This document shows positions 1-61,811 of a stretch of 61,811 bases of DNA, in pieces. The notes under the pieces are model-generated. The model was given only the letters and a program-made list of their open reading frames with translations, did no database searches and was not told the origin of the DNA. This DNA comes from an uncultured Candidatus Saccharibacteria bacterium (GTDB lineage: Bacteria; Patescibacteriota; Minisyncoccia; Phycocordibacterales; UBA12088), in NCBI GenBank assembly GCA_964383505.1, contig CAYLHB010000002.1, positions 1-61,811 on the forward strand, written 5' to 3'. Numbering within the stretch: position 1 is the stretch's first letter; the number at the start of each line of letters is the position of its first letter. Both the position numbers and the translations under genes were made by a program.

Positions 1-135
1 TCCCCATATTAGCGTATAACGCTCAGAATGAGTGTCTTACGTTTGGGGTACCTTTTAGCGGCGAGCCTGTTTTTCCTCACCTTTCCGCGCTTCATGCGGC
101 GGAATTCGTGGGCAAAAAGCCCGAAAGTCAAATTT

Positions 136-210
136 TGGTGACCCTACCGGGATTCGAACCCGGATTACCGCCGTGAGAGGGCGATGTCCTAACCATTAGA
201 CGATAGGGCC
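136..210 (-). tRNA. tRNA-Glu (anticodon CUC), CCA encoded
   Basis: Minus strand reads GGCCCTATCGTCTAATGGTTAGGACATCGCCCTCTCACGGCGGTAATCCGGGTTCGAATCCCGGTAGGGTCACCA. It has a 7-bp acceptor stem, anticodon stem TCGCC/GGCGG with loop CTCTCAC, and a canonical T-arm. Confidence 0.9.
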
Positions 211-257
211 GATTTTATGTTATCTACTATACCTCGCTTTTCAAACCACGCCAGTTG

Positions 258-623
258 CACATCGCCCTCTACGAGGGCTTATCCTATCACCTGTCTCGCA
301 AGCTCGACAACGGTGATTTCCTCGCTCTGCTCGGAACCAGATGAAAAGCAACGCAGGTTGCTTTTCATTCCAATATCCATAAACGACTGGGCCGTGGCTA
401 CAGTGCTCTACGATACAACAAAAATCTGCAAAATACGACCCCTAGGACATCGCCCTTTCAGGCTTATCCTATCGCCTCGTACCTTCGGCACATGGGCGAT
501 TCCCTCGCTTGCTCGGGACCGGATGAAAAGCAACGCAGGTTGCTTTTCATTCCAATGCCCATTAGACGACAGGGCCGTGTGGCTACAGTGCTCTACAATA
601 CAACAAAAATCTGCACAATGCAC
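258..623 (-). repeat. Two tandem ~188-bp units of a structured, tRNA-Glu-related element (possible small RNA genes)
   Basis: ATCGCCCT recurs at 261 and 449 (period 188). Each unit (minus strand) starts GGCCC(T/A)GTCGT..TGG like the tRNA-Glu 5' end. Each carries the invariant hairpin ATGAAAAGCAAC-CTGC-GTTGCTTTTCAT and helices with compensatory changes (ATCGCC/GGCGAT vs ATCACC/GGTGAT). Confidence 0.6.
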
Positions 624-671
624 TTTTCGTGCATATGTCCGTGTGAGGATGACATGCTCGTTTCGTCTCTA

Positions 672-711
672 CAATAAAAAAGTACCGTGCGACAGTCTTC
701 CGTCGCACGGC
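672..711 (-). terminator. Intrinsic terminator after the GcrA-like gene
   Basis: Minus strand has CCGTGCGAC-GGAAGACT-GTCGCACGG (9-bp stem) followed by TACTTTTTTATTG, immediately after the TAG stop at 711-713. Confidence 0.75.
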
Positions 712-1139
712 TACTTGCTTGTTATCCTACTTTTCCCTTGCTTTACCGCTTTTTTCACTCCCGGCATCTTTACAAACACTCTAGAGTGGTGTTCTTTACA
801 ATATCTGCTACCAGGGAGTGTCGGAGCTCCGCACACCAAGCTTTCTTTAGATACAGGTGAGGTTGGAGACTCATCAATGAACCAACGACAACGATCAGGG
901 TGTTTTGCAACCTCAGCAAACGTCACGGCTTGCGAACCACGACCGTTTGCATCCGGTACGTTGCTCGCTCCCCAAGTAGACGTATTACTTCCAGTTGCAT
1001 TCCGTTGTAAGCGATACAATTTCCCATGCACGCCATCTAGGGTCGTTCCCAGTTTACGTGCAATCTCCTGCCTTGACACACCACTTCCGTTTAGTTCAAT
1101 CAGACGTTGGGTAATCTCAGGCGTCCACGCGAAACTCAT
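711..1139 (-). CDS. GcrA-like cell-cycle-regulator family protein (142 aa)
   Basis: The ATG at 1139 is preceded by AGAGGTG. The N-terminus WTPEITQRLIELNGSGVSRQEIARKLG...VHGKLYRL and the C-terminus CRW...P...CG...YC..HH match the GcrA pattern. The upstream part of the 243-aa ORF is Arg-rich and not protein-like. Confidence 0.7.
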   Translation of the reverse strand: MSFAWTPEITQRLIELNGSGVSRQEIARKLGTTLDGVHGKLYRLQRNATGSNTSTWGASNVPDANGRGSQAVTFAEVAKHPDRCRWFIDESPTSPVSKESLVCGAPTLPGSRYCKEHHSRVFVKMPGVKKAVKQGKSRITSK

Positions 1140-1200
1140 TTTGCACCTCTTTTTTTGTGGGCGAAAGAATGCTGGCAAGTAAGCCAGCATTCTTAAGTAC

Positions 1201-1461
1201 TTAGGTCGCGAGACGAAGGAGCCCTGCGGGAACCTCCTCGATGCGTCGAGGTCTGACACATACTCTCGCATATCCGGTAGTAATACACACGGACACGAGG
1301 TTGACTTTCTGATTTGTATCGATCCTATGCACATTCTCCCCGACACACTGTTGAAGCGAGCGTGCCGCTTCGATATTGTCGCGGTGTGCCCACTCATTCG
1401 CCGCCGCCGCGGTAGGTAGCCGTAGTGCGTGGATTTCATCAAACGTTAACTGTGAAGGCAT
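1201..1461 (-). CDS. Hypothetical protein (86 aa)
   Basis: ORF with a GGGGA Shine-Dalgarno-like sequence upstream of the ATG. I recognise no family. Confidence 0.35.
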   Translation of the reverse strand: MPSQLTFDEIHALRLPTAAAANEWAHRDNIEAARSLQQCVGENVHRIDTNQKVNLVSVCITTGYARVCVRPRRIEEVPAGLLRLAT

Positions 1462-1553
1462 GACATTTCCCCTATTATGGATAGAACTTGACCACCATCA
1501 CGCTACCCTAACTTCGGCACCCTTGTCAAGTGCCCGTAGGTGATGTACCACCA

Positions 1554-2843
1554 CTATCTCACCTCCCACTCCGTATCTTGGCGCACTAAAAGCTCTTTTT
1601 TACGCTCCGGTTCAGCCATGAGTGCCTCCACGACCCGTTCCATGCGCATACTCTGGCTTCCTTTGACAAGTACAATGTCGCCCTCGGTGAGAATTCCAGC
1701 CACGAGCATGGCCGCTTCCTTCGCGTCACCGCACTCGAAGATGGAACCTGCGGACATACCGTTTGCCCGCGCATGTGCGGCTGCCTCCCTCATGCGCACA
1801 CCGACCGCCACAAACACATGCACGCACTCCGCGGCCTTTGTCCCCACACGGCGGTGCTCTTCCACGGAAAAGTCGCCCAGCTCCATCATGTCACCCAATA
1901 CCGCAATCCTACTACCTTTTGTGATGAGTCCCTTGAGCGTATCGAGTGCCGCCTGTACCGCGATGGGTGAGGCGTTGTACGTGTCATCGATAAGCGTGGT
2001 GCGTGTGCGTCCGGGAATGAGCCGCATGCGGCCGGGACTGCGCTCAAGCGCGCTTAAAGGAGCCACCATGTCCGTGAGCACAAACCCCTCCGAGAGACCT
2101 ACCGCGAGCGCGGCAAGCGCCGGATAGACCTGATGCGTCCCAAGAACACCATGAATGGGGAGCGAGATGCGCTCATTTTGAAAGCGTACCACGATTTCCA
2201 TTCCCACCGGCGCACCATCTTCGTAGCGCACCTCACAGGACTCCGCACGAACATCGGCATGCTCGGAGAGCCCGTACGAAAGCTTGCGCTGTCCCTCTCG
2301 CGTCGGCTCCGCATACACTTCAGCGTCATCCGCGTTTACTATGAGAGTACCGTCCCCCCGAAGCGCCCTCCTAAGCTCACGCTTTTCCTCAAGCACCGCA
2401 TCACGCGACCCGAAAAACTCCACGTGCACGGGCACCTCGGGAAACCTCGTAAGAACCGCGATATCAGGGCGTACCCACCTGCAGAGCGACTGGATATCCT
2501 TGGGGCGATCCGCCCCTATCTCAAGCACGAGCCATTCCGGGTAGGGGGTTTTAAACACAAGGTGGAGCGCGCCGTCGAGTATGTTGACGAGCCACCCACG
2601 CACGCTTAGCCACGCATTTGGCAAACCGAGCACCGTGAGTGGCACTCCCACCTCGCTGTTGAAGCTCTTCTCACTCTTACGTGCAGTGGCTTTACTCGCA
2701 AGCACCGCATGAATCGCGTCTTTGGTGGATGTTTTACCCACCGAGCCGGTCACCCCCACCACCTTCGGGCGGTATTTTCGGAGCGCTATACTTGCCTCGA
2801 AGGTAAGCACAGCGACCACAACTTTTTTGAAAAGATGCTTCAT
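1554..2843 (-). CDS. murF: UDP-N-acetylmuramoyl-tripeptide--D-alanyl-D-alanine ligase (MurF)
   Basis: Mur-ligase P-loop GVTGSVGKTSTKD. It follows the PBP gene in a dcw cluster. The start at MKHLFKK (2843) is preferred; the ORF extends to 2894. Confidence 0.85.
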   Translation of the reverse strand: MKHLFKKVVVAVLTFEASIALRKYRPKVVGVTGSVGKTSTKDAIHAVLASKATARKSEKSFNSEVGVPLTVLGLPNAWLSVRGWLVNILDGALHLVFKTPYPEWLVLEIGADRPKDIQSLCRWVRPDIAVLTRFPEVPVHVEFFGSRDAVLEEKRELRRALRGDGTLIVNADDAEVYAEPTREGQRKLSYGLSEHADVRAESCEVRYEDGAPVGMEIVVRFQNERISLPIHGVLGTHQVYPALAALAVGLSEGFVLTDMVAPLSALERSPGRMRLIPGRTRTTLIDDTYNASPIAVQAALDTLKGLITKGSRIAVLGDMMELGDFSVEEHRRVGTKAAECVHVFVAVGVRMREAAAHARANGMSAGSIFECGDAKEAAMLVAGILTEGDIVLVKGSQSMRMERVVEALMAEPERKKELLVRQDTEWEVR

Positions 2844-2914
2844 GCGCCCTGTATCGTACCTCCACGTTAGGTCTGCCACAAGGAAGCGGAACAATTCTGT
2901 TTCGCCACCTCACG

Positions 2915-4633
2915 CTATCGGTCGGGCGGTATCTGGTAGTGGTTGATGAGGTACTCCACGATGTCCATGAATGGGGTGGTGAGCGTCTCGGACGCATACT
3001 TCGCCCCCTGTGGCTCCACGTGGTAGAGAAACACGATGTACTTCGGCTCGTACGCGGGGAAGTACCCGAAGAACGAGTGAAGGTACCTGTCATCATAGTA
3101 CCCGCGCGCATCGTCCCTCGCTATTTGCGCGGTGCCCGTTTTCGCCGCGATGGTGTAGCGCTCGTTTTTTACCGTTCCTCCTCGAAGGGATTTATCCACC
3201 ACCTCAACGAGCATGCGGGTAATCGCCTCACTCGTAGCTGGAGAAATCGCTTGCTCGGTGTCATCGTAGGTCACCTCCTCAGTGGCACCCGACTCGTACT
3301 CCACCGCGCGCACAAGGTGGGGTGTTACCAACCTGCCCCCGTTTCCAAGTGCCGCGAGAGCCCGCACGGTTTCGATAGGCGTGAGCGCGATACCTTGCCC
3401 GAATGAGGCGGTGACGTACTCAACCATCCTCGGGCTCTCGAGGTTGTCCACGAGCCCGTGCGACTCGTTCGGGAGGTCTATACCCGTCTCTTCGCCGATG
3501 CCAAACTTTTTAAGTCGCTCGCCAAACTCCTGTGCTCCTACAGTGCGCACCACAAACGCCATACCGGTGTTGAGCGACTGCCCGAGCACCTCTTGCATGG
3601 AGACGGTACCGCGCCCGCGCCCGTCGTAGTTTCGTATCGTGTAGCCGTCCACCTCCACCGCACCCGCGTCATGGTAGGTTGTGCTTGGCGCAACGGCACC
3701 CGTATCAAGCCCGATTGCCATACCTATCGGCTTAATGATGGAGCCCATTTCACGCACCTCCTCCACAAGAGGATTGCCGAATACCGCCACATCTTCAACG
3801 TCTTCCGTGTTGCCCGGATCAAAGTTTGGGAGCATCGCCATACCCCTCACCTCACCCGTGCTTGGGTCCATAATGATGCCGCCTACCTGTCGCGCGTCCC
3901 ACTCCTTCTTAACCTTGGCAAGCGTATCTTCTAAAAAAAGCTGGACAGACGGATCAATGGTGGTCACAAGGTTTCCCGCACGCACCCGCTCCTTCTCGAA
4001 GAGTGTTTCCTCGATGTTGCCGAACACCTCGGCAAAAAAATTGACCGAGAGGTTTTTCTCTTCGCGTCGAAGCACATCATCGTAGTAACGCTCCAACCCG
4101 TAGCGTCCCACCACGTCCGTTTCCCCCTCGCGGTACCCCACGAGCCCGAGCGCGTGGGCCGCAAGCGTTCCTCCCGGGTAGATGCGCCACTGTTCGCGGT
4201 ACACCCCTACCCCGGGAAGCTCGAGCGCATCAATCTTCTCTCCCGCCTCTTGCGACACGTGGTGCGCCACCTCTTCGTAGGGGTCCTCCTTTTTTGACAC
4301 GCGTGACATGAAGAACTCACGCGCTATGGGAGTATGGGCCGAGAGGCGCTCATACGTCATCTCTTCATTCACTATTTCACCAGGCTTTATCGCCACCAAA
4401 AACCCGCTCTCAACCGAGGCGCCCGACACCTTAGCACCTTCACTGTCGGTGAAGTAGATTGACCCCCTGTCGAACAGCTGCTGGCTTGGACGCACGTACT
4501 GGTGGTCTGCAAGGAGCGCAAACTCCTCCCCATGGAGCACCTGCACGATGTAGAGGCGTCCCGCAAGAATGAGCGCCACCACCACAAACGCGCCGAGTAC
4601 GAGGTGTATACGACGTGCGTACGCCTCACGCAT
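2915..4633 (-). CDS. ftsI: Penicillin-binding protein 2/FtsI-type transpeptidase
   Basis: 572 aa with an N-terminal TM helix. It has SxxK (SIIKP), SxN (SLNTG) and KTG (KTGTA) motifs and sits in the dcw cluster. Confidence 0.85.
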   Translation of the reverse strand: MREAYARRIHLVLGAFVVVALILAGRLYIVQVLHGEEFALLADHQYVRPSQQLFDRGSIYFTDSEGAKVSGASVESGFLVAIKPGEIVNEEMTYERLSAHTPIAREFFMSRVSKKEDPYEEVAHHVSQEAGEKIDALELPGVGVYREQWRIYPGGTLAAHALGLVGYREGETDVVGRYGLERYYDDVLRREEKNLSVNFFAEVFGNIEETLFEKERVRAGNLVTTIDPSVQLFLEDTLAKVKKEWDARQVGGIIMDPSTGEVRGMAMLPNFDPGNTEDVEDVAVFGNPLVEEVREMGSIIKPIGMAIGLDTGAVAPSTTYHDAGAVEVDGYTIRNYDGRGRGTVSMQEVLGQSLNTGMAFVVRTVGAQEFGERLKKFGIGEETGIDLPNESHGLVDNLESPRMVEYVTASFGQGIALTPIETVRALAALGNGGRLVTPHLVRAVEYESGATEEVTYDDTEQAISPATSEAITRMLVEVVDKSLRGGTVKNERYTIAAKTGTAQIARDDARGYYDDRYLHSFFGYFPAYEPKYIVFLYHVEPQGAKYASETLTTPFMDIVEYLINHYQIPPDR

Positions 4634-4634
4634 A

Positions 4635-4946
4635 CTAGCGCAACGTTACGGTAGCAGGTGCATCAAGCTGCACGTAGTCGGTCTTGGGAACGGGAACAAG
4701 CGCAAGCTCGGTCGCGCGTTCTTCTCGCAAGCTTTCGCGCGCATCGAGGTAGCTCGCTTCAAGCGCACTAATACGCGCGTTTCGCTCCCCCAGCTCGATG
4801 GAAAGCTCCTGGCGGAGCACGATGTGCACCACGGACATACTTATGAAATACATATAGAGCCCCGCCGCCCCCACAAGGAGAAGTGCGATGCCCCAAAATG
4901 CCGCCTTGCGGTAGTCATAGTGTTCAAAGTGTAGTTGGTACTTCAT
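4635..4946 (-). CDS. FtsL-like small bitopic cell-division protein
   Basis: 104 aa from MKYQLH, with one TM helix (AAFWGIALLLVGAAGLYMYFI) and then a helical tail. It lies between rsmH and the PBP gene, where ftsL normally sits. The longer 172-aa ORF overlaps rsmH. Confidence 0.55.
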   Translation of the reverse strand: MKYQLHFEHYDYRKAAFWGIALLLVGAAGLYMYFISMSVVHIVLRQELSIELGERNARISALEASYLDARESLREERATELALVPVPKTDYVQLDAPATVTLR

Positions 4947-5853
4947 GGTGTTTGAAAAGTATTCGTAATCGTGCGCTCCGTGCGCGCGGGTTGCGGGCAA
5001 CCTCCTCGGGCGAAGGGACAATCGGTTTTTTTTGCGTAGTCCCCACTCCTCCCTTCTCATACGCTCGAAATGCATGCTTGACCAAACGATCCTCAAGACT
5101 ATGGAACGAGATGATGGCGACGCGACCTCCGGGTGTAAGTAGCTCGGGCACATCCCCTAACAGCTGTTCGAGTGCGCCCAGCTCGTCGTTCACCGCAATG
5201 CGGAGCGCCTGAAACGTGCGGGTTGCGGGGTGCACCTTGCCTCTCCTGTGCACCGCTCGTTCTATCACATGTGCGAGCTGTGCACTTGTTTCAATGGGCA
5301 CCTCTTCGCGTGCGCGCACAATTGCTCGTGCGATACGCCGCGCCTGCCGTTCTCCCCCGAAACCGTAGATGACATCTGCGAGCGACTCCTCGCTCCACTC
5401 GTTGACCGCTTCTTTTGCGGTCACCTCGCCCATCTTCGTTTCTGCGGAGAGCGTCATGAGGAGCGGCTCATCGCGCTCAAACGAGAACCCCCTCCCGGAG
5501 CGCTCAAGCTGATCGCTCGAAAACCCAAGGTCGAGGAGTACCGCGTCTGCACGCACCCCGAGACCCGCGAGTGCAACTTTGAGCGTACGGTAGTTGCTCT
5601 CTTTAAAGACGATACGCGGAGGTACGTGAGCGAGTCTTTTTTCCGCGCGCGTAAGCGCATCGCGGTCCCTGTCCATGCCTATAAACAGAGACCCTTTCGC
5701 CATCATGCGCGCGAGCGCTTCGGCGTGTCCCGCACCCCCAAGCGTGCCATCAACTACTACCTGTGCATAGGCAACGTCGAGTGAAGCAAGCACTTCTTGT
5801 AAAAGAACCGGCGTGTGTATCGTCTCTGTGAGCGAATGAGTGGTGCGCACCAT
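4924..5853 (-). CDS. rsmH: 16S rRNA (cytosine1402-N4)-methyltransferase RsmH
   Basis: HTPVLLQEVL and VDGTLGGAGHA motifs; directly downstream of mraZ. Confidence 0.9.
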   Translation of the reverse strand: MVRTTHSLTETIHTPVLLQEVLASLDVAYAQVVVDGTLGGAGHAEALARMMAKGSLFIGMDRDRDALTRAEKRLAHVPPRIVFKESNYRTLKVALAGLGVRADAVLLDLGFSSDQLERSGRGFSFERDEPLLMTLSAETKMGEVTAKEAVNEWSEESLADVIYGFGGERQARRIARAIVRAREEVPIETSAQLAHVIERAVHRRGKVHPATRTFQALRIAVNDELGALEQLLGDVPELLTPGGRVAIISFHSLEDRLVKHAFRAYEKGGVGTTQKKPIVPSPEEVARNPRARSARLRILFKHHEVPTTL

Positions 5854-5857
5854 GGTA

Positions 5858-6292
5858 CTAGAGCACTCCTATTTGACCGAGCTTCTCGGCAACCGCATCA
5901 GCGCGGGATGCCACTTCGTTTCTGTATGCGTCCCACGCTTCTTCATTCCAAAGCTCCACACGGTCGTTCACCCCTATGAGGACCGCGCGATTGACCAGGT
6001 GTGCGTGCGCGGCCAAGTACTCGGGAATGAGCACCCGACCAAGCGCGTCCACCTCAAGGTCCGCTGCACCTGAAAACAGGAAGCGACCGAATGCGCGCGA
6101 GTCAGACTGGCCCATGGAGAGTTGTTCGAGTTTTTCCACAACACGTCTCCACTCGTCTCGGGAAAACACAAACAGACACCCATCGAGCCCGTGCGTCATC
6201 ACAAGGTAACGCCCCAGTGCGGCACGAAACTTCGCTGGCAGAGCTATACGCCGTTTGTCATCGAGCACGTGGCGGTATTCGCCAATGAGCAT
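5858..6292 (-). CDS. mraZ: Transcriptional regulator MraZ
   Basis: MLIGEYRHVLDDKRRIALPAKFR plus a second DxxxR-type half. The ATG at 6292 is preferred over the ORF start at 6346. Confidence 0.85.
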   Translation of the reverse strand: MLIGEYRHVLDDKRRIALPAKFRAALGRYLVMTHGLDGCLFVFSRDEWRRVVEKLEQLSMGQSDSRAFGRFLFSGAADLEVDALGRVLIPEYLAAHAHLVNRAVLIGVNDRVELWNEEAWDAYRNEVASRADAVAEKLGQIGVL

Positions 6293-6448
6293 GACGGTGC
6301 GTGGCGCAGATGTACCTCCTTTTTCAGATTTCCCACTTCTTACCACTTGACTACCACTCTATACCACCACACCCCATTTTTCCAGTGAGTTTTCCACACC
6401 TTGCTCCGCAACGCTTGCATTCTCTCGGTACGAGCATAGTATCGAACT

Positions 6449-8002
6449 ATGACGCAAGAATCGGCACAAGCACAAGCCGGCTCCGCGGATGAGCTCATCA
6501 GCTACCTCGACCACCCCACGTCGGCGGACATTGAGCTCGTACGCTCTGCATACGCGTTTGCGCGCGAGGTACACGAGGGCCACACACGGCTCTCCGGCGA
6601 GCCCTACTTCAACCACCTCTACGCGACCGCGCTCGCACTCGCGGAGTTTGGTATGGGACCTCGCACGGTGAGTGCCGGTCTCCTCCATGACTGTATTGAA
6701 GACAGGGGAGTATCCGAGGAGGAACTCAATACACGTTTTGGGCCGGAGGTGCTCTTTCTCGTGAAGGGGGTGACCAAACTGGGTACCTTGAAGTACCGCG
6801 GGGCGCAGAGACACGTGGAGTCGCTCCGCAGACTGTTTGTAGCCACCTCGCAGGACATACGTGTACTCATCATCAAGCTCATGGACCGACTCCACAACAT
6901 GAAAACGCTCGCGCATGTGCCTGCGGAAAAACGCACCCGCATCGCGTCAGAGACCCTGGAAATCTACGCGCCACTCGCTGATAGGCTTGGTATGGGCACT
7001 GTGAAGCGCGACCTTGAGGACCTCGCGTTTCCTCACCTCTTTCCCAAAGAGTATGCGACCACGGTAGAGCTCATGAAGCAGAAGAAGCAGGCGAAGGAGC
7101 CTTACCTTGAGGATGTGGTGGTCAAACTTAAGAAAGAGCTTGTCGCGCAGGGCATACGAAACTTCCGCACCGACTACAGGCGAAAGGGGTACTACTCGCT
7201 CTATAAAAAGCTCGAACGTAAAGAGGGTGACATTGAAAAAATTTTCGACATTATGGCGATTCGCGTTATTGTGCCCGGCATAGAGGACTGCTACCGCGTG
7301 CTCGGCGTGGTGCACAGCACGTGGCGGCCCCTGCCCGGCAAAGTGAAGGACTATATCGCGCTCCCAAAGCCAAACGGGTACCGCTCTATTCACACCACCG
7401 TCTTCACGAACGAAGCGGGGCCAATAGAAATCCAGATCAGGAGCGAAGAGATGCACCGCGAAGCCCAGTTTGGTGTCGCATCGCACCTCTCGTACAAGGA
7501 GGTGCAGCGAGGCGACCGAGGTGTAGATAGGAGAAACAAACTTTGGTACCGCTACCTCATCCCTTCCCTCCTCCACACACGACGCAGTGAGGAGAGTAAA
7601 GGTGCGCAAACGATACCTCGGTGGGTCACCGAACTTGCGGAGGCGCATGGCTCCATCAAGGAGGGCGACGACCAGTCCTTCCTTGAAGAGCTCAAAGATG
7701 ACTTTTTCAGCCATCGCGTGTTTGTGTTTACCCCAAAAGGCGATGTGGTCGACCTCCCGCTCGACTCAAGCCCCATCGACTTCGCCTACGCGATTCACAG
7801 CGACATCGGCGACCACATGAGTGGCGCAAAGGTGAATGGCAAGCTTGCGTCGCTCGATACTGCGCTTAAAAACGGCGACATTGTAGAAATCGAGGTGAAA
7901 CCCTCGAGCAAACCTTCGAAAAAGTGGCTCGAGCATGCGAAAACAAGCATGGCGCGCAAACATATTCAAAACGCGCTCCAACGAAATGAGCGCGTGAAGT
8001 AA
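6449..8002 (+). CDS. rel: Bifunctional (p)ppGpp synthetase/hydrolase (RelA/SpoT homologue), no ACT domain
   Basis: HD hydrolase motifs (HEGHTR, LHDCIED), synthetase motif YRSIHTTV, and TGS domain FTPKGDVVDLP...AYAIHSDIG. Confidence 0.9.
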   Translation: MTQESAQAQAGSADELISYLDHPTSADIELVRSAYAFAREVHEGHTRLSGEPYFNHLYATALALAEFGMGPRTVSAGLLHDCIEDRGVSEEELNTRFGPEVLFLVKGVTKLGTLKYRGAQRHVESLRRLFVATSQDIRVLIIKLMDRLHNMKTLAHVPAEKRTRIASETLEIYAPLADRLGMGTVKRDLEDLAFPHLFPKEYATTVELMKQKKQAKEPYLEDVVVKLKKELVAQGIRNFRTDYRRKGYYSLYKKLERKEGDIEKIFDIMAIRVIVPGIEDCYRVLGVVHSTWRPLPGKVKDYIALPKPNGYRSIHTTVFTNEAGPIEIQIRSEEMHREAQFGVASHLSYKEVQRGDRGVDRRNKLWYRYLIPSLLHTRRSEESKGAQTIPRWVTELAEAHGSIKEGDDQSFLEELKDDFFSHRVFVFTPKGDVVDLPLDSSPIDFAYAIHSDIGDHMSGAKVNGKLASLDTALKNGDIVEIEVKPSSKPSKKWLEHAKTSMARKHIQNALQRNERVK

Positions 8003-8023
8003 CATATCCTCCTTGTGCCTAGC

Positions 8024-9373
8024 CTATATGGTGAAGTTTTTCACCGCGTAAAGATCTTCGTCGTCGCCCCGTTCGTCCTTTGATCGATCATCAAGAAGTG
8101 CCACCTCCTCCCGCAACACATCAGTTGGTGCAGTACTCTCTTCAGGAAGCGGACGAGTGCCCGGGACTACCCCCTCGCTTGTAACTTCTGAAGTAACATG
8201 AGCTAAGGGAACGAGCGTTTCGATACCTTCAAGACTCGCGGAAGTTCTATCCCCCACATCGCTACCTACCACGTCGCGCGCAATATCGCTCGGCACTTGT
8301 TCCGAGAACGGCGACACATCAACCGTATGAGTATCCACCTGCTCTACTGCTTCGGGCGATACGATGATGTCCGACCCCTCGATGTTCGCTTCTCCCGTGT
8401 CAGATTCATCCACCGTCGCGATTTCAAACGGGACGGTATCCGCGAGTATTTCGGCCACAGTATCCCCACGTTCTTCCTCCACTGCATTTTGATCACCCGC
8501 AAAGAGTTCACTCCCCAGCTCCGCCTCCTGCTCCATTTTGAGTGACGCGAGCAGTGCGCCGAGGTCCTCGGGCGAAAAGTAGCTGATAACAACACGACCA
8601 CCCACCGGGCGCGGCTCAATCTGTACCCTCGTCCCGAGGTGTTGGGTGAGCTGGCGCTCAAGCGCGAGAATTTCCGGGTCGATGCGGTACCGCTCGGTCA
8701 CCCTGTCCTGCGCAATCCTGCGCGCAACCGCCTCTGTCTCCCGCACCGTGAGCTTCTTGAGCACAATTTCCTCCGCGAGCGTACGCTGTTCATCTGGCTT
8801 ATTGGTGAGCATGAGGAGCGGCCTCGTGTGCCCCTCGGTGAGCTTGCCCTCTGCGACGTACACCTGCACGTGGTCGGGGAGCTGAAGGAGGCGCACCGTG
8901 TTGCTCACGTACTCACGGCTCCTCCCGAGCTTCTTGCCTATTTCTGTCAGTGTGAAATTGAACTCCTTGTTGAGACGGTCGAACGCTCGAGCGCGGTCTA
9001 TGGGATTCAGGTCCTCACGCTGGAGGTTTTCAATGATTGCGAGCTCAAGCTTGAGGAGGTCCGACTCCTCACCGCTACGAATGATAACGGGTATCTGCGC
9101 GAGCCCCGCGAGCTTACTCGCACGCAAACGGCGCTCACCCGCGATAAGCTCATACTCCACACGCAAACCCCCATCTTCAAGCGGTATCTCCTTCCTCGTC
9201 ACCGTGAGTGGCTGGAGAAGCCCATACATACGAATGCTGTCCGCGAGCTCTTGGAGCCGAAGCTGGTCAAACTCCCTCCTTGGCTGGTAGGGGTTGGGTT
9301 TGATGCGATCAAGCTCAACCCAAAAAATTGAATCGCGGATAACTTCCTGCTGGGACATGCGTGTGGTGACCAT
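8024..9373 (-). CDS. parB: Chromosome-partitioning protein ParB with a long acidic C-terminal extension
   Basis: IKPNPYQPRREF and GERRLRASKLAGL ParB-box motifs. The ATG at 9373 is preceded by GAGG. The rest of the 618-aa ORF overlaps tRNA-Leu and miaA and is rejected. Confidence 0.85.
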   Translation of the reverse strand: MVTTRMSQQEVIRDSIFWVELDRIKPNPYQPRREFDQLRLQELADSIRMYGLLQPLTVTRKEIPLEDGGLRVEYELIAGERRLRASKLAGLAQIPVIIRSGEESDLLKLELAIIENLQREDLNPIDRARAFDRLNKEFNFTLTEIGKKLGRSREYVSNTVRLLQLPDHVQVYVAEGKLTEGHTRPLLMLTNKPDEQRTLAEEIVLKKLTVRETEAVARRIAQDRVTERYRIDPEILALERQLTQHLGTRVQIEPRPVGGRVVISYFSPEDLGALLASLKMEQEAELGSELFAGDQNAVEEERGDTVAEILADTVPFEIATVDESDTGEANIEGSDIIVSPEAVEQVDTHTVDVSPFSEQVPSDIARDVVGSDVGDRTSASLEGIETLVPLAHVTSEVTSEGVVPGTRPLPEESTAPTDVLREEVALLDDRSKDERGDDEDLYAVKNFTI

Positions 9374-9476
9374 AGGGCAAACCTCGCACCGCTGTGCGAG
9401 AAAGACCCCAGATGGTTTGTAGTATACCCCCGATTGCCCTGCAGGCAAAGTGCGGTACACTGTGCATTGCCCCTTT

Positions 9477-9558
9477 GCCGGGGTGGCGGAATTGGTAGAC
9501 GCGCACGACTCAAAATCGTGTAGGGTAACCTGTGGGAGTTCGATTCTCCCTCCCGGCA
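9477..9558 (+). tRNA. tRNA-Leu (anticodon CAA), class II long variable arm, no encoded CCA
   Basis: GCCGGGGTGGCGGAATTGGTAGACGCGCACGACTCAAAATCGTGTAGGGTAACCTGTGGGAGTTCGATTCTCCCTCCCGGCA; anticodon loop CTCAAAA. Confidence 0.9.
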
Positions 9559-9587
9559 CTATTTTAACATAGACCCGTTGCAAGCTT

Positions 9588-10430
9588 ATGGCTGTGCTAC
9601 CGCGCATACTCGTAATTGTAGGCCCAACTGCTAGTGGAAAAACATCGCTCGCCATAGAGTGTGCAAAAAAGTACAACGGGGAAGTAATTTCTGCCGACTC
9701 GCGCCAGGTGTACCGCGGGCTCGACATAGGCACGGAAAAGGTGACACTGCGCGAGATGCGGGGCGTTCCCCACCACTGTCTTGATATCGCCTCGCCGAAG
9801 CGGGCATGCTCGGTCCAACGATGGCGCAGTTGTGCCGAGCGAGCGGTACGAGACATACTACGACGCAACAAGGTGCCCATCGTGGCAGGCGGTTCGTGGT
9901 TTTACGTGGATGCACTGGTTTACGGCACCGAGTACCCCAACGTGCCACCTAACGCCTCACTCCGCCGACAGCTCGCCCGAAAAACACACACTGAGTTGTG
10001 TACACTTCTCGATGAACTCGACCCTGTCCGCGGTGCCTCCATTGAGCGAAGAAACCCACGCCGCCTTATCCGCGCCATAGAAATCGCTACCGCATTGGGA
10101 ACAGTTCCTCCAAAACCCCGTCGTAGCCCTAGGTACGATGTAGAGTGGGTACTGCTCGACCCTCCGGATGAGGTTTTGAGGAAGCGCATAGAAATACGAC
10201 TCGCACGCGCACTTAAACGCGGACTTATTCGTGAGGTGGAACACCTACGTTCCGACGGCATCTCATGGAAACGTCTGCATGAACTTGGGCTCGAATACCG
10301 GGCTGTATCCGCGCACCTCCAGGGAACAACCACGCACCAGGAAATGCGCGAGGAGATGCTCCGAGATCTGCTCCGGTATGCAAAAAAACAATCACGAGAG
10401 TTCAAACTGCTTGTACAAAACTCCGGTTAG
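9588..10430 (+). CDS. miaA: tRNA dimethylallyltransferase MiaA
   Basis: P-loop GPTASGKTS and the ISADSRQVYRGLDIGTEK motif. Confidence 0.9.
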   Translation: MAVLPRILVIVGPTASGKTSLAIECAKKYNGEVISADSRQVYRGLDIGTEKVTLREMRGVPHHCLDIASPKRACSVQRWRSCAERAVRDILRRNKVPIVAGGSWFYVDALVYGTEYPNVPPNASLRRQLARKTHTELCTLLDELDPVRGASIERRNPRRLIRAIEIATALGTVPPKPRRSPRYDVEWVLLDPPDEVLRKRIEIRLARALKRGLIREVEHLRSDGISWKRLHELGLEYRAVSAHLQGTTTHQEMREEMLRDLLRYAKKQSREFKLLVQNSG

Positions 10431-10510
10431 TCATGCAGGTGGGCAACTTGCATTCTTGTTACTTTATAGTACTTTTTCCACAGACGTTTTTCAATTCAGG
10501 GAGGAGCAAA

Positions 10511-11113
10511 GTGCAACTACCACACGCTGAACAGCACCCTTCAGGTTTAGTGCTCATTATTTCAAGCGCATCTTTCGCGGATGTTCGAAAAGGTATGGGC
10601 GGCCTGACCGTGTGCGCACACACAACATTCACACCGATGGTTGATGTTGTGGTCTATGTCGCCGTTATCGCAGAAAGTTCTGCGGTGAGTGTGTTGAGAA
10701 ATGGGGCTAAGTTCACCGAGCTTGTGAGCTGTAAGCCAATGCCAGCAAGTGGCCCAAGCGACTGGTTGACCTATCCCTATGCCACTCTTGGGGCCTCTTT
10801 CAAAACAGGAGTCCTATCGCTACCCATTGGTACTCATACGTTTGAGTCAATCTCGGGGGCATGGAATGTGACAACCAGGCAACAAATGTTTCGGGACCTT
10901 TTCCCAGAACCGTGCCATGCGAGGTTACATCAAATTCGCTTCGATTTCCCAAAAGGAATAAACGACACAGAGCCAGGCGTGACGATAGTGCGCATAGGCG
11001 CACCGAATGATAGGGAACTTTGTTGGGTGGTACTCCACACATACACCGCCGAAGATCCTGGATTTGGGCTCCCTGCGTACGTTCTCACACGTTCCTCACT
11101 CCGTTTTTTGTGA
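10511..11113 (+). CDS. Hypothetical protein
   Basis: The GTG at 10511 is preceded by GGGAGGAG. An ORF is also open from 10433. I recognise no family. Confidence 0.4.
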   Translation: MQLPHAEQHPSGLVLIISSASFADVRKGMGGLTVCAHTTFTPMVDVVVYVAVIAESSAVSVLRNGAKFTELVSCKPMPASGPSDWLTYPYATLGASFKTGVLSLPIGTHTFESISGAWNVTTRQQMFRDLFPEPCHARLHQIRFDFPKGINDTEPGVTIVRIGAPNDRELCWVVLHTYTAEDPGFGLPAYVLTRSSLRFL

Positions 11114-11157
11114 GCAAACATGCACCCAACAGAAGACGGGTGCATGTTTCTTTAGTA

Positions 11158-11373
11158 TTATTCTCCGTCCTTAAGCTCCCGCTCAATCTCCTTAAACTCG
11201 TTCTCCACGTCTTTGAGTCGTTCCTTGAGCGACTTCACGAGCGTTGCGCCCTCTTTAATTTTTTTGAGCCCTTCCTCAACATCAAACTCCTTCTCCTTTT
11301 CAAACCAACGCGCAATATCCTCAAGTCGCTTGAGGTCTCCCTGTATGTTGTGGTCTTTTTTTTCTTCAGTCAT
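11158..11373 (-). CDS. xseB: Exodeoxyribonuclease VII small subunit
   Basis: 71 aa, helical, LKRLEDIARWFEKE...GLKKIKEGATLVKSLKERL. It overlaps the xseA stop by 8 nt. Confidence 0.85.
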   Translation of the reverse strand: MTEEKKDHNIQGDLKRLEDIARWFEKEKEFDVEEGLKKIKEGATLVKSLKERLKDVENEFKEIERELKDGE

Positions 11374-12634
11374 GTGTACGTGAGGTTACTGTGGAAGTGA
11401 TGGTACCATCTGTGACGCGCATACTCAACTCCGCCCCCACGGCTACCTCGCTCACACTGCGTACGAGCGACCTTTCGGAGTAGACAAGAGAGTACCCGCG
11501 CGCGAGTGCACGCGATGGGTCGGAGGCATTCAGTAGCCGCACGAGCGATTCCACCCGCTCCTCCATTCGTTCCAATACCTGAGAGAAGGCGGTGTTTGAC
11601 GCACGATGTGCATCGCGAGCCCTTGTGCCACACTCATCCAGTCGTTCACAAAAACGTCGCAATGCGTCAGTGTACCGTTCGATACCAAAATGTGTGCGAT
11701 GTTGGAGTGAAGCGAGGGCTGATGTGAGTGCACGAGAGCCAAGCGCGACACGATGGGTGTACGCGTCTATGCAACGACTCACCCCCTCGCGCATTGCCCG
11801 CGAGTACTCGGGAAGCGCACGGGTGAGCGGGTCCCACGAGGAGTTGATGACGTGCGCGACCGCTGTGGGTGTAGAAGCACTATAATCGGCCACCAGTGTG
11901 GCAATCGGAGCATCAACATCGTGCCCTATACCTACGAGTGTGGGGACAGGACAGGCAAACAACGCACGACACACCGCCTCGTTGTTGAACCCCTGGAGCG
12001 ACTCAAGCGACCCACCCCCTCGAATGAGCACGAGTACGTCCGGCGGGTTACTCATGCGGTTGAACTGCTCAATCGCAGTGCGAATCTCCTCCGCCGACCC
12101 TGCCCCCTCCACACCCGAGTGGAGAAAGTCTATATGCACGCCTCGTAAAAGAAGGTTTTTGCGTAGGTCTTGGAGCACCACCCCGTCCCTCGATGAGATG
12201 ACGCCGATACGCGTGATAAACGAGGGGATAACCCGCTTTCTCGCAAACAAACCTTCGCTCTTGAGCTTTTCGAGGAGCAACTCGTATGCACGGCGGAGCG
12301 CCCCTTCCCCAATGGGCTCAATGGTTTTCACCCAAAAACCGAAGTTCCCTGTTTTGGGCGAGAGCTTCCCATAACCCGTTACCTTGACCGCCATACCCTC
12401 GTCGAGACTCACCCCTATCCTGCGGTACACCCCCACGTGGAGCCCGCACCGCAAAATACTTTCCGACTCCGCGTCCTTGAGTGAAAAGAACACCCACTCA
12501 CGAAGCACCTTAAGGTCGGTCACCTCCCCTTCGACCGCGACCGAAAGCGGACTTATGAGCTCGTTCACGAGCTCCAGGTACTCCGGAACGGAAAACGTCC
12601 GCTCGGAAATCGCTTCAATTAATGTTTGACTCAT
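11366..12634 (-). CDS. xseA: Exodeoxyribonuclease VII large subunit
   Basis: 422 aa with an N-terminal OB-fold segment (VAVEGEVTDLKV..EWVFFSLKD). Paired with xseB. Confidence 0.85.
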   Translation of the reverse strand: MSQTLIEAISERTFSVPEYLELVNELISPLSVAVEGEVTDLKVLREWVFFSLKDAESESILRCGLHVGVYRRIGVSLDEGMAVKVTGYGKLSPKTGNFGFWVKTIEPIGEGALRRAYELLLEKLKSEGLFARKRVIPSFITRIGVISSRDGVVLQDLRKNLLLRGVHIDFLHSGVEGAGSAEEIRTAIEQFNRMSNPPDVLVLIRGGGSLESLQGFNNEAVCRALFACPVPTLVGIGHDVDAPIATLVADYSASTPTAVAHVINSSWDPLTRALPEYSRAMREGVSRCIDAYTHRVALGSRALTSALASLQHRTHFGIERYTDALRRFCERLDECGTRARDAHRASNTAFSQVLERMEERVESLVRLLNASDPSRALARGYSLVYSERSLVRSVSEVAVGAELSMRVTDGTITSTVTSRTHD

Positions 12635-12857
12635 GGGTTCTGGTGCTTCAGTATAAACTACATATTAGAAAAAGTTATCCCCGCTCGGGAAATAAATGTC
12701 CATGGATACGCTGAAACCCTGATTGTAGTTAGGTTGTTGCCACGACGCAATCTGTGGTTTTTATACGTATAAGCGAGTGAGCGAAATGAGGACATGTGCG
12801 ACCCCACTTATGCCCTGTGCTGGCCGTCTCGGGCTAGAACCGTTTGGGGTACCTTTC

Positions 12858-12985
12858 ATCCTGTCACACCCAAAAAGCTCGCATTTGGCAAAGCCTGTCG
12901 GCCATTACCCGCAAGCATGCTGTACTGCGTACGATGGGCTTCGTCTGTGAGGACGATTATATTTTCACGGTCACAAATACTGGTA
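12858..12985 (-). pseudogene. Fragment of a type I restriction R-subunit gene (DEAH box to motif III)
   Basis: Minus-strand translation [38 protein letters not shown]-stop is almost identical to residues of the intact HsdR encoded at ~25050-25170 ([40 protein letters not shown]). No ORF surrounds it. Confidence 0.85.
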
Positions 12986-12996
12986 GACTAGCCATA

Positions 12997-13030
12997 AACA
13001 ACAAAGCACCCGTCTGGGTGCTTTGTTGTT
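12997..13030 (-). terminator. Hairpin closing the left repeat copy
   Basis: AACAACAAAGCACCC-GTCT-GGGTGCTTTGTTGTT perfect stem. It is the positional equivalent of the hairpin at 38012-38044. Confidence 0.5.
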
Positions 13031-13225
13031 CTGGATACTGCTCTCAGCAGGTATGCAATTACGGAATAGAGTCTGTGAATGACTTTTGGGAAGTTTCGAG
13101 CCCATGACTGGTTCTCAAAACTTCTTGACCGAAACGGCGATTTTAGCCGTCTCAGTAGGTCTCACATGACTGCTGACTGTCACGGTCCAGAACCTGTGCA
13201 GCAAAGCACCGTAAGCATAACATAT
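13028..13225. repeat. Left imperfect direct repeat of the island (putative att region)
   Basis: 13036-13060 TACTGCTCTCAGCAGGTATGCAATT is identical to 38049-38073. Lower-identity similarity continues rightward into a decayed tRNA-Gln T-arm look-alike (GGTCCAGAACCT). Confidence 0.7.
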
Positions 13226-13342
13226 CGCCTCGTCTACCCCTTAAGAGAGCTGTCTCGGTCACAGGGGTCATTTTGTGAAAGATACAAATGAGACACAAAA
13301 CACCCGTCTCGGTCACCGTCTCATTTACAAAGTAGTAGAAAA

Positions 13343-13367
13343 AAGGGGCGACTAGGTCGCCCCTTTC
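13343..13367 (-). terminator. Intrinsic terminator of the nucleotide operon
   Basis: Minus strand has GAAAGGGGCGAC-CTA-GTCGCCCCTTTTTTC overlapping the kinase-like gene stop. Confidence 0.7.
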
Positions 13368-14002
13368 AGGAACTTCGATTGCAGGATTCTCCACCCTGCT
13401 TCGATAGTATCATCGGCATCCATTGCTGAAGTATCGATAATATCGACAGCAGGAAAAAAACGACGAGTAGTCTCAAGCAATTTTCGATCATGTCTCATCA
13501 CGAACTCGGGGTCAGTGAAGGACATAAAGTCGCCAGGTGTGTTTGAACCTGGATGCTTGGCTTCTCGTTCTTGCACCCTCACCTTGCGCACATCGATACT
13601 GGCAGTGAGATAAATCACACTACCGAACCGTGGATGTGCCTCGAAGAGGGCGTCTGCAAGCTCGGGAATTATCGGAGTCTCTCGCATGAGATTGTACGAA
13701 ATCGTCCGGAGCCAGCAACTATCCTGCAAATGAACAACGCCTTCTTCGGGCGGTTTGAACAAGGTGGTGTCGTACAAATGCGAAGCCAGAAACAGCGCAC
13801 CGGTTTCCAGCATGGTGGTATGAGCACCTACTGCATACCGCTTTGCTTTTTTTCCCACAGGGTTTTCACCAAGCAGGTTATTCTTGGCACGCATAACTTT
13901 CCATCCTTGCTCGCGAAGCTTGACAGACAAACCTTCACAGAGAGTTGTTTTGCCTGCCAAATCCAGACCCTCAATGAGGATCATTCGATCTTGGTACTGC
14001 AT
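13352..14002 (-). CDS. P-loop (d)NMP kinase-like protein (thymidylate-kinase-like)
   Basis: MILIEGLDLAGKTTL resembles the Tmk P-loop IEGL(D/E)GAGKTT. 216 aa, with RBS TAGGAGGG upstream. Confidence 0.65.
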   Translation of the reverse strand: MQYQDRMILIEGLDLAGKTTLCEGLSVKLREQGWKVMRAKNNLLGENPVGKKAKRYAVGAHTTMLETGALFLASHLYDTTLFKPPEEGVVHLQDSCWLRTISYNLMRETPIIPELADALFEAHPRFGSVIYLTASIDVRKVRVQEREAKHPGSNTPGDFMSFTDPEFVMRHDRKLLETTRRFFPAVDIIDTSAMDADDTIEAGWRILQSKFLKGAT

Positions 14003-14089
14003 ATACAGTCCCTCCTATGAAGTTGAACTGTTTATGATTATACAACGATATTACCGTGTTTGCAAACAAAGAAAAATTGCTTCCATATC

Positions 14090-15451
14090 GAGTCTGTAAA
14101 ATATTTTGTGTAAATGGATTATCCACCGTACTCTAGGAGTACTATCCATTCACACCCATGAACCACACAACCACGAGCGATCAAAGCATCGCTACCCTTC
14201 TTGGCACCGACGAGTTCAAGGAAAAGGCAAAACAGCTTCGCACCCTCTCGGACGTCACCGCGTTCGCCAAGGAGCTCATAGCTCCAACACTCCAGAAGAT
14301 GCTTGAAGCGGAACTCGACGAGCACTTGGGATACAAGAAGCACGAAGTAGTCGGTCGAGGTACCGGCAACTCACGAAACGGCCACAGTCAAAAGAAGCTC
14401 AAAACCTCGTTCGGTACCGCAGAGCTTGCGGTACCCCGCGACCGCAATAGCACCTTCGAGCCGGTCGTCGTGAAGCGGTACGAGACCGTGGAGAGCGACG
14501 TTGAGGAGCGCATAATCTCGATGTACGCCAAAGGATTGACGACTCGCGACATCGCTACCCACATGCACGACATTTATGGTATCGACGTATCGAGTACCAT
14601 GATTTCAACAATCACCGACAAGGTACTCCCCCTGGTCTCCGAGTGGCAGCATCGACCCCTTGCATCTTGCTACGCACTCGTGTCCCTCGACGGTATCTAC
14701 TTCAAAGTGAGAGATAGTGGCAAGATTGTGAACCGTACCGCGTACATTGTTTTGGGCACCACCCTGGAAGGTGTGCGGGATATCCTGGGTATTTGGGTTG
14801 GGGAGAGCGAGGGTGCAAAGTTTTGGATGCACGTCCTCACCGAGATCAAGAACCGTGGAGTGGATGATATCCTGATTGCATCCATAGACGGACTCACGGG
14901 GTTCACGGACGCGATTCGTGCCGTATTCCCTGAAACTGACGTACAGCAGTGCATTGTCCACCAAGTGCGGAATACCATGAAGTATGTGCCCCACAAACAC
15001 AAGAAAGCGTTCGTGAGCGACCTTCGCTCAATCTACACCGCACCAACCGAGGGAGCTGGGCTCAATGAACTCGAACGGGTGAAGGATGCGTGGCCACAGT
15101 ACGCTGTATACCTTAAGAGCTGGGAGACCAAGTGGGGTGAGCTCTCCGCCTTCTACAAGTATCCGCCCGAAATACGGAAGATCATGTACACCACAAACGG
15201 TATCGAAAGCCTGAACCGCCAGTTCCGGAAGGTCACCAAAACGACGAGTATTTTCCCGCACGAGGAGTCACTTATGAAACTGCTCTGGCTTGCGCAGCGG
15301 GATATTACCCGACACTGGACTATGCAGGTCCGTGACTGGGGCACAATCGTGAGCGCGCTTGCGGTTTTGTATCCAGAGCGGGTGAAGCTTGATTAACGTG
15401 ACGCGCGCGTATGATTATCAACCCCGTTTACACAAAAGTACTTGCACACTC
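14090..15451 (+). mobile_element. IS256-family insertion sequence (1362 bp) with 8-bp target-site duplication
   Basis: Terminal inverted repeats GAGTCTGTAAAATATTTTGTGTAAATGG (left) and GAGTGTGCAAGTACTTTTGTGTAAACGG (right, reverse complement) match at 21/28 positions. It is flanked by TCCATATC at 14082-14089 and 15452-15459. Confidence 0.9.
14158..15396 (+). CDS. IS256-family (mutator-type) transposase
   Basis: 412 aa. LDEHLGYKKHE, GNSRNGHSQKKLKTSFG..L.VPRDRNSTFEP and C-terminal NGIESLNRQFRKVTK are typical of IS256 transposases. Confidence 0.9.
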   Translation: MNHTTTSDQSIATLLGTDEFKEKAKQLRTLSDVTAFAKELIAPTLQKMLEAELDEHLGYKKHEVVGRGTGNSRNGHSQKKLKTSFGTAELAVPRDRNSTFEPVVVKRYETVESDVEERIISMYAKGLTTRDIATHMHDIYGIDVSSTMISTITDKVLPLVSEWQHRPLASCYALVSLDGIYFKVRDSGKIVNRTAYIVLGTTLEGVRDILGIWVGESEGAKFWMHVLTEIKNRGVDDILIASIDGLTGFTDAIRAVFPETDVQQCIVHQVRNTMKYVPHKHKKAFVSDLRSIYTAPTEGAGLNELERVKDAWPQYAVYLKSWETKWGELSAFYKYPPEIRKIMYTTNGIESLNRQFRKVTKTTSIFPHEESLMKLLWLAQRDITRHWTMQVRDWGTIVSALAVLYPERVKLD

Positions 15452-16074
15452 TCCATATCCCCTATCCCATTTAGCCTGAGTTGTTCAGATGAGACGACTA
15501 GGTTGAAAGAAAATTCTTTTAATGCCGCTTCAGGTTTAATTTCGAGATACGAATCGTCTATCCACCATTTCACTTTAGGGAGCCTGAATCGATCAAGAGC
15601 GTCTGCGGCTCTTAAATATTTAGACAATGGCCTCGTATCCTTTAAGATCAGAAGTATCTGGTTCAAAAGCGGATGTTGAGCGAAATGTTCCAAAAGCCAA
15701 GTGATTGCTCTATCCTCGTGACCTTCGTCGCCTTTGTCATCCATACGCTGTGTGTCATGAACAGAACAGGCTATTAATAGAGCTTCCCTATCTCTGTCAT
15801 TAATCAATCCTCTAGTCAGAAGGGTGGCATAAACCATTACTCTCACTGTGTGCGCAATTCCATGAATAGACGACACGATCTTAGGATTAACATACCAGTC
15901 TGGTTTCGGTGATAAATCCTGAATCAAAGAAACCTCTCCGGCAGTTAAATAATAGTTGGTATGAAGCATCCGATATTCAGGTTTATTCTCTTTAATTCTA
16001 TCAAGAGTCTCTTGATCCATATTCTGAATATCAGGTTGTAACCTTTCTTGAGCTAATGACCAGAGACTTGTCAT
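15418..16074 (-). CDS. HD-domain phosphohydrolase-like protein, native C-terminus displaced by the IS
   Basis: HGIAHTVRV ... CSVHDTQRMDD gives an H...HD pattern. The last 10 codons (SVQVLLCKRG) are read from the IS terminal repeat. Confidence 0.6.
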   Translation of the reverse strand: MTSLWSLAQERLQPDIQNMDQETLDRIKENKPEYRMLHTNYYLTAGEVSLIQDLSPKPDWYVNPKIVSSIHGIAHTVRVMVYATLLTRGLINDRDREALLIACSVHDTQRMDDKGDEGHEDRAITWLLEHFAQHPLLNQILLILKDTRPLSKYLRAADALDRFRLPKVKWWIDDSYLEIKPEAALKEFSFNLVVSSEQLRLNGIGDMESVQVLLCKRG

Positions 16075-16652
16075 AATGATTTTAATTCATACAAATCCTT
16101 ACTGTACAAGATAAGTGAACCGACTTGATGAACATATGAACCTGCACTTACCCCGAGTTTAGATCCTACATATTTTTGCAAAGCAATCCCAAAACACACA
16201 TCTACTGGCAGTAGTTTTAGTAATTCATTTGAGCGCATGTGAACCACCGTAAACAGTTTGTCACTATTAATGTAAAAATGAATGCCAACCAAACAAGGAA
16301 CTTCGCCAGAGGCTCCAAAAATATAATTATTATCCCAAAGACTTAGATATGCCTTTTTACTATTCGGGTCATTCTGTAAACACTCAATGATACTTGAAAT
16401 TTCATTCTGCTTAATGATTTGATTGTAGTGCGATGTTTCAATATTAAAAACATCATCCTTTTCAGCATGAGAAAACGCTAACCCATCATATAAAATAGGG
16501 TTTTGAAAAGACTCAGGATGCAATATCTCAAAGTGTGCTGACTCTTGAAATATATGTTTACCTTGAGGATTATTTTCGCCTTTTAAATGCTCTTGGACTT
16601 GCTTAATACATGCAAGGTAAAGCTCATCAACTGATTCTGCTTTTATATTCAT
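16071..16652 (-). CDS. Minimal thymidylate-synthase-fold protein (193 aa)
   Basis: It aligns by eye to the ThyA core: LQNDPNSKKAYLSLW (LKNDPDSRR..SAW), VPCLVGIHFY (APCHAFFQFY, catalytic Cys), and HMRSNELLKLLPVDV (YQRSCDVFLGLPFNI). It lacks the ThyA LLWFL folate helix, and GGDTHLY is replaced by VGSLILY. Confidence 0.65.
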   Translation of the reverse strand: MNIKAESVDELYLACIKQVQEHLKGENNPQGKHIFQESAHFEILHPESFQNPILYDGLAFSHAEKDDVFNIETSHYNQIIKQNEISSIIECLQNDPNSKKAYLSLWDNNYIFGASGEVPCLVGIHFYINSDKLFTVVHMRSNELLKLLPVDVCFGIALQKYVGSKLGVSAGSYVHQVGSLILYSKDLYELKSL

Positions 16653-16658
16653 ATAATC

Positions 16659-17765
16659 CTATTTTACACGCAACACAGACTGAGCATTAGGTATTAAGAG
16701 TGGTACAATTTTTACGTCAACAGTATCGCCCACATCAACAACTCCGTTTATAAACGTCGCCCTATAGACATCTACTTCGTTATTAAACATAATTCCCATC
16801 TCACCCTTTGGGATTGTATCGTACTGGAGTAAAACTACACCTTCTTTATCACTCAACATAGAATCCACACCTATTTGCTCGATACCACTACGTAAATCTG
16901 CAGGGGAGTTTTTCAACATTAATCGACCTAATATTGCGTTTGGTTTATATTTCAAATCACTTAAATAGAATCGAATTCGAGCACACATAAACAAAGTAAA
17001 GTCATCAGAATTAAAAGTAGACATTATCTGACGTTGTTCTCTCAAATTAGATATGTGAATGGTCGTATCAGTAACAAAATGTGTAGTACTGAATGAAGTT
17101 TTTAGCTTTGGGGTAACGTCGAATAAGTAATTTTTAACCGCTTTTGCATACACTTCACCTTTCACCGCATAATCTAGCGATACTTTTGAATCCTGTTTTA
17201 TATAGAGGTATTCGTTTAGGCTCTCAAAATAAACATGCTTCAGTGCTGAAAACTTTGTAAAAAAGGTAACTATCTCGTTTAGGAAAAGGTCTCGCTTAAG
17301 GTCTATGAGGCTATCAATATCAGATAATGCTTGTCTATATAAATTCAAAACTTCTGGGGTACTTTCCGTGTCAGTATAGTATTCGCTCTCAAAGATATAA
17401 TTTATCTTTCCTTGGATTAATGAATTTCTGTACTGCATTTCTGACATTTCAAAAACCAAACACTCAACCTTGTTGGTGTTTGATGATTGAGGTATTTCCA
17501 CGTCAAAAATATATTGCCCTAGGTTATGTACACGGCCATCTGAATGCACAGGAGTAACGTATACGACACCGAACAAACCGCCTCCACTGACGTTTATTCT
17601 TCCAGATTCCAAAATGGATTTTATATTCGGAGAGAAGTGTACAAATCTAAATGTATTATCAGAATTTTTCCAACTTAATTCACTATCATTAAAACCCTTA
17701 CTTTTAAGCTCATCCAATAAGTATTTATTCCAACCTTCGCGAGATGTAAGTTTGTCATAATTCAT
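16659..17765 (-). CDS. Hypothetical protein (368 aa); weak H-Y-E ADP-ribosyltransferase-like N-terminal motif pattern
   Basis: FVHFSPNIKSILESGRI ... GGGLFGVVYVTP ... YIFDVEIP resembles the H-x-(S/T) / aromatic-Y / E arrangement of DarT/Tpt1-type folds. This is motif-level only. Confidence 0.5.
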   Translation of the reverse strand: MNYDKLTSREGWNKYLLDELKSKGFNDSELSWKNSDNTFRFVHFSPNIKSILESGRINVSGGGLFGVVYVTPVHSDGRVHNLGQYIFDVEIPQSSNTNKVECLVFEMSEMQYRNSLIQGKINYIFESEYYTDTESTPEVLNLYRQALSDIDSLIDLKRDLFLNEIVTFFTKFSALKHVYFESLNEYLYIKQDSKVSLDYAVKGEVYAKAVKNYLFDVTPKLKTSFSTTHFVTDTTIHISNLREQRQIMSTFNSDDFTLFMCARIRFYLSDLKYKPNAILGRLMLKNSPADLRSGIEQIGVDSMLSDKEGVVLLQYDTIPKGEMGIMFNNEVDVYRATFINGVVDVGDTVDVKIVPLLIPNAQSVLRVK

Positions 17766-17768
17766 AAA

Positions 17769-19208
17769 CTATATTTCCTCTGTCACAATTCTCTTCCCGA
17801 ACCAGCTATTTTTTGCAGCCAATGATCTGTATATTCCTGAGAAAACAACAGCTGTACGATGATGATCCAAGAAATTTGAACGCTGGTTCTCTGGTTCAAT
17901 ATCCTTATCAATATAATCAAAAAATTCTTTAATACAGATACGTCGAGCCTCCTCCTGATGTCCACGAGAGTACCCCTCAAGTTCAAAGCTCATTAAGTCC
18001 CGCACGTTGATTATTTCTACTGGTTTCCATTCAGGAAAAAGTTTATTATTTCTAAAAATAATAATTTCTAAGTGACGCTCTCCCCCTATTTCAAAGTGAT
18101 CGCTATTTTCTTCTAAAATCTCCTTTGACTGATAAGAATTAACAAAAATTGACTGGAATGGACCCTGCTCAATTACATGCTGTTCTTGTCGTACACGACC
18201 GTTTCCTTTGTACAAATCTCTCCCTTCAGCAGTCGCCCAATCTCTTTGACCGTATCCAGTATGGGCCAAGTTAAGGGTACCAAGAGTAATAACCTGCCCA
18301 TCTCGCTTGAATGTAATGTTTCCAGCTACATCAATTTCGCCAAAAGAGCGCATCAAACTCTTATACTCATTTCCATACTTAAAGTACTTGTCAGAATCTT
18401 TAAAAAGACGTTTATGATCGTCAATACTAAGTTGAGCGATAAAATCGGCGGGTCTACTGCTCTGACCATATATTTCTACACTATCAACTGCTTTATCTCC
18501 TTTATGTGTGAGATTGGTAAATTCACACAAAACATCAACCGAGTGATACCCTGAATGAGAAAGTTTTCCATAACCAGAATTATACGGATGATAGTCCTGT
18601 TCGATGATTTCATCTGGAAATCTCCACTGACCATCACAGTGGAGTGAAGACATTAGCGTAACAGGACAGTTCGTTTTGGAAAAAATCTCTTTTATTGCAT
18701 TCCTCGCAACATCATACGCAGTATGAAATCGTCTTTGAGCTAATATTGTGAAAACTACATTTTTGCGCTTCAAGACTTGCTGATATTTATCTTCGATAAG
18801 TCTGTACTCCTCAAGATTTCGCTTCGCTATCTTGAGTGAATTAGCAATTTTTGCAGCAGTTGAAATTGGCTTATCGAGTAGGATATGCAACTCCTTATCC
18901 AATGCCCACATTGAATACTCAAAGTGAGAAAGTGGCTCGGTGGCAATTAAAACAACACCTACTCCGTGTCTCTGCACAATTTCATCAAGCAATTTTCTCC
19001 AAACCTTACTGTCTTTCTTTTGCTCATTAGATAAAAAATATAACTCTGGAGAGACATTATGATCGCCAACATATTTGGTGATCAGTTCCCTTTCCTGCTC
19101 CACGTCAACAACCGCTACCAACTGAGCTGTGTTGGACAGCTCTTTTAAGATTGGTACGTGGATTCTACGAGCATGATAGCCCAATCCAATAAGTAAAACT
19201 TTATGCAT
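17769..19208 (-). CDS. Gfo/Idh/MocA-like NAD(P)-dependent oxidoreductase with a long divergent C-terminal domain
   Basis: N-terminal Rossmann fold KVLLIGLGYHARRIHVPIL ... VVLIATEPLSHFEYSMWALDKELHILLDKPIS (an EKP-like motif read as DKP). Confidence 0.6.
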   Translation of the reverse strand: MHKVLLIGLGYHARRIHVPILKELSNTAQLVAVVDVEQERELITKYVGDHNVSPELYFLSNEQKKDSKVWRKLLDEIVQRHGVGVVLIATEPLSHFEYSMWALDKELHILLDKPISTAAKIANSLKIAKRNLEEYRLIEDKYQQVLKRKNVVFTILAQRRFHTAYDVARNAIKEIFSKTNCPVTLMSSLHCDGQWRFPDEIIEQDYHPYNSGYGKLSHSGYHSVDVLCEFTNLTHKGDKAVDSVEIYGQSSRPADFIAQLSIDDHKRLFKDSDKYFKYGNEYKSLMRSFGEIDVAGNITFKRDGQVITLGTLNLAHTGYGQRDWATAEGRDLYKGNGRVRQEQHVIEQGPFQSIFVNSYQSKEILEENSDHFEIGGERHLEIIIFRNNKLFPEWKPVEIINVRDLMSFELEGYSRGHQEEARRICIKEFFDYIDKDIEPENQRSNFLDHHRTAVVFSGIYRSLAAKNSWFGKRIVTEEI

Positions 19209-19626
19209 TTAAGTGTTTTATAATCTTACTGGCCGCTTTAACATTATCCTCCTTTTCAAGTGTCTTAAACAACATATCTTTGTCGCACCATCGCAAATCA
19301 TCATGCTCGTCCGGTGCTAGTGTTACTTCAACACCAGTTTTAACTTCAACTGCATATACAAACTCTCGAATCTTTGTCTCACCTTTCATCCATTCAAAAT
19401 CATAAAACGGGCCTTCAATTTTAATGATATTTTCTGAATCAATACTGCACTCCTCTTTAATTTCGCGAGTTATTGTGCCAATCAAACTCTCGTTATCATG
19501 AACAGTACCAGTAACTGTCTGCCAAAAACCGCCATCGTCAGGAACTCTCTTGATACAAAGAAACTCAACACCTGCATCCGTCAATTGATATACAAAGGCA
19601 TTTACTCGAATAGGTAACTTGGTCAT
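19201..19626 (-). CDS. Nudix hydrolase, NudB-like
   Basis: Nudix box GTVHDNESLIGTITREIKEECSI. GFWQTVTG matches NudB DFWQSVTG. The stop overlaps the downstream start by 8 nt. Confidence 0.8.
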   Translation of the reverse strand: MTKLPIRVNAFVYQLTDAGVEFLCIKRVPDDGGFWQTVTGTVHDNESLIGTITREIKEECSIDSENIIKIEGPFYDFEWMKGETKIREFVYAVEVKTGVEVTLAPDEHDDLRWCDKDMLFKTLEKEDNVKAASKIIKHLNA

Positions 19627-19730
19627 GACTAGAGAATTAAACGTATAAGTATGGCTACTTTAGCATATTTTACAGTTAAATAAAGCTGTGGTTTATTGTT
19701 TTCTGATATTTCTCGTGCATAATTGCATTA

Positions 19731-20177
19731 ATGCAATACCTTACGTGGGAAGATTTAAACAGCAGTCAGAAGTCACTTCTTGAGACTGCCAAAGCCAATG
19801 CTGAAAAATCAGTAAGCCAAAATGGTCACAAGGTGGGCTGTTCGATCTGTGGCGAGAACGAGACATACAACGGATCAACAATATCTCATCCTAGAATTAT
19901 TGGTTCAACATGTGCTGAACGCATGGCTATCGATCACCTTCTTATCGATAATGATAAGCCAAAACTGTGCGCAGTCGTAGGTAAGCTTAATCGTGAGAAC
20001 TGGACAAAAGATAATCTTTGTACACCATGTGGACTTTGTCTTGAGATGTTTTGGGAATTACAAATGAAAACTGGCATTGATGATATAGACTTTCTTTGTG
20101 CAAATTGGGATTTAGATAGAATCCTGAGTATTAAACTTTCTAAACTATTCCCTCGCTTTGAAGCTGTGAAGCGTTAG
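19731..20177 (+). CDS. Cytidine/deoxycytidine deaminase-like protein (CDA fold)
   Basis: Zinc motifs CAERMAI and TPCGLCLEMF (C-A-E ... P-C-x-x-C). 148 aa, as in homotetrameric CDAs. Confidence 0.7.
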   Translation: MQYLTWEDLNSSQKSLLETAKANAEKSVSQNGHKVGCSICGENETYNGSTISHPRIIGSTCAERMAIDHLLIDNDKPKLCAVVGKLNRENWTKDNLCTPCGLCLEMFWELQMKTGIDDIDFLCANWDLDRILSIKLSKLFPRFEAVKR

Positions 20178-20203
20178 AAACTATTTCGTAACTGTATTTG
20201 CGT

Positions 20204-21535
20204 CTACATACGATTCTTCTTACGTTCCCGAGTAGCCTTCACCTTCTCTCGATGTAAACGTCGAGCCTCGTCCTTCTCCTTTCGCTCCGCTTCACGCTGT
20301 GCCATTTCTTCGGGCGGTATCACTCGAAGATAATCCATGATCTTGTATCCCTTGAGGATTTCGTGCGGATCGCCGAAGTGATACCACGGGTGCATCTGGT
20401 TCCACTCCTTACCGTCTTTCATCTCCTTAACCATATGCGACTCAAGAAGTTTCTTTGGAGGCAGAAAGTCCTTGTTGTCCTTGATTAGAAACAACTGGGC
20501 ATGCACACCCTCGCCATAGTGCGAGACTGTTCGTGCCTTTAGGATACCTTCCTTCACCCACTTATTGAGTGTCTGACCTTTCACATTGAAGTAGTGCTCA
20601 AAGTCATACTTTCGATACCAACTATCTTTGTTCTTGGCGAGTGATGCGGAAATCTCACCTTTATCAATCGCTTTCTGACAAACCAGACACTTCACGCCCC
20701 ATTTGTCGTACCAGTTATCACCCTCTGGCGTACTGCCGTGACAGATGGCACACGTATACCCAGCGCCCTCACGATGGAATCCTTTTGGTTCTTTTTCGAG
20801 TCGTTCAACAAGTAGCTTTTCCTTTTCCTTCCATTCATCCATAAACCTACCTGCTTGCTCCATACCCCATTTCATCTCTGAAAACTTGCGACCCTCCTCT
20901 TCGGAGAGACAGTATCGACCACGATCTTCGGCAAAGTGTTCGTCGTATTCATCCTCGTGCTTTGGCCAAACCATCTCATCTCTTTCTATATACTTACACT
21001 TCGCACAGGTGTATGTAGTAACAAGTTTTGTACCATCGTCATCGGCAGTATGTTTGGTTGGTGAGTCACATTGTTTACAGACGTGCTGTTTGATCCGCCA
21101 CTCTTCACCCGTATTGAAAAATGCCCGACGAGGCAGGCATTTGTTTGGACAGTCATACATGAAGAGAACACGTTCTGGTTTGTCTCCGTCGTGCCAGAGT
21201 TGCTTGAAAGTTGGAGTGTGGCGATTGCGACAGGTAAGGCATCGGATGTCTTCGGGAGCTTGAGCATTTTCGTAGAGATCATCAAGCGTCTGGTCGCTCG
21301 CCATCCATTCCTGGATTGTTTTATCCCGATTCAGATAGCGTTCACCCCTTTCGAAGGTAAGTATGAGATTATGCGCCCACTCTCTGATGGCTCGGTCTTG
21401 CTCCTTGCTCATCTTCTTATTACGAGATGGTGAATCATCTTTGACATACCGTTTTTCCATACCACGACAACGCTCAACTGTATATTTGTCGTACAGGTCG
21501 ATATAGTATTGACGGTCTTTAAGATGTTTGCTCAC
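20204..21535 (-). CDS. Multi-zinc-ribbon protein with a possible C-terminal HTH (443 aa)
   Basis: Repeated CxxC pairs (CLTCRN, CKQCDS, CAKCKY, CAICHG, CLVCQK). The segment KGQTLNKWVKEGILKA resembles an excisionase/MerR-type HTH. It has a Lys/Arg/Glu-rich tail. Confidence 0.55.
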   Translation of the reverse strand: MSKHLKDRQYYIDLYDKYTVERCRGMEKRYVKDDSPSRNKKMSKEQDRAIREWAHNLILTFERGERYLNRDKTIQEWMASDQTLDDLYENAQAPEDIRCLTCRNRHTPTFKQLWHDGDKPERVLFMYDCPNKCLPRRAFFNTGEEWRIKQHVCKQCDSPTKHTADDDGTKLVTTYTCAKCKYIERDEMVWPKHEDEYDEHFAEDRGRYCLSEEEGRKFSEMKWGMEQAGRFMDEWKEKEKLLVERLEKEPKGFHREGAGYTCAICHGSTPEGDNWYDKWGVKCLVCQKAIDKGEISASLAKNKDSWYRKYDFEHYFNVKGQTLNKWVKEGILKARTVSHYGEGVHAQLFLIKDNKDFLPPKKLLESHMVKEMKDGKEWNQMHPWYHFGDPHEILKGYKIMDYLRVIPPEEMAQREAERKEKDEARRLHREKVKATRERKKNRM

Positions 21536-21584
21536 CCCTATATTCTATTCCTATTTTAAGTGATTTTTAAATAGCATTTTGTGT

Positions 21585-22472
21585 TTAATCTTTGATCCAA
21601 ATGGGTACGACAGCATTACCCAGCACAATACCGTGAATGAGTGCATCTCTGTTATCAAAGGAATTAGTACCGACGTAACTCAACAAGAAAGCCTTCATGA
21701 GTGCTTCAACACGATGATAAAAAGTGAATTCTTCGGTACGGGTACTGAACACCTTGCATTCCCAAACCTTCCCATGCATCACCCAGTTACGAACATCCTT
21801 TATGTCTGTGAGAAAAGAATCTATTGGCTTAGTGTTAGTGTATTGTGCTTCAAAACCGAACTTTTGAACCGCGTACTTTAAGTAGTCGATATAGTGCAGA
21901 TTCCCCGGAACATTCTTGGGGTTCTTTATGTTGCTATCTAAACAATAAAGACTTCGGCAAAACAGCTCTATTGGCTGAAGATACCAAACATCTTTCAAAT
22001 CGCTATATGGTGTAAAAAGCTCCGCTTCGAACAATAGACCGAGACTTTTAAAAAAGATGCGACGTTCGTTATTAGAAAAACTATCCAGTTTTTTAATCGT
22101 GCTGTCTAAATATGCCTCAACTTCCTTTACGCGTAGAAGAGGCCAATCATATGTCTTTCCGCCGATCCGAGCAAACACCTCACTACCTCCTTCCTTATCG
22201 TCGTATGGAAAGATGTGTCGAGACTGAAAAAGTGCAAGCAAGGCACAGTAATCCCATATCTTCGGCTGCGATGGATAAAAATGTGACTTAGTGAGATCAA
22301 GTCCCGGTTTTTCACATACTATTGTTGAACGAAAATTTACGTTTCTTGAAAATCTGTTTTCCTTTTCATATTCCTTGTATCCATTTTCAAAGTCCACAAC
22401 GGGTTCAAATCGATAATGTGTTGTATCGATAACATTTGGGAGGTGGACGTTGTAGAGATAGAGTTGTCTCAT
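21585..22472 (-). CDS. HEPN-motif protein (Abi-like), 295 aa
   Basis: ATG at 22472 (MRQLYLY). The C-terminal DIKDVRNWVMHG carries an R-N-x3-H (Rx4H) HEPN signature. The upstream part of the 358-aa ORF overlaps the preceding gene. Confidence 0.55.
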   Translation of the reverse strand: MRQLYLYNVHLPNVIDTTHYRFEPVVDFENGYKEYEKENRFSRNVNFRSTIVCEKPGLDLTKSHFYPSQPKIWDYCALLALFQSRHIFPYDDKEGGSEVFARIGGKTYDWPLLRVKEVEAYLDSTIKKLDSFSNNERRIFFKSLGLLFEAELFTPYSDLKDVWYLQPIELFCRSLYCLDSNIKNPKNVPGNLHYIDYLKYAVQKFGFEAQYTNTKPIDSFLTDIKDVRNWVMHGKVWECKVFSTRTEEFTFYHRVEALMKAFLLSYVGTNSFDNRDALIHGIVLGNAVVPIWIKD

Positions 22473-22494
22473 AATCTTCAATATACAAACAGCC

Positions 22495-23322
22495 TTAAGA
22501 AGTGCTATTGGTCGATTCAGATTCGAGTCTAAATAGATGGTTGAGTAACAAAAACTCAGATAGGTACTCCTGTGAATCACTTTGACGCTCTTTATGTGCA
22601 CGCGGATTTCGATACGCGGAATATGCATTGATAATAATGTTTGCCCTTGCCTTCTGCTCACCTTCGCTAATTCCGTTCCAGCTTAACCTTGAGTTTTGTT
22701 TGAGAAATGCTTCGGTGAATAATTTCGCTCCAATCTCGTAGCTACCAGTCCTTAGTCGGACAGCATCTTCAAATCTCCTATATCCATCCATAAGGTTGGT
22801 GTCAGGGTGCTGCCAAAATGAAACAGCAAGATCAATAATCCGTGGATCGATAATCGCATACGGAATAACTGGCCGAAATTCCTTCCACAAATCTCCTACT
22901 CGAGCCGCATCAAAATGTTGCGTTTCAATGTATTCGTATATGCGAAGCGGCCTTACTGGATTAAGCGCCTTTATCTCTTGAACATCAGCAGTTGTTAATG
23001 CCGAATGATCAAGTCGCTCTAGCATAGAATTATTTATTTCAAACTCGTCAATGTTGATACCGTGCTCCATTAGCAAGGCAAGCGCGTACGAAAATTTGCG
23101 TGGACCCTCGCCGGTGTAGCCGCTCGCAAAACCTGATTTAACTGCAATAAGTTCTATCGGTTCTACGGTGATAAGTAGCCCGTGCCTTCCTCTAGATGTA
23201 AGGATATGTACTTTGGATAGCTGATCGTTGTACTGCAATAGACGTACTACAGCATCAAGACATGTTTGTGTTATGCCTGCCTCACCCCAATATTGAATTC
23301 TTGCTAGTTTGGCATCACGCAT
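22495..23322 (-). CDS. TIGR02391 (Ymh-type HEPN) family protein with an unknown N-terminal domain
   Basis: The C-terminus GAKLFTEAF...EGEQKARANIIINAYSAYRNPRAHKE...EYLSEFLLLNHLFRL matches my recollection of the TIGR02391 pattern, with an RNPRAH Rx4H motif. Confidence 0.65.
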   Translation of the reverse strand: MRDAKLARIQYWGEAGITQTCLDAVVRLLQYNDQLSKVHILTSRGRHGLLITVEPIELIAVKSGFASGYTGEGPRKFSYALALLMEHGINIDEFEINNSMLERLDHSALTTADVQEIKALNPVRPLRIYEYIETQHFDAARVGDLWKEFRPVIPYAIIDPRIIDLAVSFWQHPDTNLMDGYRRFEDAVRLRTGSYEIGAKLFTEAFLKQNSRLSWNGISEGEQKARANIIINAYSAYRNPRAHKERQSDSQEYLSEFLLLNHLFRLESESTNSTS

Positions 23323-23329
23323 AGTTTGT

Positions 23330-26300
23330 TTACACAGGCAAGTACTCCCAGTACACCCGCACCGTCTCTTGGTATATCGAGTCTATCAGCCGTTCAGTTT
23401 GTACAAGCTCAGTGAAACCCTTCTGAAGCAAGAGCAGACGTACGTTCTGACGAATCCGCGCTTTGATCGTCTCGTTGTTTGTCCAATCAATCGCTAAGTC
23501 ACGACGAATACGCCTCGTCAGTTCTTTAACAAAATCCTTAATATCGATACCTGCTTTTTTGAGATCCGGGTCAGTCACTAGGGTGTCATAAAAGACCACC
23601 TCCTCTTCAGAAAGCCCTAGCTCCCTACTCTCCTCGTCGAGCTTCTGTATATCATCGGCAATAGCAAGCAGGTGCTTGATGATCTCTGCGGAACTGATAA
23701 CGTTGTTCTCGTACTTCTCGATAAGGTCGGTTAGGAGGGTGAGCATGGTTTCGTATCGAGCTTTGTTGGTACGAGAGCGAACCTTAATCTCTTTGTCGAG
23801 CATCTTCCGCACCGTATCAATAGCAAGATTTTGATACTTCGATTTATTGATCTCCTCAGCAAACCGCGCGTCAAATATCGAGATGATCTTTTTCTCCTCG
23901 CCTTCTTTGGTAAAGAGGTCAATCACGCCCTCGGCCTGCACCGCATCTTGCACTAAGCTTCGGATAGCACTCTCGGTCGCTTCAGGAAAGATGATATGGG
24001 GAATCACCGTCTGCTTGTGTAAGGCATCGCGAATAGACTGGAAAAACTGCACATCCGTCGCAATCTCCATCGCTTCAGAGCCTGGCATCACAAGCGCGTG
24101 AAGGTTGGAAAGCTTTGACACCGCACCCATGTACGCCATTTTACGATCATCCGACAGATGGCCTTGCTCCGAGACAACCTCATTCATTGCGGATTGGAAC
24201 AACTCTACCAGCTCGATCCCCTTTTTCTGCCTCCACCCGGAAAAGTCGATAGCGGCAAAATACTGCAACACGTCCCCGTGAAGTTTCTTCATTGCGCGTA
24301 TCACCTCATCAAGCGGTATCATCGCCTCTTTCTGCACATCCGCATCATAGATTGCAAGTGCCTTCTTGAGATTTTCCGCAACACCTATGTAGTCCACAAT
24401 CAAACCGCCCGGCTTATCTTTGTAGATACGATTGACCCGTGCGATCGCTTGCATGAGTCCATGATTCTTGAGTGGCTTATCGAGGTACATGGTATGCAAA
24501 CACGGCACATCAAACCCGGTGAGCCACATATCGCACACGATGGCGATGCGCAAAGGGTCGCTCGCTTTCTTGAAGCGCTTTTCAAGCTTCTTCACGTCAT
24601 GTTCTGGCTGCAACTGCCCCGCAAAATCATCCATGCCGGATATGATCACCGCGCATTCGGGTGCCCCAGGTATCTTCTGTATCGCTTGGTATACCGCGAC
24701 GGCAATAGCGCGGCTCATGGTCACCACCATCGCCTTTCCTTCTATGGGTCGATTGGTAAAGTGGGAGACTATATCTTTTGATATTGTTTCGATACGATCC
24801 GGTGTACCCACCATCTGTTCGAGTACCGCCCATTCTTTTTGTACCTTTATTCGCTCATCGATAACGATCTCACCCAATATCTCATCGAGCTTGCTATCAA
24901 CAAACTGGTCTGCAAGGTGAAGTGGAATAAGTCGCCCCTCGTAGTAGATAGGCACGGTTGCATTATCCTTGACCGCTTGGCCTATCTTGTATGAACTCAC
25001 CACATCGCCAAACACGCGCATGGTATCACGACTATGCTGTGATATTGGTGTTCCGGTCACCCCCAAAAAGCTCGCATTCGGCAAGGCCTGACGTACGTTA
25101 CCCGCAAGCATGCTGTATTGGGTACGATGTGCTTCGTCCGTAAGGACAATGATGTTTTCCCGATCGGTAAGGGCCGCGTTCGCATCTGGATCGTCTTGGA
25201 ATTTCTGAATGGTGGTGAAGATAAGTTCGGATCCCAGGTGTGAGAGTCGGTCTTTCAAGTCTCTAATGCTTGAAGCGCGCTTCGCGAGCGTGCCGTATCC
25301 CGTACGACTAAATGTTTTGAATAGTTGATCGTCGAGATCTTCGCGGTCAGTGAGGAACACATACGCCGGACTTTTAAGTTCATGGATCCGCTTCGTCTTG
25401 TTCACGTAGAACACCATCGATAATGATTTGCCCGACCCCTGCGTATGCCAAAAAACGCCAATCTTCCGCTCTTGTTCACCTAGGACCGATCGTACGGTAC
25501 TGTCGATGGTCTTATTCACCCCATAGTACTGGTGGTACAACGCCATTTTCTTGGTGTAGGTCACCGCATCACCGTCGCCGTCTGCCTCAAACACGGTGAA
25601 GTTTTGTATCACATCAAGCAAACGGGCTTTATTGAAAAGACCATTTGCGAGCACTTCGAGCTCTGTCGCGCTCTTTGGCGCATCACTCTCCGACTCGATC
25701 CCCTTCCAGGTACCATACCGCTCCCACGAGGAGGATATGGTGCCATGACGGGCATCGGTAAGGTCACTGAGGCAAACAACCTGGTTGTACAGAAAAAGCT
25801 TTGGAATTTCCTTTTTGTAGTACTCCATGTCACGGTACGCCTGCCCGATGGTCGCCTGCTCACGCACGGGGTTTTTGAGTTCAAATACCGCAAGCGGAAT
25901 ACCATTCACAAATACCACACCATCAAGACGGCAAACATTCTCGATACCTTGGACTGTAAATTGATTGACGATCAAGAACTCATTCGCATCTACATTTGTG
26001 AAATCAATCAACTTCACAACTTCGGTCTTTTCCTCACCATTCTCTCGCCACGTCTTCTTCACTCCCTCGGTAAGGAAAGTAAATATTTCCTTATTGCCGA
26101 GGACAATATCGGCATTGTGGTAGCTCGCGATATCAGCAACCACTTGTTCTGCCTGTTCAGCAGGAAGCTGAGGATTAAATCGATGAACGGAAGTGAGGAG
26201 GCGATTCTTTAAGACCACCTCATTAAAAAGCGCCCGCTCCGCACTGGGTTGTTTTGGGGCAATGTCTGGTCCGTAGGCATACTCATAGCCCTCGCCTTGA

Positions 26301-26353
26301 AGCCATTCTATGAGCGACTGCTCAGTTAAATTGTTTTCGTTGAGAGGATTCAT
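23330..26353 (-). CDS. hsdR: Type I restriction enzyme R subunit
   Basis: 1007 aa with helicase motifs (HTQGSGKS, TDEAHRTQY, GVTGTP). The start overlaps the hsdM-S stop by 4 nt. Confidence 0.9.
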   Translation of the reverse strand: MNPLNENNLTEQSLIEWLQGEGYEYAYGPDIAPKQPSAERALFNEVVLKNRLLTSVHRFNPQLPAEQAEQVVADIASYHNADIVLGNKEIFTFLTEGVKKTWRENGEEKTEVVKLIDFTNVDANEFLIVNQFTVQGIENVCRLDGVVFVNGIPLAVFELKNPVREQATIGQAYRDMEYYKKEIPKLFLYNQVVCLSDLTDARHGTISSSWERYGTWKGIESESDAPKSATELEVLANGLFNKARLLDVIQNFTVFEADGDGDAVTYTKKMALYHQYYGVNKTIDSTVRSVLGEQERKIGVFWHTQGSGKSLSMVFYVNKTKRIHELKSPAYVFLTDREDLDDQLFKTFSRTGYGTLAKRASSIRDLKDRLSHLGSELIFTTIQKFQDDPDANAALTDRENIIVLTDEAHRTQYSMLAGNVRQALPNASFLGVTGTPISQHSRDTMRVFGDVVSSYKIGQAVKDNATVPIYYEGRLIPLHLADQFVDSKLDEILGEIVIDERIKVQKEWAVLEQMVGTPDRIETISKDIVSHFTNRPIEGKAMVVTMSRAIAVAVYQAIQKIPGAPECAVIISGMDDFAGQLQPEHDVKKLEKRFKKASDPLRIAIVCDMWLTGFDVPCLHTMYLDKPLKNHGLMQAIARVNRIYKDKPGGLIVDYIGVAENLKKALAIYDADVQKEAMIPLDEVIRAMKKLHGDVLQYFAAIDFSGWRQKKGIELVELFQSAMNEVVSEQGHLSDDRKMAYMGAVSKLSNLHALVMPGSEAMEIATDVQFFQSIRDALHKQTVIPHIIFPEATESAIRSLVQDAVQAEGVIDLFTKEGEEKKIISIFDARFAEEINKSKYQNLAIDTVRKMLDKEIKVRSRTNKARYETMLTLLTDLIEKYENNVISSAEIIKHLLAIADDIQKLDEESRELGLSEEEVVFYDTLVTDPDLKKAGIDIKDFVKELTRRIRRDLAIDWTNNETIKARIRQNVRLLLLQKGFTELVQTERLIDSIYQETVRVYWEYLPV

Positions 26354-28854
26354 GTGATTTTTTCCGAGGATTTGCGAGCCTCCAAAAGATTCCCGTATTC
26401 CTGTTGAGTAGCGAGAATAAACTCAAAGATTGGTTGAACCAATTCGTCAAACTCCTCGATTAGTGAGGCGGGAGGATTAACAACCTGAATATTCTTAAGT
26501 GTCGCCGTTGTAATGGCGTCAAAAACTCCACCTACAGCAATCTTCTGCAGACTCTCTATTAATCTTTGGACAAGAAGGTACACATAGAAGCTGGAAATCC
26601 CGTCTTTTCCCTTGAGAGCGTAGCATGATTGGTTCATTGCCATGGGTACACCCGCAAGTGCAAGTTTTCCTACTGTGCCACGTGCAGTGAGAAAAACAGT
26701 ATTCTTCGGATATAGTGAGCTGTTGCAGTTCTCTAAGCCTTCCTGTGTTATATATTTCTCAGTTTTTAAAGAATAGAATGAACCGTTTGCATCGCCGGGT
26801 GTAAAAAATGGAATAGCGCCATTCCAATATTCGTTAACGTCTGTTTTTGGGGTACCCCCACCGAGAACATCCACATTATCGGTCAGAGCACCCTTAGACC
26901 AACCTTCTGGAATTTGACCCATTCCACTGTCGACAAGTTTGATATTCGAATTAGATGGATAATTGAATTTTACAAACCACTCAGCAAAAATTCGCTTGCA
27001 CAAATCTTCTAATATTTCGCGTGAAGAGAAGTCCAGGTCACTCCAATCGTGATGAGGATAGAATTTACTTAGTTTTGAAGAAATTTCTCTGTTAAGAGCT
27101 TGGTTGGTCTTCGTTTGCTTTTTTAGAAAACGAGAAGTTATTGCGAGATTTTCATCAAACGACACCTTTTCATTCTCAGACTCCACGAGGCCCACATACA
27201 GTCCGGGGTTGAGATAATATTTGTTACTCCTAATTTGCTCAAGATTTACAGACTTACAAAAACCAGGAATGTCGTTATATTTTTCAGCATCTGACTCGCC
27301 ACGCCAAGCACGAACAACGTTTGCTATTTGCTTAATATGATCCGGGTTTAAGACAACCTGTTTTCGAGAAATCTGCTCAAATATGTTCCTTGCGTCGACG
27401 AAGAGTGTCTCACCTGGGCGTTTCCGAAAACGATCTCCAGATTTATTTTTTGCCAGAAACCAAAGGGAGACTGGCAAAGGTACATTGTAAAAAAGTTTAG
27501 GGGGACAAGAAATAATAACGTCCACCAAATCCGCTTCAACTAATTTTTGGCGAAGTTCACCCTCCTTGCCTGCAACAGCTGTTGCACCATTGGGCATAAC
27601 GAACCCAGCATACCCATTTGGTGCGAGATGGTGAGTAAAATGCTGTACCCACATAAAGTTTGCGTTACTACTTTGTGGCACGCCAAGAGTGATACGAGGA
27701 TCGCTATCTGACAGTTTGGATGGATCCCACTCTGCATTGAAAGGAGGATTAGCGATAACGAAATCAGCTTGCAGATGAGGGAACTTATCTTCGTAGTAGG
27801 TATTGCCAAGCTCAATCTTTCCAGAGAGTCCGCGAATCGCAAGGTTCATCTTTGCGAGTCGAAGAGTGGTCTGATTACTCTCCTGACCATTTATAGCCAG
27901 TTTGGAAGAATCTTGCCCATGATTGCGAAGATACTCACCCATGGATACAAACATTCCTCCACTTCCACAGGCAGGGTCTAATACGCGGGCGTTTTCGTAA
28001 GGTTCAAGAATTTCAACAAGAAGCTTGACGATTGACCGAGGGGTAAAAAATTCACCTCCACGCTTTCCTTCGGAAGAAGCAAACTGGCCGAGGAAGTATT
28101 CATAAATACGACCAAGAATGTCTTTCTCCCGGTCGAAATCATGGTCGAACGAAATACGGGAGAAAATGTTTACAAGCTCACCAATCACCGCATGGTCAAG
28201 AGTCGTGCGTGTATATATCTTTGGCAGAACGCCCTCCAGCTCTGCGTGGTTGTCGTCCTCGATATACTCCATAGCTTTGTCGAGCACTTGTCCAATGTCC
28301 GACTGCATCGTCTTGGTCTGTAAGTACTCCCAACGTGACTTTGCAGGGACATAGAACACGCCTACGCTTTTATAGAAATCCTTAGTCTCAAGTATCTGTG
28401 CACGTGCTTTGTCGTCAGCTACGTAAAAATCCTCATTATTTGGATTACGCGTGAACGTTTCGAGCTCTTCACGCCGCTTAACGAACGCATCAGAAATGTA
28501 CTTCAAAAATAGAAGCCCAAGCACTATATTTTTATACTCCGACACGTCAATATTGCCCCTAAGCTTGTCGGCTGCCGCCCATAGCTCCTTTTCAAAACTT
28601 AGGTCGTGGTGCACGCCTTTCCCTACCACGCTTTCTCGTATTTTGCCTTTCTCTTTCTCAATGCGCCCTTGCAACTCCGCGGATAAGGAGGACTTTGGTA
28701 TAAGGTAGGTGGGTTTTGAGGGATCGCCGACATTTTCAGCCTCAATCTCACCTTTTTTGATCTTCTGGTGTACTGCGACACGAGATATCCCCAGCATCTT
28801 GGCAAGCTGGGTGGGCGTTATGAATTCTGTTTTGTTTATTGGCATGATTGCCAT
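26350..28854 (-). CDS. hsdM: Fusion: N-terminal HTH + type I N6-adenine methyltransferase (HsdM) + single-TRD half HsdS
   Basis: HTH ITPTQLAKMLGISRVAVHQKIKKGEI. HsdM N-domain LWAAADKLRGN. Motif I LDPACGSGGMF and motif IV NPPFN. The C-terminal ~250 aa look like one HsdS target-recognition domain plus a conserved helix (LGGGTPKT...FFTPGD...ARGTVGK...NQSCYAL). Confidence 0.8.
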   Translation of the reverse strand: MAIMPINKTEFITPTQLAKMLGISRVAVHQKIKKGEIEAENVGDPSKPTYLIPKSSLSAELQGRIEKEKGKIRESVVGKGVHHDLSFEKELWAAADKLRGNIDVSEYKNIVLGLLFLKYISDAFVKRREELETFTRNPNNEDFYVADDKARAQILETKDFYKSVGVFYVPAKSRWEYLQTKTMQSDIGQVLDKAMEYIEDDNHAELEGVLPKIYTRTTLDHAVIGELVNIFSRISFDHDFDREKDILGRIYEYFLGQFASSEGKRGGEFFTPRSIVKLLVEILEPYENARVLDPACGSGGMFVSMGEYLRNHGQDSSKLAINGQESNQTTLRLAKMNLAIRGLSGKIELGNTYYEDKFPHLQADFVIANPPFNAEWDPSKLSDSDPRITLGVPQSSNANFMWVQHFTHHLAPNGYAGFVMPNGATAVAGKEGELRQKLVEADLVDVIISCPPKLFYNVPLPVSLWFLAKNKSGDRFRKRPGETLFVDARNIFEQISRKQVVLNPDHIKQIANVVRAWRGESDAEKYNDIPGFCKSVNLEQIRSNKYYLNPGLYVGLVESENEKVSFDENLAITSRFLKKQTKTNQALNREISSKLSKFYPHHDWSDLDFSSREILEDLCKRIFAEWFVKFNYPSNSNIKLVDSGMGQIPEGWSKGALTDNVDVLGGGTPKTDVNEYWNGAIPFFTPGDANGSFYSLKTEKYITQEGLENCNSSLYPKNTVFLTARGTVGKLALAGVPMAMNQSCYALKGKDGISSFYVYLLVQRLIESLQKIAVGGVFDAITTATLKNIQVVNPPASLIEEFDELVQPIFEFILATQQEYGNLLEARKSSEKIT

Positions 28855-29105
28855 CCTAGCACAATGTGTTGCTAAATGCAACTTAACATGTGTAAAGTTG
28901 CGTGGCACCCTGTGTCCTGTATACTACAAGAGGTTCCAACGCAAAACGACGACCCTCTCGCAAAAAAGGAAGTCGTCGCTATGCGGTAGCCTCTGCAGTC
29001 GGGGTGAACGTTGGTGCGTTCTGACTGCCGAGTACAAAGGGTCTGTACCCCTGTTCCTACAGCCTACACACCCCACTGCACATTACAAGCACCAGCATCT
29101 AATAA

Positions 29106-29381
29106 GTGCCTATGGTACTCATGCTGACCTACGACCTAAACAAGGTCAAAGACTACAGGAAACTGTACGCGGCTATCGAGCAGCTGGGCGAGACCAAGCG
29201 CGACCCCAACCTAGACTCTGTCTGGTTCATCGCGACGTCGCTCAGCCCAAACCAAGCGTGCGACCACATCCGTTCGGCAACAGATCGAGATGATCACCAC
29301 TTCATCTGTCGACTCAGCTCTGGTAACCACCAGGGGTGGATGAGCAAGGAAGTGTGGGACTGGATCAATAGCCATCTATGA
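29106..29381 (+). CDS. Hypothetical small protein (91 aa)
   Basis: ORF MPMVLMLTYDLNKVKDYRKLYAAIEQLG..., followed by a strong hairpin. It has only a vague Cas2/VapD-like beta-alpha start. An alternative ATG lies at 29112. Confidence 0.4.
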   Translation: MPMVLMLTYDLNKVKDYRKLYAAIEQLGETKRDPNLDSVWFIATSLSPNQACDHIRSATDRDDHHFICRLSSGNHQGWMSKEVWDWINSHL

Positions 29382-29388
29382 TGATGGT

Positions 29389-29418
29389 AGACAAGCCGAC
29401 CGCAAGGTCGGCTTGTCT
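29389..29418. terminator. Bidirectional hairpin terminator between convergent genes
   Basis: AGACAAGCCGACC-GCAA-GGTCGGCTTGTCT, a perfect 13-bp stem. Confidence 0.7.
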
Positions 29419-29502
29419 GTACGGTGCTATGAGTTGAGTGCCTGTCGTATCCTGCCACGAACCTCAGGGACCGTTGAGAGGATGCAGTGGAGGCCAGTGA
29501 GA

Positions 29503-30609
29503 TTACTGCTCCAACGTATGCCTGACCCAGGTACAGATGTCGAAGAACTTTTGCTGTGCGTCAGGATTCGCGAGTGCGGCAAGTGGTAGCCTGAGTGCGC
29601 TGTAGCCGTCGACGTTTGACGTGTCGACTTCGGCACCCTCGATCGTTCGTAACTGCTCAAGGATCTCTACGCGCTTTTCTGGTAGGTCAAACGGTGCTGG
29701 ACTCAAGTTACCCTGATGCGGTGCATTCCACCCCAGCTTACCGTCGCCCGATACGACAAACGGAACAAACTTCTTTCCTTCCCTGTTGTAGAAGCGTGGG
29801 AAGAAACCACCGCGTTGGCTTGTGGCCCAAGAAACCTCCATATTGTTGTTTTGTGTCCACTCAAGCATGGCTTGTGCCGCTTTGACCTCTGCATCCCCAT
29901 AGCTCTGTAAATGCGCTTTGAACAGCTCCCAATTCCACACCTTACCCTGTGCGCTCTTTACGGTGCCAATCTCTTTCTTCACTTCTGCACCGAAGATCTT
30001 GGGGATGATGATTTCGTACGTGTCGTGAGTGTAGTATTCGAGTTCAACGGCATAGATATCAAACTGACTGTTTTGGTTCACGTAGAGAATGAGATCTTTG
30101 AGTCGGTCATCAAGCTTGTCCATGAGAACCACGAAGTGAAACACCCCGTCGTCGAGGTTTGAACGCATACGATCGAGTATCACGCTGACCTCATCGTCAG
30201 TGAGGTTGAAAAAGTCTTGCGCTTTTGCAGCTGCACGCATACCAAACACCTTTTGCGTATGCTGGTCGAGGATTGAGAGAAACTCATTGAAATCACCCGA
30301 ATGCTTCCAGAGTGCAGCACCGTAGTCGAGTGCTTGCGCAATAACGGTACGCTTGTCGGTGTTCTTGTAGAGTTTTGTTTCAACAATATAGATACTGCCA
30401 TACTGGTCGATACCGAGTGCATCGATAGGGCCGCTGTTGGTAGAAAACTCACGAGCGAGGATAAGTAGTCGTATATCCTCCTTGATATCGTAGAGTGGGA
30501 TGCTCTCCGGATTCTGATATATGTACTCTTGGAGATAGTTCTCCTTTTCGATGGTAGACTTCTCTACCCGAACGGCTTTGTTGCCGTCCTTGGAAATGAT
30601 TATAGACAT
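29503..30609 (-). CDS. PD-(D/E)xK nuclease-like protein (NucS/DUF91-like N-terminal domain)
   Basis: ENYLQEYIYQNPESIPL...IDALGIDQYGSIYIVETKLYKN gives a D...E-x-K motif. The 200-aa C-terminal region is unknown. Confidence 0.55.
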   Translation of the reverse strand: MSIIISKDGNKAVRVEKSTIEKENYLQEYIYQNPESIPLYDIKEDIRLLILAREFSTNSGPIDALGIDQYGSIYIVETKLYKNTDKRTVIAQALDYGAALWKHSGDFNEFLSILDQHTQKVFGMRAAAKAQDFFNLTDDEVSVILDRMRSNLDDGVFHFVVLMDKLDDRLKDLILYVNQNSQFDIYAVELEYYTHDTYEIIIPKIFGAEVKKEIGTVKSAQGKVWNWELFKAHLQSYGDAEVKAAQAMLEWTQNNNMEVSWATSQRGGFFPRFYNREGKKFVPFVVSGDGKLGWNAPHQGNLSPAPFDLPEKRVEILEQLRTIEGAEVDTSNVDGYSALRLPLAALANPDAQQKFFDICTWVRHTLEQ

Positions 30610-31186
30610 GGTGTTGCTTGCGGTTTAGCCGATGGCCGGATGCACAAAGCCCGCCACCAGGAGAGTCCGAAGACTCCTACCAGAGTTTCCCCTGATAACG
30701 CAAGCAACGCCCTGAATGACGGGTTCTCTACGTTGCTTGCGATTCTTAGACCATGCCGCCAGCATGTGCTGATGGTTTAGGTCCTGCCCCTTTCGGGATT
30801 ACTATTCAGTTGTACACTAAGAGAATAGCGCACAATTGAGCTCCCGTCGACTCTAGGGGTACCCTAACTTAGCTTCGGACGGTTGCGAAGCTTGCATCTC
30901 AAACCATGTGTGCTGTAAACTAAATGCAGTCCAGTGAATTCGTTCACCTTTCGCGCCAAAACAAAATGAGGCGGCGAGATGCAATGCATCTTTTGAGTCG
31001 AGGCAGTTGCCGGGTGATGGTCGTCTAACGGCTATCTACCAAGGGGCCATTGACGGAGGTAACAAACGTAACCAATCATGGTTAGTGTTTGTTGCATCCG
31101 TCGAGTGTCTCTACAGACGTATGCAAAAACACCAACCACAGCGTTGGTGTTTTTGCTGGACTGATTACCAACTAATCAGTCACAGT
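30610..31186. other. 577-bp structured non-coding spacer (candidate ncRNA, regulatory region or pac/ori-like region)
   Basis: No credible ORF. GTTGCTTGCG occurs at ~30612 and ~30733, with its complement CGCAAGCAAC at ~30699. There is an internal hairpin GGAGAGTC-CGAA-GACTCC. The spacer ends in a plus-strand terminator. Confidence 0.45.
31123..31156 (+). terminator. Intrinsic terminator just upstream of the ParB-MTase gene
   Basis: GCAAAAACACCAAC-CACAGC-GTTGGTGTTTTTGC with a U-rich 3' side. Confidence 0.7.
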
Positions 31187-32467
31187 ATGGCGAAGCAAAA
31201 GTTAGCATGGCGCACCGAACGCCGCAAAGTAAAGGACCTTATTCGCTATGTAAAGAACCCTCGCAAATTATCAGAAGCACAGCTTGATGGACTGAAGCGC
31301 AGCCTCAAGAAGTTCAACCTTGCCGAGTTGCCTGCCATCAATACGGACGGCACCCTGGTTGCGGGAAATCAGCGAGTACTTGCACTCTCGCTGATTGGGC
31401 GTGAAGAGGAAGAAATCGAAGTACGGGTACCGAATCGGCCGCTGTCCGAAGCGGAGTTTCGCGACTATCTGCTCACGTCTAACAGGTCTGGAGGATCATG
31501 GGACTTCGAGAAGTTAGCGGCCGAGTTCGACATTGATGAACTCCTCACGGCTGGATTCGATTCGCTCGACCTCTCAAACATTTTTGACGACAACCTGGAG
31601 ATTGTTGACGATGCGTTTGATGAGGAAAAGGAGGTACAGAAAGCGCTTGATACCGATATCAAACCCGGGGACTATTTTGCCCTCGGTCGGCATCGGCTGC
31701 TTTGCGCTGACGCTACCGACCCAGAGAACGTGAAGCGTTTGATGGCTGGGGAAACTGCCGACATGGTCAACGATGATTTACCCTTCAATATCGACCTGTC
31801 GTATGACAAAGGGGTCGGAAACAAGGCTCGCTATGGCGGAACCACCAATGACAATAAGACTGATGCGGAGTACGAGCGATTTGTGGGAAGTGTGATGCAG
31901 AATGCCCTCACGGTAAGTAAAGCAAATGCACACATCATGTTCTGGTGTGACGAACGGTATGTCTGGCTTTTCCAGGAGCTCTACAAGGAACTCGGGATTG
32001 ATTCGAAGCGTCTTTGTGTCTGGATTAAAGACAATCAGTCACCTACCCCGAAGAATGCCTTCAATAAGGTGACGGAGTTTTGTGTGTACGGCACCATTGG
32101 TCGGCCATGGCTGAATGACAAGATTAAGAACCTGAACGAAATTCAGAACAAGGAAGTGACGTCAGGCAATCGACTCACTGACGACATTCTCGACCTCCTA
32201 AACATCTGGCTCGTTAAGCGCCTACCCAGTTCCGAGTATCAGCATCCGACACAAAAGAGCCCTACGCTCCATGAAAAAGCGCTTCGTCGTTGTACTCGAC
32301 CCGGTGATATCGTGCTCGACCTTACTGCTGGCTCGGGAAGTATCCTCTCGGCATGCGAGCAATTAAAGAGAACTGCATACATGTGCGAGATGGAGCCAGT
32401 GTTCTGCCAAGTCATTATTAACCGCTTTAAGCAACTCTCACATGTCGAAGTCATCAAACTCAATTAA
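31187..32467 (+). CDS. ParB-like nuclease N-domain fused to a beta-class N4/N6 DNA methyltransferase
   Basis: The ATG at 31187 lies after the terminator. The N-terminus IRYVKNPRK...AGNQRVLAL is ParB-like. It has a DLPFN (degenerate DPPY) motif, then HPTQKSP and LDLTAGSGS (motif I). Confidence 0.8.
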   Translation: MAKQKLAWRTERRKVKDLIRYVKNPRKLSEAQLDGLKRSLKKFNLAELPAINTDGTLVAGNQRVLALSLIGREEEEIEVRVPNRPLSEAEFRDYLLTSNRSGGSWDFEKLAAEFDIDELLTAGFDSLDLSNIFDDNLEIVDDAFDEEKEVQKALDTDIKPGDYFALGRHRLLCADATDPENVKRLMAGETADMVNDDLPFNIDLSYDKGVGNKARYGGTTNDNKTDAEYERFVGSVMQNALTVSKANAHIMFWCDERYVWLFQELYKELGIDSKRLCVWIKDNQSPTPKNAFNKVTEFCVYGTIGRPWLNDKIKNLNEIQNKEVTSGNRLTDDILDLLNIWLVKRLPSSEYQHPTQKSPTLHEKALRRCTRPGDIVLDLTAGSGSILSACEQLKRTAYMCEMEPVFCQVIINRFKQLSHVEVIKLN

Positions 32468-33203
32468 GCCCGGGGACATCTTTTGCCTCAGTAGCCATCT
32501 TCTTCTGTGTGGGGATGCACGTAGCAAGGATATGGTCGCCAAGCTCGTTGGAAAGAATAAAATCAATGCCGTCATTTCGGACCCCCCGTACGGTGTTGCT
32601 GTGACTGAAAGCAAGGAGGGGTTCCAGACGCTCGCTAAGAGCAAAGTAATTGCGAACGACCACCTCCAAAGCGACGAGGAGTACCGCAAGTTCAGTAGTG
32701 ATTGGATCGGAGTGATTACACCTTTCCTTGCCCGCAAGAATTCCATCTACATCTTCAACTCCGACAAGATGGTTTTTGCCCTGCGCGAGGGGTTGGTCCA
32801 GGGAGGCGTCAAGTTCGCCCAGCTCCTCATATGGGTCAAGACGCATGCCGTTATAGGACGGATGGACTACGCACCACAGCACGAACTCATCGCTTATGGC
32901 TGGTACGGCACACACGAGTTTCTTAAATCCAAAGACAAGAGTGTCCTCGTATACCCAAAACCGAACAAAAGCGCGATGCACCCTACAACAAAGCCGATCG
33001 CACTCATACGTCATCTTATTCTCAACTGCACCCGAGTCGGTGACGTGGTGTTCGATGGCTTCCTTGGATCAGGTACCACCCTGCTCGCTTGTGAGCAGAC
33101 CAAGCGTATCTGTATCGGTGTTGAACTCGACCCAGAGTATTGCCAAACCATCATCGCGCGGTACGAAAAGTTAACCGGTCGTAAGGCAGAGCGGTATGAG
33201 TAG
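32442..33203 (+). CDS. Beta-class N4/N6 DNA methyltransferase
   Basis: SDPPYGV (motif IV), HPTTKP, FDGFLGSGTT (motif I). It overlaps the upstream MTase gene by 26 nt. Confidence 0.85.
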   Translation: MSKSSNSIKPGDIFCLSSHLLLCGDARSKDMVAKLVGKNKINAVISDPPYGVAVTESKEGFQTLAKSKVIANDHLQSDEEYRKFSSDWIGVITPFLARKNSIYIFNSDKMVFALREGLVQGGVKFAQLLIWVKTHAVIGRMDYAPQHELIAYGWYGTHEFLKSKDKSVLVYPKPNKSAMHPTTKPIALIRHLILNCTRVGDVVFDGFLGSGTTLLACEQTKRICIGVELDPEYCQTIIARYEKLTGRKAERYE

Positions 33204-33621
33204 ACGTGACACCATCACCGCTCGGCAAAACAAACTCAAGGAGGCGTTCCTCGAGCAACTTAAACGCACTCCCACAATCGAGACAGCATGCCAGAAAGTC
33301 GGCGTTGCGCGGGCGACCGTATACCGCTGGATAAAAGCAGACAAGCGGTTTGAAAAACAGGTGGATGGAGCACTTACCGAAGGCCGCATGTTTATGAGCG
33401 ATATTGCAGAGAACCAGCTTTTTTCGCTCATTGGAGATAAGAAGATTGAAGCGATTAGACTGTACCTCTCGACGCATAACCCCCGGTATAGCAACAAACT
33501 GGAGGTGTCTAATTCCCTTCTAGACAACAACGAGCCGCTCACAAAAGAGCAGAAGAAACTAATTCGCGAAGCGCTCAAGCTCTCCTCCTTACGCAACTAT
33601 GGCAAGAAAAAAGAAAAGTAA
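33196..33621 (+). CDS. HTH protein, terminase small-subunit-like
   Basis: 141 aa. ETACQKVGVARATVYRWIKAD is an HTH. It lies immediately upstream of and overlapping the large terminase gene. Confidence 0.55.
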   Translation: MSRRDTITARQNKLKEAFLEQLKRTPTIETACQKVGVARATVYRWIKADKRFEKQVDGALTEGRMFMSDIAENQLFSLIGDKKIEAIRLYLSTHNPRYSNKLEVSNSLLDNNEPLTKEQKKLIREALKLSSLRNYGKKKEK

Positions 33622-35077
33622 ATCAGAGCAACTTTTTGACACGGTGCTCTCTGATAAGGTAATGCGCAAAGCTCTCGTGCGGCAGCGTCTTGAGTATTTC
33701 TTCCCGATCTACTTTCATCGATACCTGCAATACGAGACGGCGGACTTCCACAACGAGCTATTCGATATCCTCGAGGACGAGACGAACAAGCTTGCGGTCA
33801 TTTGCGCCTTCCGTGGGTCCGCCAAGTCGACTATTGTCACGACCGCCTACGTACTGTGGTCAATATTGGGGGTGCAACAGCGTAAATTTATTGTCATCTG
33901 CGGACAGACCGAGCAGAAGTCGCGGCAGTACCTCCTCAATATCAAGAACGAACTGATGCACAACGACCTGCTGAAGAAAGACCTCGGGCCATTTACGGAG
34001 GAAAGAAACGATCTGGGCAATGCTACGGCGATCATCATTAAGCGACTCAACGTAAAGATTATGATTAGCTCCGTCGAGCAGAGCATCCGTGGTATGCGCC
34101 ACGGCGAGTATCGTCCAGATCTCATCATTCTCGACGACATCGAGGACACCAACTCGGTTAAAACCAGAGAGGGTCGCGACAAAGCATTCAACTGGCTCAC
34201 GAGCGAGGTGATTCCTGCGGGAGATAAGCGAACACGTGTGATTGCGGTGGGCAACCTCCTCCACGAAGACTCTGTACTGAAACGCCTCCAGAGAAAGATC
34301 GAGAGCGGCGAGATGACGCACCTCAACGGCGTATATCGGGAGTATCCCATTGTGGATATTCAAGGCAATCCCCTCTGGCCGGGCAAGTATCCAACAACCG
34401 ACGACATTGAAGCAGAACGACAGAAGACTATGAGCGAAACAGCTTGGTATCGAGAGTACCTCCTTAAGATCATCTCGACCGAAGAGCAAGTAGTGCACCC
34501 TGAATGGATTCAGTGCTACAGCACCGAGCCACGGCACAATTTGCGGAACATATCAATCGGAATTGATTTGGCAGTGAGTGAGAAAGAATCAGCCGACTGC
34601 ACCGCCATGGTGGTCGGATACACGCACGGCTACGGCAAGGACATGTGTATATACATACAGCCAAATCCCATAAATGCGCGTATGACGTTTCCAGAACAAG
34701 TTGCATGCATCAAGTCACTCGTTGCAGTGCATAAGCAGACACATTATCGCGTCAAGTTGTATATCGAGGATGTTGGGTACCAAAAAGCTCTGGTGCAGGT
34801 ATTTGATAGTCAAAAATATGACGTCGAGGGAGTACCGACCGGAAGGAGCGACAAAACAGCACGTCTGCGGTTGACCACGTCATTCATTAAGGAAGGTAGG
34901 GTGCTCTTCCCCGAGACCGGGTGCGAAGAGCTCATTGAGCAACTGACGGGATTTGGTAAGGAGAAGCATGACGACCTTGCAGACGCCTTCGCGATTCTGG
35001 TCTTAAAGATCATTGAGAACAATCCTAAGGGAGGATCATGTGGCATCTTCACGGGCCCGCGCCCAGACGCCTTGTAA
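33599..35077 (+). CDS. Phage terminase large subunit
   Basis: Walker A-like FRGSAKST, Walker B LIILDDIED, and C-terminal RNase-H-like nuclease acidic residues (GIDLAV..., HDDLADAF). Confidence 0.8.
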   Translation: MARKKKSKSEQLFDTVLSDKVMRKALVRQRLEYFFPIYFHRYLQYETADFHNELFDILEDETNKLAVICAFRGSAKSTIVTTAYVLWSILGVQQRKFIVICGQTEQKSRQYLLNIKNELMHNDLLKKDLGPFTEERNDLGNATAIIIKRLNVKIMISSVEQSIRGMRHGEYRPDLIILDDIEDTNSVKTREGRDKAFNWLTSEVIPAGDKRTRVIAVGNLLHEDSVLKRLQRKIESGEMTHLNGVYREYPIVDIQGNPLWPGKYPTTDDIEAERQKTMSETAWYREYLLKIISTEEQVVHPEWIQCYSTEPRHNLRNISIGIDLAVSEKESADCTAMVVGYTHGYGKDMCIYIQPNPINARMTFPEQVACIKSLVAVHKQTHYRVKLYIEDVGYQKALVQVFDSQKYDVEGVPTGRSDKTARLRLTTSFIKEGRVLFPETGCEELIEQLTGFGKEKHDDLADAFAILVLKIIENNPKGGSCGIFTGPRPDAL

Positions 35078-35146
35078 CGGTTACCAACTTAAGGAGGTTC
35101 GGGCACACTAGACTGTTGGGGCGTGTTGCGTCATTCATTGTGGTGT

Positions 35147-36541
35147 ATGGAAACAACACAAAAGCCAGCGGCGGGTCTGGCACAAGGAATAGACCCCACA
35201 GCGATAAAATACTGCCTCTATGCCCGGAAATCGACCGAACAAGAGGATAAACAGGCCCTATCGATAGATTCGCAGGTGCGCGAAATGGTTGCCCTTGCAG
35301 AACGAGACGGGCTGGAAATAGTGGAGATTAAGCGAGAATCACATTCCTCGAAAGAAGTAGGTCAACGACCCGTATACAACGAACTGATTAGTGAAATCAG
35401 ACAAGGTAAGTTCAACGGGATACTCACTTGGGCACCAGACCGACTCTCTCGCAACGCTGGCGACCTTGGAAGCGTCGTTGACTTGATGGATCAAAAACTC
35501 CTTCACGAGATTCGCACATATGGACAGAAGTTTACGAACAACCCGAACGAGAAATTCTTGCTAATGATCCTTGGGTCGCAAGCTAAGCTCGAAAATGACA
35601 ATAAGATGGTGAACGTGAAGCGAGGACTCAGGGCACGGTGCGAAATGGGTCTGTGGCCTTCTGTGCCGCCAACTGGATACTTGAGTCACTCGGACAGAAA
35701 CAGGAAGTGCGAGGTTATGATCGACGAACTACGTGCACCCGTCATCAAACAGATGTTTGAGAAAGTAGCATATGACGGGTGGTCGGGACGAAAGATCTTT
35801 AAGTGGCTATCGCATGAAATGCGGTTCACAACAAAGCATGGGAAGGCGCTGACCCTGAGTAATATTTACTTAATTTTTAAGAGTACCTTCTACTACGGCG
35901 AGTTTGAATATCCAAAAGGAAGCGGTCAATGGTACACAGGAAAACACGACCCAATCATCACCATGGACCTCTTCAACCTCGTCCAAAAGCAGGTCACCAC
36001 TGATCATCTGGTACGGGCGCAGGACAAGGAATTTGCGTTCACTCGTATGATAACGTGCGGGCTTTGCGGGTCAGGTGTGACCGCTGACGAGAAGTTCAAG
36101 AAACTAAAAGATGGTACCCTCGCCCGCTACGTGTACTACGGATGTACGAAGTTCAAAGATAAGAATTGCCCGTGCGGATACCTACGTGAAGATGACCTGA
36201 TTGAACAGCTCGCCAACATTCTCGACACGGTGGCGCTCGACGAGATTGGTATGAAAGACAAAATCAAAGCTGAGATCGAATCACACAATGAATTTCAGGA
36301 GTCGGTGCTTGGGCAGAAATCAGCAAAGGTGAAGGTGCGGGAGGTAGACATTAGGAACTACGCGAAGCACATTCTACATAAGCGGCCGATTTATGAGAAG
36401 CGAGGGCTGCTCAGTTGCTTAAAAAGCAGGCTGGTTCTTGCAAACAAAAGTATCTTTCTACTTAACAACACTTCTTGTAACAGCGCAGTCCCAAATAAGT
36501 CGAGAACCGTCACTCACTTCGCCAAAGGCGATTGCGCTTAG
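35147..36541 (+). CDS. Large serine recombinase (integrase)
   Basis: Resolvase catalytic segment CLYARKSTEQED...SIDSQ and WAPDRLSRN. It has a recombinase domain and a zinc ribbon CGLCGS...YYGCTKFKDKNCPCG. The ORF is open from the GTG at 35123. Confidence 0.85.
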   Translation: METTQKPAAGLAQGIDPTAIKYCLYARKSTEQEDKQALSIDSQVREMVALAERDGLEIVEIKRESHSSKEVGQRPVYNELISEIRQGKFNGILTWAPDRLSRNAGDLGSVVDLMDQKLLHEIRTYGQKFTNNPNEKFLLMILGSQAKLENDNKMVNVKRGLRARCEMGLWPSVPPTGYLSHSDRNRKCEVMIDELRAPVIKQMFEKVAYDGWSGRKIFKWLSHEMRFTTKHGKALTLSNIYLIFKSTFYYGEFEYPKGSGQWYTGKHDPIITMDLFNLVQKQVTTDHLVRAQDKEFAFTRMITCGLCGSGVTADEKFKKLKDGTLARYVYYGCTKFKDKNCPCGYLREDDLIEQLANILDTVALDEIGMKDKIKAEIESHNEFQESVLGQKSAKVKVREVDIRNYAKHILHKRPIYEKRGLLSCLKSRLVLANKSIFLLNNTSCNSAVPNKSRTVTHFAKGDCA

Positions 36542-37144
36542 GTCAACTCCCACCAGATCATCTTTTGACCTACCTTTTAGATACCGTGGGGACACTTGCA
36601 ACGTGCCCCTGAAAGGGGTCGGTATATCTATCTCCCTGTGTATCACAAGCACCTTTTCTCCATTGTTCATTTGAATAGCACCGACTTCGTGTGCGTTCTT
36701 AATAGTATGTATGGTTGTTTGTGCACCGACTATCAGAATCATTATGTCTGTTGCTTTGTTCTCTGACGCTCTAGGTATTTTGATGATCGTCCTTCCATCC
36801 TCGACGAATGCCGTTTTCACGGCACTGCTCGGAGTGATGATATGAAAGGCTAGAGTTATGCCTGGTTTTAGTTCTTTCGGTCTCGTCCATTTCTGTATAT
36901 ATCGGTCGGTTCCAATAGGACTGATCTCTTTGATATCACGATTGAAGACGTGCTCTGGATAAGCAACATGCCATTGCCCTGTCGGATGCATGCTTGCATG
37001 AATAGCTCCGCGTAACTCGCGACAGAGAAGGTAAAGCTCGGGCAGACCAGATTTGGCACTAATCTGGTATCGCAAGTGCCACGTAGCGGCACGTTGATTG
37101 CCATCGACTACACCAAATCGTAGCGCGATGTTCATGGCCAACAT
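36458..37144 (-). CDS. Hypothetical protein (228 aa)
   Basis: ORF that ends a three-gene minus-strand unit. I recognise no family. Confidence 0.45.
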   Translation of the reverse strand: MLAMNIALRFGVVDGNQRAATWHLRYQISAKSGLPELYLLCRELRGAIHASMHPTGQWHVAYPEHVFNRDIKEISPIGTDRYIQKWTRPKELKPGITLAFHIITPSSAVKTAFVEDGRTIIKIPRASENKATDIMILIVGAQTTIHTIKNAHEVGAIQMNNGEKVLVIHREIDIPTPFRGTLQVSPRYLKGRSKDDLVGVDLSAIAFGEVSDGSRLIWDCAVTRSVVK

Positions 37145-37150
37145 AGATTC

Positions 37151-37570
37151 CTATATGATATCAGGTAGTAGTCCATATCCCTGAAGAACGTAAATTGCCG
37201 CAACACCAAGTGTAGTTGCAAAAATTACCAAAACCCCGTACCTACTCATTAGCCACGTAAGAATTCTTTCTTTTCTCGGACCCCAACCACCATTCCATTT
37301 GTACCCAACAATCGCAACAAAGTAGACTGCCGCCGTCAGCATAATAGCCCAGTTGAGCACGCTATGCGTAAGAAAGAATGGCAGGTTCTCATAGGTAGGT
37401 TCTGGTAGCAAGAAATAGTTGAGTAAATCATCGACAGTATTATTTATAGCAAAAATGCACCACACTATAGTTAGCCAAAGGTAGTCGCGGTGTTTGTACT
37501 TCTTCCACCAAATGTAAGACCAGATGGTCACGACTATGCCGACGATCGAGAAAAAGAATTCTACCAACAT
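37151..37570 (-). CDS. Small integral membrane protein (about 4 TM helices)
   Basis: Hydrophobic segments FFFSIVGIVVTIWSYIW, LWLTIVWCIFAI, WAIMLTAAVYFVAIVGY and VLVIFATTLGVAAIYVL. Confidence 0.55.
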   Translation of the reverse strand: MLVEFFFSIVGIVVTIWSYIWWKKYKHRDYLWLTIVWCIFAINNTVDDLLNYFLLPEPTYENLPFFLTHSVLNWAIMLTAAVYFVAIVGYKWNGGWGPRKERILTWLMSRYGVLVIFATTLGVAAIYVLQGYGLLPDII

Positions 37571-37573
37571 AAG

Positions 37574-37996
37574 TTACCGGAAGACATCACTAGTGTTCCG
37601 CTTTCCTGTGATAATATCGATAACGGCTTCACGATGAGCGTCGAGCACAGGGTGTACCCAAACGCCTTCTCCAATCTTTCCTCCACCCATGCCTCCAGCC
37701 ACAATGTCACCAACGTCATGTGGTTCGTATACAATTCTTCTCGTATCATCCTCGTTGTGTGGCCAAACTATGGCATCCAATGAGTGCAACAATCTCTGCA
37801 ACTCATTTTCAGAGCACATGATCAGTCGTACTGGTGCAGTTGCATAAATCGTCCCACCGTCATCTCCTTCGAGTACTGCATACCCATTAGGAATTTCGCG
37901 AGCTGACCCTAGGTTGTCTACTGCGATATACTCTTTACCATTACTTAGCGCCATAAGATATCGAAGTGGACTTCCGTGTAATAACCGTTCTTTCAT
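37574..37996 (-). CDS. Hypothetical protein (141 aa)
   Basis: ATG at 37996 (MKERLL) preceded by ACGGAG. It is 3 nt upstream of the membrane-protein gene. Confidence 0.45.
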   Translation of the reverse strand: MKERLLHGSPLRYLMALSNGKEYIAVDNLGSAREIPNGYAVLEGDDGGTIYATAPVRLIMCSENELQRLLHSLDAIVWPHNEDDTRRIVYEPHDVGDIVAGGMGGGKIGEGVWVHPVLDAHREAVIDIITGKRNTSDVFR

Positions 37997-38011
37997 AGTG
38001 ACTCCGTTATA

Positions 38012-38044
38012 ACACAAATCCACCCTATTGGGTGGATTTGTGTT
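38012..38044 (-). terminator. Hairpin terminator closing the tRNA-Gln trailer (right repeat copy)
   Basis: Minus strand has CACAAATCCACCC-AATA-GGGTGGATTTGTG. Confidence 0.55.
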
Positions 38045-38181
38045 CTGGCTACTGCTCTCAGCAGGTATGCAATTTCAGAATAGGATCGCGTGATTCCTGA
38101 AAGTTCGTGCCCATGACTGATGCCTAAAACTTTCTGGCCGAAACGACGTTTTTAGCCGTCTCGGTAGGTCTCACTACGCTG
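38041..38181. repeat. Right imperfect direct repeat of the island / conserved tRNA-Gln trailer
   Basis: 33/34 identity with 13028-13061, then patchy identity (CCCATGACTG, CCGAAACG, TTTAGCCGTCTC.GTAGGTCTCAC) up to the tRNA-Gln 3' end. Confidence 0.7.
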
Positions 38182-38252
38182 CTGCCGGACTAGGACTCGA
38201 ACCTAGATAAACGGAGCCAGAATCCGTTGTCCTACCATTAGACGATCCGGCA
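38182..38252 (-). tRNA. tRNA-Gln (anticodon CUG), no encoded CCA
   Basis: Minus strand reads TGCCGGATCGTCTAATGGTAGGACAACGGATTCTGGCTCCGTTTATCTAGGTTCGAGTCCTAGTCCGGCAG. It has the U1:A72 pair typical of bacterial tRNA-Gln and anticodon loop TTCTGGC. Confidence 0.85.
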
Positions 38253-38326
38253 AAAAGTGGCGGCGTGCTCGCGCACGCCGATAGTACCACTATTTGTGAT
38301 GTATGTCAGTCTTTGTAAGAACGAAT

Positions 38327-38845
38327 TTATACTACATTGCTCTCGGGATAATCCGTCGTATTGGGAAAGATGAGGTAACCCATGTGCTCTGAACGAGGAC
38401 TGTCCTCCCTCCTCGTAGGAAATTGGAGCACTACCCCTCCGACCACATCTGCTGACCTCCCTGTTATCGCACACTTCGGCTCAGTGAAGGTCGTACGTAT
38501 TCTGCGCACGCGCCGCATAATCCTACCGGTTCGTCGCAAATGCGCGGGTGAGCATGCAGCAAGTTGTTCGATGTTTGCACCTTCTGGTGGGATTCCGAAG
38601 GAAGCACAGAGGGTCGTAAACGAAAACGGACATTCGGTGAGTAGCTTGATTGTGCTCCAATCTTGCCCTACTTCTGTACGCCACTTCATCGACCACACAT
38701 CCGGGAAGCCGAAGTGCGAGAACATAATGAGGAGTGTCGCATGCGCAAGATCTTTGACGGGCTTCGCAATTGATTCATTAACTGAAAACGCAAGTGTGAA
38801 CGTACTCCCTCCAATGAGGAGGTTGGCAGGCATTTCTGGCATCAT
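38327..38845 (-). CDS. Hypothetical protein
   Basis: ATGATG at 38845/38842 preceded by AAGGAGG. A competing plus-strand ORF (38382..38861) has no comparable RBS. Confidence 0.35.
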   Translation of the reverse strand: MMPEMPANLLIGGSTFTLAFSVNESIAKPVKDLAHATLLIMFSHFGFPDVWSMKWRTEVGQDWSTIKLLTECPFSFTTLCASFGIPPEGANIEQLAACSPAHLRRTGRIMRRVRRIRTTFTEPKCAITGRSADVVGGVVLQFPTRREDSPRSEHMGYLIFPNTTDYPESNVV

Positions 38846-38955
38846 GGACCTCCTTGTCTGAACGGAGCATACCCTACCCACAAAGAGATGCAATAGTGTA
38901 AGAATCGTGGTCACCGCACGTCTCGGCGGTAGGTGAAACAGTGAGGAGTTGAGCA

Positions 38956-39360
38956 TTGCGAAGCGCAATTCGCACCCGTACCTTGGGCATTTTGGGATTG
39001 GCCGCCGGACTTCTTTTTTCGGCACTCGTGGCTGTTCCTAAGCAGGCTCAAGCAGGTTTTCTTCCGCCCCACACAGTTAAGCGTCTCGTACAGGAGACAT
39101 TCCCTGACGCACCCATCATGGTGCGTGTGGCGAAGTGTGAGAGCAATCTCATGCATCGAAAACCCGATGGCACGCTCGTCCGAAGCGCAAGGAACGCAAT
39201 CGGCATTATGCAGATTCACGTTCCCGCACACATGGACGATGCCCGAGCACGGGGAATAGACATCACCACACCTGAAGGTAATCTTGCGTGGGCGCGCATC
39301 CTTTTCAAACGCGAAGGACTGCGCCCATGGAAGTCTTCACGTTCTTGCTGGAGCAGATAA
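38956..39360 (+). CDS. Secreted lytic-transglycosylase-like protein
   Basis: The TTG start is preceded by GAGGAG. Signal peptide LGILGLAAGLLFSALVAVPKQAQA. VAKCESN...IGIMQI resembles a goose-type/SLT catalytic region. Confidence 0.55.
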   Translation: MRSAIRTRTLGILGLAAGLLFSALVAVPKQAQAGFLPPHTVKRLVQETFPDAPIMVRVAKCESNLMHRKPDGTLVRSARNAIGIMQIHVPAHMDDARARGIDITTPEGNLAWARILFKREGLRPWKSSRSCWSR

Positions 39361-39442
39361 ATGTTCTTTTTTGGGAGGTGCAATGAGGAAACGCGCGCGG
39401 GGCCGAGACAACGGCCCCGCTTTTCATACGAGTGGAAGGGTT

Positions 39443-41104
39443 TCAGTTGCCGTACTCTGCCGCAGCCTTCACGAAGCCTGTAAACAACGGGTTGGGGCGG
39501 AGCGGTCGGGCCGTGAACTCGGGATGGAACTGGGTGCCAAGGAAGAAGGGGTGGACGTTTTGCGGGAGCTCGGCGATTTCCATGAGCACCCCATCGGGGC
39601 TTTTCCCTGAAAATACAAGCCCTGCGTGCGTGAGCTTTTCAATGTAAAGTGGATTCACCTCATAGCGATGACGGTGACGCTCCTCGATTTTCTCGGCACC
39701 GTAGAGTTTTCGTGCGATAGTCCCCTTGCCAAGCTCCGCTGGATACGCACCGAGCCGCATGGTGCCTCCGTAGTTTTTCTTTTTCATGAGCTCTTTCTGC
39801 TCGGGGAGGATGTCGATCACCGGGTGCGCGGTGGCAGGGTCTATCTCTGTTGTGTGTGCTCCGGTAAGACCAAGCACGTGGCGGGCATACTCCACCACCA
39901 TAAGCTGCATGCCGTAGCAGAGGCCGAAGTAAGGCACCTTATGGGTACGTGCATACTCAATCACATTAATCTTCCCCTCGATACCTGTCTCTCCGAACCC
40001 GCCCGGCACGAGAATACCGTCGTAACCCTCGAGTGAGCCCTTCGGCACCCCCTGTGTGTAGTCTTTCGCATTGAGCCAATGAATGAAAGGCTTTTTCCCC
40101 TGCGAGTAGCTTGAGTACTTCAAGGACTCAAGGACTGAGAGGTACGCATCAGAGAGGACGAAGTCGCCGGTGTCGAAGTACTTACCTACGACCGCGATCG
40201 ATACCTCGTCTTTGGCCTGCTTGGTCTTGCGCACGTAGCTTCTCCACGCCGAGAGCTCAGTGCTGTTTCGAGGCTTCACTCCAAGACGCTTCATAAGGAG
40301 GTCGGAAAAACTGTCCTTCTCGAAGTTGAGTGGCACATCGTAGATACTTTCCACATCGGGTGCACTGATGATGTGCTCCTCGGGCACGTTGCAGAAGAGG
40401 GCGAGCTTCTCCTTGCGCTTCTTGTCGAGCGGTCGGTCGGCCCGCGCAATGAGGAAGTCGGGATGCACGCCCGCGCCGTCTATGGTGCGCACCGCGTGCT
40501 GGGTGGGCTTCGTCTTCATCTCCCCTATTTTCGATGGAACGGGCAGGTAGCTCACCATGACCGTGAGCACGTCTGCTGGCCATTCGAGCTTGAGCATGCG
40601 CACCGCTTCGAGAAAGAGGATGTTCTCGTACTCACCCACCGTGCCACCAATCTCAACCACCACCACCTCCGCTTTTGCACGCGTCGCGGCCCGTTTGATG
40701 CGTGCGATAACCTCAAGCGGAATGTGTGGCACCACCTGTACACACCTGCCTCCGTAGCCAAGATTGCGCTCGCGGGCAATGACGCTCTCATACACGCGAC
40801 CCGTCGTCATGTAGTTGTCACGGGTGAGGTCGACCCCGAGGAAGCGCTCGTAGCTCCCCATGTCTTGATCGGTCTCATCGCCGTCATGGAGCACAAACAC
40901 CTCGCCGTGCTCGGTAGGATTCATCGTGCCGGCGTCCACGTTGATGTAGGGGTCTATTTTAAGCGTGGTCACCGCGAGCCCACGGGCCTTGAGGAGCATA
41001 CTTATTGATGAGGTGGCGACACCCTTCCCCACGCCACTCATCACACCGCCGACGACGAAAATGTACTTGGTGCTTCGGCGTCGGGATCTAACGGAGGTGC
41101 TCAT
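39443..41104 (-). CDS. pyrG: CTP synthase
   Basis: 553 aa. KYIFVVGGVMSGVGKG N-terminus and glutaminase triad region GLCYGMQL...HRHRYE. Confidence 0.95.
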   Translation of the reverse strand: MSTSVRSRRRSTKYIFVVGGVMSGVGKGVATSSISMLLKARGLAVTTLKIDPYINVDAGTMNPTEHGEVFVLHDGDETDQDMGSYERFLGVDLTRDNYMTTGRVYESVIARERNLGYGGRCVQVVPHIPLEVIARIKRAATRAKAEVVVVEIGGTVGEYENILFLEAVRMLKLEWPADVLTVMVSYLPVPSKIGEMKTKPTQHAVRTIDGAGVHPDFLIARADRPLDKKRKEKLALFCNVPEEHIISAPDVESIYDVPLNFEKDSFSDLLMKRLGVKPRNSTELSAWRSYVRKTKQAKDEVSIAVVGKYFDTGDFVLSDAYLSVLESLKYSSYSQGKKPFIHWLNAKDYTQGVPKGSLEGYDGILVPGGFGETGIEGKINVIEYARTHKVPYFGLCYGMQLMVVEYARHVLGLTGAHTTEIDPATAHPVIDILPEQKELMKKKNYGGTMRLGAYPAELGKGTIARKLYGAEKIEERHRHRYEVNPLYIEKLTHAGLVFSGKSPDGVLMEIAELPQNVHPFFLGTQFHPEFTARPLRPNPLFTGFVKAAAEYGN

Positions 41105-41110
41105 GGCGGC

Positions 41111-42034
41111 TTAGACGTGGAGGTACTTTTTTACTGCAAGGAAACTCGAGATAGCTCCGAGGAGCATGCCCGTGCCGATAATGGCGAGAAAAATGGGGCC
41201 AAAATGCGATGTGTAATACACAAAGAGGTTGAAGTCGCCGAAAAATGCCATTGTCTTAGGACCGAGCCAGAAGGTGATCGGATAAAACAGGACGAGCGTC
41301 ACGATACCCGCCACAAACCCATACATGATTCCCTCAAACACAAACGGTCCGCGGATGTAGAGGTCTGAGGCGCCCACGAGTCGCATGACCGCGATTTCTT
41401 CCCGCGCGATGTAAATCGCCATGCGTATCGTGTTGAAAATGATGATGATTGAGGCAGCACAGAGAAATCCTGTCACCACAAGACCAAACCGCTCAATGCC
41501 GTCTATGATGCGCGTTAAGCTCTCAATGGCGGCGCGATTGTCGTTATAGTTTACCTTTGCGATGAGTTTTTCCTCGTTCTCTCCAAGTACACTCTCATCA
41601 GTAGAGAAGAAGGTGTTAAGTGCCTCATAGTAGCTGGGGTCTTTCGCCTTCACTGCAAGCGATGCTCGCAGAGGGTTGTCGGGAAGCTCACGAATCGCCT
41701 GGAGCTCTGTTTCATCGTTTTTATGACGCTCAAGAAAGCGTATGAGCGCTTCATCGCGTGAAATGTACTCAACACGCTCCACCTCGGGTTTGTTTTCAAG
41801 AATACTCTTGAGCGCAAGAACTTTTTCCTCGGGTGCCGTGGTGACGAAGTAGACGTTCACATCCACCTTGTCCTTCAACAGCTCAAGCGACGTGGTGAGA
41901 ACCGCGTTAATAAAAATAAGTGAACCCATCACAAAAAGCGTGATGGTCATCACCACGATGGAGGAAAAGGACACAAACCCGTTCCGCCAGAAGCTCACGA
42001 ACCCCGCCTTGATAATGCGTTTGAGTGCCAGCAT
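41111..42034 (-). CDS. ftsX: Cell-division permease-like protein FtsX
   Basis: ATG at 42034 (MLALKRIIKAGFVSFWRNG), four TM segments, directly downstream of ftsE. The longer ORF overlaps ftsE. Confidence 0.85.
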   Translation of the reverse strand: MLALKRIIKAGFVSFWRNGFVSFSSIVVMTITLFVMGSLIFINAVLTTSLELLKDKVDVNVYFVTTAPEEKVLALKSILENKPEVERVEYISRDEALIRFLERHKNDETELQAIRELPDNPLRASLAVKAKDPSYYEALNTFFSTDESVLGENEEKLIAKVNYNDNRAAIESLTRIIDGIERFGLVVTGFLCAASIIIIFNTIRMAIYIAREEIAVMRLVGASDLYIRGPFVFEGIMYGFVAGIVTLVLFYPITFWLGPKTMAFFGDFNLFVYYTSHFGPIFLAIIGTGMLLGAISSFLAVKKYLHV

Positions 42035-42038
42035 GGTG

Positions 42039-42719
42039 CTACAACACGTACCGCCCCGTCGCATCGTCACGCACCACTCTGCCCGAGTCCATGGTGATGA
42101 CACGTCGCCCCAGTGAATCAATGACCCCCTTATTGTGCGTCGTGAGGAGGATAGTGGTGCCAAGGTCGTTGATTTTTTTAAGAATTTGCACCACCTCGTA
42201 GGTATTGATGGGGTCGAGGTTACCGGTCGGCTCATCAGCGATGATAACGTCGGGCTGATTCACGATTGCGCGCGCTATCGCAACACGCTGTTTCTCTCCG
42301 CCCGAGAGCTCGTGCGGGAAGCTCCACATTTTATTGCCAAGATCCACCAGGTCGAGCACATGTGGCACATCTTGCGCTATCTCTTCCTCAAGGCGCCCCG
42401 CCGCCTCCATTGCAAACGCGATGTTCTCGTAGGTGGTCTTGTGCGGGAGGAGTCGAAAGTCTTGGAATACGGTGCCTATCTTTTGGCGGTAGCGGTGGAG
42501 GTACCCGCGACCTATTTTATGGATATTGGTCGATTGAAAGTACACCGCCCCATCGCTCGGATGCTCTTCGGCGAGGAGGAGCTTTAGGAGCGTGGTCTTT
42601 CCCGCTCCTGAGTGCCCCACAATAGAGACGAACTCGCCCGGGGCGACCGAGAGCGTGACGTCGTGGAGCGCCCTCGATTCATTCGTGTAGTACTTTGAAA
42701 CCCTGTCGAAGTAGATCAT
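42039..42719 (-). CDS. ftsE: Cell-division ATP-binding protein FtsE
   Basis: Walker A GHSGAGKTT, signature LSGGEKQR, Walker B VIIADEPTGNLD. ATG at 42719 (the ORF's earlier start is TTG). Confidence 0.9.
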   Translation of the reverse strand: MIYFDRVSKYYTNESRALHDVTLSVAPGEFVSIVGHSGAGKTTLLKLLLAEEHPSDGAVYFQSTNIHKIGRGYLHRYRQKIGTVFQDFRLLPHKTTYENIAFAMEAAGRLEEEIAQDVPHVLDLVDLGNKMWSFPHELSGGEKQRVAIARAIVNQPDVIIADEPTGNLDPINTYEVVQILKKINDLGTTILLTTHNKGVIDSLGRRVITMDSGRVVRDDATGRYVL

Positions 42720-42857
42720 TGTGCAAATGTACAAGGAATATGGCGGTATCGTTGTAGTGGTGAGATGGCCTATGCACCGCGTTCCCCACCACTTTCATAC
42801 TCCCTGCCTCCCACAGAGGTAGAGTATACCATATCTTTCTCTGCACACGCACAAATA

Positions 42858-43742
42858 CTATTCATTCGTGAGCGACCGTCCTGCCTCAAGAAAAGCGTCA
42901 AGTTCACCCCGCTCAAGCACCGCTTCGGTGTTGCTCGTCTCTACGTTGGTACGATGGTCCTTCACCATTTTGTACGGGTGGAGCACGTAGGAACGAATTT
43001 GACTTCCCCACTCTATTTTTCCCGGGTCGGTCGAGAGTTCCGCGAGGGTCTCCTTGCGTTCTTCCTCCATGCGACGAATGAGCTTCGCCTCGATGATCGC
43101 GCGGGCTTTCTCTCGATTTGCCTGCTGGGAGCGCTCGCCGTGCACGTGTACCGAGAGACCGGTGGGGGTGTGGGTGAGGCGCACCGCCGTCTCGCGTTTG
43201 TTCACGTTCTGCCCGCCCGGTCCCGATGAACGGGCAAACTGCACCTCAAAATCCGCCTCAGGTATTTCGAGGGTTGTCTTTTCAAGCACGGGGAGCACCT
43301 CTACGAGCACGAAGGAGGTGTGGCGCTTTGCTGAGGCGTTGAAGGGGGAGATGCGCACGAGTCGGTGCACGCCATACTCGCCCTTGAGGGCACCGTACGC
43401 GGCTTTCGCCTCAACTTCGAGCGAGAGGTTACGGTAGCCACCGTGGTCGTTCTCATGCTCGTGGAGAATGTGGAACCCCCATCCCTTCCTCTCGCAAAGC
43501 TTTGCGTACATACGAAAGAGCATGCCGGCAAAATCCTCTGCATCGTCGCCACCAGCTCCCGAGTAGATTGCGAGCACCGCACGACATCTGTCGAGTGGAT
43601 CGCCGCCGTCCGCCCGCTCTTTGAGCTCCTGCAGCTCACGAATGAGCGCCTGTGCGTGTTGCGAGTCTTTCCAAAAATCCGGCTCACACATAGCCTGTTC
43701 GAGTTCGGCGATGCGGTTTTCTCGTTCATTAGTATTTGTCAT
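42858..43742 (-). CDS. prfB: Peptide chain release factor 2, short form without a programmed frameshift
   Basis: SPF tripeptide (ISPFNA) and GGQ (SGPGGQNVN). 294 aa in a single ORF. Confidence 0.85.
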   Translation of the reverse strand: MTNTNERENRIAELEQAMCEPDFWKDSQHAQALIRELQELKERADGGDPLDRCRAVLAIYSGAGGDDAEDFAGMLFRMYAKLCERKGWGFHILHEHENDHGGYRNLSLEVEAKAAYGALKGEYGVHRLVRISPFNASAKRHTSFVLVEVLPVLEKTTLEIPEADFEVQFARSSGPGGQNVNKRETAVRLTHTPTGLSVHVHGERSQQANREKARAIIEAKLIRRMEEERKETLAELSTDPGKIEWGSQIRSYVLHPYKMVKDHRTNVETSNTEAVLERGELDAFLEAGRSLTNE

Positions 43743-43917
43743 GGGGCTTCCCTTACTACTGCTAGCACCTTCTTTTTAATTTTTCACGTCAAGTCTCTTC
43801 AAAAGAAATCTCCTTATACTTCACATTACGTCCGTGATTGTACCAGAACCGCAGCACCCTGTCTCTTCAAAACATTATTGAGTCCCTACATAGGACGAAC
43901 AAGGCAGTAAGGTGGTC

Positions 43918-44535
43918 CTACTCCGAGGGAGTACGTCGTACATCCTTGCGCAGTACCACCCCATCCGCATCAAGCTCGTAGCAAAGCACTTCTCCTGTTG
44001 CAATCTCAACATCGGCAATTGCCAACTCATCGATATCTTCAAGGTGCTTCACAAGTGCACGTATAGTGTTACCGTGCGCCACAATGAGCACGTTCTCGCC
44101 CCGCACGACGCGCGGGAGCACCTCGCGCTCGTAGTGGGGAACGACCCGCGCGTGCACATCCTTGAGTGTCTCGCCTTGGGGAATCGGTTCATTCCACGCA
44201 CGACGCAAGCGCTGGAACGCCTCGTCGCCGATTTCCTCTTTCACCTGCCACTTATTCTTGCCGGTGTGAATACCGTAGTGTCGCTCGTTAAGTGCGGCGT
44301 GGGGGACATGCTCCACTTCGGTACCGTGCGCCGCAAGCAGCACCTGTGCGGTCTCGTGGGTCCTTCGAAGGAGTGAGACCTGTACGTGGTGTATTGGAAC
44401 ATCTCTCAGTATTTCTCCTGCACGCTGCGCCTCTTCATGCCCCTCAGGAGCGAGCGAGACATCGGTATGCCCTGTCCATAAGCCGAGTTTATTCCACGCC
44501 GAATGCCCGTGACGAACTAGAATGAGGTACGCCAT
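43918..44535 (-). CDS. gpmA: Histidine-phosphatase family phosphoglycerate mutase (dPGM-like)
   Basis: LILVRHGHSAWN catalytic motif and a C-terminal H in IVAHGNTIRAL. Confidence 0.75.
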   Translation of the reverse strand: MAYLILVRHGHSAWNKLGLWTGHTDVSLAPEGHEEAQRAGEILRDVPIHHVQVSLLRRTHETAQVLLAAHGTEVEHVPHAALNERHYGIHTGKNKWQVKEEIGDEAFQRLRRAWNEPIPQGETLKDVHARVVPHYEREVLPRVVRGENVLIVAHGNTIRALVKHLEDIDELAIADVEIATGEVLCYELDADGVVLRKDVRRTPSE

Positions 44536-44676
44536 GCACAGCTATGCTACCGGAAGTAGCACACAAGTTCAAACAAAAACAAGTGGAGCATGAAGCGCGC
44601 GGTTTGCCCATTCCCCCTTACGCCGCGCTTCGCGCGGCGCGCATTTCTGACGCTGGGGATTCTCTGACTTTGAAAC

Positions 44677-44752
44677 TGGAGCCGAGACGGAGGATCGAAC
44701 TCCGGACCTCATCCTTACCATGGATGTGCTCTACCAACTGAGCTATCTCGGC
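44677..44752 (-). tRNA. tRNA-Thr (anticodon GGU), CCA encoded
   Basis: Minus strand reads GCCGAGATAGCTCAGTTGGTAGAGCACATCCATGGTAAGGATGAGGTCCGGAGTTCGATCCTCCGTCTCGGCTCCA. Confidence 0.9.
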
Positions 44753-44778
44753 ATGTTCAAAGAATACAGCGTATTCTT

Positions 44779-44854
44779 TGGAGCCGCCTCCGAGGATCGA
44801 ACTCGGGACCTTTGCGTTACGAATGCAATGCTCTACCAACTGAGCTAAGGCGGC
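44779..44854 (-). tRNA. tRNA-Thr (anticodon CGU), CCA encoded
   Basis: Minus strand reads GCCGCCTTAGCTCAGTTGGTAGAGCATTGCATTCGTAATGCAAAGGTCCCGAGTTCGATCCTCGGAGGCGGCTCCA. Confidence 0.9.
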
Positions 44855-44917
44855 ACGTCCATACTCACCAAAAGCATGAACGACTGGGTGCTATCCTAAT
44901 ACATTTACGACCGTTAC

Positions 44918-46023
44918 TCAATTTTCTATACGAGATGAGTACATCGGTAACACTTTGGCGGTTTCTTGATAATACGTCCACGGGGCCTCATAGTCGAGGC
45001 TCTGGTGTGGTCGGACGAAGTTGTACTCGATGAGCCACTCGGTCAGATTGTGGTTGAACCGGGTCACGTCATCGGTCATATTGCCGTCGGCAATAAACTC
45101 TCCATGGATGGTGCGGTTGAATCGTTCGTTAACTGGGTTGTCTTTGGGAGTGACCTCACGAGACCAGTAGTCACCGAGGCCCAGAGCCACAATGGCTTCT
45201 TGATACTCTTTCTCAAACTCACTGCCGTTGTCGTGGCAGGTGTTCCGAGATCATAGTCCAAGAGGTACACCATCCGTTCGATGAAGTCCTTGGCGTTCCG
45301 AGAGTGCTTGGTGGTGTACATACGAGCGAACGCTATTTTTGACACAGTATCGATGGCGGTGAGTACGTACCGCTGTTTGCCGTTCCAGTAGAGGACGATG
45401 GTGTCGAGTGCTATGAGGAACTCCGGGAACGGTTGTTTCTTAAGGTCTTTGGTACGTTTCTTTGTTTTCCGTCGTGTACGTTTTGCCTGTATCTTCTTGT
45501 TTCGTGCCGGATTCGGGTACAGGTTGTACTTCTTGATGGTGTACTGAACCTTCCATGAGGACACGGTCGTGTCGTACACGGTCTCGTATACCTTTGCGAG
45601 CTTCACCTTGCCCCAGCGCATGTGTGCACGACGGAGAGCAACGGTACACTCTTCTTCTTGTAATGTTATCTCCCTTTCTCGTACGTGCTTGGGTGCTCGG
45701 CTCGTTTCCTCCAGGGTAGTGAGGTGTGTCTCGTCGAACCGTCCTAGCCAGTGATAGAGGGTCTTGCGCACGATGCCGAAGTGGCGAGCAGTGAGAGATG
45801 TATTGCGCTCTCCCCCGGTCTCGTACCAGATGATCCACTCAAGGCGGTTCCGAGCTCCTTTTGAAAGCTTCTGTGCTACCGCCTGCTTGCGCAGGCGCGC
45901 ATGACGTGAGAGGAGCGTCACTGTGGGTACGAGGTAGTAGCCCACCCTTCTGACGTGTGGTGAAAGGGACATGGTTGTGGTAACGGGGTTGGTAATCATT
46001 ACCGCCAAACTACAGGAAAACAC
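44918..46023 (-). pseudogene. Frameshifted DDE (rve) transposase
   Basis: The N-terminal HTH and first catalytic D lie in ORF 45076..46023. The remainder (DNPVNERFNRTIHGEF...RPHQSL) is in another frame (44918..45190). The reading frame breaks near 45240 inside the catalytic domain. Confidence 0.75.
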
Positions 46024-46065
46024 CCTAAAACTCAGGTTTTAGGGTGTTACCGATGTATCTCATCT
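44932..46065 (-). mobile_element. Decayed IS (rve/DDE integrase type, IS481/IS3-like) with terminal inverted repeats
   Basis: GAGATGAGTACATCGGTAACAC (44932-44953) matches the reverse complement of 46044-46065 (AGATGAGATACATCGGTAACAC). Confidence 0.7.
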
Positions 46066-46152
46066 TCTGCAGGTTATTTCTCAGTGTAACCACTCACTGA
46101 AAATTGTGCCGAATGTTCACGTATCTTTCAAAATGTAGTATGCTCGAGCAGT

Positions 46153-47454
46153 ATGCGCAGAAACATTGTTCATCCAGGCGCTGATGAACTCAGCTACGAA
46201 ATTCGAGAAATAGTCGCGGTGGGTGAGCAACTCAATCGCATGGGGGTTACCCTCTACTGGGAGAATATCGGCGACCCGGTTGCGAAGGGTCGCAAGGTAC
46301 CCCAGTGGATAAAAGACATTGTTTCCGACCTCATAGCTCATGATGACAGCTCGTGGGGTTACTCTCCAACTAAGGGTGTTAAGTCCACGCGGGAGTATTT
46401 GGCCCTGCAAAGAAATAATGAAGGCGGGGCACAGATTACCGCTGAAGATATCCTATTTTTTAATGGTTTAGGAGACGCAATACAAACTTCTTTCTTTTAC
46501 CTCCACCCTTCCGCCCGCGTGCTTGGGCCTAATCCCGCCTACCCTACCCATTCAAGCGCTGAAGCCGCCCACGCTAAAAGCGACCACCTGACCTATGATC
46601 TGGTGCCTGAGCGGGGCTGGCTTCCCGACCTTGACGATATGCGCAACAAAGTGAAGTATAACCCGAACATCGCGGGTATTCTCATCATCAATCCTGATAA
46701 TCCAACTGGCACGGTGTATCCACGCGACGTACTTGAGGGTATTGTTGCTATTGCACGGGAGTTTGGTCTTTTTGTAATGAGTGATGAGATATATGCAAAT
46801 ATCACTTTCGATGAAAACCCAATGGTTCCCCTCTCGCAAGTACTTAATGGTGTGCCAGGTTTTTCAATGAAGGGGCTTTCCAAGGAAGTGCCTTGGCCTG
46901 GAAGTCGGTGTGGCTGGATAGAGTTCTACAATAAAGAGGCCGACCAAAATTTTGCTCGATATGTTAAAGCCTTGAACGATGCAAAACAGCTTGAAGTATG
47001 TTCCACCACTCTTCCCCAGAAAGCGCTTCCCCTAATTTTTTCCGACCACAGATACCCAGCCCATCTAGCTGCCGTGTCCGCTGAGTATGGAGCGAAGGCA
47101 AATATCTTTTATGAAGTTTTTTCAAAAGTTGATGGGATGCAGGTAATCAAACCTAAAGGGGCATTCTACGCCTCACCACTTTTCAGTTCTGGTGTACTTA
47201 GAAACGATCAAACGCTTACTATCGCAGACCCACATGTAAAATCGTACATTGAACAGATGGTGCAGGGTGTACCAAATGACAAACGCTTTGTGTACTACCT
47301 CATGGCTTCCACCGGAATCTGTGTCGTTCCGCTCTCAGGGATGAACAGCAACCTTGAGGGTTTTAGGATGACACTACTCGAACAAAGTGAGCAAGTATTT
47401 CGCGATATGTGCACCATGCTTGCAAAAGCAGTAGCCGATTATATCGCAAGTTGA
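46153..47454 (+). CDS. Class I/II PLP-dependent aminotransferase (AlaA-like)
   Basis: 433 aa. INPDNPTGTVY, and SKEVPWPGSRCGW containing the Lys/Arg of the PLP site. Confidence 0.8.
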   Translation: MRRNIVHPGADELSYEIREIVAVGEQLNRMGVTLYWENIGDPVAKGRKVPQWIKDIVSDLIAHDDSSWGYSPTKGVKSTREYLALQRNNEGGAQITAEDILFFNGLGDAIQTSFFYLHPSARVLGPNPAYPTHSSAEAAHAKSDHLTYDLVPERGWLPDLDDMRNKVKYNPNIAGILIINPDNPTGTVYPRDVLEGIVAIAREFGLFVMSDEIYANITFDENPMVPLSQVLNGVPGFSMKGLSKEVPWPGSRCGWIEFYNKEADQNFARYVKALNDAKQLEVCSTTLPQKALPLIFSDHRYPAHLAAVSAEYGAKANIFYEVFSKVDGMQVIKPKGAFYASPLFSSGVLRNDQTLTIADPHVKSYIEQMVQGVPNDKRFVYYLMASTGICVVPLSGMNSNLEGFRMTLLEQSEQVFRDMCTMLAKAVADYIAS

Positions 47455-47580
47455 TAAGCTAAGTAATGCGCACGCGACGACCTAAAAAGGGGAGCCAGTA
47501 TAGTTGGAAAAACCCGAGAAATCCTTTTGTGCTCATTAACTCCACATGTAGCATCTTGCTATAATTAGGGGGACATCCTT

Positions 47581-47835
47581 TCAGGTACATACTCTTATTT
47601 TTAAGTGCCAATAGCCACGGTATATATCACTGAGTGCTGTTCTGGCCACTTCTTCATTTTCAGCTTTCATGTTCCGACCGAGAATTTTGCCCTCGGTCAA
47701 CGTTTTTTGTTTACTTCTACGCAACCCTTCTCGCAAACGGTCCTTCGCAGTCTCGACAGCTGAATCATAAATACCTTGTTGATTTTCAAACACTGACCAT
47801 TTAATAGCCTCGGAGGCTTTACCACTTTTTTCCAC
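47581..47835 (-). CDS. Hypothetical small protein
   Basis: 84-aa ORF in an AT-rich spacer. I recognise no family and no clear RBS. Confidence 0.25.
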   Translation of the reverse strand: MEKSGKASEAIKWSVFENQQGIYDSAVETAKDRLREGLRRSKQKTLTEGKILGRNMKAENEEVARTALSDIYRGYWHLKIRVCT

Positions 47836-47940
47836 ACTTTTCCATATTTAAGTGGGATACTGAAGGTTCTGCTCCTTCCCCTATTTCGGTCCAAGGCAAC
47901 ATTTAGATACTCGATAAGTGTGCGCAATGGACCCCGCCTT

Positions 47941-48546
47941 CTACTCGACAGTAACTGTCCGACTACCTCCTCCATACCCAGGATATTCAAGCACAAATGT
48001 GTAGGCACCCTTCGGGAGCGGGTAGTCGGTGGCACGGTGGCGTACCTCAAACATGCGAGTTTGATTCCCATTAAGGAAGTATGTTACTCGTTCGTCTGTG
48101 GTGCATTTTTCCTTGGTTCCGCTGTCGTACACGACTGCTCCGTCAGCGGCAAGAATGCGGTACACCACTTGGCACCCGCGCACCGCTTCAAGCTCGATGG
48201 TTGAGGTGCTCGTGTTTTCAACGAGAAGGAGGAGCCCCTCGATGTCTTTTCCCTCCTCGTAGTTGCCGTTTGCGTGTTCTATAAGCTGGGAAACCGTTAC
48301 CGCTGTTTTATCTGCATTGAGTGCGGGCGTTTGCGTCGGGATCGCGTCCTTCGCATCCTCAATGCGCTCAATCATACGCACTAGACTTCGCGCTTTTTCA
48401 TGGAGCGGAGAGGGAATAATACCCCTACTCATAAGCTCCTCCGCAAACCCGCTTAGTGTGTAGAGGCGGAACGTTTGGGCATACACCACACCCGATGTTG
48501 CAATGAGCACACCCACCGTGAGTGCAACAAATGGTACTTTTTTCAT
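47941..48546 (-). CDS. Secreted hypothetical protein
   Basis: ATG at 48546 (MKKVPFVALTVGVLIATSGVVYAQ signal peptide). The upstream part of the 289-aa ORF is Arg/Cys-rich and implausible. Confidence 0.6.
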   Translation of the reverse strand: MKKVPFVALTVGVLIATSGVVYAQTFRLYTLSGFAEELMSRGIIPSPLHEKARSLVRMIERIEDAKDAIPTQTPALNADKTAVTVSQLIEHANGNYEEGKDIEGLLLLVENTSTSTIELEAVRGCQVVYRILAADGAVVYDSGTKEKCTTDERVTYFLNGNQTRMFEVRHRATDYPLPKGAYTFVLEYPGYGGGSRTVTVE

Positions 48547-48654
48547 GACCCCAGTATCGCGCAAGAACTCCGGTCTCGCAACCCCGACCCTATGCGAGTA
48601 TAGTATGCTCGTGGCACAAGCTATTTTGACAAAGCGATAGCACAGGGTAGTATA

Positions 48655-48845
48655 GCGCTTACGGAGATTGCGTCGTCTACCACACGACGGCTCGCGCAAG
48701 CGGGCGCCGAAACGCCTAATCCGTACACACAACTTGTAAGTGTCGAAGCACGAGCCTGCTTCGAAAGCCCGGTGGAACCGCGGTCCGTATGATCGTCCGA
48801 GCAAGCACACGAGGAATCGTGTAGTTGCTCGGGCGTTTAATTTAT
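48655..48845 (+). promoter_or_regulatory. T-box leader (Thr specifier) controlling thrS
   Basis: Conserved T-box sequence CCCGGTGGAACCGCGG at ~48768-48783. Stem I carries an exposed ACC-A (CGTCGTCTACCACACGACGG). Terminator hairpin CCGAGCAA...TTGCTCGGGCGTTTAATTT lies just before the thrS ATG. A TTGACA -35 sits at 48626. Confidence 0.7.
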
Positions 48846-48863
48846 CAGTATCCTCACTCTCCT

Positions 48864-50633
48864 ATGTCACTTGAAGAACGAAGGCACACACTTGCGCACC
48901 TGCTCGCTGCGGCGGTGCTCACCCACTACCCCCACGCGAAGCCTACACTCGGTCCCGCAATAGAAAACGGCTTTTACTACGATTTCGACTTTTCAGGGGG
49001 CGAAAAGCCGAGCGACGCGGACCTCCCAAAGCTCGAGAGCACCATGCGCTCACTCCTCTCATCATGGGAGGTCATCGCGGGCGAGACAGTGACAGAAGCG
49101 GTCGCGCGTGAGTGCTTCAAGGGTAATGCATACAAACTCGAGCTTATTGACGAAATAGTCGCGAGGAATGAGCCGCTCACCCTCTACTCATCATGCACGA
49201 CACTGCCCCGCTCCGCATCCTCCGCGAGCTTCACCGACCTCTGTCGCGGTGGCCACTGTGAGCACCCCAAGCATGACATCCCTGCCGATTCGTTTGCGCT
49301 CGACCGCATCGCGGGTGCGTACTGGCGCGGTGACGAGAAGAACACCATGCTCACGCGCATCTATGGCCTCGCGTTTGAAACACGGGACGCGCTTACGGCC
49401 TACCGCACCCAACTTGAAGAGGCGAAGAAGCGCGACCACCGCAAACTTGGGCGCGAGCTCGACCTCTTCACGTTTTCGGAGCTTGTAGGTGCCGGTCTTC
49501 CACTCTGGACCCCGAAGGGAACTATCGTGCGCCACGAGCTCGACCGCTTCGTGTGGGACCTGCGCGCAAAGTACGGGTACTCACGGGTCACCATTCCCCA
49601 CATCACCAAGAAGGACCTCTACGAGACATCGGGTCACTGGGAGAAGTTTGCCGACGAGCTCTTTCGCATCACGACGCGCGAGGGGAAAGAGTACGCGCTC
49701 AAGCCCATGAACTGCCCCCACCACACGCAGATTTTTGCGCGCATGCCACACAGCTACCGCGACATGCCCCAGCGCTACGCAGAGACCACGATGGTGTACC
49801 GCGACGAGCAATCGGGCGAGCTCGGCGGCCTCACGCGGGTGCTCTCCATCACACAGGATGATTCGCACGTCTTCGCGCGTCACAGTCAAATAAAGCAGGA
49901 GTTTTTTGCCATTTGGGACATCGTGGACACCCTCTACACCACGTTCAATTTCACCCTCAAGGTACGCCTCTCCTTCCATGACCCGAATGAAATGGAGAAG
50001 TACCTCGGCACGAAAGAGGTCTGGGAGAGCGCGGAAAACGCCCTGCGTGAGATCGCAAAGGAACGAAACGCCGACTACGTGGAAGCCCAAGGAGAAGCCG
50101 CGATGTACGGCCCCAAGCTCGACTTCATGGCGACCGACTCGCTCGGCAGGTCGCACCAGGTGGCGACCATTCAGTTGGACATGAACCTGCCGGAACGATT
50201 TGATCTCTCGTGTATAAACGAAAATGGCAAGAAAGAGCGCATCGTAATGATTCACTCGGCAATCATGGGCTCAATTGAGCGGTTCTCGGCGGTCCTGTTG
50301 GAGCACCTCGGCGGCGCATTCCCCCTTTGGCTCTCGCCCGTGCAGGTGCGTGTACTCCCCATCGGCGAGGCACACCGCGCGTTTGGGAGCGAGGTCTACG
50401 AGGCACTCCGCGCGGTGGGAGTGCGCGCAGAGCTCGACACGGCGGATGAATCCTTGGGAAAACGTATCCGCGCCGCAAAGCTCGAGAAGCTCCCGTACGT
50501 GATCGTCATTGGGGACAAAGAGGTCGCGGCTCGCGCTATCACCCTTGAAAAGCGTGATGGTACACAAAAAGATGTGCTTTCTGTGGACATGCTTACTGAG
50601 CGAATATTGAGCGAGATATTTACGAAGTCGTAG
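48864..50633 (+). CDS. thrS: Threonine--tRNA ligase lacking the N-terminal TGS domain
   Basis: The ATG at 48864 lies after the T-box terminator. HTLAHLLAAAV editing-domain motif, class II core (MNCPHH, TRVLSITQDDSHVF), and a C-terminal anticodon-binding domain. Confidence 0.9.
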   Translation: MSLEERRHTLAHLLAAAVLTHYPHAKPTLGPAIENGFYYDFDFSGGEKPSDADLPKLESTMRSLLSSWEVIAGETVTEAVARECFKGNAYKLELIDEIVARNEPLTLYSSCTTLPRSASSASFTDLCRGGHCEHPKHDIPADSFALDRIAGAYWRGDEKNTMLTRIYGLAFETRDALTAYRTQLEEAKKRDHRKLGRELDLFTFSELVGAGLPLWTPKGTIVRHELDRFVWDLRAKYGYSRVTIPHITKKDLYETSGHWEKFADELFRITTREGKEYALKPMNCPHHTQIFARMPHSYRDMPQRYAETTMVYRDEQSGELGGLTRVLSITQDDSHVFARHSQIKQEFFAIWDIVDTLYTTFNFTLKVRLSFHDPNEMEKYLGTKEVWESAENALREIAKERNADYVEAQGEAAMYGPKLDFMATDSLGRSHQVATIQLDMNLPERFDLSCINENGKKERIVMIHSAIMGSIERFSAVLLEHLGGAFPLWLSPVQVRVLPIGEAHRAFGSEVYEALRAVGVRAELDTADESLGKRIRAAKLEKLPYVIVIGDKEVAARAITLEKRDGTQKDVLSVDMLTERILSEIFTKS

Positions 50634-50673
50634 TCGCAACTACAGTACCGTTATCAGTAATCATTTAACGTTG

Positions 50674-50744
50674 CGGGCCCACCAGGACTCGAACCTGGGA
50701 CGTCGGTTTTGGAGACCGAAATTTTACCACTAAACTATAGGCCC
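50674..50744 (-). tRNA. tRNA-Trp (anticodon CCA)
   Basis: Minus strand reads GGGCCTATAGTTTAGTGGTAAAATTTCGGTCTCCAAAACCGACGTCCCAGGTTCGAGTCCTGGTGGGCCCG; anticodon loop CTCCAAA. Confidence 0.85.
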
Positions 50745-50790
50745 CTGTGCCGTGAGTATAGCACGTCTCACAGGCAGAAGTCCCTGCACA

Positions 50791-50946
50791 TTATTTCTTT
50801 ACCTCCTTGTACTTCACCACTTTACGAACCGTAGGGTCGTACTTGTTGAGCTCCAGTTTCTTTTCAACACGTTTTTTGTTTCGCACATCAAACCGGACGT
50901 GCTTCGATTCTGTGCTCCTAAGTTTTACAATATGATCTTGTGACAT
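50791..50946 (-). CDS. rpmG: 50S ribosomal protein L33
   Basis: MSQDHIVKLRSTESKHVRFDVRNKKRVEKKLELNKYDPTVRKVVKYKEVKK fits the L33 pattern. ATG at 50946. Confidence 0.85.
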   Translation of the reverse strand: MSQDHIVKLRSTESKHVRFDVRNKKRVEKKLELNKYDPTVRKVVKYKEVKK

Positions 50947-50978
50947 ACCAACACTATAACACATTGTAAAAGATAATG

Positions 50979-52088
50979 CTAGAACTTGGGAATTGAGTAG
51001 TAAGAAATGTGTGGACCAGTTACACATTTCCCATTATTAGAGCCATTACAACTCGGCAGGTAGCAAAGTGTTGCGGTGGGTATACTACCGGTACAACTCC
51101 CGGGTGGTGCAACTGTAAGACCCACAATTTCATACTGCTCCTTTAATTCATTGTACTCCATTATGTTGTTAGTCTCATACACCGCTTGGCCACCTGCCGC
51201 ACGCGCCGCAATAGAAACCATATACTTATCTTGTCCGTTCCAAGTCATATCGATACAGGTGCCGCTAGCATGACAGGAGTCCCCATGCACTCTCGATGGT
51301 GGGTATCCTTCAGTTACAACTATCGAACCACTATTACCCTCAGACAGATCATATAAATATTGCGATGTTGTCATAAGTTGAGAATCTACTCCACTTGGAA
51401 CAATTTGATTAGAATTCTTCAGTGTGATTGGAGTTGCTCCTGTGCCTGTAGGTTGCCCCTGCACACCAACAACTGTGCCGGTCGTACTGTCCAGCACAAC
51501 AGTTGCCCCGAGTTGATTTTGGATGGTAACAAGTTGCAGTGGTGGCGCAGTCGGAAGTGGGTCTCGTTTTTTTACACACACGACACCGGAACTATTGCCT
51601 GCAGAGCAAAGCAGTTCATTCCAAGGTCCCCACTGACTATCGTTGTACACCGCTTTCATGACTGTATCTATAAGCAACCATGAAGCAAGAGTAATAATAA
51701 GCCCAATCAGAGTGTTAAAAAAGATTCTATGCGCTTTCGAAACTGCTGCAGGTGCTCCACCTGCCGTCACATACAGCACCCCTGCGTTTACAAGCAGGAG
51801 TGCCGCAATAGCCATGCCAACCGTGAAGACAAAGTCGATAACTCGTTTTGCTGTTGCAACCATGTCGCAAACCGTACATCCTCCGACTGTACAAACTTCA
51901 TCAGGATCATGTCCACCCCCAACTGATGGGTCTGTACCAGGAACGGTGCGTACATCATTACCACACGTCACTATCGGTCCGATGAAACTAAAACCGCTCG
52001 CTTGTACATACGGTACCACGCAGGTATAGAGTACCAGTGAACACACACACAGTTTAACGAAAACGTTTACCTTCACCATTTTTATCAT
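50979..52088 (-). CDS. TrbC/VirB2-like pilin-domain protein fused to a LAS/M15-like peptidase domain
   Basis: Signal peptide, Cys-rich segment, two TM helices (VGMAIAALLLVNAGVLYVTAGG...LIGLIITLASWLLIDTVMKAV). The C-terminal SCHASGTCIDM resembles the VanY/M15 SxHxxGxAxD motif. Confidence 0.6.
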   Translation of the reverse strand: MIKMVKVNVFVKLCVCSLVLYTCVVPYVQASGFSFIGPIVTCGNDVRTVPGTDPSVGGGHDPDEVCTVGGCTVCDMVATAKRVIDFVFTVGMAIAALLLVNAGVLYVTAGGAPAAVSKAHRIFFNTLIGLIITLASWLLIDTVMKAVYNDSQWGPWNELLCSAGNSSGVVCVKKRDPLPTAPPLQLVTIQNQLGATVVLDSTTGTVVGVQGQPTGTGATPITLKNSNQIVPSGVDSQLMTTSQYLYDLSEGNSGSIVVTEGYPPSRVHGDSCHASGTCIDMTWNGQDKYMVSIAARAAGGQAVYETNNIMEYNELKEQYEIVGLTVAPPGSCTGSIPTATLCYLPSCNGSNNGKCVTGPHISYYSIPKF

Positions 52089-52159
52089 ACTAGTTTATGT
52101 GTTTATGTCGCATGACAGTACAATTGAGCAACACCGCACGTCTACGAAATTAGAGAACA

Positions 52160-53299
52160 CTAATTAGTTTGCGCAATGATTGATGCGTGTGTCGATTCGA
52201 GATTGCTGATGTACCCACGTGTTTCTGAAAGCCCGCCAAGGTTTTTGTCGCAATCTATTTTGACCATACCGGGACAATCTTTACTTGGTCCCAAACCACC
52301 ATCTATACCAGCGTTGTAGTATGTCGCGACATACCTACGTTCAAGCACAGGATCACCTTTTGAGAGGGACTGTACTATGGGGTTGTTTAGTGCATCCTTA
52401 AGATACATAACCCCAAGCGTTATATTGTTTGCAGGATTCTTCAAATAAGCTTCCAAATCCGCCTGTGACATACCACTGCACGGCTGGCCACACAAAGAGC
52501 GTGCAGTAGTAGGCATTATCTGCATCACACCTATTGCACCCACAGGCGACACGGCAGACGCTTTTCCACGCGATTCTATAGCCGCAATCGCAAGTGCAGT
52601 TACGGGGTCAACGCCCAGACGAATGGCTTCAAGCTGAATATATTCATAGCACGTCTGTCCTGTAGGAAGTGTGCAGTTTTTTGACAAACCACTAGTACTT
52701 ACACTAATACCATTGCTTTTAAGAATATAACCTTCTGAAGTGATGTTATACTCCGTTGGTGAATAGCCTACACCTAGCGCGTGGGGGATATATGCAGGCG
52801 GTGCAAGATCAAGCGGTTTACGTGGAACTACACACTGCTTGCCAACTAAGTCGGTGGGACAGAGGATTTCGTTCCAGGGTCCGAACGTGCCATTGTACAC
52901 AGCCTTCATGATGGTATCGATAAGGAGCCACGCCGCGAGCATGATAATGAAACCGATTACTCCGGACTTCACCATGTTTTTTGCGCGCGAAACTTGGCCG
53001 GAATTGCTTCCCGATGTTACAAGCAAGAAGCCGGCATTCACCAAGAGGAACACAAACACCACGATTGCCGCAAACACTAAAAAGTTGATGATGTTTTGTC
53101 CAAGCTGTACGAGGTGACAGGGAGTGCACACATCTACATTACAAATTACTCCCGTGCTCGAGTCTATTTCAGTGCGCGTGGTATTACCACATGGCACAAT
53201 CTCCTTAGGTAAGAAATCCGCAAAGCCCGCATGAACGAGGAATGGCACGTGCAGAATACACACCAGAAGAGCTAACAAGGCACCGTATCTTCTCAACAT
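52160..53299 (-). CDS. TrbC/VirB2-like pilin-domain protein fused to an SLT lytic transglycosylase domain
   Basis: Its N-terminal domain is paralogous to that of 50979..52088 (LLVNAGFLLVTSG...MLAAWLLIDTIMKAVYNGTFGPWNEILC). The C-terminus AIAAIESRG...GAIGVMQIMP is an SLT catalytic region. Confidence 0.7.
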   Translation of the reverse strand: MLRRYGALLALLVCILHVPFLVHAGFADFLPKEIVPCGNTTRTEIDSSTGVICNVDVCTPCHLVQLGQNIINFLVFAAIVVFVFLLVNAGFLLVTSGSNSGQVSRAKNMVKSGVIGFIIMLAAWLLIDTIMKAVYNGTFGPWNEILCPTDLVGKQCVVPRKPLDLAPPAYIPHALGVGYSPTEYNITSEGYILKSNGISVSTSGLSKNCTLPTGQTCYEYIQLEAIRLGVDPVTALAIAAIESRGKASAVSPVGAIGVMQIMPTTARSLCGQPCSGMSQADLEAYLKNPANNITLGVMYLKDALNNPIVQSLSKGDPVLERRYVATYYNAGIDGGLGPSKDCPGMVKIDCDKNLGGLSETRGYISNLESTHASIIAQTN

Positions 53300-53363
53300 G
53301 TACGATTAGTATACGACAGAGCCGTTTACAGTCATACATGTGGGTGTTAGTATCTTGTACTAC

Positions 53364-53449
53364 GCGTCGGTGGCAGAGTGGTCAATTGCACTTGGCTGTA
53401 AACCAAGCGCCTTCGGGCTACGGGGGTTCGAATCCCTCCCGGCGCACCA
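53364..53449 (+). tRNA. tRNA-Tyr (anticodon GUA), long variable arm, CCA encoded
   Basis: GCGTCGGTGGCAGAGTGGTCAATTGCACTTGGCTGTAAACCAAGCGCCTTCGGGCTACGGGGGTTCGAATCCCTCCCGGCGCACCA. Confidence 0.9.
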
Positions 53450-53497
53450 AAACAAAAAAGCTGGCACGAAGTGCTTGGTGACTTTTGTTTTCAGTCT

Positions 53498-53629
53498 GGG
53501 AGGGGGATTCGAAAGCCGGAAGCCGCGAAGCCTCGTGAAGCACGAGGCCGAGGCAGGGTCGAGAGTGCTTGGTAGTTGAGGAGTAGAGCGACGAACACTA
53601 CCTAGCAACTCGTGACCGAATCCCTCCCC
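53498..53629. other. Structured intergenic element (possible ncRNA or compound terminator)
   Basis: Distal complementarity GGGGGATTCG (53502-53511) / CGAATCCC (53617-53624) encloses the hairpins CCTCGTG-AAG-CACGAGG and GGTAGT...ACTACC. It lies between the convergent tRNA-Tyr and the membrane-protein gene. Confidence 0.3.
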
Positions 53630-53698
53630 TCCGCAATTGATCTGTATCCAAAAAGTGGACACAGGAACATCGGTCAATGACTTTCGGACTTATGTAAT

Positions 53699-54058
53699 CT
53701 ACTTTCGCGGTTCGTCAGCGTGGAGCTTGCGGTGCATGTCGGTCAGCACTCCAGTCGCCTCAAGAAGAACGGTAATCAAGTTCCGTACAAAGAGCACCCC
53801 GACCCCGACCGCACACCATCCGACTCCCGTGACTACAAGCCACGGGAGCGTAGGCACGAGAGGTGCAATGGGATTATGTACGAGCACACCTATGAGCGAA
53901 AACCACAGTGCGGTGCAAAAACCACAGGAGAGTGCACTCCCCAGAACTGGGATGCGACGAATAAAGGTAAGCAATCCGGGGTGGTCGAGCAACAACGCTC
54001 TCCAGACAAGCGCAGGGGCTGTAATGCACGCTATGGTTAGCAGATAGGAAACAAGCAT
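53699..54058 (-). CDS. Small integral membrane protein
   Basis: ATG at 54058 (MLVSYLLTIACITAPALVW), three or four hydrophobic helices. The upstream part of the ORF is Arg-rich and rejected. Confidence 0.5.
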   Translation of the reverse strand: MLVSYLLTIACITAPALVWRALLLDHPGLLTFIRRIPVLGSALSCGFCTALWFSLIGVLVHNPIAPLVPTLPWLVVTGVGWCAVGVGVLFVRNLITVLLEATGVLTDMHRKLHADEPRK

Positions 54059-54150
54059 AGAATGGGAGTGTAGTTCTGATAATTGAATGGCTGAAAACTG
54101 CACGGCATCCCACAAGGAGATGCCGTGGTCGCGTATATACGTGGCCGATG

Positions 54151-54411
54151 TTAGAGGTGTGCCGCAAGTTCGTTGTTGGTTGTAGCGAGAAATGCGGCAC
54201 CGACATCCGTCACCCGATGGAACGCGCCAGCGCGCATTTGGCCCAAACTGCCTCCATAGCGTACGACGTCGCCGGCGTCTGGGCGCACACACCCGTAGAC
54301 AGCCTGTTCAACCACAACCGTTGGGACGGTGCGCCCCGACACGGTTACCGATTGTGGGGAAAACACACACTGATCGCAACATGGTGGACATCCTCCACAG
54401 GGTGCAGGCAT
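54151..54411 (-). CDS. Cys-rich small protein (86 aa), possible metal-binding
   Basis: The ATG at 54411 is preceded by AAGGAGAA. The N-terminus is MPAPCGGCPPCCDQC. It lies downstream of the fur-family gene behind a palindromic operator-like site. Confidence 0.5.
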   Translation of the reverse strand: MPAPCGGCPPCCDQCVFSPQSVTVSGRTVPTVVVEQAVYGCVRPDAGDVVRYGGSLGQMRAGAFHRVTDVGAAFLATTNNELAAHL

Positions 54412-54467
54412 AGAAGTTCTCCTTGTAAGCCACGATGCGGTTTGCATCTACATCACAACTTGCCATA

Positions 54468-54488
54468 GTTGCAAATATTTTGCAACTA
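54468..54488. promoter_or_regulatory. Perfect palindrome, candidate Fur/Zur-family operator
   Basis: AGTTGCAAA-TAT-TTTGCAACT (9-bp arms) about 57 bp upstream of the Cys-rich gene, overlapping the fur-family stop codon. Confidence 0.5.
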
Positions 54489-54968
54489 TGCTGCACCCGC
54501 ACACGCGCGACATTCTCCGAAAAACTCCACGACGTGCCGGTCAACACGTGTAAACGCGGCCACCTCCTGCGCTTTCGCCATGAGCGCCCGCTCCACTTTT
54601 CCAAGCACCACCTCGGCCATTTTCCCGCATCGTGTGCATCGCACGTGGTGGTGGTGGGAGCGTTGAAACTCAATGAGACGAGTGCCGTTCGGGCCCATCA
54701 CCGCCTCAATGAGGCCCTTATCGAGGAGGAGTGAAACGGTGCGGTACACCGTCACCATATTCACCTTCCCCGCAAGCGCACGAGTGAGCGACTCGATGGT
54801 GGTCGGACGCGGGGCGCGCATGAGGGTTTCGAGGACCTGCACGCGCGGGTGCGTGGCACGCACGCCCGCACGTACGAGGAGCTCGTGGGGAGCAAGATCG
54901 GCACGGGTCGTACCATCGTCTCCGCTCATACACTTGTTCCGACTCTGTCCCCTTGCCTCTTTCTTCAT
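54486..54968 (-). CDS. Fur-family metalloregulator (probable Zur)
   Basis: Winged-helix N-domain (THPRVQVLETL...VTVYRTV) and C-terminal HHHHVRCTRCG...ECRAC metal sites. Next to a ZIP transporter. ATG at 54968 (the ORF's TTG is at 54980). Confidence 0.8.
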   Translation of the reverse strand: MKKEARGQSRNKCMSGDDGTTRADLAPHELLVRAGVRATHPRVQVLETLMRAPRPTTIESLTRALAGKVNMVTVYRTVSLLLDKGLIEAVMGPNGTRLIEFQRSHHHHVRCTRCGKMAEVVLGKVERALMAKAQEVAAFTRVDRHVVEFFGECRACAGAA

Positions 54969-54982
54969 ACTGTAATACAATC

Positions 54983-55006
54983 ATATTTGCAAATTATTTG
55001 CAATAT
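54983..55006. promoter_or_regulatory. TTTGCAAA-containing operator-like site in the fur/ZIP divergent promoter region
   Basis: ATATTTGCAAATTATTTGCAATAT shares the TTGCAAAT/ATTTGCAA core with the palindrome at 54468-54488. Confidence 0.45.
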
Positions 55007-55031
55007 CATTTTTTCAAGCTTCCTACAAAAC

Positions 55032-55862
55032 ATGTACCCCACCATCCTTATCGCATCACTCGCCATCATGCTCGCGTCGCTCTCGGGCAAACTCGTCACA
55101 TGGGGGCTCATCGGAAGGTGGCTCACACCACGCATGCGCTACCTCGTCGCACTCGCAGGAGGTGTCTTTGCTGTTATTGTCTACGGGCTTATTGAGGAGG
55201 CGCTCCATGAGGGCGGGCTTGTGCCTATGACGATCGGTGCATTTCTCCTTGGTGGGGTGCTCCTTGAGGGTGTGACACGACTCCTCCCCAAGGGCACCCA
55301 CCACCACCACGGCCCGCACCCCGAGCACACCCACGGCAGGCTCGATGCACGTCGCATGCTCCTCGGGGACGCGGTGCATAATGTACACGACGGCCTCGCG
55401 CTCGTACCCGCATTCCTCGTCTCACCCGCGGTGGGTATCGGCACCGCGGTCGGTATCTTTCTCCACGAGGTCGTGCAGGAGATTGCGGAATTCTTTGTAC
55501 TCCGCGAGGCGGGCTACACCGTTCGCTCCGCTCTCGTATGGAACTTTGCCGTATCTGCCACACTCCTCATCGGCGTTGCCGTGAGCGCAACGCTCGCGTC
55601 GGTTGAGTTTCTCCATGCGCCACTCATCGCATTTTCCGCGGGCGGGTTTACCTACGTACTCCTCCGCGACCTCCTGCCGAGCGCCATTATGCGCGCGCAA
55701 CAAGACCGGCAGTACGGCTCCTACGTCGGCATGTTCCTTGTCGGCGTACTCATCATGCTCACCGTCACAGTCCTCTTCCCCCATGAGGAACACGAGGAGG
55801 AAGAACTCCCCCTTCCGGAAGGGTTCGGGCTCGTGCACGAAGGCCCCACTACAGTCGCCTAG
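55032..55862 (+). CDS. ZIP-family divalent metal (zinc) transporter
   Basis: ATG at 55032 (MYPTILIASLAIMLASLSG), multiple TM helices, His-rich loop GTHHHHGPHPEHTHG, and a HNVHDGLA / HEVVQEIAEF ZIP signature. Confidence 0.8.
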   Translation: MYPTILIASLAIMLASLSGKLVTWGLIGRWLTPRMRYLVALAGGVFAVIVYGLIEEALHEGGLVPMTIGAFLLGGVLLEGVTRLLPKGTHHHHGPHPEHTHGRLDARRMLLGDAVHNVHDGLALVPAFLVSPAVGIGTAVGIFLHEVVQEIAEFFVLREAGYTVRSALVWNFAVSATLLIGVAVSATLASVEFLHAPLIAFSAGGFTYVLLRDLLPSAIMRAQQDRQYGSYVGMFLVGVLIMLTVTVLFPHEEHEEEELPLPEGFGLVHEGPTTVA

Positions 55863-56713
55863 GAAACCTGTATCGCGTGGCCGTGGAGCGCGGCGTAGAG
55901 CACTTGGCTTCGGAGGTACTCCTCCGGGTTGCCGCAGTCGAGGTAGGTGGCATCCGGCAGAATTTGTGCGAGCATTGTCATTTGGTGAGAGAGCGTGGTG
56001 AGCACGTCGGCGAGCACGTACTCGCCGTTTTCTCTCGGCTTGGTGTCGTCGAGCGCATCAAACACACGCGAGGGAAGAATGTACGCACCGTGCGTCGCGT
56101 ACTCCGAGGGCTCTTCGCCTGCTCGCGGCTTCTCCACGATACGCACAATTTCCTGCACGTGAGGGTTGTCCTTGTACGCGCGGAGCTCCGCCATGCCGTA
56201 GTGCATGCGCCGCTCCGGCTCGGGTATCGCCACACTTGAGATGACCGGCAACCCTTCAGTATCGAAAAGCTCAAGACAGCGCGTGAGCCGCGACGAGCCG
56301 GTGGTGAGCATCACCTCGTCCGACCAGAGGAGCGCGAATGGCTCACCGTTCAAGAGGTGGCGCGCGGCGCGCAGTGCCCCTGCGTTACCATAGGGTGGGA
56401 GGGTGTGCACAAACGTGAAGCGCGCGAGCCGTGTGAGCTCGCGGAGCCGCTCGACGTCCTCACCCTTCCCCGCACCTATGAGGTACTCCTCGAGAAGCTC
56501 ATTGGGAGAAAAGTGGTTTTGTACCGAAGTCTTACGATGCGAGACCACGAAAATGATGTGTTCGATTCCCGCACCCACCACCTCCTCAACCACATGCTGA
56601 ATGACGGGTTTGTGCCCGAGCGGAAACATCTCTTTGGGGATGCTCTTGGTACAGGGCAGGAATCGTGTCCCAAAACCTCCCGCAGGTATCACAGCGGTGC
56701 GGACGCTACTCAT
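55859..56713 (-). CDS. galU: UTP--glucose-1-phosphate uridylyltransferase
   Basis: AVIPAGGFGTRFLPCTKSIPKEMFPL N-terminal motif. Confidence 0.85.
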   Translation of the reverse strand: MSSVRTAVIPAGGFGTRFLPCTKSIPKEMFPLGHKPVIQHVVEEVVGAGIEHIIFVVSHRKTSVQNHFSPNELLEEYLIGAGKGEDVERLRELTRLARFTFVHTLPPYGNAGALRAARHLLNGEPFALLWSDEVMLTTGSSRLTRCLELFDTEGLPVISSVAIPEPERRMHYGMAELRAYKDNPHVQEIVRIVEKPRAGEEPSEYATHGAYILPSRVFDALDDTKPRENGEYVLADVLTTLSHQMTMLAQILPDATYLDCGNPEEYLRSQVLYAALHGHAIQVS

Positions 56714-56913
56714 ACCGCGTGGCGTATCACGAGCTTTTTGAGCTCGTGCACGATTTTTTTGTGCCGCTTCTCGTCCGCTTCGATGATACCCAGAATTTTT
56801 TTTGCCTCCTCGTTCTTCACGAGCTTCTTGAGCTCGCGCGCCTCACGCTCCATCTCCTCCTCTACCGCGTAGAGCTGGTCAAAGTAGCTTTTGTAGTCTT
56901 TGTCGGTAAACAT
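56710..56913 (-). CDS. Hypothetical small helical protein (67 aa)
   Basis: ORF overlapping the galU start by 4 nt. It is charged and helical (EEEMEREARELKKLVKNEEAKK). Confidence 0.45.
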   Translation of the reverse strand: MFTDKDYKSYFDQLYAVEEEMEREARELKKLVKNEEAKKILGIIEADEKRHKKIVHELKKLVIRHAV

Positions 56914-56916
56914 ATT

Positions 56917-57201
56917 TCAAGCCTTCTTTGCACCTCGTCCCACTCGCTTTTTTTCCGAGGACGCATCGGCGCGCACGAGTGCCACCACGCGATTGAGTAT
57001 TTTCACATGCCCGCGCGACTCGGTGGTGAGCACCTTGAGCCCCGCAACCACCTGTGCCTGCACCTCGGTGGGCAAGCCCGACCAAAACAGCGCGGCACTG
57101 ATGTGCGAGTCGTAGAGCGGTATCGCGAGCTCCTCTTTGACCGCCGCAGAGCGAATCTCGGCGATAAGCTCCTCATTCGTGATGTGCACACCCCGTGGCA
57201 T
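56917..57201 (-). CDS. Hypothetical protein (94 aa)
   Basis: ATG at 57201 (MPRGVHITNEEL). The longer ORF overlaps the GT2 gene in another frame. Confidence 0.4.
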   Translation of the reverse strand: MPRGVHITNEELIAEIRSAAVKEELAIPLYDSHISAALFWSGLPTEVQAQVVAGLKVLTTESRGHVKILNRVVALVRADASSEKKRVGRGAKKA

Positions 57202-57223
57202 AGCCCTATAGTACCCCGAGCGG

Positions 57224-58750
57224 CTACCCACGGGCAATGCGGGTGTCTTCATTGAGCCGATAGAGCTGAACCAAGATGACGAGGTGATACACGCACCACA
57301 GCATGTTGACCCCGATAGGGTACGGGTCGCTCGTAAGCGACATGGAGCCCACCACGAGGGCGGCACCATTGAGTGCGACGAGGAGGTGCCATGGCCAGAG
57401 CTTCCAAAACGGCAGTCGCGCACTCCCCCCCTTCGGGGTAACCGCAAAACGCACGCGCGTACCGCGCAGCCCCGCCAAGGAGGCGCGTATGAGGACCGGA
57501 AACGAGAGGGAGCCGAGTATGATGCCGTAGATGAGGTTGCCAAAGGTGTACTTCCTGCGCCCGAGTGTGGCGAGGAACATGATGACATTGAGGGCGAGGT
57601 ACGGCAGGAAGGTACCGAGGTACACGAGCGGGTGGCTGAAGTAGGTGGGGAAACCGGTGAGCAGGAACACCACCGGCCCCATCACGAGAATGAGGAACGC
57701 CCAGCCGATGAAGTAGTAGGTGGACGAAAGGAAGTACTCCCACCACACCACAGGTCGAAGTGCGTGCGGATTGGTGAGGAAGGCGCGAACGAGGGGACGG
57801 AGCACGCCTATGGTGCCCGTTGCCCACCTTGTCTGCTGGGTGAGGTAGGCGGAGAGGGAGACGGGCGCCATCCCGAAGGCGAGCACGTGGTTGTAGTACA
57901 CACTTTTGTACCCCGCAATGTGGAGCGAGAGCGACGTTGCAAAGTCCTCGGTGACGCTCTTTTCGTCAAACCCACCCACGAAGCGAAGCGCCGCGACGCG
58001 GAGGAGCACGTTGGTGCCGCAGCAAAAGGCCGCGCCGGTCGCTTGCTTCGCCTCGCACACGATCTCGTAGAAAATGGAGTGCTGCATTGCGGCACCCTTT
58101 GCGAGCGTACTCTCGGAAAAGTTTGCATAGAGCTGGGGGGTTTGCACGTAGGCGATACGCTCGTCGGCGAGGATGAGTGGCACCACCTCGGTGAGGAAGT
58201 GCGGCATAGGCCTCTGGTCGGCATCGAAAATCGCCACGAAGGGCTCGTCCATGGTGCGAATAAACTCGTTGACCGCCCCCGCCTTTGAGGCGTGGTCTTT
58301 TCTCGGGAGCACATGCACCACACCGAACTTGTCACAGAGGAGGTGTACCCGCTCGATGAGCGCCACATCACTCGACCCGTCCACGAGGTACATGCGCTTG
58401 TTCGGGTAGTCGAGCGCGGCGAGCGAGATGAGTGTTTGCTCCAGCACCTCCAAGGGCTCATTGCGCGTGGGCACCAGGAGCGCCACCTCCGGCCACGCAT
58501 CCGGCGCAACCCGCGCACGACGGTACCGTATTGGGTGCCGTTCGAGCCGGTACACACCGAGCACGTACCCGAACGCATGGAAGAGGGAGTACCCCTCAGC
58601 GAGGAGAATGAAAAACGCAAAGGTGGCGTCGGGAAAACCCGCTCCTGTGGTGAAGAAAAAGTACAGGCGCGCGCACAGGTACAGTATGAGAAAGGTGACG
58701 CTCCCGAGTGCGAGGAGTATGTAGGGATTGTGCTGTTTACGCGTGAGCAT
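57224..58750 (-). CDS. Processive family-2 glycosyltransferase (cellulose/beta-glucan synthase-like), membrane-embedded
   Basis: LVPTRNEP, FDADQRP, QTPQ and QQTRWATG (QxxRW) motifs, flanked by TM helices. Confidence 0.85.
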   Translation of the reverse strand: MLTRKQHNPYILLALGSVTFLILYLCARLYFFFTTGAGFPDATFAFFILLAEGYSLFHAFGYVLGVYRLERHPIRYRRARVAPDAWPEVALLVPTRNEPLEVLEQTLISLAALDYPNKRMYLVDGSSDVALIERVHLLCDKFGVVHVLPRKDHASKAGAVNEFIRTMDEPFVAIFDADQRPMPHFLTEVVPLILADERIAYVQTPQLYANFSESTLAKGAAMQHSIFYEIVCEAKQATGAAFCCGTNVLLRVAALRFVGGFDEKSVTEDFATSLSLHIAGYKSVYYNHVLAFGMAPVSLSAYLTQQTRWATGTIGVLRPLVRAFLTNPHALRPVVWWEYFLSSTYYFIGWAFLILVMGPVVFLLTGFPTYFSHPLVYLGTFLPYLALNVIMFLATLGRRKYTFGNLIYGIILGSLSFPVLIRASLAGLRGTRVRFAVTPKGGSARLPFWKLWPWHLLVALNGAALVVGSMSLTSDPYPIGVNMLWCVYHLVILVQLYRLNEDTRIARG

Positions 58751-59141
58751 GGCCGGAGTCGGCCGCCTGCAAGCGTGCGCGTACGAGCTCCACCACCCGC
58801 GCGAGTGTTACATCGGCTTTCACAAGGTAGTCGGTCACCCCGTCGTCCATGGTCTTACTCACCGTGAGCATACGTTCGTCGTTCGTGAGCACAATAACGT
58901 ACGGCTGTGGCTCCCCCGCGCCTCGCAATTTGTGGAGCACCTCGTCGCCCGAGAGCGCGGGCAGGCGCAGGTCGAGGATGATGAGGCGCGGACGCTCCGC
59001 AAGCGCGGTCGCAAGCCCCGTTACCCCGTTTTCCGCAATGCGCACCACAAACCCCTGTGAGGTGAGGTGTTCACCGAGCGCTTTCCTGAGCGCGGCGTCG
59101 TCTTCCACAATAAGTATCGCGTCAGTCGATGCTTGGGTCAT
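58737..59141 (-). CDS. Stand-alone response-regulator receiver protein
   Basis: ATG at 59141. ILIVEDDAALRKAL...LIILDLRLPALSGDEV. No output domain. It overlaps the GT2 start by 14 nt. Confidence 0.8.
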   Translation of the reverse strand: MTQASTDAILIVEDDAALRKALGEHLTSQGFVVRIAENGVTGLATALAERPRLIILDLRLPALSGDEVLHKLRGAGEPQPYVIVLTNDERMLTVSKTMDDGVTDYLVKADVTLARVVELVRARLQAADSGHAHA

Positions 59142-59155
59142 AGCGCAAGTATACC

Positions 59156-60283
59156 CTACACGGGCTTCTGCCCATAGGGGAGCGCGAGGTAAAACTCGGT
59201 ACCCTCCCCTTCCTTGGAACTGAACCAAATATCCCCGCTCATTTTGCCGACAATTCGTAGCACGAGGTAGAGTCCGAGACCGGTACCCTGCGGGTCGAGC
59301 GATTGTGCATTGGTACCTCGGAAAAACTGCTGGAAGACTTTCGCCTGCTCCGCGGGAGGAATGCCGATACCCTTGTCTTTTACGACCACCACCGCACGTT
59401 CATCAGCGAAATGTCGCCCGTAGACCTCTTCACCTGCTCGCTTCCGAAACGCACGTACCTCAATCTTCTCGTTTGCACGGTTATATTTAACCGCATTGCC
59501 CACCAAGTTACGAATGATTTCCCGCAAAAGGTCGCAGTCGACGGCAAGCGGAGAAACTCCCTCTTCCACGTACGTCTCAAAGCTGTGCGGAGGAGAGGGA
59601 GGGGTTGAAAACTCCTTCACCACCTCATGTACGAGATTTCCGAGGTCACACTGACCCACCTCGTAGTGTATGGTGCCGAGGTCCATTTTTGAAATGGAGA
59701 GGAGCGAGCCGACAAGATCGCTCATGCGACTCCCCGCGCCGTGAATCTCTTTGGTGTACTCGAGCGCCTTCTCGGGCAAATTGCCCGCATCACCGGCAAG
59801 GAGCATCTCCGCGTACCACTTTACGGCAGAGATCGGCCCCTTGAGGTTGTGCGACGCGAGTGAAATGAACTCGGTTTTCGCGCGATCGAAGTCCTTGAGT
59901 GCGGTCACGTCACGCTCGACCCCCACATAGAAAAGTACCTCGCCGTCTTTGTCCAAAATGGGCGAGACACGAATCTCGGCATCGTACGGCACCCCGCCCT
60001 TGCGCATGTTTTTAAGCTCTCCCACAAAGGCACGCTTCTCGACTGCAATGGTGTGCCACATGGTGTCATAGAACGACCTCTCCATCTGCCTGCCCCAGAG
60101 CGCGGGAGTCTTGCCCAACATTTCTGCCCTGCTGTACCCGGTGGTTACTTCCGCCGCGTGGTTGGCATACACAATGACGCCTTTGGGGTCGGTCATAATG
60201 ATGTGGTCGTTCGCGTGTTCGACCGCCAAGTAGAAGCGCTCGAGCACGCTCCCCATTTCCGTTTGCGATGCAAGTTCGTTCAT
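59156..60283 (-). CDS. PAS-domain sensor histidine kinase (cytoplasmic)
   Basis: PAS (IIMTDPKGVIVYANHAAEVTTGYSRAEMLGK), H-box FISLASHNLKGP, G-boxes DKGIGI and GTGLGLYLV. Confidence 0.85.
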   Translation of the reverse strand: MNELASQTEMGSVLERFYLAVEHANDHIIMTDPKGVIVYANHAAEVTTGYSRAEMLGKTPALWGRQMERSFYDTMWHTIAVEKRAFVGELKNMRKGGVPYDAEIRVSPILDKDGEVLFYVGVERDVTALKDFDRAKTEFISLASHNLKGPISAVKWYAEMLLAGDAGNLPEKALEYTKEIHGAGSRMSDLVGSLLSISKMDLGTIHYEVGQCDLGNLVHEVVKEFSTPPSPPHSFETYVEEGVSPLAVDCDLLREIIRNLVGNAVKYNRANEKIEVRAFRKRAGEEVYGRHFADERAVVVVKDKGIGIPPAEQAKVFQQFFRGTNAQSLDPQGTGLGLYLVLRIVGKMSGDIWFSSKEGEGTEFYLALPYGQKPV

Positions 60284-60292
60284 ACGTATATC

Positions 60293-60673
60293 CTACAAAA
60301 TCCGCTCCAAAGTGGCCACCACCTCGCCTATGTCAGTGGAGCTTTTGTCGAAGTAGAGCGCATTGAGCTTCTCGGCATCTTTCCGGAGTGTTGTTTTTCC
60401 AATGAGGTTGGTGAGTATCACCACAGGCGCTTCCACACCCACCTCGGGCCCGCGGAGCGTCTCGAGAATACTCATGCCGTCTTTATTCGGGAGCATGAGG
60501 TCGAGCACGATGCCATCCGGTTTTTCCTGCGCCACAGTAAACGCAACCTCCGCCCCGTCGGCACAGGTAACCGTCCGGTATCCCGCGTGTGAGAATTTCT
60601 CAACGAGGGCCGCTCGGAGTGCCGGGTCGTCCTCGACGATGAGTATTTTTTTGAACCTGTTGAGTAGCTTCAT
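60293..60673 (-). CDS. Stand-alone response-regulator receiver protein
   Basis: ATG at 60673 (MKLLNRFKKILIVEDDPALR...VLDLMLPNKDG). No output domain. Confidence 0.8.
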   Translation of the reverse strand: MKLLNRFKKILIVEDDPALRAALVEKFSHAGYRTVTCADGAEVAFTVAQEKPDGIVLDLMLPNKDGMSILETLRGPEVGVEAPVVILTNLIGKTTLRKDAEKLNALYFDKSSTDIGEVVATLERIL

Positions 60674-60675
60674 GG

Positions 60676-61536
60676 TTAGTAGTCGCACGCGAACACCTCT
60701 TCCGAGAGCATTTCTGAAAGGTAACTCTCTACCTCACCCCATGAGCCGATGCGGTCGATGAGCTTGCTCTCAAGCGCCTGACGGCCGAGCATGGAGGAAC
60801 CGTCTGCGAGCGCACGCACCGCTTCAAGCGGTATGTCGCGATGTTTCGACACCGCCCGCACAAACCCCTCGAAAATGACTGCAATGTCCCGCTCGATGAG
60901 TGTGCGTTCTTCTTCAGTGAGAGGTCGGTCGGGATGGCCCGTGTCCTTGAATTTGCCGCTCGAGAGCTCGTTGTAGGTGTAGCCCTCCTCCTCGTTGTAG
61001 CGTGCGGCATCCACGTAGCTTGCGGTAACCCCGATCGAGCCAACGTCGGAGAACTCACTCGCGACGATGGTATCCGCACCGAGCGATGCCCAGTAGGCAG
61101 CGCTCGTGCCTGCTTGGTGTATGAGTGCAACCGTCGGCTTTTCAACCTTAGCGAGGGCATTCGCCACCTCCTCCCCCGCGACCGGCAGGCCGCCGTAGGA
61201 ATCCACATCGAGCACGATCGCCTTGATACTCTCATCCGCGTCGGCTTCCTTGAGGGACGAGACGATGTAGTCGGAAGAAGCCCCGAAGAGCGGCTCGTCA
61301 AAGAGCGGGTTCACCACCTCACTCGTCGTCATGAGGTCGCCATGGAGGGGCACAATCGCGACATTGCACCCATCGCTCCCGCCGGCAAGAAAAATGATGA
61401 GAAGCACCACCGCAAACGGAAACGCAAAGAGCCCCGCTCCGAACGCCGCCACCCCGAGCATGAACGCATGCGTGCGTGTGCGCGTGCACGATGAAGCGAC
61501 GGGGGTCGAGGGTGTGTGCGATTCAAGCGCATCCAT
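60676..61536 (-). CDS. sppA: Signal peptide peptidase SppA (36K type, S49)
   Basis: N-terminal TM helix. IKAIVLDVDSYGGLPVAGEEV and TSAAYWASLGAD motifs. Start at 61536 or 61566. Confidence 0.75.
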   Translation of the reverse strand: MDALESHTPSTPVASSCTRTRTHAFMLGVAAFGAGLFAFPFAVVLLIIFLAGGSDGCNVAIVPLHGDLMTTSEVVNPLFDEPLFGASSDYIVSSLKEADADESIKAIVLDVDSYGGLPVAGEEVANALAKVEKPTVALIHQAGTSAAYWASLGADTIVASEFSDVGSIGVTASYVDAARYNEEEGYTYNELSSGKFKDTGHPDRPLTEEERTLIERDIAVIFEGFVRAVSKHRDIPLEAVRALADGSSMLGRQALESKLIDRIGSWGEVESYLSEMLSEEVFACDY

Positions 61537-61587
61537 GCGGTAAGTGTAGCACAGGTACGGCACCACATCCCTTACCTACTCACAGCG

Positions 61588-61811
61588 ATGGAGCGGCATG
61601 GTATACTTCGGAGTATGGTGAAGAAAACCGTCCGACATACAGCAAAAAAAGAGGTCGTCAAACCTGCCCGTATCGAGGATGAATATTCCTCGATGGCGCG
61701 AGAGATTATAGCGCATGTCGATAAGAAGTTTGAGGAATATGCACAGACAGCTGAGCGGCACTTGGGGATACTGCGTGAGGATTTCGACCACAAGCTACAG
61801 CTCGTGGCTGA
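61588..61811 (+). CDS. Partial hypothetical CDS running off the window
   Basis: Open frame MERHGILRSMVKKTVRHTAKKEVVKPARIEDEYSSMAREIIAHVDKKFEEY... with no stop before 61811. An alternative ATG lies at 61615. Confidence 0.3.
   Translation, partial: MERHGILRSMVKKTVRHTAKKEVVKPARIEDEYSSMAREIIAHVDKKFEEYAQTAERHLGILREDFDHKLQLVA

Follow-up and report, generated by a model that had tools for sequence, protein, structure and literature searches.

A probable 25-kb mobile island and the 353-bp stub of a probably older one exactly at the end of a tRNA-Gln gene in a bacterium with a tiny genome

How does a bacterium with a tiny genome come to hold a 25-kb block of foreign DNA, set between two unequal repeats, at the end of a tRNA gene, and at which bases was that DNA joined to the chromosome? 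The window, i.e., the whole stretch of 61,811 nucleotides that was analysed, belongs to a metagenome bin of 50 contigs from an uncultured Candidatus Saccharibacteria bacterium. The flanks of the block have a G+C content of 55-60%, against 35-51% in its interior, a discontinuity that the first-pass annotation of this DNA had named as a point to check, and the block is of foreign origin, an island at tRNA-Gln(CUG). On the xseA side, collinearity with genomes G001 and G016 reaches position 12634, and tRNA-Gln retains its synteny with pyrG in both G016 and G018. The neighbourhood in the window is rearranged relative to relatives, and the empty site once expected there, with xseA next to tRNA-Gln, did not turn up: tRNA-Gln lies near xseA at none of 13 loci (1.5-kb flank), and tRNA-Trp lies within that flank at 9 of them. 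The parts that bound the island, read from the tRNA towards xseA, are the following:

38182..38252, minus strand: intact tRNA-Gln(CUG), predicted left arm of attB (ARAGORN 38181-38252; Rfam 38182-38252, 61.1 bits)
38103..38181, minus: trailer of element A, a 79-nt 'long-type' domain beginning directly after the tRNA discriminator base
38041..38083, minus: Box A, in which semi-conserved flanks surround the invariant 25-mer (38050-38074)
38011..38047, minus: Rho-independent terminator of module A (RNAalifold consensus stem)
13173..13197, minus: P arm of element A, a pseudo-tRNA arm GGTTC-N14-CAG, with junction J2 at 13173|13172
12997..13172, minus: module B, with a 79-nt trailer (13094-13172), linker, box (13027-13069; 25-mer 13036-13060) and terminator (12997-13033)
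12844..12987, minus: hsdR fragment, aa 392-439 (tblastn, 79% identity over 48 aa)
12820..12841, minus: P arm of element B, GGTTC-N14-CAG, with junction J3 at 12820|12819
12757..12819, minus: B', native 3' flank of tRNA-Gln(CUG) (local alignment to the G016 and G008 flanks)
11366..12634, minus: xseA, the left neighbour on the chromosome (Pfam Exonuc_VII_L, E 4.8e-60)

The window contains two copies of the 25-mer, both free of mismatches, and none of 100 shuffles gave two matches. The first-pass annotation had described an island of about 25 kb between diverged direct repeats with an identical 25-nt core, and so much is confirmed, together with the 33 of 34 identical positions upon leftward extension (13027-13060 against 38041-38074); its left core was placed correctly, and its right one (38049-38073) lay one base too low. 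On proper alignment, the full repeat measures about 210 nt, and the resemblance extends to either side of the core: a BLAST search of the genome with 12990-13215 returned 38021-38174 (79% identity, E 4.2e-30), and the mean column identity of a MAFFT alignment is 78%. Part by part, the two copies agree at 15/25 positions in the tRNA-like arm, 65/80 in the 79-nt trailer domain, 12/24 in the linker, 40/43 in the 43-nt box and 30/39 in the terminator, whose stem is retained. The right copy ends in the intact tRNA-Gln, as had been read, and the left one carries a look-alike of the tRNA end (GGTCCAGAACCT, 13185-13196). That look-alike is present, and the idea of an element bringing its own version of the tRNA end is supported; its reading as a copy of the target that decayed at this locus alone is not. 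Modules A and B make up the two direct repeats, and their 25-nt identity is that of the box.

Three junctions define the arrangement. At J1 (38182|38181) element A is joined to the tRNA end, at J2 the 353-bp remnant element B is joined to the pseudo-tRNA arm of element A, and at J3 the native 3' flank of tRNA-Gln is joined to the arm of element B. Across these junctions and the flanks in G016, G008 and G001, the only common sequence is CAG|C. Because of this arrangement, the crossover would lie in the last bases of the tRNA, with CAG|C as its common core, outside the 25-mer; the claim that the 25-nt core was the crossover region is not supported, the recombination points lying about 110-125 nt from the box. 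The predicted attP and attB have just a short core in common, with the recombinase gene next to attP, and inspection of the arms by eye revealed no clear dyad symmetry.

The native flank B' aligns with the tRNA-Gln(CUG) flank of G016 (score 43) and with that of G008 (score 40), and neither score was reached in 5000 shuffles; controls with the G018 flank, trailer A and trailer B were not significant. This homology is limited to about 60 nt at roughly 65-70% identity, and a whole-genome DNA search missed G016, its matches in G001 and G008 being only weak (E 0.03-0.15). The left repeat is part of a second, nearly all deleted element spanning 12820-13172, a reading made from 353 bp. Its sole remaining cargo is the hsdR fragment, which forms a direct repeat (D1) 84% identical to 25052-25165, and its P arm resembles, by eye, the arms at loci L047 and L054. 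Element A is complete (13173-38181, 25,009 bp) and carries, from the tRNA side inwards:

36458..38023, minus: three ORFs of 228, 139 and 149 aa between module A and the recombinase gene (ORF list)
35147..36541, plus: large serine recombinase (LSR), convergent with the tRNA (Pfam Resolvase, Recombinase, Zn_ribbon_recom)
33599-35077, plus: large terminase (Pfam; PHROG terL, E 9.1e-82)
33196-33621, plus: small terminase (Pfam; PHROG terS)
31007-32467 and 32442-33203, plus: two N6/N4 DNA methylases (Pfam)
30662..30783, minus: LOOT RNA, Rfam RF03000 (75.3 bits, gathering score 46.4)
29503-30609, minus: 368-aa ORF downstream of the LOOT RNA (weak NucS-like matches, Pfam and NCBIfam)
26350-28908, minus: fused HsdM-HsdS, type I restriction-modification (Pfam)
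23330-26353, minus: HsdR, type I restriction-modification (Pfam)
22495-23322, minus: Ymh-family protein (Pfam)
15418..22661, minus: nucleotide-metabolism cluster, G+C 35-43% (Pfam)
19731-20177, plus: cytidine/dCMP deaminase in that cluster (Pfam)
14090..15451, plus: IS256-family insertion sequence, bounded by 28-nt inverted ends and flanked by an 8-bp target duplication, TCCATATC
14158-15396, within that insertion sequence: IS256-family transposase (Pfam Transposase_mut, E 2.7e-114)
13352..14002, minus: dTMP-kinase-like ORF at the far end (Pfam PF02223, E 2.8e-07; NCBIfam match under cut-off)

The nucleotide-metabolism cluster also includes an HD protein (weak match), a ThyA-like protein, a GFO/IDH/MocA oxidoreductase, a NUDIX protein and three ORFs without known function; all its NCBIfam matches fall under the cut-offs, and PADLOC gave nothing solid. 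The ORFs of 228, 139 and 149 aa have no Pfam or PHROG matches. The methylase-terminase gene order (31007..35077) is identical at locus L038, and the island terminases are at most about 25% identical to phage terminases. A prophage was rejected as a class for the island: terS and terL are present, but Pfam, and PHROG on the unknown ORFs, found no capsid, head, portal, tail or other structural phage gene.

The LSR, encoded 1.5 kb from J1, is the likely integrase of the island. It shows PF00239 (E 2.4e-19), PF07508 (E 2.5e-12) and PF13408 (E 1.7e-07), a catalytic-serine motif YARKST at residues 33-38 of the translation, a PHROG integrase match (E 1.3e-61) and, as best PDB match, SPbeta SprA (E 1.6e-10, over residues 34-418). 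Its best NCBIfam match is CcrB, at 128.9 bits far below the cut-off of 900 (CcrC and CcrA about 50 bits), so it is not a Ccr, and an SCC-type recombinase was rejected. The first-pass annotation was right about a serine recombinase in place of a tyrosine integrase, as Pfam detects no tyrosine recombinase among the 24 island ORFs scanned, and wrong in calling the LSR the sole recombinase inside, the IS256-family transposase being another.

The locus is probably a tandem array of two LSR elements integrated exactly at the 3' end of tRNA-Gln(CUG), A being complete and B a remnant. The recombinase end of each element would be a module consisting of a trailer that starts after the discriminator base, a hairpin box and a terminator, whereas the far end would be the short pseudo-tRNA arm GGTTC-N14-CAG. 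The LSR would recombine the site formed by arm and trailer (attP) with the tRNA 3' end (attB), CAG|C being their sole common sequence. Element A would then have inserted at the junction between the tRNA and element B, leaving the A arm against the B module (J2) and the B arm against the native flank (J3).

Equivalent elements are found elsewhere. G001, from the same genus, holds a different LSR element (LSR 60% identical) that is bounded alike: tRNA-Gln(CUG), a short trailer, box, terminator and LSR, with a GGTTC-N14-CAG arm and the same kind of native flank behind it some 10.9 kb away. Such arms also stand upstream of modules at other loci, repeatedly in unrelated hosts, and arrays of elements occur at L036, L043, L048, L055 and L072 as well. 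In G008, the element (LSR 78% identical) sits at CAG| in an incomplete copy of tRNA-Gln. In G007, an LSR 58% identical abuts tRNA-Ser and the box is absent; the common target is thus the tRNA end and not the box. In four pairs of loci, an identity of 93-99.85% over 1.1-5.4 kb begins directly behind CAG|; the members differ solely on its upstream side, where one has a real tRNA-Gln and the other a pseudo-arm.

The box itself is widespread and patchy. The exact 25-mer is present in 34 Patescibacteria contigs of several classes, once per locus and always immediately upstream of a terminator; yet only 5/26 genomes of the family hold the box, and 401 sampled genomes of the phylum gave two credible matches. 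A tRNA ends 50-205 nt upstream in 22/41 module copies, and it is tRNA-Gln in all 22. LSR ORFs are found at 13/41 copies, downstream and convergent in 13/13 and never upstream, abutting the terminator in six. The long-type trailer domain is exactly 79 nt with conserved ends in 13/15 aligned sequences; long trailers accompany 6/6 LSRs of at least 72% identity and 0/8 of those of at most 62%, that is, the trailer type tracks the LSR clade.

In many locus pairs, 1-4.6 kb of downstream sequence is common at 79-88% from inside the box onward, and the trailers are unrelated, so the box is a second mosaic boundary. In the array model this sharing is explained by homologous exchange only. The box might instead be an additional recombination site, resembling an integration site or acting as a folded single strand like integron attC, at which cargo cassettes lying between terminator and LSR would be exchanged. 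Besides the boundary itself, this would agree with the cargo between terminator and LSR, which varies from 0 to 4.9 kb, with the pairing of the same downstream types with different trailers, and with the natural box variants of L048 and G008, which preserve the hairpin by compensatory changes that a folded single strand would also need. However, the cargo has no second flanking box, the window lacks any box-like repeat close to the LSR end, no further recombinase is linked to the box, and 43 nt of perfect identity suffices for ordinary homologous exchange; we regard a second site as unlikely.

The model of the first-pass annotation, a single 25-kb element with its crossover inside the 25-nt core, would make the tRNA-side trailer chromosomal and the left trailer with its pseudo-tRNA the element's copy of the target. 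The core is indeed identical in both repeats, the shared downstream sequence starts inside the box, and at six loci the box lies 68-85 nt from the end of the LSR ORF. Ccr-type serine recombinases, moreover, leave direct repeats at the ends of their elements, and CcrB is the best, if far sub-threshold, NCBIfam match. Even so, this model is contradicted by J3, at which, 210 nt to the left of the left-hand core, an arm meets the native flank, and it leaves unexplained the arm-flank junction of G001 and the four pairs with common trailer, box and downstream sequence behind tRNA or pseudo-arm. It also conflicts with the unrelated trailers that the congeneric G000 and G001 carry behind the same tRNA, with the link between trailer type and LSR clade, and with the box-less LSR at tRNA-Ser, and is improbable.

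Lower still is the probability of no site-specific event at all, i.e., a duplication of the tRNA-Gln locus or homologous recombination with an island-carrying donor chromosome. The length of the repeats, similar on either side of the core, and the rearranged neighbourhood would suit it, but not the precise CAG|C junctions (three here, those of G001 and G008, and those of the four pairs), the pseudo-arms recurring in unrelated hosts, the absence of the module from most relatives, or a left trailer no closer to the right one (70% identity) than to that of another genome (74%, L058). A contig mis-joined at the repeated box, conceivable in a 50-contig bin and with several module copies elsewhere at contig ends, is hardly credible, as a 26,386-nt contig of run X1 covers 11867 to beyond 30999 and a contig of run X2 covers 12051-13401, both crossing the left junction with 0 differences, X2 alone being partly independent because X1 may be the source sample. 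Neither an excised circle nor an empty-site form was seen in the contigs of the two runs, from which rare forms drop out.

The tandem array shares traits with several known systems, and no paper describing such a system was found in the literature. LSR elements and prophages of the SPbeta SprA, TP901-1, A118 and phiC31 type have the same three recombinase domains and serine motif, the recombinase gene beside the attachment site, and attP and attB with few common bases and otherwise dissimilar arms. Unlike them, the elements here target a tRNA gene precisely at its 3' end, as tyrosine integrases usually do; one arm of attP imitates the T-loop and acceptor end of a tRNA, the element brings an invariant box and a terminator that end up fused to the tRNA, Patescibacteria serve as hosts, and sequence similarity to the solved LSRs is low. 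SCCmec-type elements, which Ccr serine recombinases move, all use the 3' end of a single conserved gene and form tandem arrays, including decayed recombinase-less remnants, with repeats at each boundary. Elements A and B resemble them in the kind of insertion site and in the array, and the LSR of A in its best NCBIfam match, whereas that LSR is no CcrA, CcrB or CcrC equivalog, the target is tRNA-Gln and not rlmH, and the long repeat is not the exchange site.

With tyrosine-integrase islands at tRNA genes, the island has in common its place downstream of a tRNA, direct repeats, lower G+C and defence cargo. That class was rejected: besides lacking a tyrosine recombinase, the island has a repeat that is not a duplicated 3' part of the tRNA with the crossover (arm against tRNA end, 15/25), the identical stretch lies about 110-125 nt past the tRNA, and the tRNA stays fully chromosomal. 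Phage satellites and defective prophages with terminases likewise place terS and terL beside an integrase with no capsid or portal gene; unlike them, the same LSR-module backbone carries quite different cargo at other loci.

What the conserved module would do for its host can be read from its RNA features. Box A holds a 5-bp hairpin (CUGCU-GAG-AGCAG), whose RNA reading is drawn from just the two variant sequences, and RNAalifold keeps the terminator stem across loci despite different stem sequences. For the 79-nt trailer domain no common RNA structure emerged (-1.38 kcal/mol, with 0 compensatory pairs), and Rfam 15 (gathering scan of the window; E-value scan of 37950-38260) returned only tRNA matches for the trailer-box region, the next best being RNAI (21.8 bits, gathering score 47). 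The box is most likely conserved for a function of its own, as the RNA 3' part of a replacement trailer for tRNA-Gln that would end the tRNA transcript before the element.

The 25-mer occurs twice in the window, at 13036-13060 and 38050-38074 (two matches in 0/100 shuffles), the right-hand coordinates of the first-pass annotation having been one base low. The core belongs to a longer direct repeat of ~210 nt (79% identity and E 4.2e-30 by BLAST; 78% by MAFFT). As that annotation held, the two repeat copies have diverged outside the core, and the right one adjoins an intact tRNA-Gln, which is tRNA-Gln(CUG). Composition breaks at the island, with a G+C content of 55-60% in the flanks and 35-51% inside. 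On the strand of the tRNA (minus), each repeat copy runs from the tRNA 3' end or its look-alike through a 79-nt trailer domain, a short linker, and a 43-nt box containing the 25-mer, to a terminator hairpin. Identity between the two copies is 15/25 in the tRNA-like arm, 65/80 in the trailer, 12/24 in the linker, 40/43 in the box, and 30/39 in the terminator. Trailer, box, and terminator are what we call the module.

From the tRNA leftward, the array consists of tRNA-Gln, junction J1 (38182|38181), a complete island (element A), J2 (13173|13172), a deletion remnant (element B), J3 (12820|12819), the native flank, and xseA. Of element B, only the module, the arm, and 48 codons of hsdR remain, the last of these 79% identical to the hsdR of element A. 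The left junction is spanned with 0 differences by contigs from two public hot-spring metagenome runs, one of which may be the source of the window. The host genome amounts to 786 kb in 50 contigs and is 93% complete, the window being the whole of contig C2.

Features of the array and of the cargo of element A
12820-13172: element B, 353-bp deletion remnant
13173-38181: element A, complete island
13352-14002 and 15418-22661: low-G+C (35-43%) nucleotide cluster encoding dTMP-kinase-like, HD, ThyA-like, GFO/IDH/MocA oxidoreductase, NUDIX, and cytidine/dCMP deaminase proteins, plus three unassigned ORFs
14090-15451: clean IS256-family insertion flanked by an 8-bp target duplication, TCCATATC; its inverted ends measure 28 nt
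30662-30783, minus strand: LOOT RNA (Rfam RF03000, 75.3 bits), directly upstream of a 368-aa ORF
368-aa ORF behind the LOOT RNA: weak NucS-like nuclease match
35147-36541, plus strand: large serine recombinase (LSR)
Elsewhere in element A: terminase genes terL and terS, distantly related to those known from phages; genes for two DNA methylases; a type I restriction-modification system whose M and S subunits are fused, together with a Ymh protein; three small ORFs of unassigned function

The IS256-family insertion parts the dTMP-kinase-like gene from the remaining nucleotide cluster. This cluster, whose gene set is like that used by phages for modified DNA bases, resembles either a modified-base set or a nucleotide-based defence; none of its family matches reaches the curated cut-off, and PADLOC returned nothing solid for it. 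No head or tail genes were found in element A, which is thus not a complete prophage. A literature search on the LOOT RNA gave nothing useful.

The crossover had initially been placed within the 25-nt core. However, the three junctions of the window and those of its relatives share CAG|C only, outside the core. An all-against-all comparison of the loci revealed two kinds of identity boundary. In four locus pairs, 93-99.85% identical over 1.1-5.4 kb and with a real tRNA-Gln in one partner and a pseudo-arm in the other, identity starts directly behind the CAG of the tRNA end. In many weaker pairs (79-88% identity), the common sequence extends from inside the box onward, the trailers being unrelated. 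At the left end of the array, to the left of the arm of element B (12820-12841, GGTTC-N14-CAG), lie ~60 nt alignable with the tRNA-Gln(CUG) 3' flank of the related genomes G016 (score 43) and G008 (score 40), scores reached in each case by 0/5000 shuffles, while the controls (the G018 flank and the trailers of A and B) were not significant. A whole-genome DNA search with this native flank missed G016 and gave weak E-values elsewhere, the homology being read from direct alignment and shuffles.

The same arrangement appears in relatives. G001, which belongs to the same genus, has another element at its tRNA-Gln(CUG), with a 60%-identical LSR, and ~10.9 kb from there a GGTTC-N14-CAG arm borders on a similar native flank; in G008, the element, with a 78%-identical LSR, sits at the end of a partial tRNA-Gln copy, joined to it at CAG|. 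That the recombination sites have only CAG|C in common fits a serine recombinase and is at odds with an exchange inside a 25-nt identical stretch. Dyad symmetry of the arms, judged by eye only, was not convincing, and in the contigs of the two metagenome runs nothing pointed to excision, a circular form, or an empty site. Tblastx of the tRNA-Gln(CUG) flanks of G016 and G018 against the host genome gave no match, so that the island is absent from these flanks and no protein-level flank is usable.

Two further observations concern these sites. A low-depth contig present in both runs (X1 and X2) matches the window at 12771-12822 only and is then joined at the same CAG to other tRNA-like sequence, indicating that a second strain of the community has another partner at J3, which may be the arm of another element or a variant tRNA. 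Also, in G016 (L029 ~12404-12580), G008 (L032 ~12385-12545), and G001 (L100 ~1400-1580), the native tRNA-Gln(CUG) flank, of about 60-70 nt, is followed by a partial copy of the tRNA-Gln gene, which may be the trace of an earlier element of a different kind.

Among the 13 xseA loci of relatives, xseA lies beside tRNA-Trp in nine and beside tRNA-Gln in none. Synteny with G001 and G016 leaps from 12634 to ~50673, and the 38 kb between xseA and tRNA-Trp (12635-50672) consist of the island array and a 12.4-kb core-gene block (38253-50672; pyrG, ftsEX, prfB, two tRNA-Thr genes, and an aminoacyl-tRNA synthetase) whose gene order is unlike that of G001. One end of the rearrangement falls within ~40 nt of the tRNA-Trp 3' end. 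The synteny jump and the reshuffled block show that the left neighbour of the array results from a chromosomal rearrangement in this lineage. Two ORFs beside tRNA-Trp (50979-53299), conserved in both G001 and G016, have pilin-like domains of type IV secretion, and a lytic transglycosylase domain is present in one of the two as well.

The 25-mer is found at other loci too. Exact copies are present in 34 contigs from Patescibacteria-type genomes carrying Saccharibacteria, Paceibacterota/Parcubacteria, Kaiserbacteria, Campbellbacteria, and Minisyncoccia labels, plus one labelled Cloacimonadota, and there are 0 occurrences in a viral contig collection. Together with five copies from family genomes and the two of the window, this makes 41 module copies. 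The copies share one layout: first a variable trailer, next a semi-conserved lead-in of CTAT type in front of the 25-mer, and beyond it a tail of CAGAAC type and a terminator, the stem sequence of which varies between loci. The trailer comes in a short (~50 nt) or a long (~130 nt) form. A tRNA ends 50-205 nt upstream of 22 of the 41 copies and is tRNA-Gln in every case (22/22). In at least 11 others, a short arm takes its place, keeping GGTTC and the terminal CAG with an unpaired T-stem (by eye), so that the left look-alike, first described as decayed, is a recurrent form. The distribution of the box is patchy: with up to three mismatches allowed, it was found in 5/26 family genomes, and a stem-variant pattern scan of the phylum matched 4/401 sampled genomes, two of them credible and two, with non-pairing stems, looking like chance.

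Some loci depart from the common layout or add to it. The tRNA-Gln(UUG) of the host genome (C14:22427-22734, L003) is followed by the 79-nt long-trailer domain without the box, the contig ending 235 nt further, and the box-less long-trailer form also lies behind real tRNA-Gln genes in L036 and L043. In 7/36 copies (L038, L046, L057, L060, L061, L065, L066), a palindrome, ATACCCCCTAGGGGGTAT, which we take to resemble a CsoR-type copper operator, lies ~20 nt past the terminator and is followed by ~4 kb of common sequence.

LSR homologues (jackhmmer over all locus ORFs) were found at 13/41 loci, a lower bound because most loci had <5 kb of downstream sequence. Every one of the 13 is convergent with the module from a downstream position; no upstream case was found, and in six loci the LSR directly abuts the terminator. 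The trailer type goes with the LSR clade: the long trailer accompanies 6/6 LSRs at least 72% identical to that of the window and 0/8 of those at most 62% identical. The window LSR carries a YARKST motif in addition to its resolvase, recombinase, and zinc-ribbon domains; its closest solved relative is SprA of SPbeta, and its best NCBIfam match, CcrB, is far under the cut-off. A distant second LSR (33-35% identical) opens contig C13 of the host genome (266-1333). In G007 (L090, C1:81835-86130), a 58%-identical LSR lies convergent with tRNA-Ser(UGA), ~110 nt off its 3' end, at a locus that has a terminator but lacks the box, which suggests that the relatives of this recombinase target the ends of other tRNAs.

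The box contains a 5-bp hairpin. Only two stem variants were found, in L048 and G008, and they keep the pairing by three compensatory pair changes, one closing pair being lost, which favours a role in single strand, most simply as RNA. Upon integration, the tRNA gene would be separated from its own 3' flank, and the element would thus provide it with a replacement trailer and terminator, of which the box would be the part read by conserved host machinery. Three points speak against over-reading this RNA interpretation: the 79-nt trailer domain has no consensus RNA structure, the long-range pairing first suggested not being kept across sequences; a search of the genome for a pairing partner of the box gave only chance 10-12-mers; and the box is also a mosaic boundary, which may reflect homologous exchange or a second site. 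Rfam gives tRNA only for the repeats. That the box is instead the recognition site of the LSR is unlikely, judging from its invariance although the neighbouring LSRs diverge down to 55% identity.

In a more far-reaching version of the RNA reading, which we consider less likely than not, the box-hairpin module would be a mobile-element part of a new kind, namely a substitute 3' trailer that the element itself encodes. Integration would fuse it to a tRNA that is essential and single-copy; its transcription would start at the promoter of that tRNA, and tRNA processing would remove it. The 25-nt box, invariant across bacterial classes, would be an RNA or folded single-stranded DNA signal for conserved host machinery. 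Such a signal could end the tRNA transcript, indicate that the element is integrated, or tag it for transfer.

LSR integrative elements and SCC-like arrays are known; the conserved module that they carry here has no description in the literature searched. Our literature search found no description of serine recombinases at tRNA-Gln in Patescibacteria, and the available portion of PMC12455944 mentions genomic islands, with no mention there of recombinase, integrase, or tRNA. The 25-nt box, identical across classes beside LSRs that diverge down to 55% identity, points to a function not yet described. Such cross-class sequence conservation is rare outside rRNA and tRNA. Tyrosine integrases usually choose tRNA ends as targets, and the pseudo-tRNA arm is an unusual attP in which a serine recombinase copies that choice. 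For annotation, direct repeats at island ends are not necessarily an insertion scar.

Patescibacteria, put in published abstracts at about a quarter of bacterial diversity, have tiny genomes. An LSR system whose attachment sites map to the end of a conserved tRNA would explain the movement of defence and metal-resistance cargo between their classes. It is also a candidate tool for site-specific integration in these bacteria, for which we know of few genetic tools. If the module does act as the RNA reading proposes, the serine-recombinase islands of these bacteria would require an RNA component as well as their protein-DNA sites.

Follow-up and report, generated by a model that had tools for sequence, protein, structure and literature searches.

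Organization of the operon

The window analysed here is a 61,811-nucleotide stretch of contig CAYLHB010000002.1 from an uncultured Candidatus Saccharibacteria bacterium. It contains an operon of six minus-strand genes, interrupted by an insertion sequence (IS), and a seventh gene transcribed divergently from it:

13343-13367, minus strand: intrinsic terminator ending the operon, with the kinase stop codon inside its loop
13352..14002, minus strand: thymidylate-kinase-like P-loop kinase, 216 aa, last operon gene (Pfam Thymidylate_kin, 2.8e-7)
14090..15451, plus strand: IS256/Mutator-family insertion sequence, outside the system (Pfam Transposase_mut, 2.7e-114)
15418..16074, minus strand: HD/PDE-superfamily phosphohydrolase, 218 aa as it stands (Pfam HD, 0.009)
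16071..16652, minus strand: small thymidylate synthase (TS)-fold enzyme, 193 aa (Pfam Thymidylat_synt, 4e-11)
16659..17765, minus strand: unk368, 368 aa, no known family (no match at Pfam curated thresholds)
17769..19208, minus strand: GFO-480, a 479-aa Gfo/Idh/MocA-family NAD(P) oxidoreductase (Pfam GFO_IDH_MocA, 5.6e-11)
19201..19626, minus strand: Nudix hydrolase, 141 aa, NudB/dATP-pyrophosphohydrolase-like (Pfam NUDIX, 1.2e-13)
19627..19730, no strand: divergent intergenic spacer, 104 bp, AT-rich by direct reading of the sequence
19731..20177, plus strand: cytidine-deaminase-fold protein (CDA), 148 aa, divergent from the operon (Pfam dCMP_cyt_deam_1, 4e-7)

Re-analysis upheld the gene coordinates, junctions, domain calls, terminator and mobile-island setting given in the preliminary description. 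The recomputed open reading frames of all seven genes fall at exactly the same positions, and their coordinates give an 8-nt overlap between the Nudix and GFO-480 genes, followed by a 3-nt gap, a 6-nt gap and an ATGA overlap. Pfam and NCBIfam agree with the domain assignments, every protein being a weak or divergent member of its family. An NCBIfam equivalog cutoff is reached by none of the seven proteins, and the catalytic motifs of the Nudix, CDA, HD and kinase proteins are all intact. The proposal of a single co-transcribed unit of nucleotide enzymes is supported and, as the same description stated, the operon corresponds to no housekeeping pathway; nor does it correspond to any PADLOC system.

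The spacer is presumably the promoter region of both transcription units; a promoter search within it gave no specific call above the shuffle background. The terminator, for which a simple terminator scanner made no call, is real by its fold energy (-20.1 kcal/mol, z = -5.1) and by a shuffle test in which none of 200 shuffled sequences was equally stable. The G+C content of the operon is 34-41%, against about 55-57% in the flanking chromosome.

The IS256-family element, present as a single copy within the window, carries imperfect inverted repeats of 28 nt and is flanked by a target duplication of 8 bp (GATATGGA). It sits 11 codons upstream of the HD stop codon and splits the kinase gene from the rest of the operon, so that the last ∼10 residues of the HD protein are now IS-derived. 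Excision in silico yields an HD C-terminus resembling that of locus L010, together with the 48-nt HD-kinase spacer and the AGGAGGG ahead of the kinase ATG that had been described before; the uninterrupted arrangement in L002 has a 47-nt spacer. The operon of this genome is probably impaired by the insertion, and the host evidently tolerates its disruption.

Enzymes of the operon

The Nudix hydrolase has an intact Nudix box in translation. Its best NCBIfam match is NudB (2.4e-17, under the curated cutoff), and its matches in the PDB are 3son and NudB (2o1c). It presumably converts (d)NTP to (d)NMP and PPi.

Two proteins, of 479 and 368 aa, had been left unassigned in the preliminary description. 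This holds for the latter, which has no family and no structural analogue, but the former is a genuine, very divergent GFO oxidoreductase. The Pfam match covers only its N-terminal Rossmann part, a phmmer search against the PDB gave no match, and the family profile aligns to GFO enzymes in the PDB (e.g. 3e18, DgpA) over residues 71-136 only. More than 513 homologues share long invariant motifs, and GFO-480 is a distinct, highly conserved subfamily and the core enzyme of the cassette. At one locus (L043:377-2281) it is fused to the Nudix hydrolase.

The family profile of the TS homologue scores best against the CMP 5-hydroxymethylase MilA (1.3e-16), followed by the small TS entries 9iqu and 9iqc (1e-15). 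Alignment with E. coli ThyA (hhalign) places C120 at C146, E117 at L143, E143 at D169 and D151 at N177. Asp at the ThyA N177 position denotes a cytosine substrate, and Glu at L143 a non-methyl C5 product (PMC13326640). Judged by these residues, the active site is of the cytosine-type, non-methyl kind, and the enzyme is presumed to be a (d)CMP C5-hydroxymethylase or C5-hydroxylase. Three relatives carry Asn at the D169 position, the 5-hydroxylase signature. In the operon's own enzyme this residue is Glu (not Asp or Asn) and the folate-binding N- and C-terminal parts are absent, which makes its cofactor and product uncertain.

For unk368, searches of NCBIfam and PADLOC gave no match, and the only match was to phrog_1058 (E 0.0066). 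A word search found 19 homologues among 5.8 billion proteins and a profile search 166 representatives among 1.84 billion. The AF2 model is confident (pLDDT 90, pTM 0.91), and a Foldseek search against the PDB and BFVD found no match (best E 0.7, TM about 0.1); as modelled, the fold is unlike any solved structure. Fusions of unk368 with the HD protein, in either order, occur in other lineages (P0147, P0158, P0199), and unk368 is a functional partner of that protein.

The H...HD...D motifs are invariant in the HD family. Foldseek with the AF2 model (pLDDT 91.6) places SidE-family PDE domains at the top (probability about 1, E 1e-2, TM 0.47), and also finds the HD hydrolases 3djb and YpgQ.

The kinase matches TIGR00041 (2e-8, under cutoff) and phrog_761 (3e-9), and its family profile finds only thymidylate kinases in the PDB (5xb5, 1e-5). 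The P-loop, the QDS..LR motif and the LID arginines are conserved, and the enzyme presumably takes a modified NMP to the NDP. The best PDB matches of the CDA are the tetrameric cytidine deaminases 1r5t and 3dmo, and its zinc/catalytic motifs (CAE, PCGxC) are present.

Distribution and conserved linkage

Fifteen distinct loci, here termed type-E, share this gene order; they belong to bacteria of the candidate phyla radiation (CPR) and to DPANN archaea. The carriers are tiny symbiotic bacteria and archaea. GFO-480 and an adjacent unk368 are found in 15/15 of these loci, HD and Nudix proteins each in 14/15, a P-loop kinase in 12/15 and the TS homologue in 11/15. The thymidylate-kinase-like gene itself accounts for eight of the kinases, a different P-loop kinase substituting in four more. 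The CDA occupies the same divergent position in L002, L003, L006, L010, L011 and L016, and the type-E loci lack any exporter, sensor or regulator. The preliminary description would have given way to orthologues that were scattered and unlinked; the linkage is instead kept in unrelated genomes. We found no published description of the cassette in the literature.

A wider survey covered the neighbourhoods of GFO-480 at 83 loci, where the great majority of neighbouring genes encode nucleotide enzymes or tailoring enzymes of natural products. Nudix genes lie near 40 and P-loop kinases near 45, and the core of the cassette is the ∼480-aa GFO enzyme, to which a Nudix hydrolase and a P-loop NMP-type kinase are usually linked. 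Other neighbours include a dCMP-type deaminase, nucleoside 2-deoxyribosyltransferase-like proteins, Ham1, HIT, SAM methyltransferases, carbamoyltransferase, radical SAM, glycosyltransferases, aminotransferase, an IMPase-like phosphatase (beside the cluster in L003 and L004 and beside the Lentzea GFO-480 gene) and MFS/ABC exporters.

The operon occupies the left edge of an island of ∼25 kb that is bordered by ∼140-nt imperfect direct repeats (13027-13165 and 38041-38174), beside tRNA-Gln. The island also carries type I restriction-modification (R-M) genes, two DNA methyltransferases and a serine recombinase, in keeping with the earlier account of a mobile island with R-M genes. A scan of 185,579 species genomes detected GFO-480 in at least 189, and no relative was found in the 2.9 million viral contigs of IMG/VR. 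A low G+C content, the repeat-flanked island with a recombinase, and a sporadic occurrence in bacteria as well as archaea mark the cassette as accessory and horizontally mobile; this character, like the anatomy, linkage, protein fusions and active-site signatures, is directly observed.

Proposed pathway

We consider it somewhat better than an even chance (about 55%) that the operon is a biosynthetic cassette which turns a cytidine nucleotide into a C5- and ribose-modified analogue and feeds this back into the phosphorylated pool. What we infer is how the steps are ordered, which position is oxidized, what the product is and what it is used for.

In the first step, the Nudix hydrolase would strip (d)CTP to (d)CMP. 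The small TS-fold enzyme would then place a hydroxymethyl or hydroxyl group onto cytosine C5. In the third step, GFO-480 would oxidize a ribose hydroxyl, most likely the 3'-OH, a position suggested by analogy with Pur10 and other C3-oxidizing GFO enzymes. The oxidized intermediate would be handled by the unk368-HD pair, probably as a complex, through elimination, dephosphorylation or rearrangement. The thymidylate-kinase-like enzyme would re-phosphorylate the product to the diphosphate, and housekeeping Ndk would form the triphosphate. The CDA may act on the free nucleoside form, either in self-protection (cf. blasticidin S deaminase) or in recycling. The pathway would thus yield a non-canonical pyrimidine nucleotide which polymerases either incorporate or are blocked by. 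Points that weigh against this reading are the absence of equivalog-level matches, the unmatched fold of unk368, the Glu at D169 and missing folate-binding parts of the TS homologue, the lack of an exporter, sensor or regulator in type-E loci, the housekeeping surroundings of some loci and the tolerated IS insertion.

Possible biological roles

An altered cytidine nucleotide could serve as an antiviral, as an antibiotic or as a DNA mark. The first of these roles, defence against phages or plasmids by a chain-terminating or polymerase-poisoning analogue, is a specialization of the proposed pathway that we regard as possible but tentative. The product triphosphate would block viral replication or transcription like the ddhCTP of viperin, with the deaminase and Nudix limiting self-harm. 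The defence system suggested in the preliminary description is a candidate role. Known defence genes lie immediately beside four independent type-E loci, namely the window (type I R-M and HEPN-like genes), L002 (PDC-S37/Hhe helicase, a Cas4-like protein and an Mrr type IV enzyme), L003 (a type III R-M system) and L010 (IetA). These are four of about nine informative bacterial loci, a small sample, and variable regions often carry R-M genes in any case. The rest are embedded among housekeeping genes, as in L011 and L014. The mobile, low-G+C and sporadic cassette fits such a role, as does its 'strip, modify, re-phosphorylate' layout, which suggests an NTP end product. The Nudix protein resembles the PADLOC candidate PDC-S07 (1.6e-9), but PADLOC models match none of the remaining six proteins. 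There is also no evident trigger or sensor, and a terminator made constitutively would be self-toxic. GFO-480 relatives of cultured bacteria accompany exporters, which points to secreted metabolites.

A nucleoside-antibiotic-like secondary metabolite, aimed at competitors of these episymbionts or at the host cell, fits as well as the modified-nucleotide or DNA-hypermodification hypotheses; taken as the actual role, we think it rather unlikely. The CDA-fold enzyme would provide producer resistance or self-protection, a known resistance enzyme of this fold being blasticidin S deaminase. In Xenorhabdus, Erwinia, Alteromonas and Lentzea, relatives of GFO-480 occur in small clusters with MFS or ABC exporters, and with aminotransferase, carbamoyltransferase, methyltransferase and IMPase-like phosphatase genes. 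In archaea, the type-E version includes genes for a NodU/TobZ-type carbamoyltransferase and an FkbM-like methyltransferase (the FkbM label being read from sequence), and the top score of the TS homologue is with MilA of mildiomycin biosynthesis. However, the type-E loci have no exporter gene, the terminal NMP kinase suggests an intracellular nucleotide over a secreted nucleoside, and CPR and DPANN genomes are very small, with biosynthetic gene clusters rare.

T4-like hypermodification of the carrier's own DNA or RNA at the pool level appears improbable. Here dCTP would be destroyed, and a 5-substituted dCMP made, re-phosphorylated, incorporated and possibly decorated further, for protection against nucleases. 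The Nudix (as dCTPase analogue), cytosine-type TS homologue, dNMP-kinase-like enzyme and deaminase mirror the T4/RB69 module, the signature of the TS homologue agrees with that of 5hm- or 5ho-dCMP synthases, glycosyltransferases and methyltransferases occur with other GFO-480 subtypes, and the window operon adjoins R-M genes and orphan-like methyltransferases. Against this, the deaminase is of the nucleoside (CDA) and not the dCMP-deaminase type, no DNA-binding or DNA-transferase component is recognizable, known DNA hypermodification pathways have no counterpart of GFO-480, unk368 or HD, and the search of 2.9 million viral contigs gave no GFO-480 relative. Wholesale base replacement is not known from cellular genomes.

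CPR and DPANN organisms depend on salvage, and the placing of some loci among housekeeping genes is also compatible with a lineage-specific salvage role, in which, for example, scavenged cytidine nucleotides would be turned into thymidine or deoxy-nucleotides where de novo synthesis is lacking. The cluster in L011 lies between ComEC and SOD, with SHMT, three Nudix genes, a dNK/TMPK gene and MazG just downstream, that in L014 is flanked by GatB, RbfA and IF-2, and the last enzyme resembles thymidylate kinase. We consider this quite unlikely, since the GFO-480 and unk368 counts given above show a sporadic and not a lineage-wide distribution, the G+C content is atypical, the operon lies in an island and is disrupted by an IS here, L011 has a separate TMPK/dNK gene, and Asp151 and Glu117 of the TS homologue argue against a plain dTMP synthase. 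Pure depletion of nucleotide pools, as suggested earlier, is unlikely because the set includes modifying and re-phosphorylating enzymes.

Comparison with known systems

The proposed cassette can be compared with the pre-replicative cytosine modification modules of phages, namely T4 gp56 dCTPase, gp42 dCMP hydroxymethylase, gp1 dNMP kinase and cd deaminase, and the RB69/DLP3 5-hydroxy-dCMP synthase and dNMP kinase. Both have a TS homologue with N177D and L143E, accompanied by an NTP pyrophosphatase, a deaminase and an NMP kinase. The 234-238-aa entries 9iqu and 9iqc, which show N177D, L143E and D169N in alignment, score nearly as high as MilA against the 193-aa cassette enzyme. The cassette differs in being cellular, in having a Nudix instead of a MazG/dUTPase-like pyrophosphatase, a CDA-type deaminase and Glu at D169, and in its GFO-480, unk368 and HD proteins, which have no phage counterpart. 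MilA/BcmA-type CMP hydroxymethylases (mildiomycin, bacimethrin), of which MilA is the best-scoring solved relative, share the Asp at N177 and a small-molecule biosynthesis setting; they are longer (325-342 aa), and the type-E loci lack the N-glycosidase (MilB/BcmB) and remaining genes of those pathways.

In aminonucleoside synthesis (puromycin/A201A/cystocin and 3'-amino-3'-deoxyguanosine), the members are the Pur10/AdgB dehydrogenase, Pur7/AdgD Nudix, Pur4 aminotransferase and Pur3 phosphatase, Pur10 being an NAD-dependent ATP dehydrogenase; Pur10, Pur7 and Pur3 serve puromycin and 3'-amino-3'-deoxyguanosine (ADG) synthesis (PMC11641026, PMC9239236). The likeness is one of logic, by analogy: an NAD-dependent oxidoreductase presumed to act on nucleotide ribose, encoded adjacent to a Nudix NTP pyrophosphatase, with an IMPase-like phosphatase near the cluster (L003/L004) or GFO-480 (Lentzea). 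The ADG cluster is likewise a small low-G+C island (PMC9239236). In contrast, the type-E loci have no aminotransferase or Pur6-like synthetase, their base chemistry is that of a pyrimidine (TS homologue, CDA) and not a purine, and the NMP kinase, HD enzyme and unk368 family are extra.

Cordycepin synthesis in Cordyceps/Aspergillus uses a kinase (Cns3 domain), an HD phosphohydrolase (Cns2) and an oxidoreductase (Cns1), the last two interacting tightly as an obligate pair (PMC8869658). The cassette has, by description, the same triad of P-loop nucleoside/nucleotide kinase, HD-family phosphohydrolase and oxidoreductase, and deamination bears on product fate in both. The fungal pathway acts on a purine, without a TS homologue or Nudix, and its HD protein pairs with the oxidoreductase, whereas that of the cassette pairs with unk368, of unmatched fold, and is fused to it in some lineages.

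Prokaryotic viperins with adjacent nucleotide kinases are alike in concept, as small accessory cassettes, often in defence islands, in which a pyrimidine NTP becomes a ribose-modified analogue aided by a nucleotide kinase. The cassette has no radical-SAM viperin, its chemistry would be NAD-dependent, and defence is only a candidate role here. On the best reading, the cassette follows a logic like those of phage T4, puromycin and cordycepin without being a member of any of the three.

Cassette organization and the IS insertion

The operon in the window is a real, conserved and compact cassette that includes a protein without structural analogue. Its six minus-strand genes and the divergent deaminase gene lie exactly where the preliminary description had placed them, and the domain calls made there are all confirmed by Pfam and NCBIfam, each protein being a distant member of its family that scores below the curated equivalog cutoffs. 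From left to right the features and their best family matches are:

13352-14002 (-): kinase-like protein; Thymidylate_kin, E 2.8e-7
14090-15451: insertion sequence (IS), Mutator/IS256 family; transposase match 2.7e-114
(-), interrupted by the IS: HD protein; HD, E 0.009 (below cutoff)
(-): thymidylate synthase (TS) homologue; Thymidylat_synt, E 4e-11
16659-17765 (-): unk368, a 368-aa protein; no family match
17769-19208 (-): GFO-480, a 479-aa Gfo/Idh/MocA-family protein; GFO_IDH_MocA (PF01408), E 5.6e-11, residues 3-129
(-): Nudix protein; NUDIX, E 1e-13, best NCBIfam match NudB, 2e-17
19731-20177 (+): cytidine-deaminase-fold protein (CDA); dCMP_cyt_deam_1, E 4e-7

The tight packing reported for these genes is reproduced, with an 8-nt overlap between Nudix and GFO-480 (19201-19208), a 3-nt gap between GFO-480 and unk368, a 6-nt gap between unk368 and the TS homologue and, from the ORF coordinates, an ATGA overlap between the TS homologue and HD (16071-16074). 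The divergent spacer upstream of the deaminase gene is indeed AT-rich and 104 bp long. The operon terminator is likewise borne out: GGGGCGAC-CUA-GUCGCCCC, with a U-run behind it, folds at -20.1 kcal/mol (z = -5.1); a simple terminator scanner did not pick it up.

The IS has 28-nt imperfect terminal inverted repeats, is flanked by an 8-bp target duplication (GATATGGA) and is inserted 11 codons upstream of the HD stop. In-silico removal of the element and one duplication copy yields an HD C-terminus (...EAIFLCLQTR) resembling that at L010, a locus with the same cassette on another contig, and recovers the predicted 48-nt HD-kinase spacer with AGGAGGG ahead of the kinase start. At another such locus (L002), the arrangement is uninterrupted and the spacer is 47 nt. 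In the window, the insertion alters the HD C-terminus and separates the kinase gene from the operon promoter, and may have left this copy of the operon partly inactive.

The G+C content of the operon is 34-41%, compared with 55-57% in the adjacent chromosome. Within the cassette, the kinase gene stands at 49% G+C against 34-41% in the other six genes (15452-20177); the kinase is also among the best-conserved cassette proteins, with 96% identity in L002 and L010.

The surrounding mobile island

The operon had been described as part of a mobile island beside restriction-modification (R-M) genes, and this is correct. It lies at the left end of a low-G+C island of ∼25 kb, whose boundaries are marked by imperfect direct repeats of ∼140 nt (13027-13165 and 38041-38174; identity 93% across 43 nt and 85% across 71 nt), the right one adjoining tRNA-Gln (38181-38252). 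The repeats resemble the attL/attR pair left by an integrative element. The island carries two N6/N4 DNA methyltransferases and the following features:

23330-26353: HsdR, type I R-M
26350-28908: HsdM-S fusion, type I R-M
30662-30783 (-): LOOT RNA (Rfam RF03000, 75 bits, E 2e-12), between the type I R-M and the two methyltransferase genes
35123-36541: large serine recombinase

Two further stretches lie between the cassette and hsdR. The product of the gene at 20204-21535 (-), 443 aa long, has several CxxC pairs and a lysine-rich C-terminus and matches no family; its last 150 aa share 71% identity with an L010 gene (206-718) in the same convergent place beside CDA, and it may travel with the cassette. 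The region 21585-23322 (-) contains ORFs of 358 aa (weak HEPN_Apea-like match) and 275 aa (TIGR02391 match), whose mutual overlap of 167 nt points to a probable error in the called start of one or both.

Conserved linkage in CPR bacteria and DPANN archaea

This gene order recurs elsewhere, with the same neighbourhood on every contig long enough to judge. A word search of 5.8 billion proteins gave only 19 relatives of unk368, and searching 1.84 billion proteins exhaustively with a profile gave 166 representatives. Among 15 distinct loci with the same cassette (type-E loci), GFO-480 is present in 15/15, HD in 14/15 (the exception is at a contig end), Nudix in 14/15, the P-loop kinase in 12/15 and the TS homologue in 11/15. 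CDA occurs in 6/15, in CPR bacteria only (including the called gene of L003, overlooked by the scripted count), and a NodU/TobZ-type carbamoyltransferase in 5/15, in DPANN archaea only; the cassette thus spans the boundary between bacteria and archaea. Two loci (L001 and L005) have a SAM methyltransferase inserted between unk368 and HD. When metagenome contigs were scanned using the unk368 alignment, no more than four loci turned up, one of them already known.

L011, the only locus lying on a long contig (559 kb), has genes for SHMT, three Nudix proteins, a dNK/TMPK-like kinase and MazG 2-6 kb downstream of the cassette (15990-19665), a local concentration of nucleotide-pool enzymes.

The GFO-480 family

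GFO-480 contains the N-terminal Rossmann domain of the Gfo/Idh/MocA family, with the GLGYHA and DKP motifs kept in 20 diverse members, and the family profile matches PDB GFO enzymes across residues 71-136. Past residue ∼136 there is no PDB or Pfam match to the C-terminal substrate domain of these enzymes; the C-terminal ∼340 residues are family-specific and contain long invariant motifs (e.g. YHPYNxGYGKxSHSGYH, DLYKGNGR and SRGHQE in a family of >513 proteins). GFO-480 is conserved far above its neighbours, being 86% identical where unk368 is 52%. PDB sequence searches with GFO-480, HD and unk368 gave only generic Rossmann and HD matches.

A scan with one genome per species found GFO-480 in at least 189 of 185,579 species, mostly CPR and DPANN, with sporadic occurrence in Xenorhabdus, Erwinia, Alteromonas, Streptomyces, Lentzea, Actinosynnema, Pedobacter, Archangium and others. 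Of the 83 distinct GFO-480 loci whose neighbours were clustered, 40 have a Nudix gene, 45 have one for a P-loop NMP-type kinase and 35 have the two together, and a single 634-aa ORF (L043:377-2281) joins an N-terminal GFO-480 to a C-terminal Nudix domain (residues 507-614). Other subtypes combine GFO-480 with a dCMP-type deaminase and SAM methyltransferase; with GT8, GT2 and an O-methyltransferase; with an APH-like kinase, ComB-type phosphatase and radical-SAM enzyme; or with a nucleoside-2-deoxyribosyltransferase-like protein, TPP enzyme and alpha/beta hydrolase. In Lentzea, GFO-480 has an ABC exporter and an IMPase-like phosphatase as neighbours.

A small cluster conserved in γ-proteobacteria and one Chlamydiales genome (L056, L057, L058, L059, L061 and L064, from Xenorhabdus bovienii, Erwinia, Alteromonas and the Chlamydiales genome) encodes, besides GFO-480, a carbamoyltransferase and a SAM methyltransferase; an MFS exporter is present in 5 of the 6 loci and missing from the Chlamydiales one. 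The Xenorhabdus cluster, the only one annotated for this, has a class I/II aminotransferase beside the MFS gene. The arrangement has the appearance of a natural-product cluster that is as yet uncharacterised. Common to the GFO-480 neighbourhoods are nucleotide handling and natural-product-style tailoring.

unk368 and the HD protein

The AF2 model of unk368 is confident (pLDDT 90, pTM 0.91), and no counterpart of it turned up in PDB or BFVD by Foldseek (lowest E 0.7, TM about 0.1). Assignments of unk368 as a TenA/haem-oxygenase-like bundle, a macro-domain (from a GGG loop) or an ADP-ribosyltransferase (from H-Y-E) found no structural support and were dropped. In the HD protein, H71/H75, H106-D107 and D158/D161 are invariant, as are many basic residues across the family, and the AF2 model is all-helical (pLDDT 91.6). 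Foldseek groups this model, at low significance, with SidE-type phosphodiesterase domains and HD hydrolases (such as YpgQ). The SidE-PDE-like fold, the Nudix protein and the GGG loop together suggested a reading centred on NAD/ADP-ribose, for which PMC9503650 offers no support.

Natural fusions occur in both orders, unk368-HD in the homologue P0147 and HD-unk368 in P0158 and P0199, which is strong evidence that the two proteins act together. From these fusions and that of GFO-480 with Nudix, stable unk368-HD and GFO-480-Nudix complexes would be expected. Pfam detects no extra domain in the long fusion proteins, whose fused parts are recognised only from the HD motifs. Another homologue (P0281, 646 aa) has an unrelated ∼390-aa N-terminal extension without a family.

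The TS homologue, kinase, Nudix protein and deaminase

The best matches of the TS family profile are the CMP hydroxymethylase MilA (1.3e-16) and the small TS entries 9iqu/9iqc (234-238 aa, 1e-15). Alignment by hhalign to E. coli ThyA pairs C146 with C120, L143 with E117, D169 with E143 and N177 with D151. It covers ThyA residues 112-215 only, and the protein ends shortly past the Tyr209 region, lacking the N- and C-terminal elements by which ThyA binds folate. The catalytic Cys of ThyA proper is kept (C120), but Asp151 replaces N177 (uracil) and Glu117 replaces L143 (methyl product), and scores against the NCBIfam TS equivalogs are far below cutoffs. According to Lee et al. 2026 (PMC13326640), N177D marks cytosine substrates and L143D/E a non-methyl product, with D169N as the diagnostic change in flavin-dependent 5-hydroxy-dCMP synthases. 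The window homologue carries the cytosine-specific signatures N177D and L143E. The D169 position holds Glu in this homologue and those closely related to it, and L005, L006 and L014 have Asn there, so that both C5 hydroxymethylation and C5 hydroxylation are possible. From the signature residues, we would guess that 9iqu/9iqc are linked to the phage HY126 hydroxylase named in PMC13326640.

The kinase-like protein conserves the P-loop and LID arginines, scores 34 bits with TIGR00041, whose cutoff is 83, and has QDS..LR in place of DRY; its sequence identifies it as TMPK-like, not Tmk. The Nudix protein resembles NudB, and its Nudix box is intact. CDA aligns with a tetrameric cytidine deaminase (1r5t) through CAERMA and PCGLC, and carries the CAE and PCGxC zinc-binding/catalytic motifs. 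Its NCBIfam equivalog scores are below cutoffs, suggesting that the substrate may not be cytidine.

Proposed pathway

We consider it somewhat better than even (probability about 0.55) that the operon is, in general terms, biosynthetic and directed to a base- and sugar-modified cytidine nucleotide. The proposed layout is one of 'strip, modify, re-phosphorylate'. Nudix would convert (d)CTP to (d)CMP, the TS homologue would modify cytosine C5, and GFO-480 would oxidise a ribose hydroxyl. The oxidised intermediate would be processed by the unk368-HD pair and the product converted to the diphosphate by the kinase, while the deaminase would act on the nucleoside form for recycling or self-protection. 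We infer the order of steps, the oxidised position and the product; as pathway chemistries, RNR-independent 2'-deoxygenation and base elimination via 3'-oxidation are speculation.

Biological role

An antiviral or anti-MGE nucleotide analogue is a possible product that we put forward tentatively. The preliminary description had raised defence as one of two hypotheses, and four independent type-E loci do directly adjoin known defence genes: type I R-M in the window, PDC-S37/Hhe helicase with Cas4-like and Mrr proteins at L002, type III R-M at L003 and IetA at L010. At L011, L014, L007 and L001, however, the cassette lies among housekeeping or unrelated genes. Defence is a plausible candidate role. 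PADLOC-DB 2.0 contains no system matching the cassette; the only hits are those of Nudix to PDC-S07, a single-gene candidate (1.6e-9), and of the kinase, through its P-loop alone, to PDC-M51B. A secreted antimetabolite is unlikely. Exporters accompany GFO-480 in cultured bacteria but are missing from type-E loci. Nucleic-acid hypermodification, which the T4-like subset of cassette enzymes would fit, is improbable given a cassette without a DNA-acting component and no GFO-480 among 2.9 million viral contigs scanned. Housekeeping salvage is the least probable role, disfavoured by the sporadic distribution, atypical G+C and IS disruption in the window.

The literature searched (defence, CPR and natural-product contexts), PADLOC and NCBIfam contain no description of the gene combination, GFO-480 or unk368. 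A wider and rather doubtful proposal is that GFO-480, Nudix/kinase and unk368-HD constitute widespread, unrecognised NAD-dependent ribose-editing cassettes of CPR and DPANN, whose polymerase-blocking or otherwise non-canonical nucleotides would serve in immunity or antagonism. Built around a new-fold enzyme, such cassettes would match viperin in role while being independent of radical SAM. If true, the smallest known cells would hold a diversified toolkit editing nucleotide sugar and base, with bearing on self-defence or host manipulation by these episymbiotic organisms. The enzymology added would comprise a GFO subfamily that acts on nucleotides, a minimal TS-fold modifier of cytosine and a fold for which no analogue has been solved. 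The cassettes might also yield natural nucleoside analogues, compounds of the kind from which many antiviral and anticancer drugs come. At 6-7 genes and about 5.5 kb, the cassette is small enough for direct synthesis and testing.

Comparison with known systems

Precedents for elements of the cassette exist in several systems. Pur10, Pur7 and Pur3 take part in puromycin and 3'-amino-3'-deoxyguanosine synthesis; type-E loci differ in lacking an aminotransferase, the counterpart of Pur4. Cordycepin synthesis likewise involves a kinase, an HD phosphohydrolase and an oxidoreductase, with the HD enzyme in an obligate pair, and the pre-replicative modules of T4/RB69 are precedents acting on cytosine. 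Unlike viperin systems, the cassette has no radical-SAM viperin. With neither an aminotransferase nor viperin, a TS homologue that departs from ThyA, and two proteins without characterised relatives, the cassette stands outside these families.

Follow-up and report, generated by a model that had tools for sequence, protein, structure and literature searches.

In the window, by which we mean the whole stretch of 61,811 nucleotides analysed, a candidate-phyla-radiation (CPR) bacterium encodes a 193-residue member of the thymidylate synthase (TS) superfamily that has retained the nucleotide side of the TS active site, has discarded most of the cofactor side and belongs to a conserved operon. The analysis showed the family, fold and residue pattern of the protein, how conserved its operon is, how rare it is and in what genome background it occurs. 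On these grounds we give about an even chance to the prediction that, small as it is, the protein is still able to catalyse and stands with the dCMP hydroxymethylases and hydroxylases within the superfamily. The proposal that an accessory pathway to modified cytosine opens with its action on C5 of dCMP or CMP has similar odds. The best explanation of the data is that the protein is not a dTMP synthase and not the cell's source of dTMP.

A short TS-superfamily gene in a conserved operon

The TS-like gene and its neighbours in the window are as follows.

13352..14002, minus strand: dTMP-kinase-like P-loop kinase gene (216 aa), which closes the operon in every orthologous locus
14158..15396, plus strand: Mutator/IS256-family transposase ORF, an insertion that separates the HD and kinase genes
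15418..16074, minus strand: HD-type phosphohydrolase-like gene, its ATG overlapping the TS stop codon (ATGA)
16071..16652, minus strand: short TS-superfamily gene (193 aa), the object of study, identified by ORF call, Pfam, model and alignments
16659..17765, minus strand: gene for a 368-aa protein (weakly ADP-ribosyltransferase-like), ending 6 nt before the TS start
17769..19208, minus strand: Gfo/Idh/MocA-family NAD(P) oxidoreductase gene (479 aa), from profile matches
19201..19626, minus strand: Nudix hydrolase gene (141 aa), closest to the NudB model and below its cut-off
19731..20177, plus strand: divergent cytidine-deaminase-family gene (148 aa) with CAE and PCxxC zinc motifs

The relationship of the 193-residue protein to the TS superfamily was confirmed far beyond chance. 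The ORF matched PF00303 above the curated Pfam cut-off (E 4.1e-11; 43 bits against 24.3), profile-profile comparison with TS by hhalign gave a probability of 99.95% (E 1.6e-38), and an AF2 model (pLDDT 91.7) aligned over 170-184 residues with MilA (Z 17.7, 181 aligned, rmsd 3.1), AfhB (Z 16.3) and classical TS (about Z 14). Membership of the TS fold, proposed in an earlier note made from the DNA letters, was thus borne out, and the placement in an unrelated fold that the note had named as counter-evidence did not occur in the profile search. The note's estimate of a protein about 70 residues shorter than E. coli ThyA (EC 2.1.1.45) also held, with 193 residues against 264, or 71 fewer. Scores against NCBIfam equivalog models were 30-52 bits, relative to cut-offs of 108-405. 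The dN/dS of the gene was 0.04-0.27, which indicates a real gene under purifying selection.

The operon runs in the order Nudix, Gfo/Idh/MocA, 368-aa, TS, HD and dTMP-kinase-like, with the cytidine deaminase gene usually divergent alongside; the Nudix gene comes first and shares 8 nt with the gene that follows. Wherever a locus was long enough to include them, these six genes occurred together, in loci with as little as 42% TS identity and, in shuffled order, at 29% identity, and a variant operon carried an added inositol-monophosphatase/CysQ-family gene. An ATGA overlap between the TS-like and HD genes had been reported in the earlier note as coupling the TS-like start; the overlap exists (16071-16074), but it is the TS-like stop codon that overlaps the HD start codon. 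The 368-aa family is known from this operon only, and its fold is weakly ADP-ribosyltransferase (ART)-like and interrupted by a helical insert; its structural matches (ParT with Z 4.9, RES toxins, PARPs and diphtheria-toxin relatives) were weak and below significance, and consistently of the ART fold. Complex prediction for the 368-aa and TS-like proteins scored 0.00, which speaks neither for nor against binding. A PDB sequence search with the Gfo-like, HD-like and 368-aa proteins gave no matches, and PADLOC found no known defence system, its sole matches being the Nudix gene to candidate PDC-S07 and a weak match for the kinase. We found no literature on this gene combination, and the operon is, as far as found, uncharacterised.

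The operon-linked TS-like family is tiny and was seen in CPR bacteria only. It falls in a clade of TS-like proteins of about 190-210 residues from CPR bacteria and DPANN archaea. Phylogenetic placement, a check suggested in the earlier note, put the operon-linked clade (support 0.915) inside this short-form clade (0.947), beside the T4 gp42 and RB69 hydroxylase groups. A search of 400 other genomes from the phylum gave no close homologue (E <= 1e-15) and one of IMG/VR no relative, and the GTDB species genomes held one relative, in a Candidatus Kaiserbacteria MAG. Longer, fused forms of the close family did not turn up, in a search whose limited reach makes this weak evidence. The GC content of the operon is 0.37 relative to about 0.55 in the flanks, and restriction-modification and recombinase genes often adjoin it. 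The host genome (786 kb, 93% complete) encodes ThyX and SHMT, and the TS-like gene is its sole PF00303 gene.

Residues on the nucleotide side of the predicted active site

The alignment block shared with TS runs from the DPxS motif via P-C and R-S to the final ..LY motif. Within it, C120 lies in the P-C motif at the position of the catalytic cysteine nucleophile, R140-S141 forms the Arg166-Ser167 motif of ThyA and Y183 takes the place of Tyr209; the earlier claim that the apparatus for covalent catalysis, including the catalytic cysteine, had been kept was therefore upheld. The phosphate clamp positions are K99, K100, R140 and S141, with Lys99 and Lys100 standing at the ThyA Arg126'/Arg127' pair that is donated across the dimer interface. 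In a set of 20 short homologues with identities as low as 24%, C120, R140, G171 and Y183 did not vary, and E72, H75 and Y76 hardly did.

The by-eye alignment of the earlier note with ThyA stood for the DPxS, P-C and R-S block and failed at its 'LP..N' motif; the actual letters are L-P-V-D, so that the position of ThyA Asn177, the determinant of uracil specificity, is occupied by Asp151. This cytosine-specificity switch, which the note had overlooked, is invariant in the operon-linked clade. Asp at position 177 confers cytosine specificity in T4 gp42, MilA and BcmA (PMC5175136; PMC13326640), and Asp151 thus points to cytosine nucleotides as the substrate. The ThyA Leu143 position holds Glu (E117) here and in most orthologues, Val in orthologue P0009 and Asp in P0014. 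With Asp at 177, an acidic residue here gives the (d)CMP hydroxymethylase combination; an acidic residue at this position accompanies non-methyl products (PMC13326640). The pairing of K99 at Arg126 with S141 at Ser167 is that of the MilA A176S variant, which prefers dCMP and still accepts CMP (PMC5175136).

ThyA His147 is replaced by Leu, and the GGDTHLY segment of ThyA reads VGSLILY, as had been noted earlier. Of its two substitutions, Asp205 to Ser is common to MilA and T4 gp42, and the peculiar one is that of His207, which is I181 here and Ile or Val in the family. Since His207 contacts the sugar hydroxyl in TS, dCMP hydroxymethylase (dCH) and MilA, the sugar of the substrate may be other than plain (deoxy)ribose.

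The CMP 5-hydroxymethylases of mildiomycin and bacimethrin biosynthesis, MilA and BcmA (PDB 5b6d, 5b6e, 5jnh), were both the best PDB sequence match (E 1.1e-9) and the best structural match of the TS-like protein. Like it, they have Asp at 177 and an acidic 143, and both Lys in place of Arg126 and the G-S-x-x-x-Y motif are common to them and the TS-like protein. MilA differs in its length of about 330 residues, with folate-side helices and a five-helix C-terminal extension, in having Ala167, Asp169 and His207 where the TS-like protein has Ser, Glu and Ile, and in a gene cluster that includes an N-glycosidase gene, which the operon lacks. T4 gp42 dCMP hydroxymethylase likewise has the cytosine-type site (Asp177, acidic 143, Ser167 and Tyr209) and no long C-terminal tail, and its partners (gp56 dCTPase, gp1 dNMP kinase and Cd deaminase) give a set that parallels the operon: pyrophosphatase, TS-like enzyme, NMP kinase and deaminase. 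The operon differs from the T4 set in being carried by a bacterial chromosome or mobile element and in encoding three further enzymes.

The reduced cofactor side and alternative chemistries

About 41 residues, corresponding to ThyA ~66-110 (the Trp80/Trp83 helix and the Tyr94 loop), are absent from the TS-like protein, and the C-terminal 45 residues of ThyA, which form the lid, are without counterpart. The Ile79/Trp80/Trp83 segment of the ThyA folate site is thereby missing, as are the tetrahydrofolate (THF)-binding helix C (Ile81/Trp82/Val85) and the Ser94/Tyr96 loop retained by the 246-residue gp42, of which Phe174 is changed to Lys, Arg177 to Pro and Asp171 to Glu, Asn or Asp among the orthologues. 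By alignment, these data support the view that a large part of the usual folate crevice has been lost or changed, as the earlier note had concluded from the lack of folate-site elements. The note named the wrong helix, however, in reporting the 'LLWFL' helix as lost: helix B is probably present, as I-E72-T-S-H75-Y76-N, and the loss lies behind it. The N-terminus was mapped from MAFFT, hhalign and the secondary-structure register, and the three disagree. MAFFT aligned E72-x-x-H75-Y76 with T4 E60-x-x-W63-Y64, consistent with the helix register of the model, and hhalign placed the helix elsewhere. E72 is probably the equivalent of ThyA Glu58, in a mapping ambiguous enough that Y76 may instead be that of Tyr94. 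T4 dCH binds THF without a long C-terminal tail (PMC6400193), so the loss of the tail is no argument against folate use.

We looked for DHFR, FolE and DHPS in the 93%-complete host genome and found none. As DHFR was not found, reductive methylation of the ThyA type would drain THF, while a hydroxymethylase gives THF back. The NudB-like Nudix gene had been considered as a hint of a tail-less pterin cofactor, and this idea was dropped because FolE and DHPS were not found; in addition, a pterin without N10 would be unable to carry a methylene bridge.

The earlier note had allowed for a different one-carbon donor, a different chemistry or a mere nucleotide-binding role. The TS fold was long held to be tied to folate, and the flavin-dependent 5-hydroxy-dCMP synthases described in 2025-26 (HY126 AfhB, PDB 9iqu/9iqc; RB69 gp48; DLP3 gp80) show that a change of cofactor is possible, which gives the non-folate part of that prediction a precedent (PMC13326640). 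The family described here is smaller still. A flavin/O2-dependent dCMP 5-hydroxylase of this type, with the 5-hydroxy-(d)CMP then decorated by the sugar and phosphate enzymes of the operon, would be an unlikely reading that nonetheless ranks first among the alternatives. AfhB was the best profile match of the TS-like protein (E 3.4e-20) and a top structural match; both have a short TS fold with an identical C-terminal end point, Glu at 143 and Asp at 177, and the presence of ThyX shows that the cell handles flavin. The change from Asp to Asn at position 169 that is diagnostic of these synthases (PMC13326640) is present in the orthologues of clusters P0012 and P0016, which are of the same operon type. 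The TS-like protein of the window and most orthologues have Glu here (E143 in the window) and P0014 has Asp, a pattern unlike both the Asp-invariant folate enzymes and the Asn-invariant flavin hydroxylases; positions 169 and 143, supposedly diagnostic, thus vary among orthologues within one operon type. Also counting against a flavin enzyme, the Tyr94-type loop (F-Y-G-P-R in RB69 gp48) that the 217-238-residue synthases retain is absent, and a tree from the short core alignment puts the family with the other short forms, outside the RB69 group. The known synthases are phage enzymes linked to arabinosyl- and glycosyl-transferases. Many CPR bacteria are anaerobic, which would not suit an O2-dependent reaction.

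A serious, if quite improbable, alternative is that folate has been abandoned altogether, and that the Cys-activated C5 attacks a non-folate, non-flavin electrophile made by the operon partners, or that a sugar-altered nucleotide (3'-deoxy or 3'-phospho) is the substrate, either way yielding a hypermodified cytosine nucleotide. Candidate electrophiles would be a ribosyl donor that the ART-like 368-aa protein derives from NAD, and a keto-sugar or keto-nucleotide made by the Gfo/Idh/MocA enzyme. The deleted or unconserved folate contacts, the loss of His207, the strict linkage of the TS-like protein to the operon-exclusive 368-aa family with its ART-fold matches, and the inositol-monophosphatase/CysQ-family gene of the variant operon are all in keeping with this, as is a weak match of one HD orthologue to the SidE phosphodiesterase model (E 0.0024). 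Cordycepin Cns1 is presumably a Gfo/Idh/MocA family member. The oxidoreductase, HD enzyme and kinase make up the trio of cordycepin Cns1, Cns2 and Cns3 (PMC8869658). Against this reading, all of the supporting matches fall below significance thresholds and such electrophiles are known for no TS-fold enzyme.

We consider it very unlikely that the protein is a non-catalytic nucleotide-binding or regulatory subunit which retains the TS nucleotide pocket only. The loss of cofactor-side elements and the replacement of His147, Asp169 and His207 would fit such a role, but Cys120, Arg140 and Tyr183 do not vary even among homologues with 24-29% identity, which makes mere nucleotide binding unlikely; the proline adjacent to the catalytic cysteine and the putative Glu58 equivalent are also kept in very divergent homologues, and purifying selection is strong.

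We see next to no probability that the protein is a small housekeeping enzyme making dTMP, of the short archaeal kind (TIGR03283, Methanocaldococcus type). It is similar to that type in length (about 200 residues) and follows the 201-position model, its joint-best NCBIfam match, to the same C-terminal end. Counting against this reading, which was rejected, are the score (52.3 bits, with 36-55 for all tested short relatives, against a cut-off of 174.55), the ThyX already in the genome and the rarity of the gene, which is moreover low in GC and operon-bound; unlike the archaeal enzymes, this protein and its short relatives mostly have Asp instead of Asn at 177 and lie in accessory operons.

Predicted pathway and its context

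In the modification of cytosine at C5 that we favour, the substrate, chemistry and pathway roles are modelled on TS, T4 gp42 and MilA. The TS-like protein would act as a homodimer and clamp the 5'-phosphate of a cytosine mononucleotide, with dCMP somewhat likelier than CMP, through K99'/K100', R140, S141 and an N-terminal basic residue. Asp151 would read and protonate the cytosine ring, and Cys120 would add to C6 and render C5 nucleophilic, after which C5 would take a substituent other than plain methyl. The likeliest substituent would be a one-carbon unit that methylene-tetrahydrofolate donates and that ends up as hydroxymethyl on the released product, with the cofactor accommodated in a much smaller pocket than usual. 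Weighing against this reading are the largely missing folate crevice, positions 169 and 143 that differ from orthologue to orthologue, the replaced His207 and the ambiguous N-terminal mapping. Of the other operon products, the Nudix enzyme may supply monophosphate from triphosphate, the dTMP-kinase-like enzyme may re-phosphorylate the product, the HD, Gfo/Idh/MocA and 368-aa proteins may handle phosphate or sugar parts, and the deaminase may detoxify or divert cytosine compounds.

The operon would move as low-GC cargo, often beside restriction-modification genes, in CPR integrative elements, and this setting makes a conflict-related modified nucleotide a likelier product than a housekeeping metabolite. 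The product may be an antiviral analogue or a precursor for DNA modification; were folate indeed abandoned, it would be a previously unknown hypermodified cytosine nucleotide used by CPR mobile elements to either end. The family comes from CPR bacteria, which are ultra-small, and DPANN archaea have related short forms. Its reaction, once worked out, would show how small the catalytic core of the TS fold can be, and might bring to light a cofactor or electrophile new to the chemistry of pyrimidine C5. It would also identify the product of a defence-gene-associated nucleotide pathway, a candidate antiviral analogue or new DNA base modification.

In the window itself, the kinase gene is cut off from the rest of the operon by the IS256-family insertion, and the last ~9 codons of the HD gene, which adjoin this insertion, differ from those of all orthologues.

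Fold, gene boundaries and active site of the TS-like protein

The 193-residue TS-like protein scored above the curated threshold for the Pfam profile Thymidylat_synt (E 4.1e-11, with residues 79-191 aligned to profile positions 106-219 of 266), and its top PDB sequence match was the CMP hydroxymethylase MilA (E 1.1e-9), followed by classical thymidylate synthases (TS). A confident AlphaFold2 model with 20 homologues as input (pLDDT 91.7, pTM 0.88) superposed on MilA with Z 17.7 (rmsd 3.1 over 181 residues) and on AfhB, the flavin-dependent dCMP hydroxylase of phage HY126, with Z 16.3; classical TS followed at Z ~14, model residues 9-193 pairing with residues 1-219 of the E. coli enzyme. These superpositions bear out the TS-type fold that the earlier note had proposed. 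As orthologues were 193-207 residues long, save two of 145 and 154 aa, and pairwise dN/dS was 0.04-0.27 (counted only for pairs with unsaturated dS), these matches together show the ORF to be a genuine gene under selection whose product has a TS fold.

Genes at the TS-like locus:
13352-14002, minus strand, dTMP-kinase-like gene, GC 0.49 against 0.374 for the remaining operon
14158-15396, plus strand, Mutator/IS256-family transposase gene (E 2.7e-114), between the HD and kinase genes
15418-16074, minus strand, HD-like gene, weak Pfam HD scores
16071-16652, minus strand, TS-like gene, 193 residues
16659-17765, minus strand, gene for the 368-aa protein

The stop of the 368-aa gene lies 6 nt ahead of the TS-like ATG, and the TS-like TGA and the HD ATG overlap as ATGA at 16071-16074; the coupling thus concerns the end of the TS-like gene, not its start as the earlier note had it.

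Active-site residues (E. coli ThyA numbering, then TS-like protein)
Pro145-Cys146: P119-C120, kept
Arg166-Ser167: R140-S141, kept
Ser125: S98, kept
Tyr209: Y183, kept
Trp133: W106, kept
Arg126/Arg127: K99/K100, changed
Leu143: E117, changed
His147: L121, changed
Cys168: N142, changed
Asp169: E143, changed
Gly173: L147, changed
Asn177: D151, changed
His207: I181, changed

The motif previously read as LP..N is LPVD, with Asp at position 177, an error with consequences because in T4 gp42, MilA and BcmA an Asp here exchanges uracil specificity for cytosine specificity (PMC5175136; PMC13326640); the residue thus points to cytosine nucleotides as substrates. An acidic residue at 143 accompanies hydroxymethyl or hydroxyl, not methyl, products (PMC13326640); in the homologue cluster P0009 this position is Val. 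The ribo preference of MilA requires Lys at 126 and Ala at 167, and MilA A176S, which has the same Lys and Ser combination as the TS-like protein, prefers dCMP and still accepts CMP (PMC5175136).

A conserved operon around the TS-like gene

Every sufficiently long locus carried genes for a Nudix protein (141 aa), a Gfo/Idh/MocA protein (479 aa), an uncharacterised protein (368-374 aa), the TS-like protein, an HD-like protein (216-218 aa) and a dTMP-kinase-like protein (216 aa), with a divergent cytidine-deaminase-family gene as the usual companion. This composition was kept at 42% TS identity (cluster P0012), and at 29% (cluster P0016) the same six genes were present in shuffled order on a 189-kb chromosomal contig. 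Locus L024 had the downstream operon genes with a Nudix gene after the kinase gene, and in a variant operon (L002:3836-7402) genes for NIF3/DUF34, a 344-aa uncharacterised protein and an inositol-monophosphatase/CysQ-family phosphatase adjoined the deaminase gene, with the Nudix gene on the opposite strand. The dTMP-kinase-like protein was far more conserved across loci than its operon partners (95/83/72% identity against 80/59/42% for the TS-like protein).

The 368-aa family (19 clusters) was found only in this operon. Its confident AF2 model gave weak structural matches, nearly all to ADP-ribosyltransferase (ART) folds (ParT, Z 4.9; RES toxins, PARP domains and diphtheria-toxin relatives); the matched region covers residues 36-341, split over N-terminal and C-terminal sheets, and the modelled protein looks like an ART-like sheet interrupted by a ~200-residue helical insert. 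The HD-like protein keeps the H..H..HD..D..D..H..D pattern (invariant H71, H75, H106-D107, D113, D116, H119, D158 and D161), and one HD orthologue weakly resembled the SidE phosphodiesterase domain (E 0.0024; HD loci in the window and at L020:8568-9224). In Legionella, the SidE phosphodiesterase domain acts after an ART domain. In the window HD protein the transposase has replaced the last ~9 residues, which were unlike those of every orthologue. The host's copy of the operon may have lost part of its function or be subject to polar effects.

The reduced folate pocket and candidate chemistries

In the alignment, P52-I-L of the TS-like protein corresponds to ThyA P43-L-V, ThyA 66-110 (~45 residues, including Ile79, Trp80, Trp83 and Tyr94) is reduced to ~4 residues, ThyA 111-219 matches one-to-one and ThyA 220-264 has no counterpart. 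Once 14 additional residues in the N-terminal region and hairpin are counted, the computed length balance was -72 against -71 observed. The earlier note saw no equivalent of the LLWFL helix; helix 67-79 (I-E72-T-S-H75-Y76-N) instead probably parallels ThyA helix B (H-E58-L-L-W61-F62-L; R-E60-L-E-W63-Y64 in T4), to judge by pattern, length and register, and we favour this mapping, with E72 as the putative Glu58 equivalent, whereas two automatic profile alignments placed Y76 on Tyr94/Tyr96 and left helix B unmatched. Under both mappings a single 13-residue helix takes the place of the Glu58 and Tyr94 helices, with nothing corresponding to the Trp80/Trp83 helix.

When mapped onto the THF contacts of the T4 dCH-dCMP-THF structure (PMC6400193), Ile81, Trp82, Val85, Ser94 and Tyr96 are deleted, Phe174, Arg177, Asp171 and Asp145 become K146, P149, E143 and E117, and Tyr218 and Arg220 are retained as Y183 and K185. 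T4 dCH lacks the C-terminal tail and nevertheless binds THF (PMC6400193), so tail loss alone is no argument against folate use. Folate enzymes retain Asp169 and flavin hydroxylases consistently have Asn169 (PMC13326640); within this operon type most clusters have Glu at this position, while P0012 and P0016 have Asn and P0014 has Asp. The family obeys neither rule, and no other observation hints as strongly that the cofactor side of these proteins works differently.

The window's genome (G000; 786 kb, 93% complete) encodes ThyX and SHMT (C1:27534-28088 and C1:30220-31359), and CH2-THF is available in the host. As GTP cyclohydrolase I, DHPS and DHFR were not found at 93% completeness, the host appears to use folate while being unable to make or re-reduce it; a ThyA-type reaction, with its dihydrofolate product, would be wasteful, and a hydroxymethylase-type reaction gives THF back. 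We tentatively favour, at just about an even prospect, folate one-carbon (hydroxymethyl) transfer in the reduced pocket. A TS-like homodimer would bind dCMP (or CMP), Cys120 would attack C6 and C5 would attack an electrophile. The parallel between the T4 set (gp56 pyrophosphatase, gp42, gp1 kinase, Cd deaminase) and the operon Nudix, TS-like, kinase and deaminase proteins suggests that Nudix would convert NTP to NMP, the TS-like enzyme would modify the base and the kinase would re-phosphorylate the product. The presence of three more enzymes (HD, Gfo/Idh/MocA and ART-like) implies additional phosphate or sugar chemistry.

Flavin hydroxylation, with the AfhB superposition on one side and the departure from Asn169 on the other, is improbable. 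Slightly more doubtful is a new electrophile or a sugar-altered substrate, for which the leads are that His207 loss and the CysQ-family gene of the variant operon would fit a 3'-altered sugar, and that the combination of an oxidoreductase, an HD protein and a kinase resembles Cns1, Cns2 and Cns3 of cordycepin biosynthesis (PMC8869658). A non-catalytic role, for a protein that keeps the Pro-Cys pair, is very unlikely. A housekeeping TS is scarcely credible, as the TS-like gene is the only PF00303 gene of a genome whose dTMP comes from ThyX.

Mobility, phylogeny and distribution

The operon has a GC of 0.37 against ~0.55 in its flanks. In the window it is adjoined (20204-36541) by a 441-443-aa protein without Pfam match and then by type I R-M genes (HsdR and an HsdM-HsdS fusion) and genes for Ymh-HEPN, an N6/N4 methylase, a serine recombinase and a terminase-like protein. 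An unrelated metagenome contig (L030:1-6456) showed the same order of type I R-M, helicase, 441-aa protein, deaminase and operon, and L002 and L024 had methylase and recombinase genes nearby, whereas at L001 and L025 the operon lay amid ordinary chromosomal genes. The operon thus behaves as a self-contained mobile cassette, often riding in defence-rich integrative elements.

The TS-like gene is accessory: no close homologue (E <= 1e-15) occurred in 400 other searched genomes of the phylum, and IMG/VR yielded none. A search of 5.8 billion clustered proteins gave just 10 clusters of close relatives; of 1.84 billion representatives just four reached an E below 1e-30 before the score fell to 81 bits. 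The members with a name belong to Candidatus Kaiserbacteria, Candidatus Roizmanbacteria and a Nanoarchaeota archaeon, and their annotations go no further than 'hypothetical protein' or 'thymidylate synthase'. In a tree of the 108-residue core, a short alignment with moderate support at deeper nodes, operon-linked proteins formed one clade (support 0.915) with P0016 as sister (0.77), both nested among 21 short forms, 186-213 aa long, whose clade (0.947) adjoins the T4 gp42-like and RB69 hydroxylase-like groups. No short form reached the archaeal short-TS equivalog level.

While the TS superfamily, its cytosine-specific branch and short forms were already known, the 193-aa architecture, the signature Lys126/Glu143/Ser167/Glu169/Asp177/Ile207, a range limited to date to CPR bacteria, with relatives in DPANN archaea, and the conserved operon, of which literature searches found no description, are new.

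Two short TS-like proteins of the same clade lay in nucleotide-handling neighbourhoods different from the operon, one (L028:8001-8615, Candidatus Roizmanbacteria) beside a phosphoribosyltransferase, an APH-type kinase, a 933-aa Nudix protein and a HAD phosphatase, and the other (P0024 contig) beside a CYTH triphosphatase, a P-loop kinase and two uncharacterised proteins.
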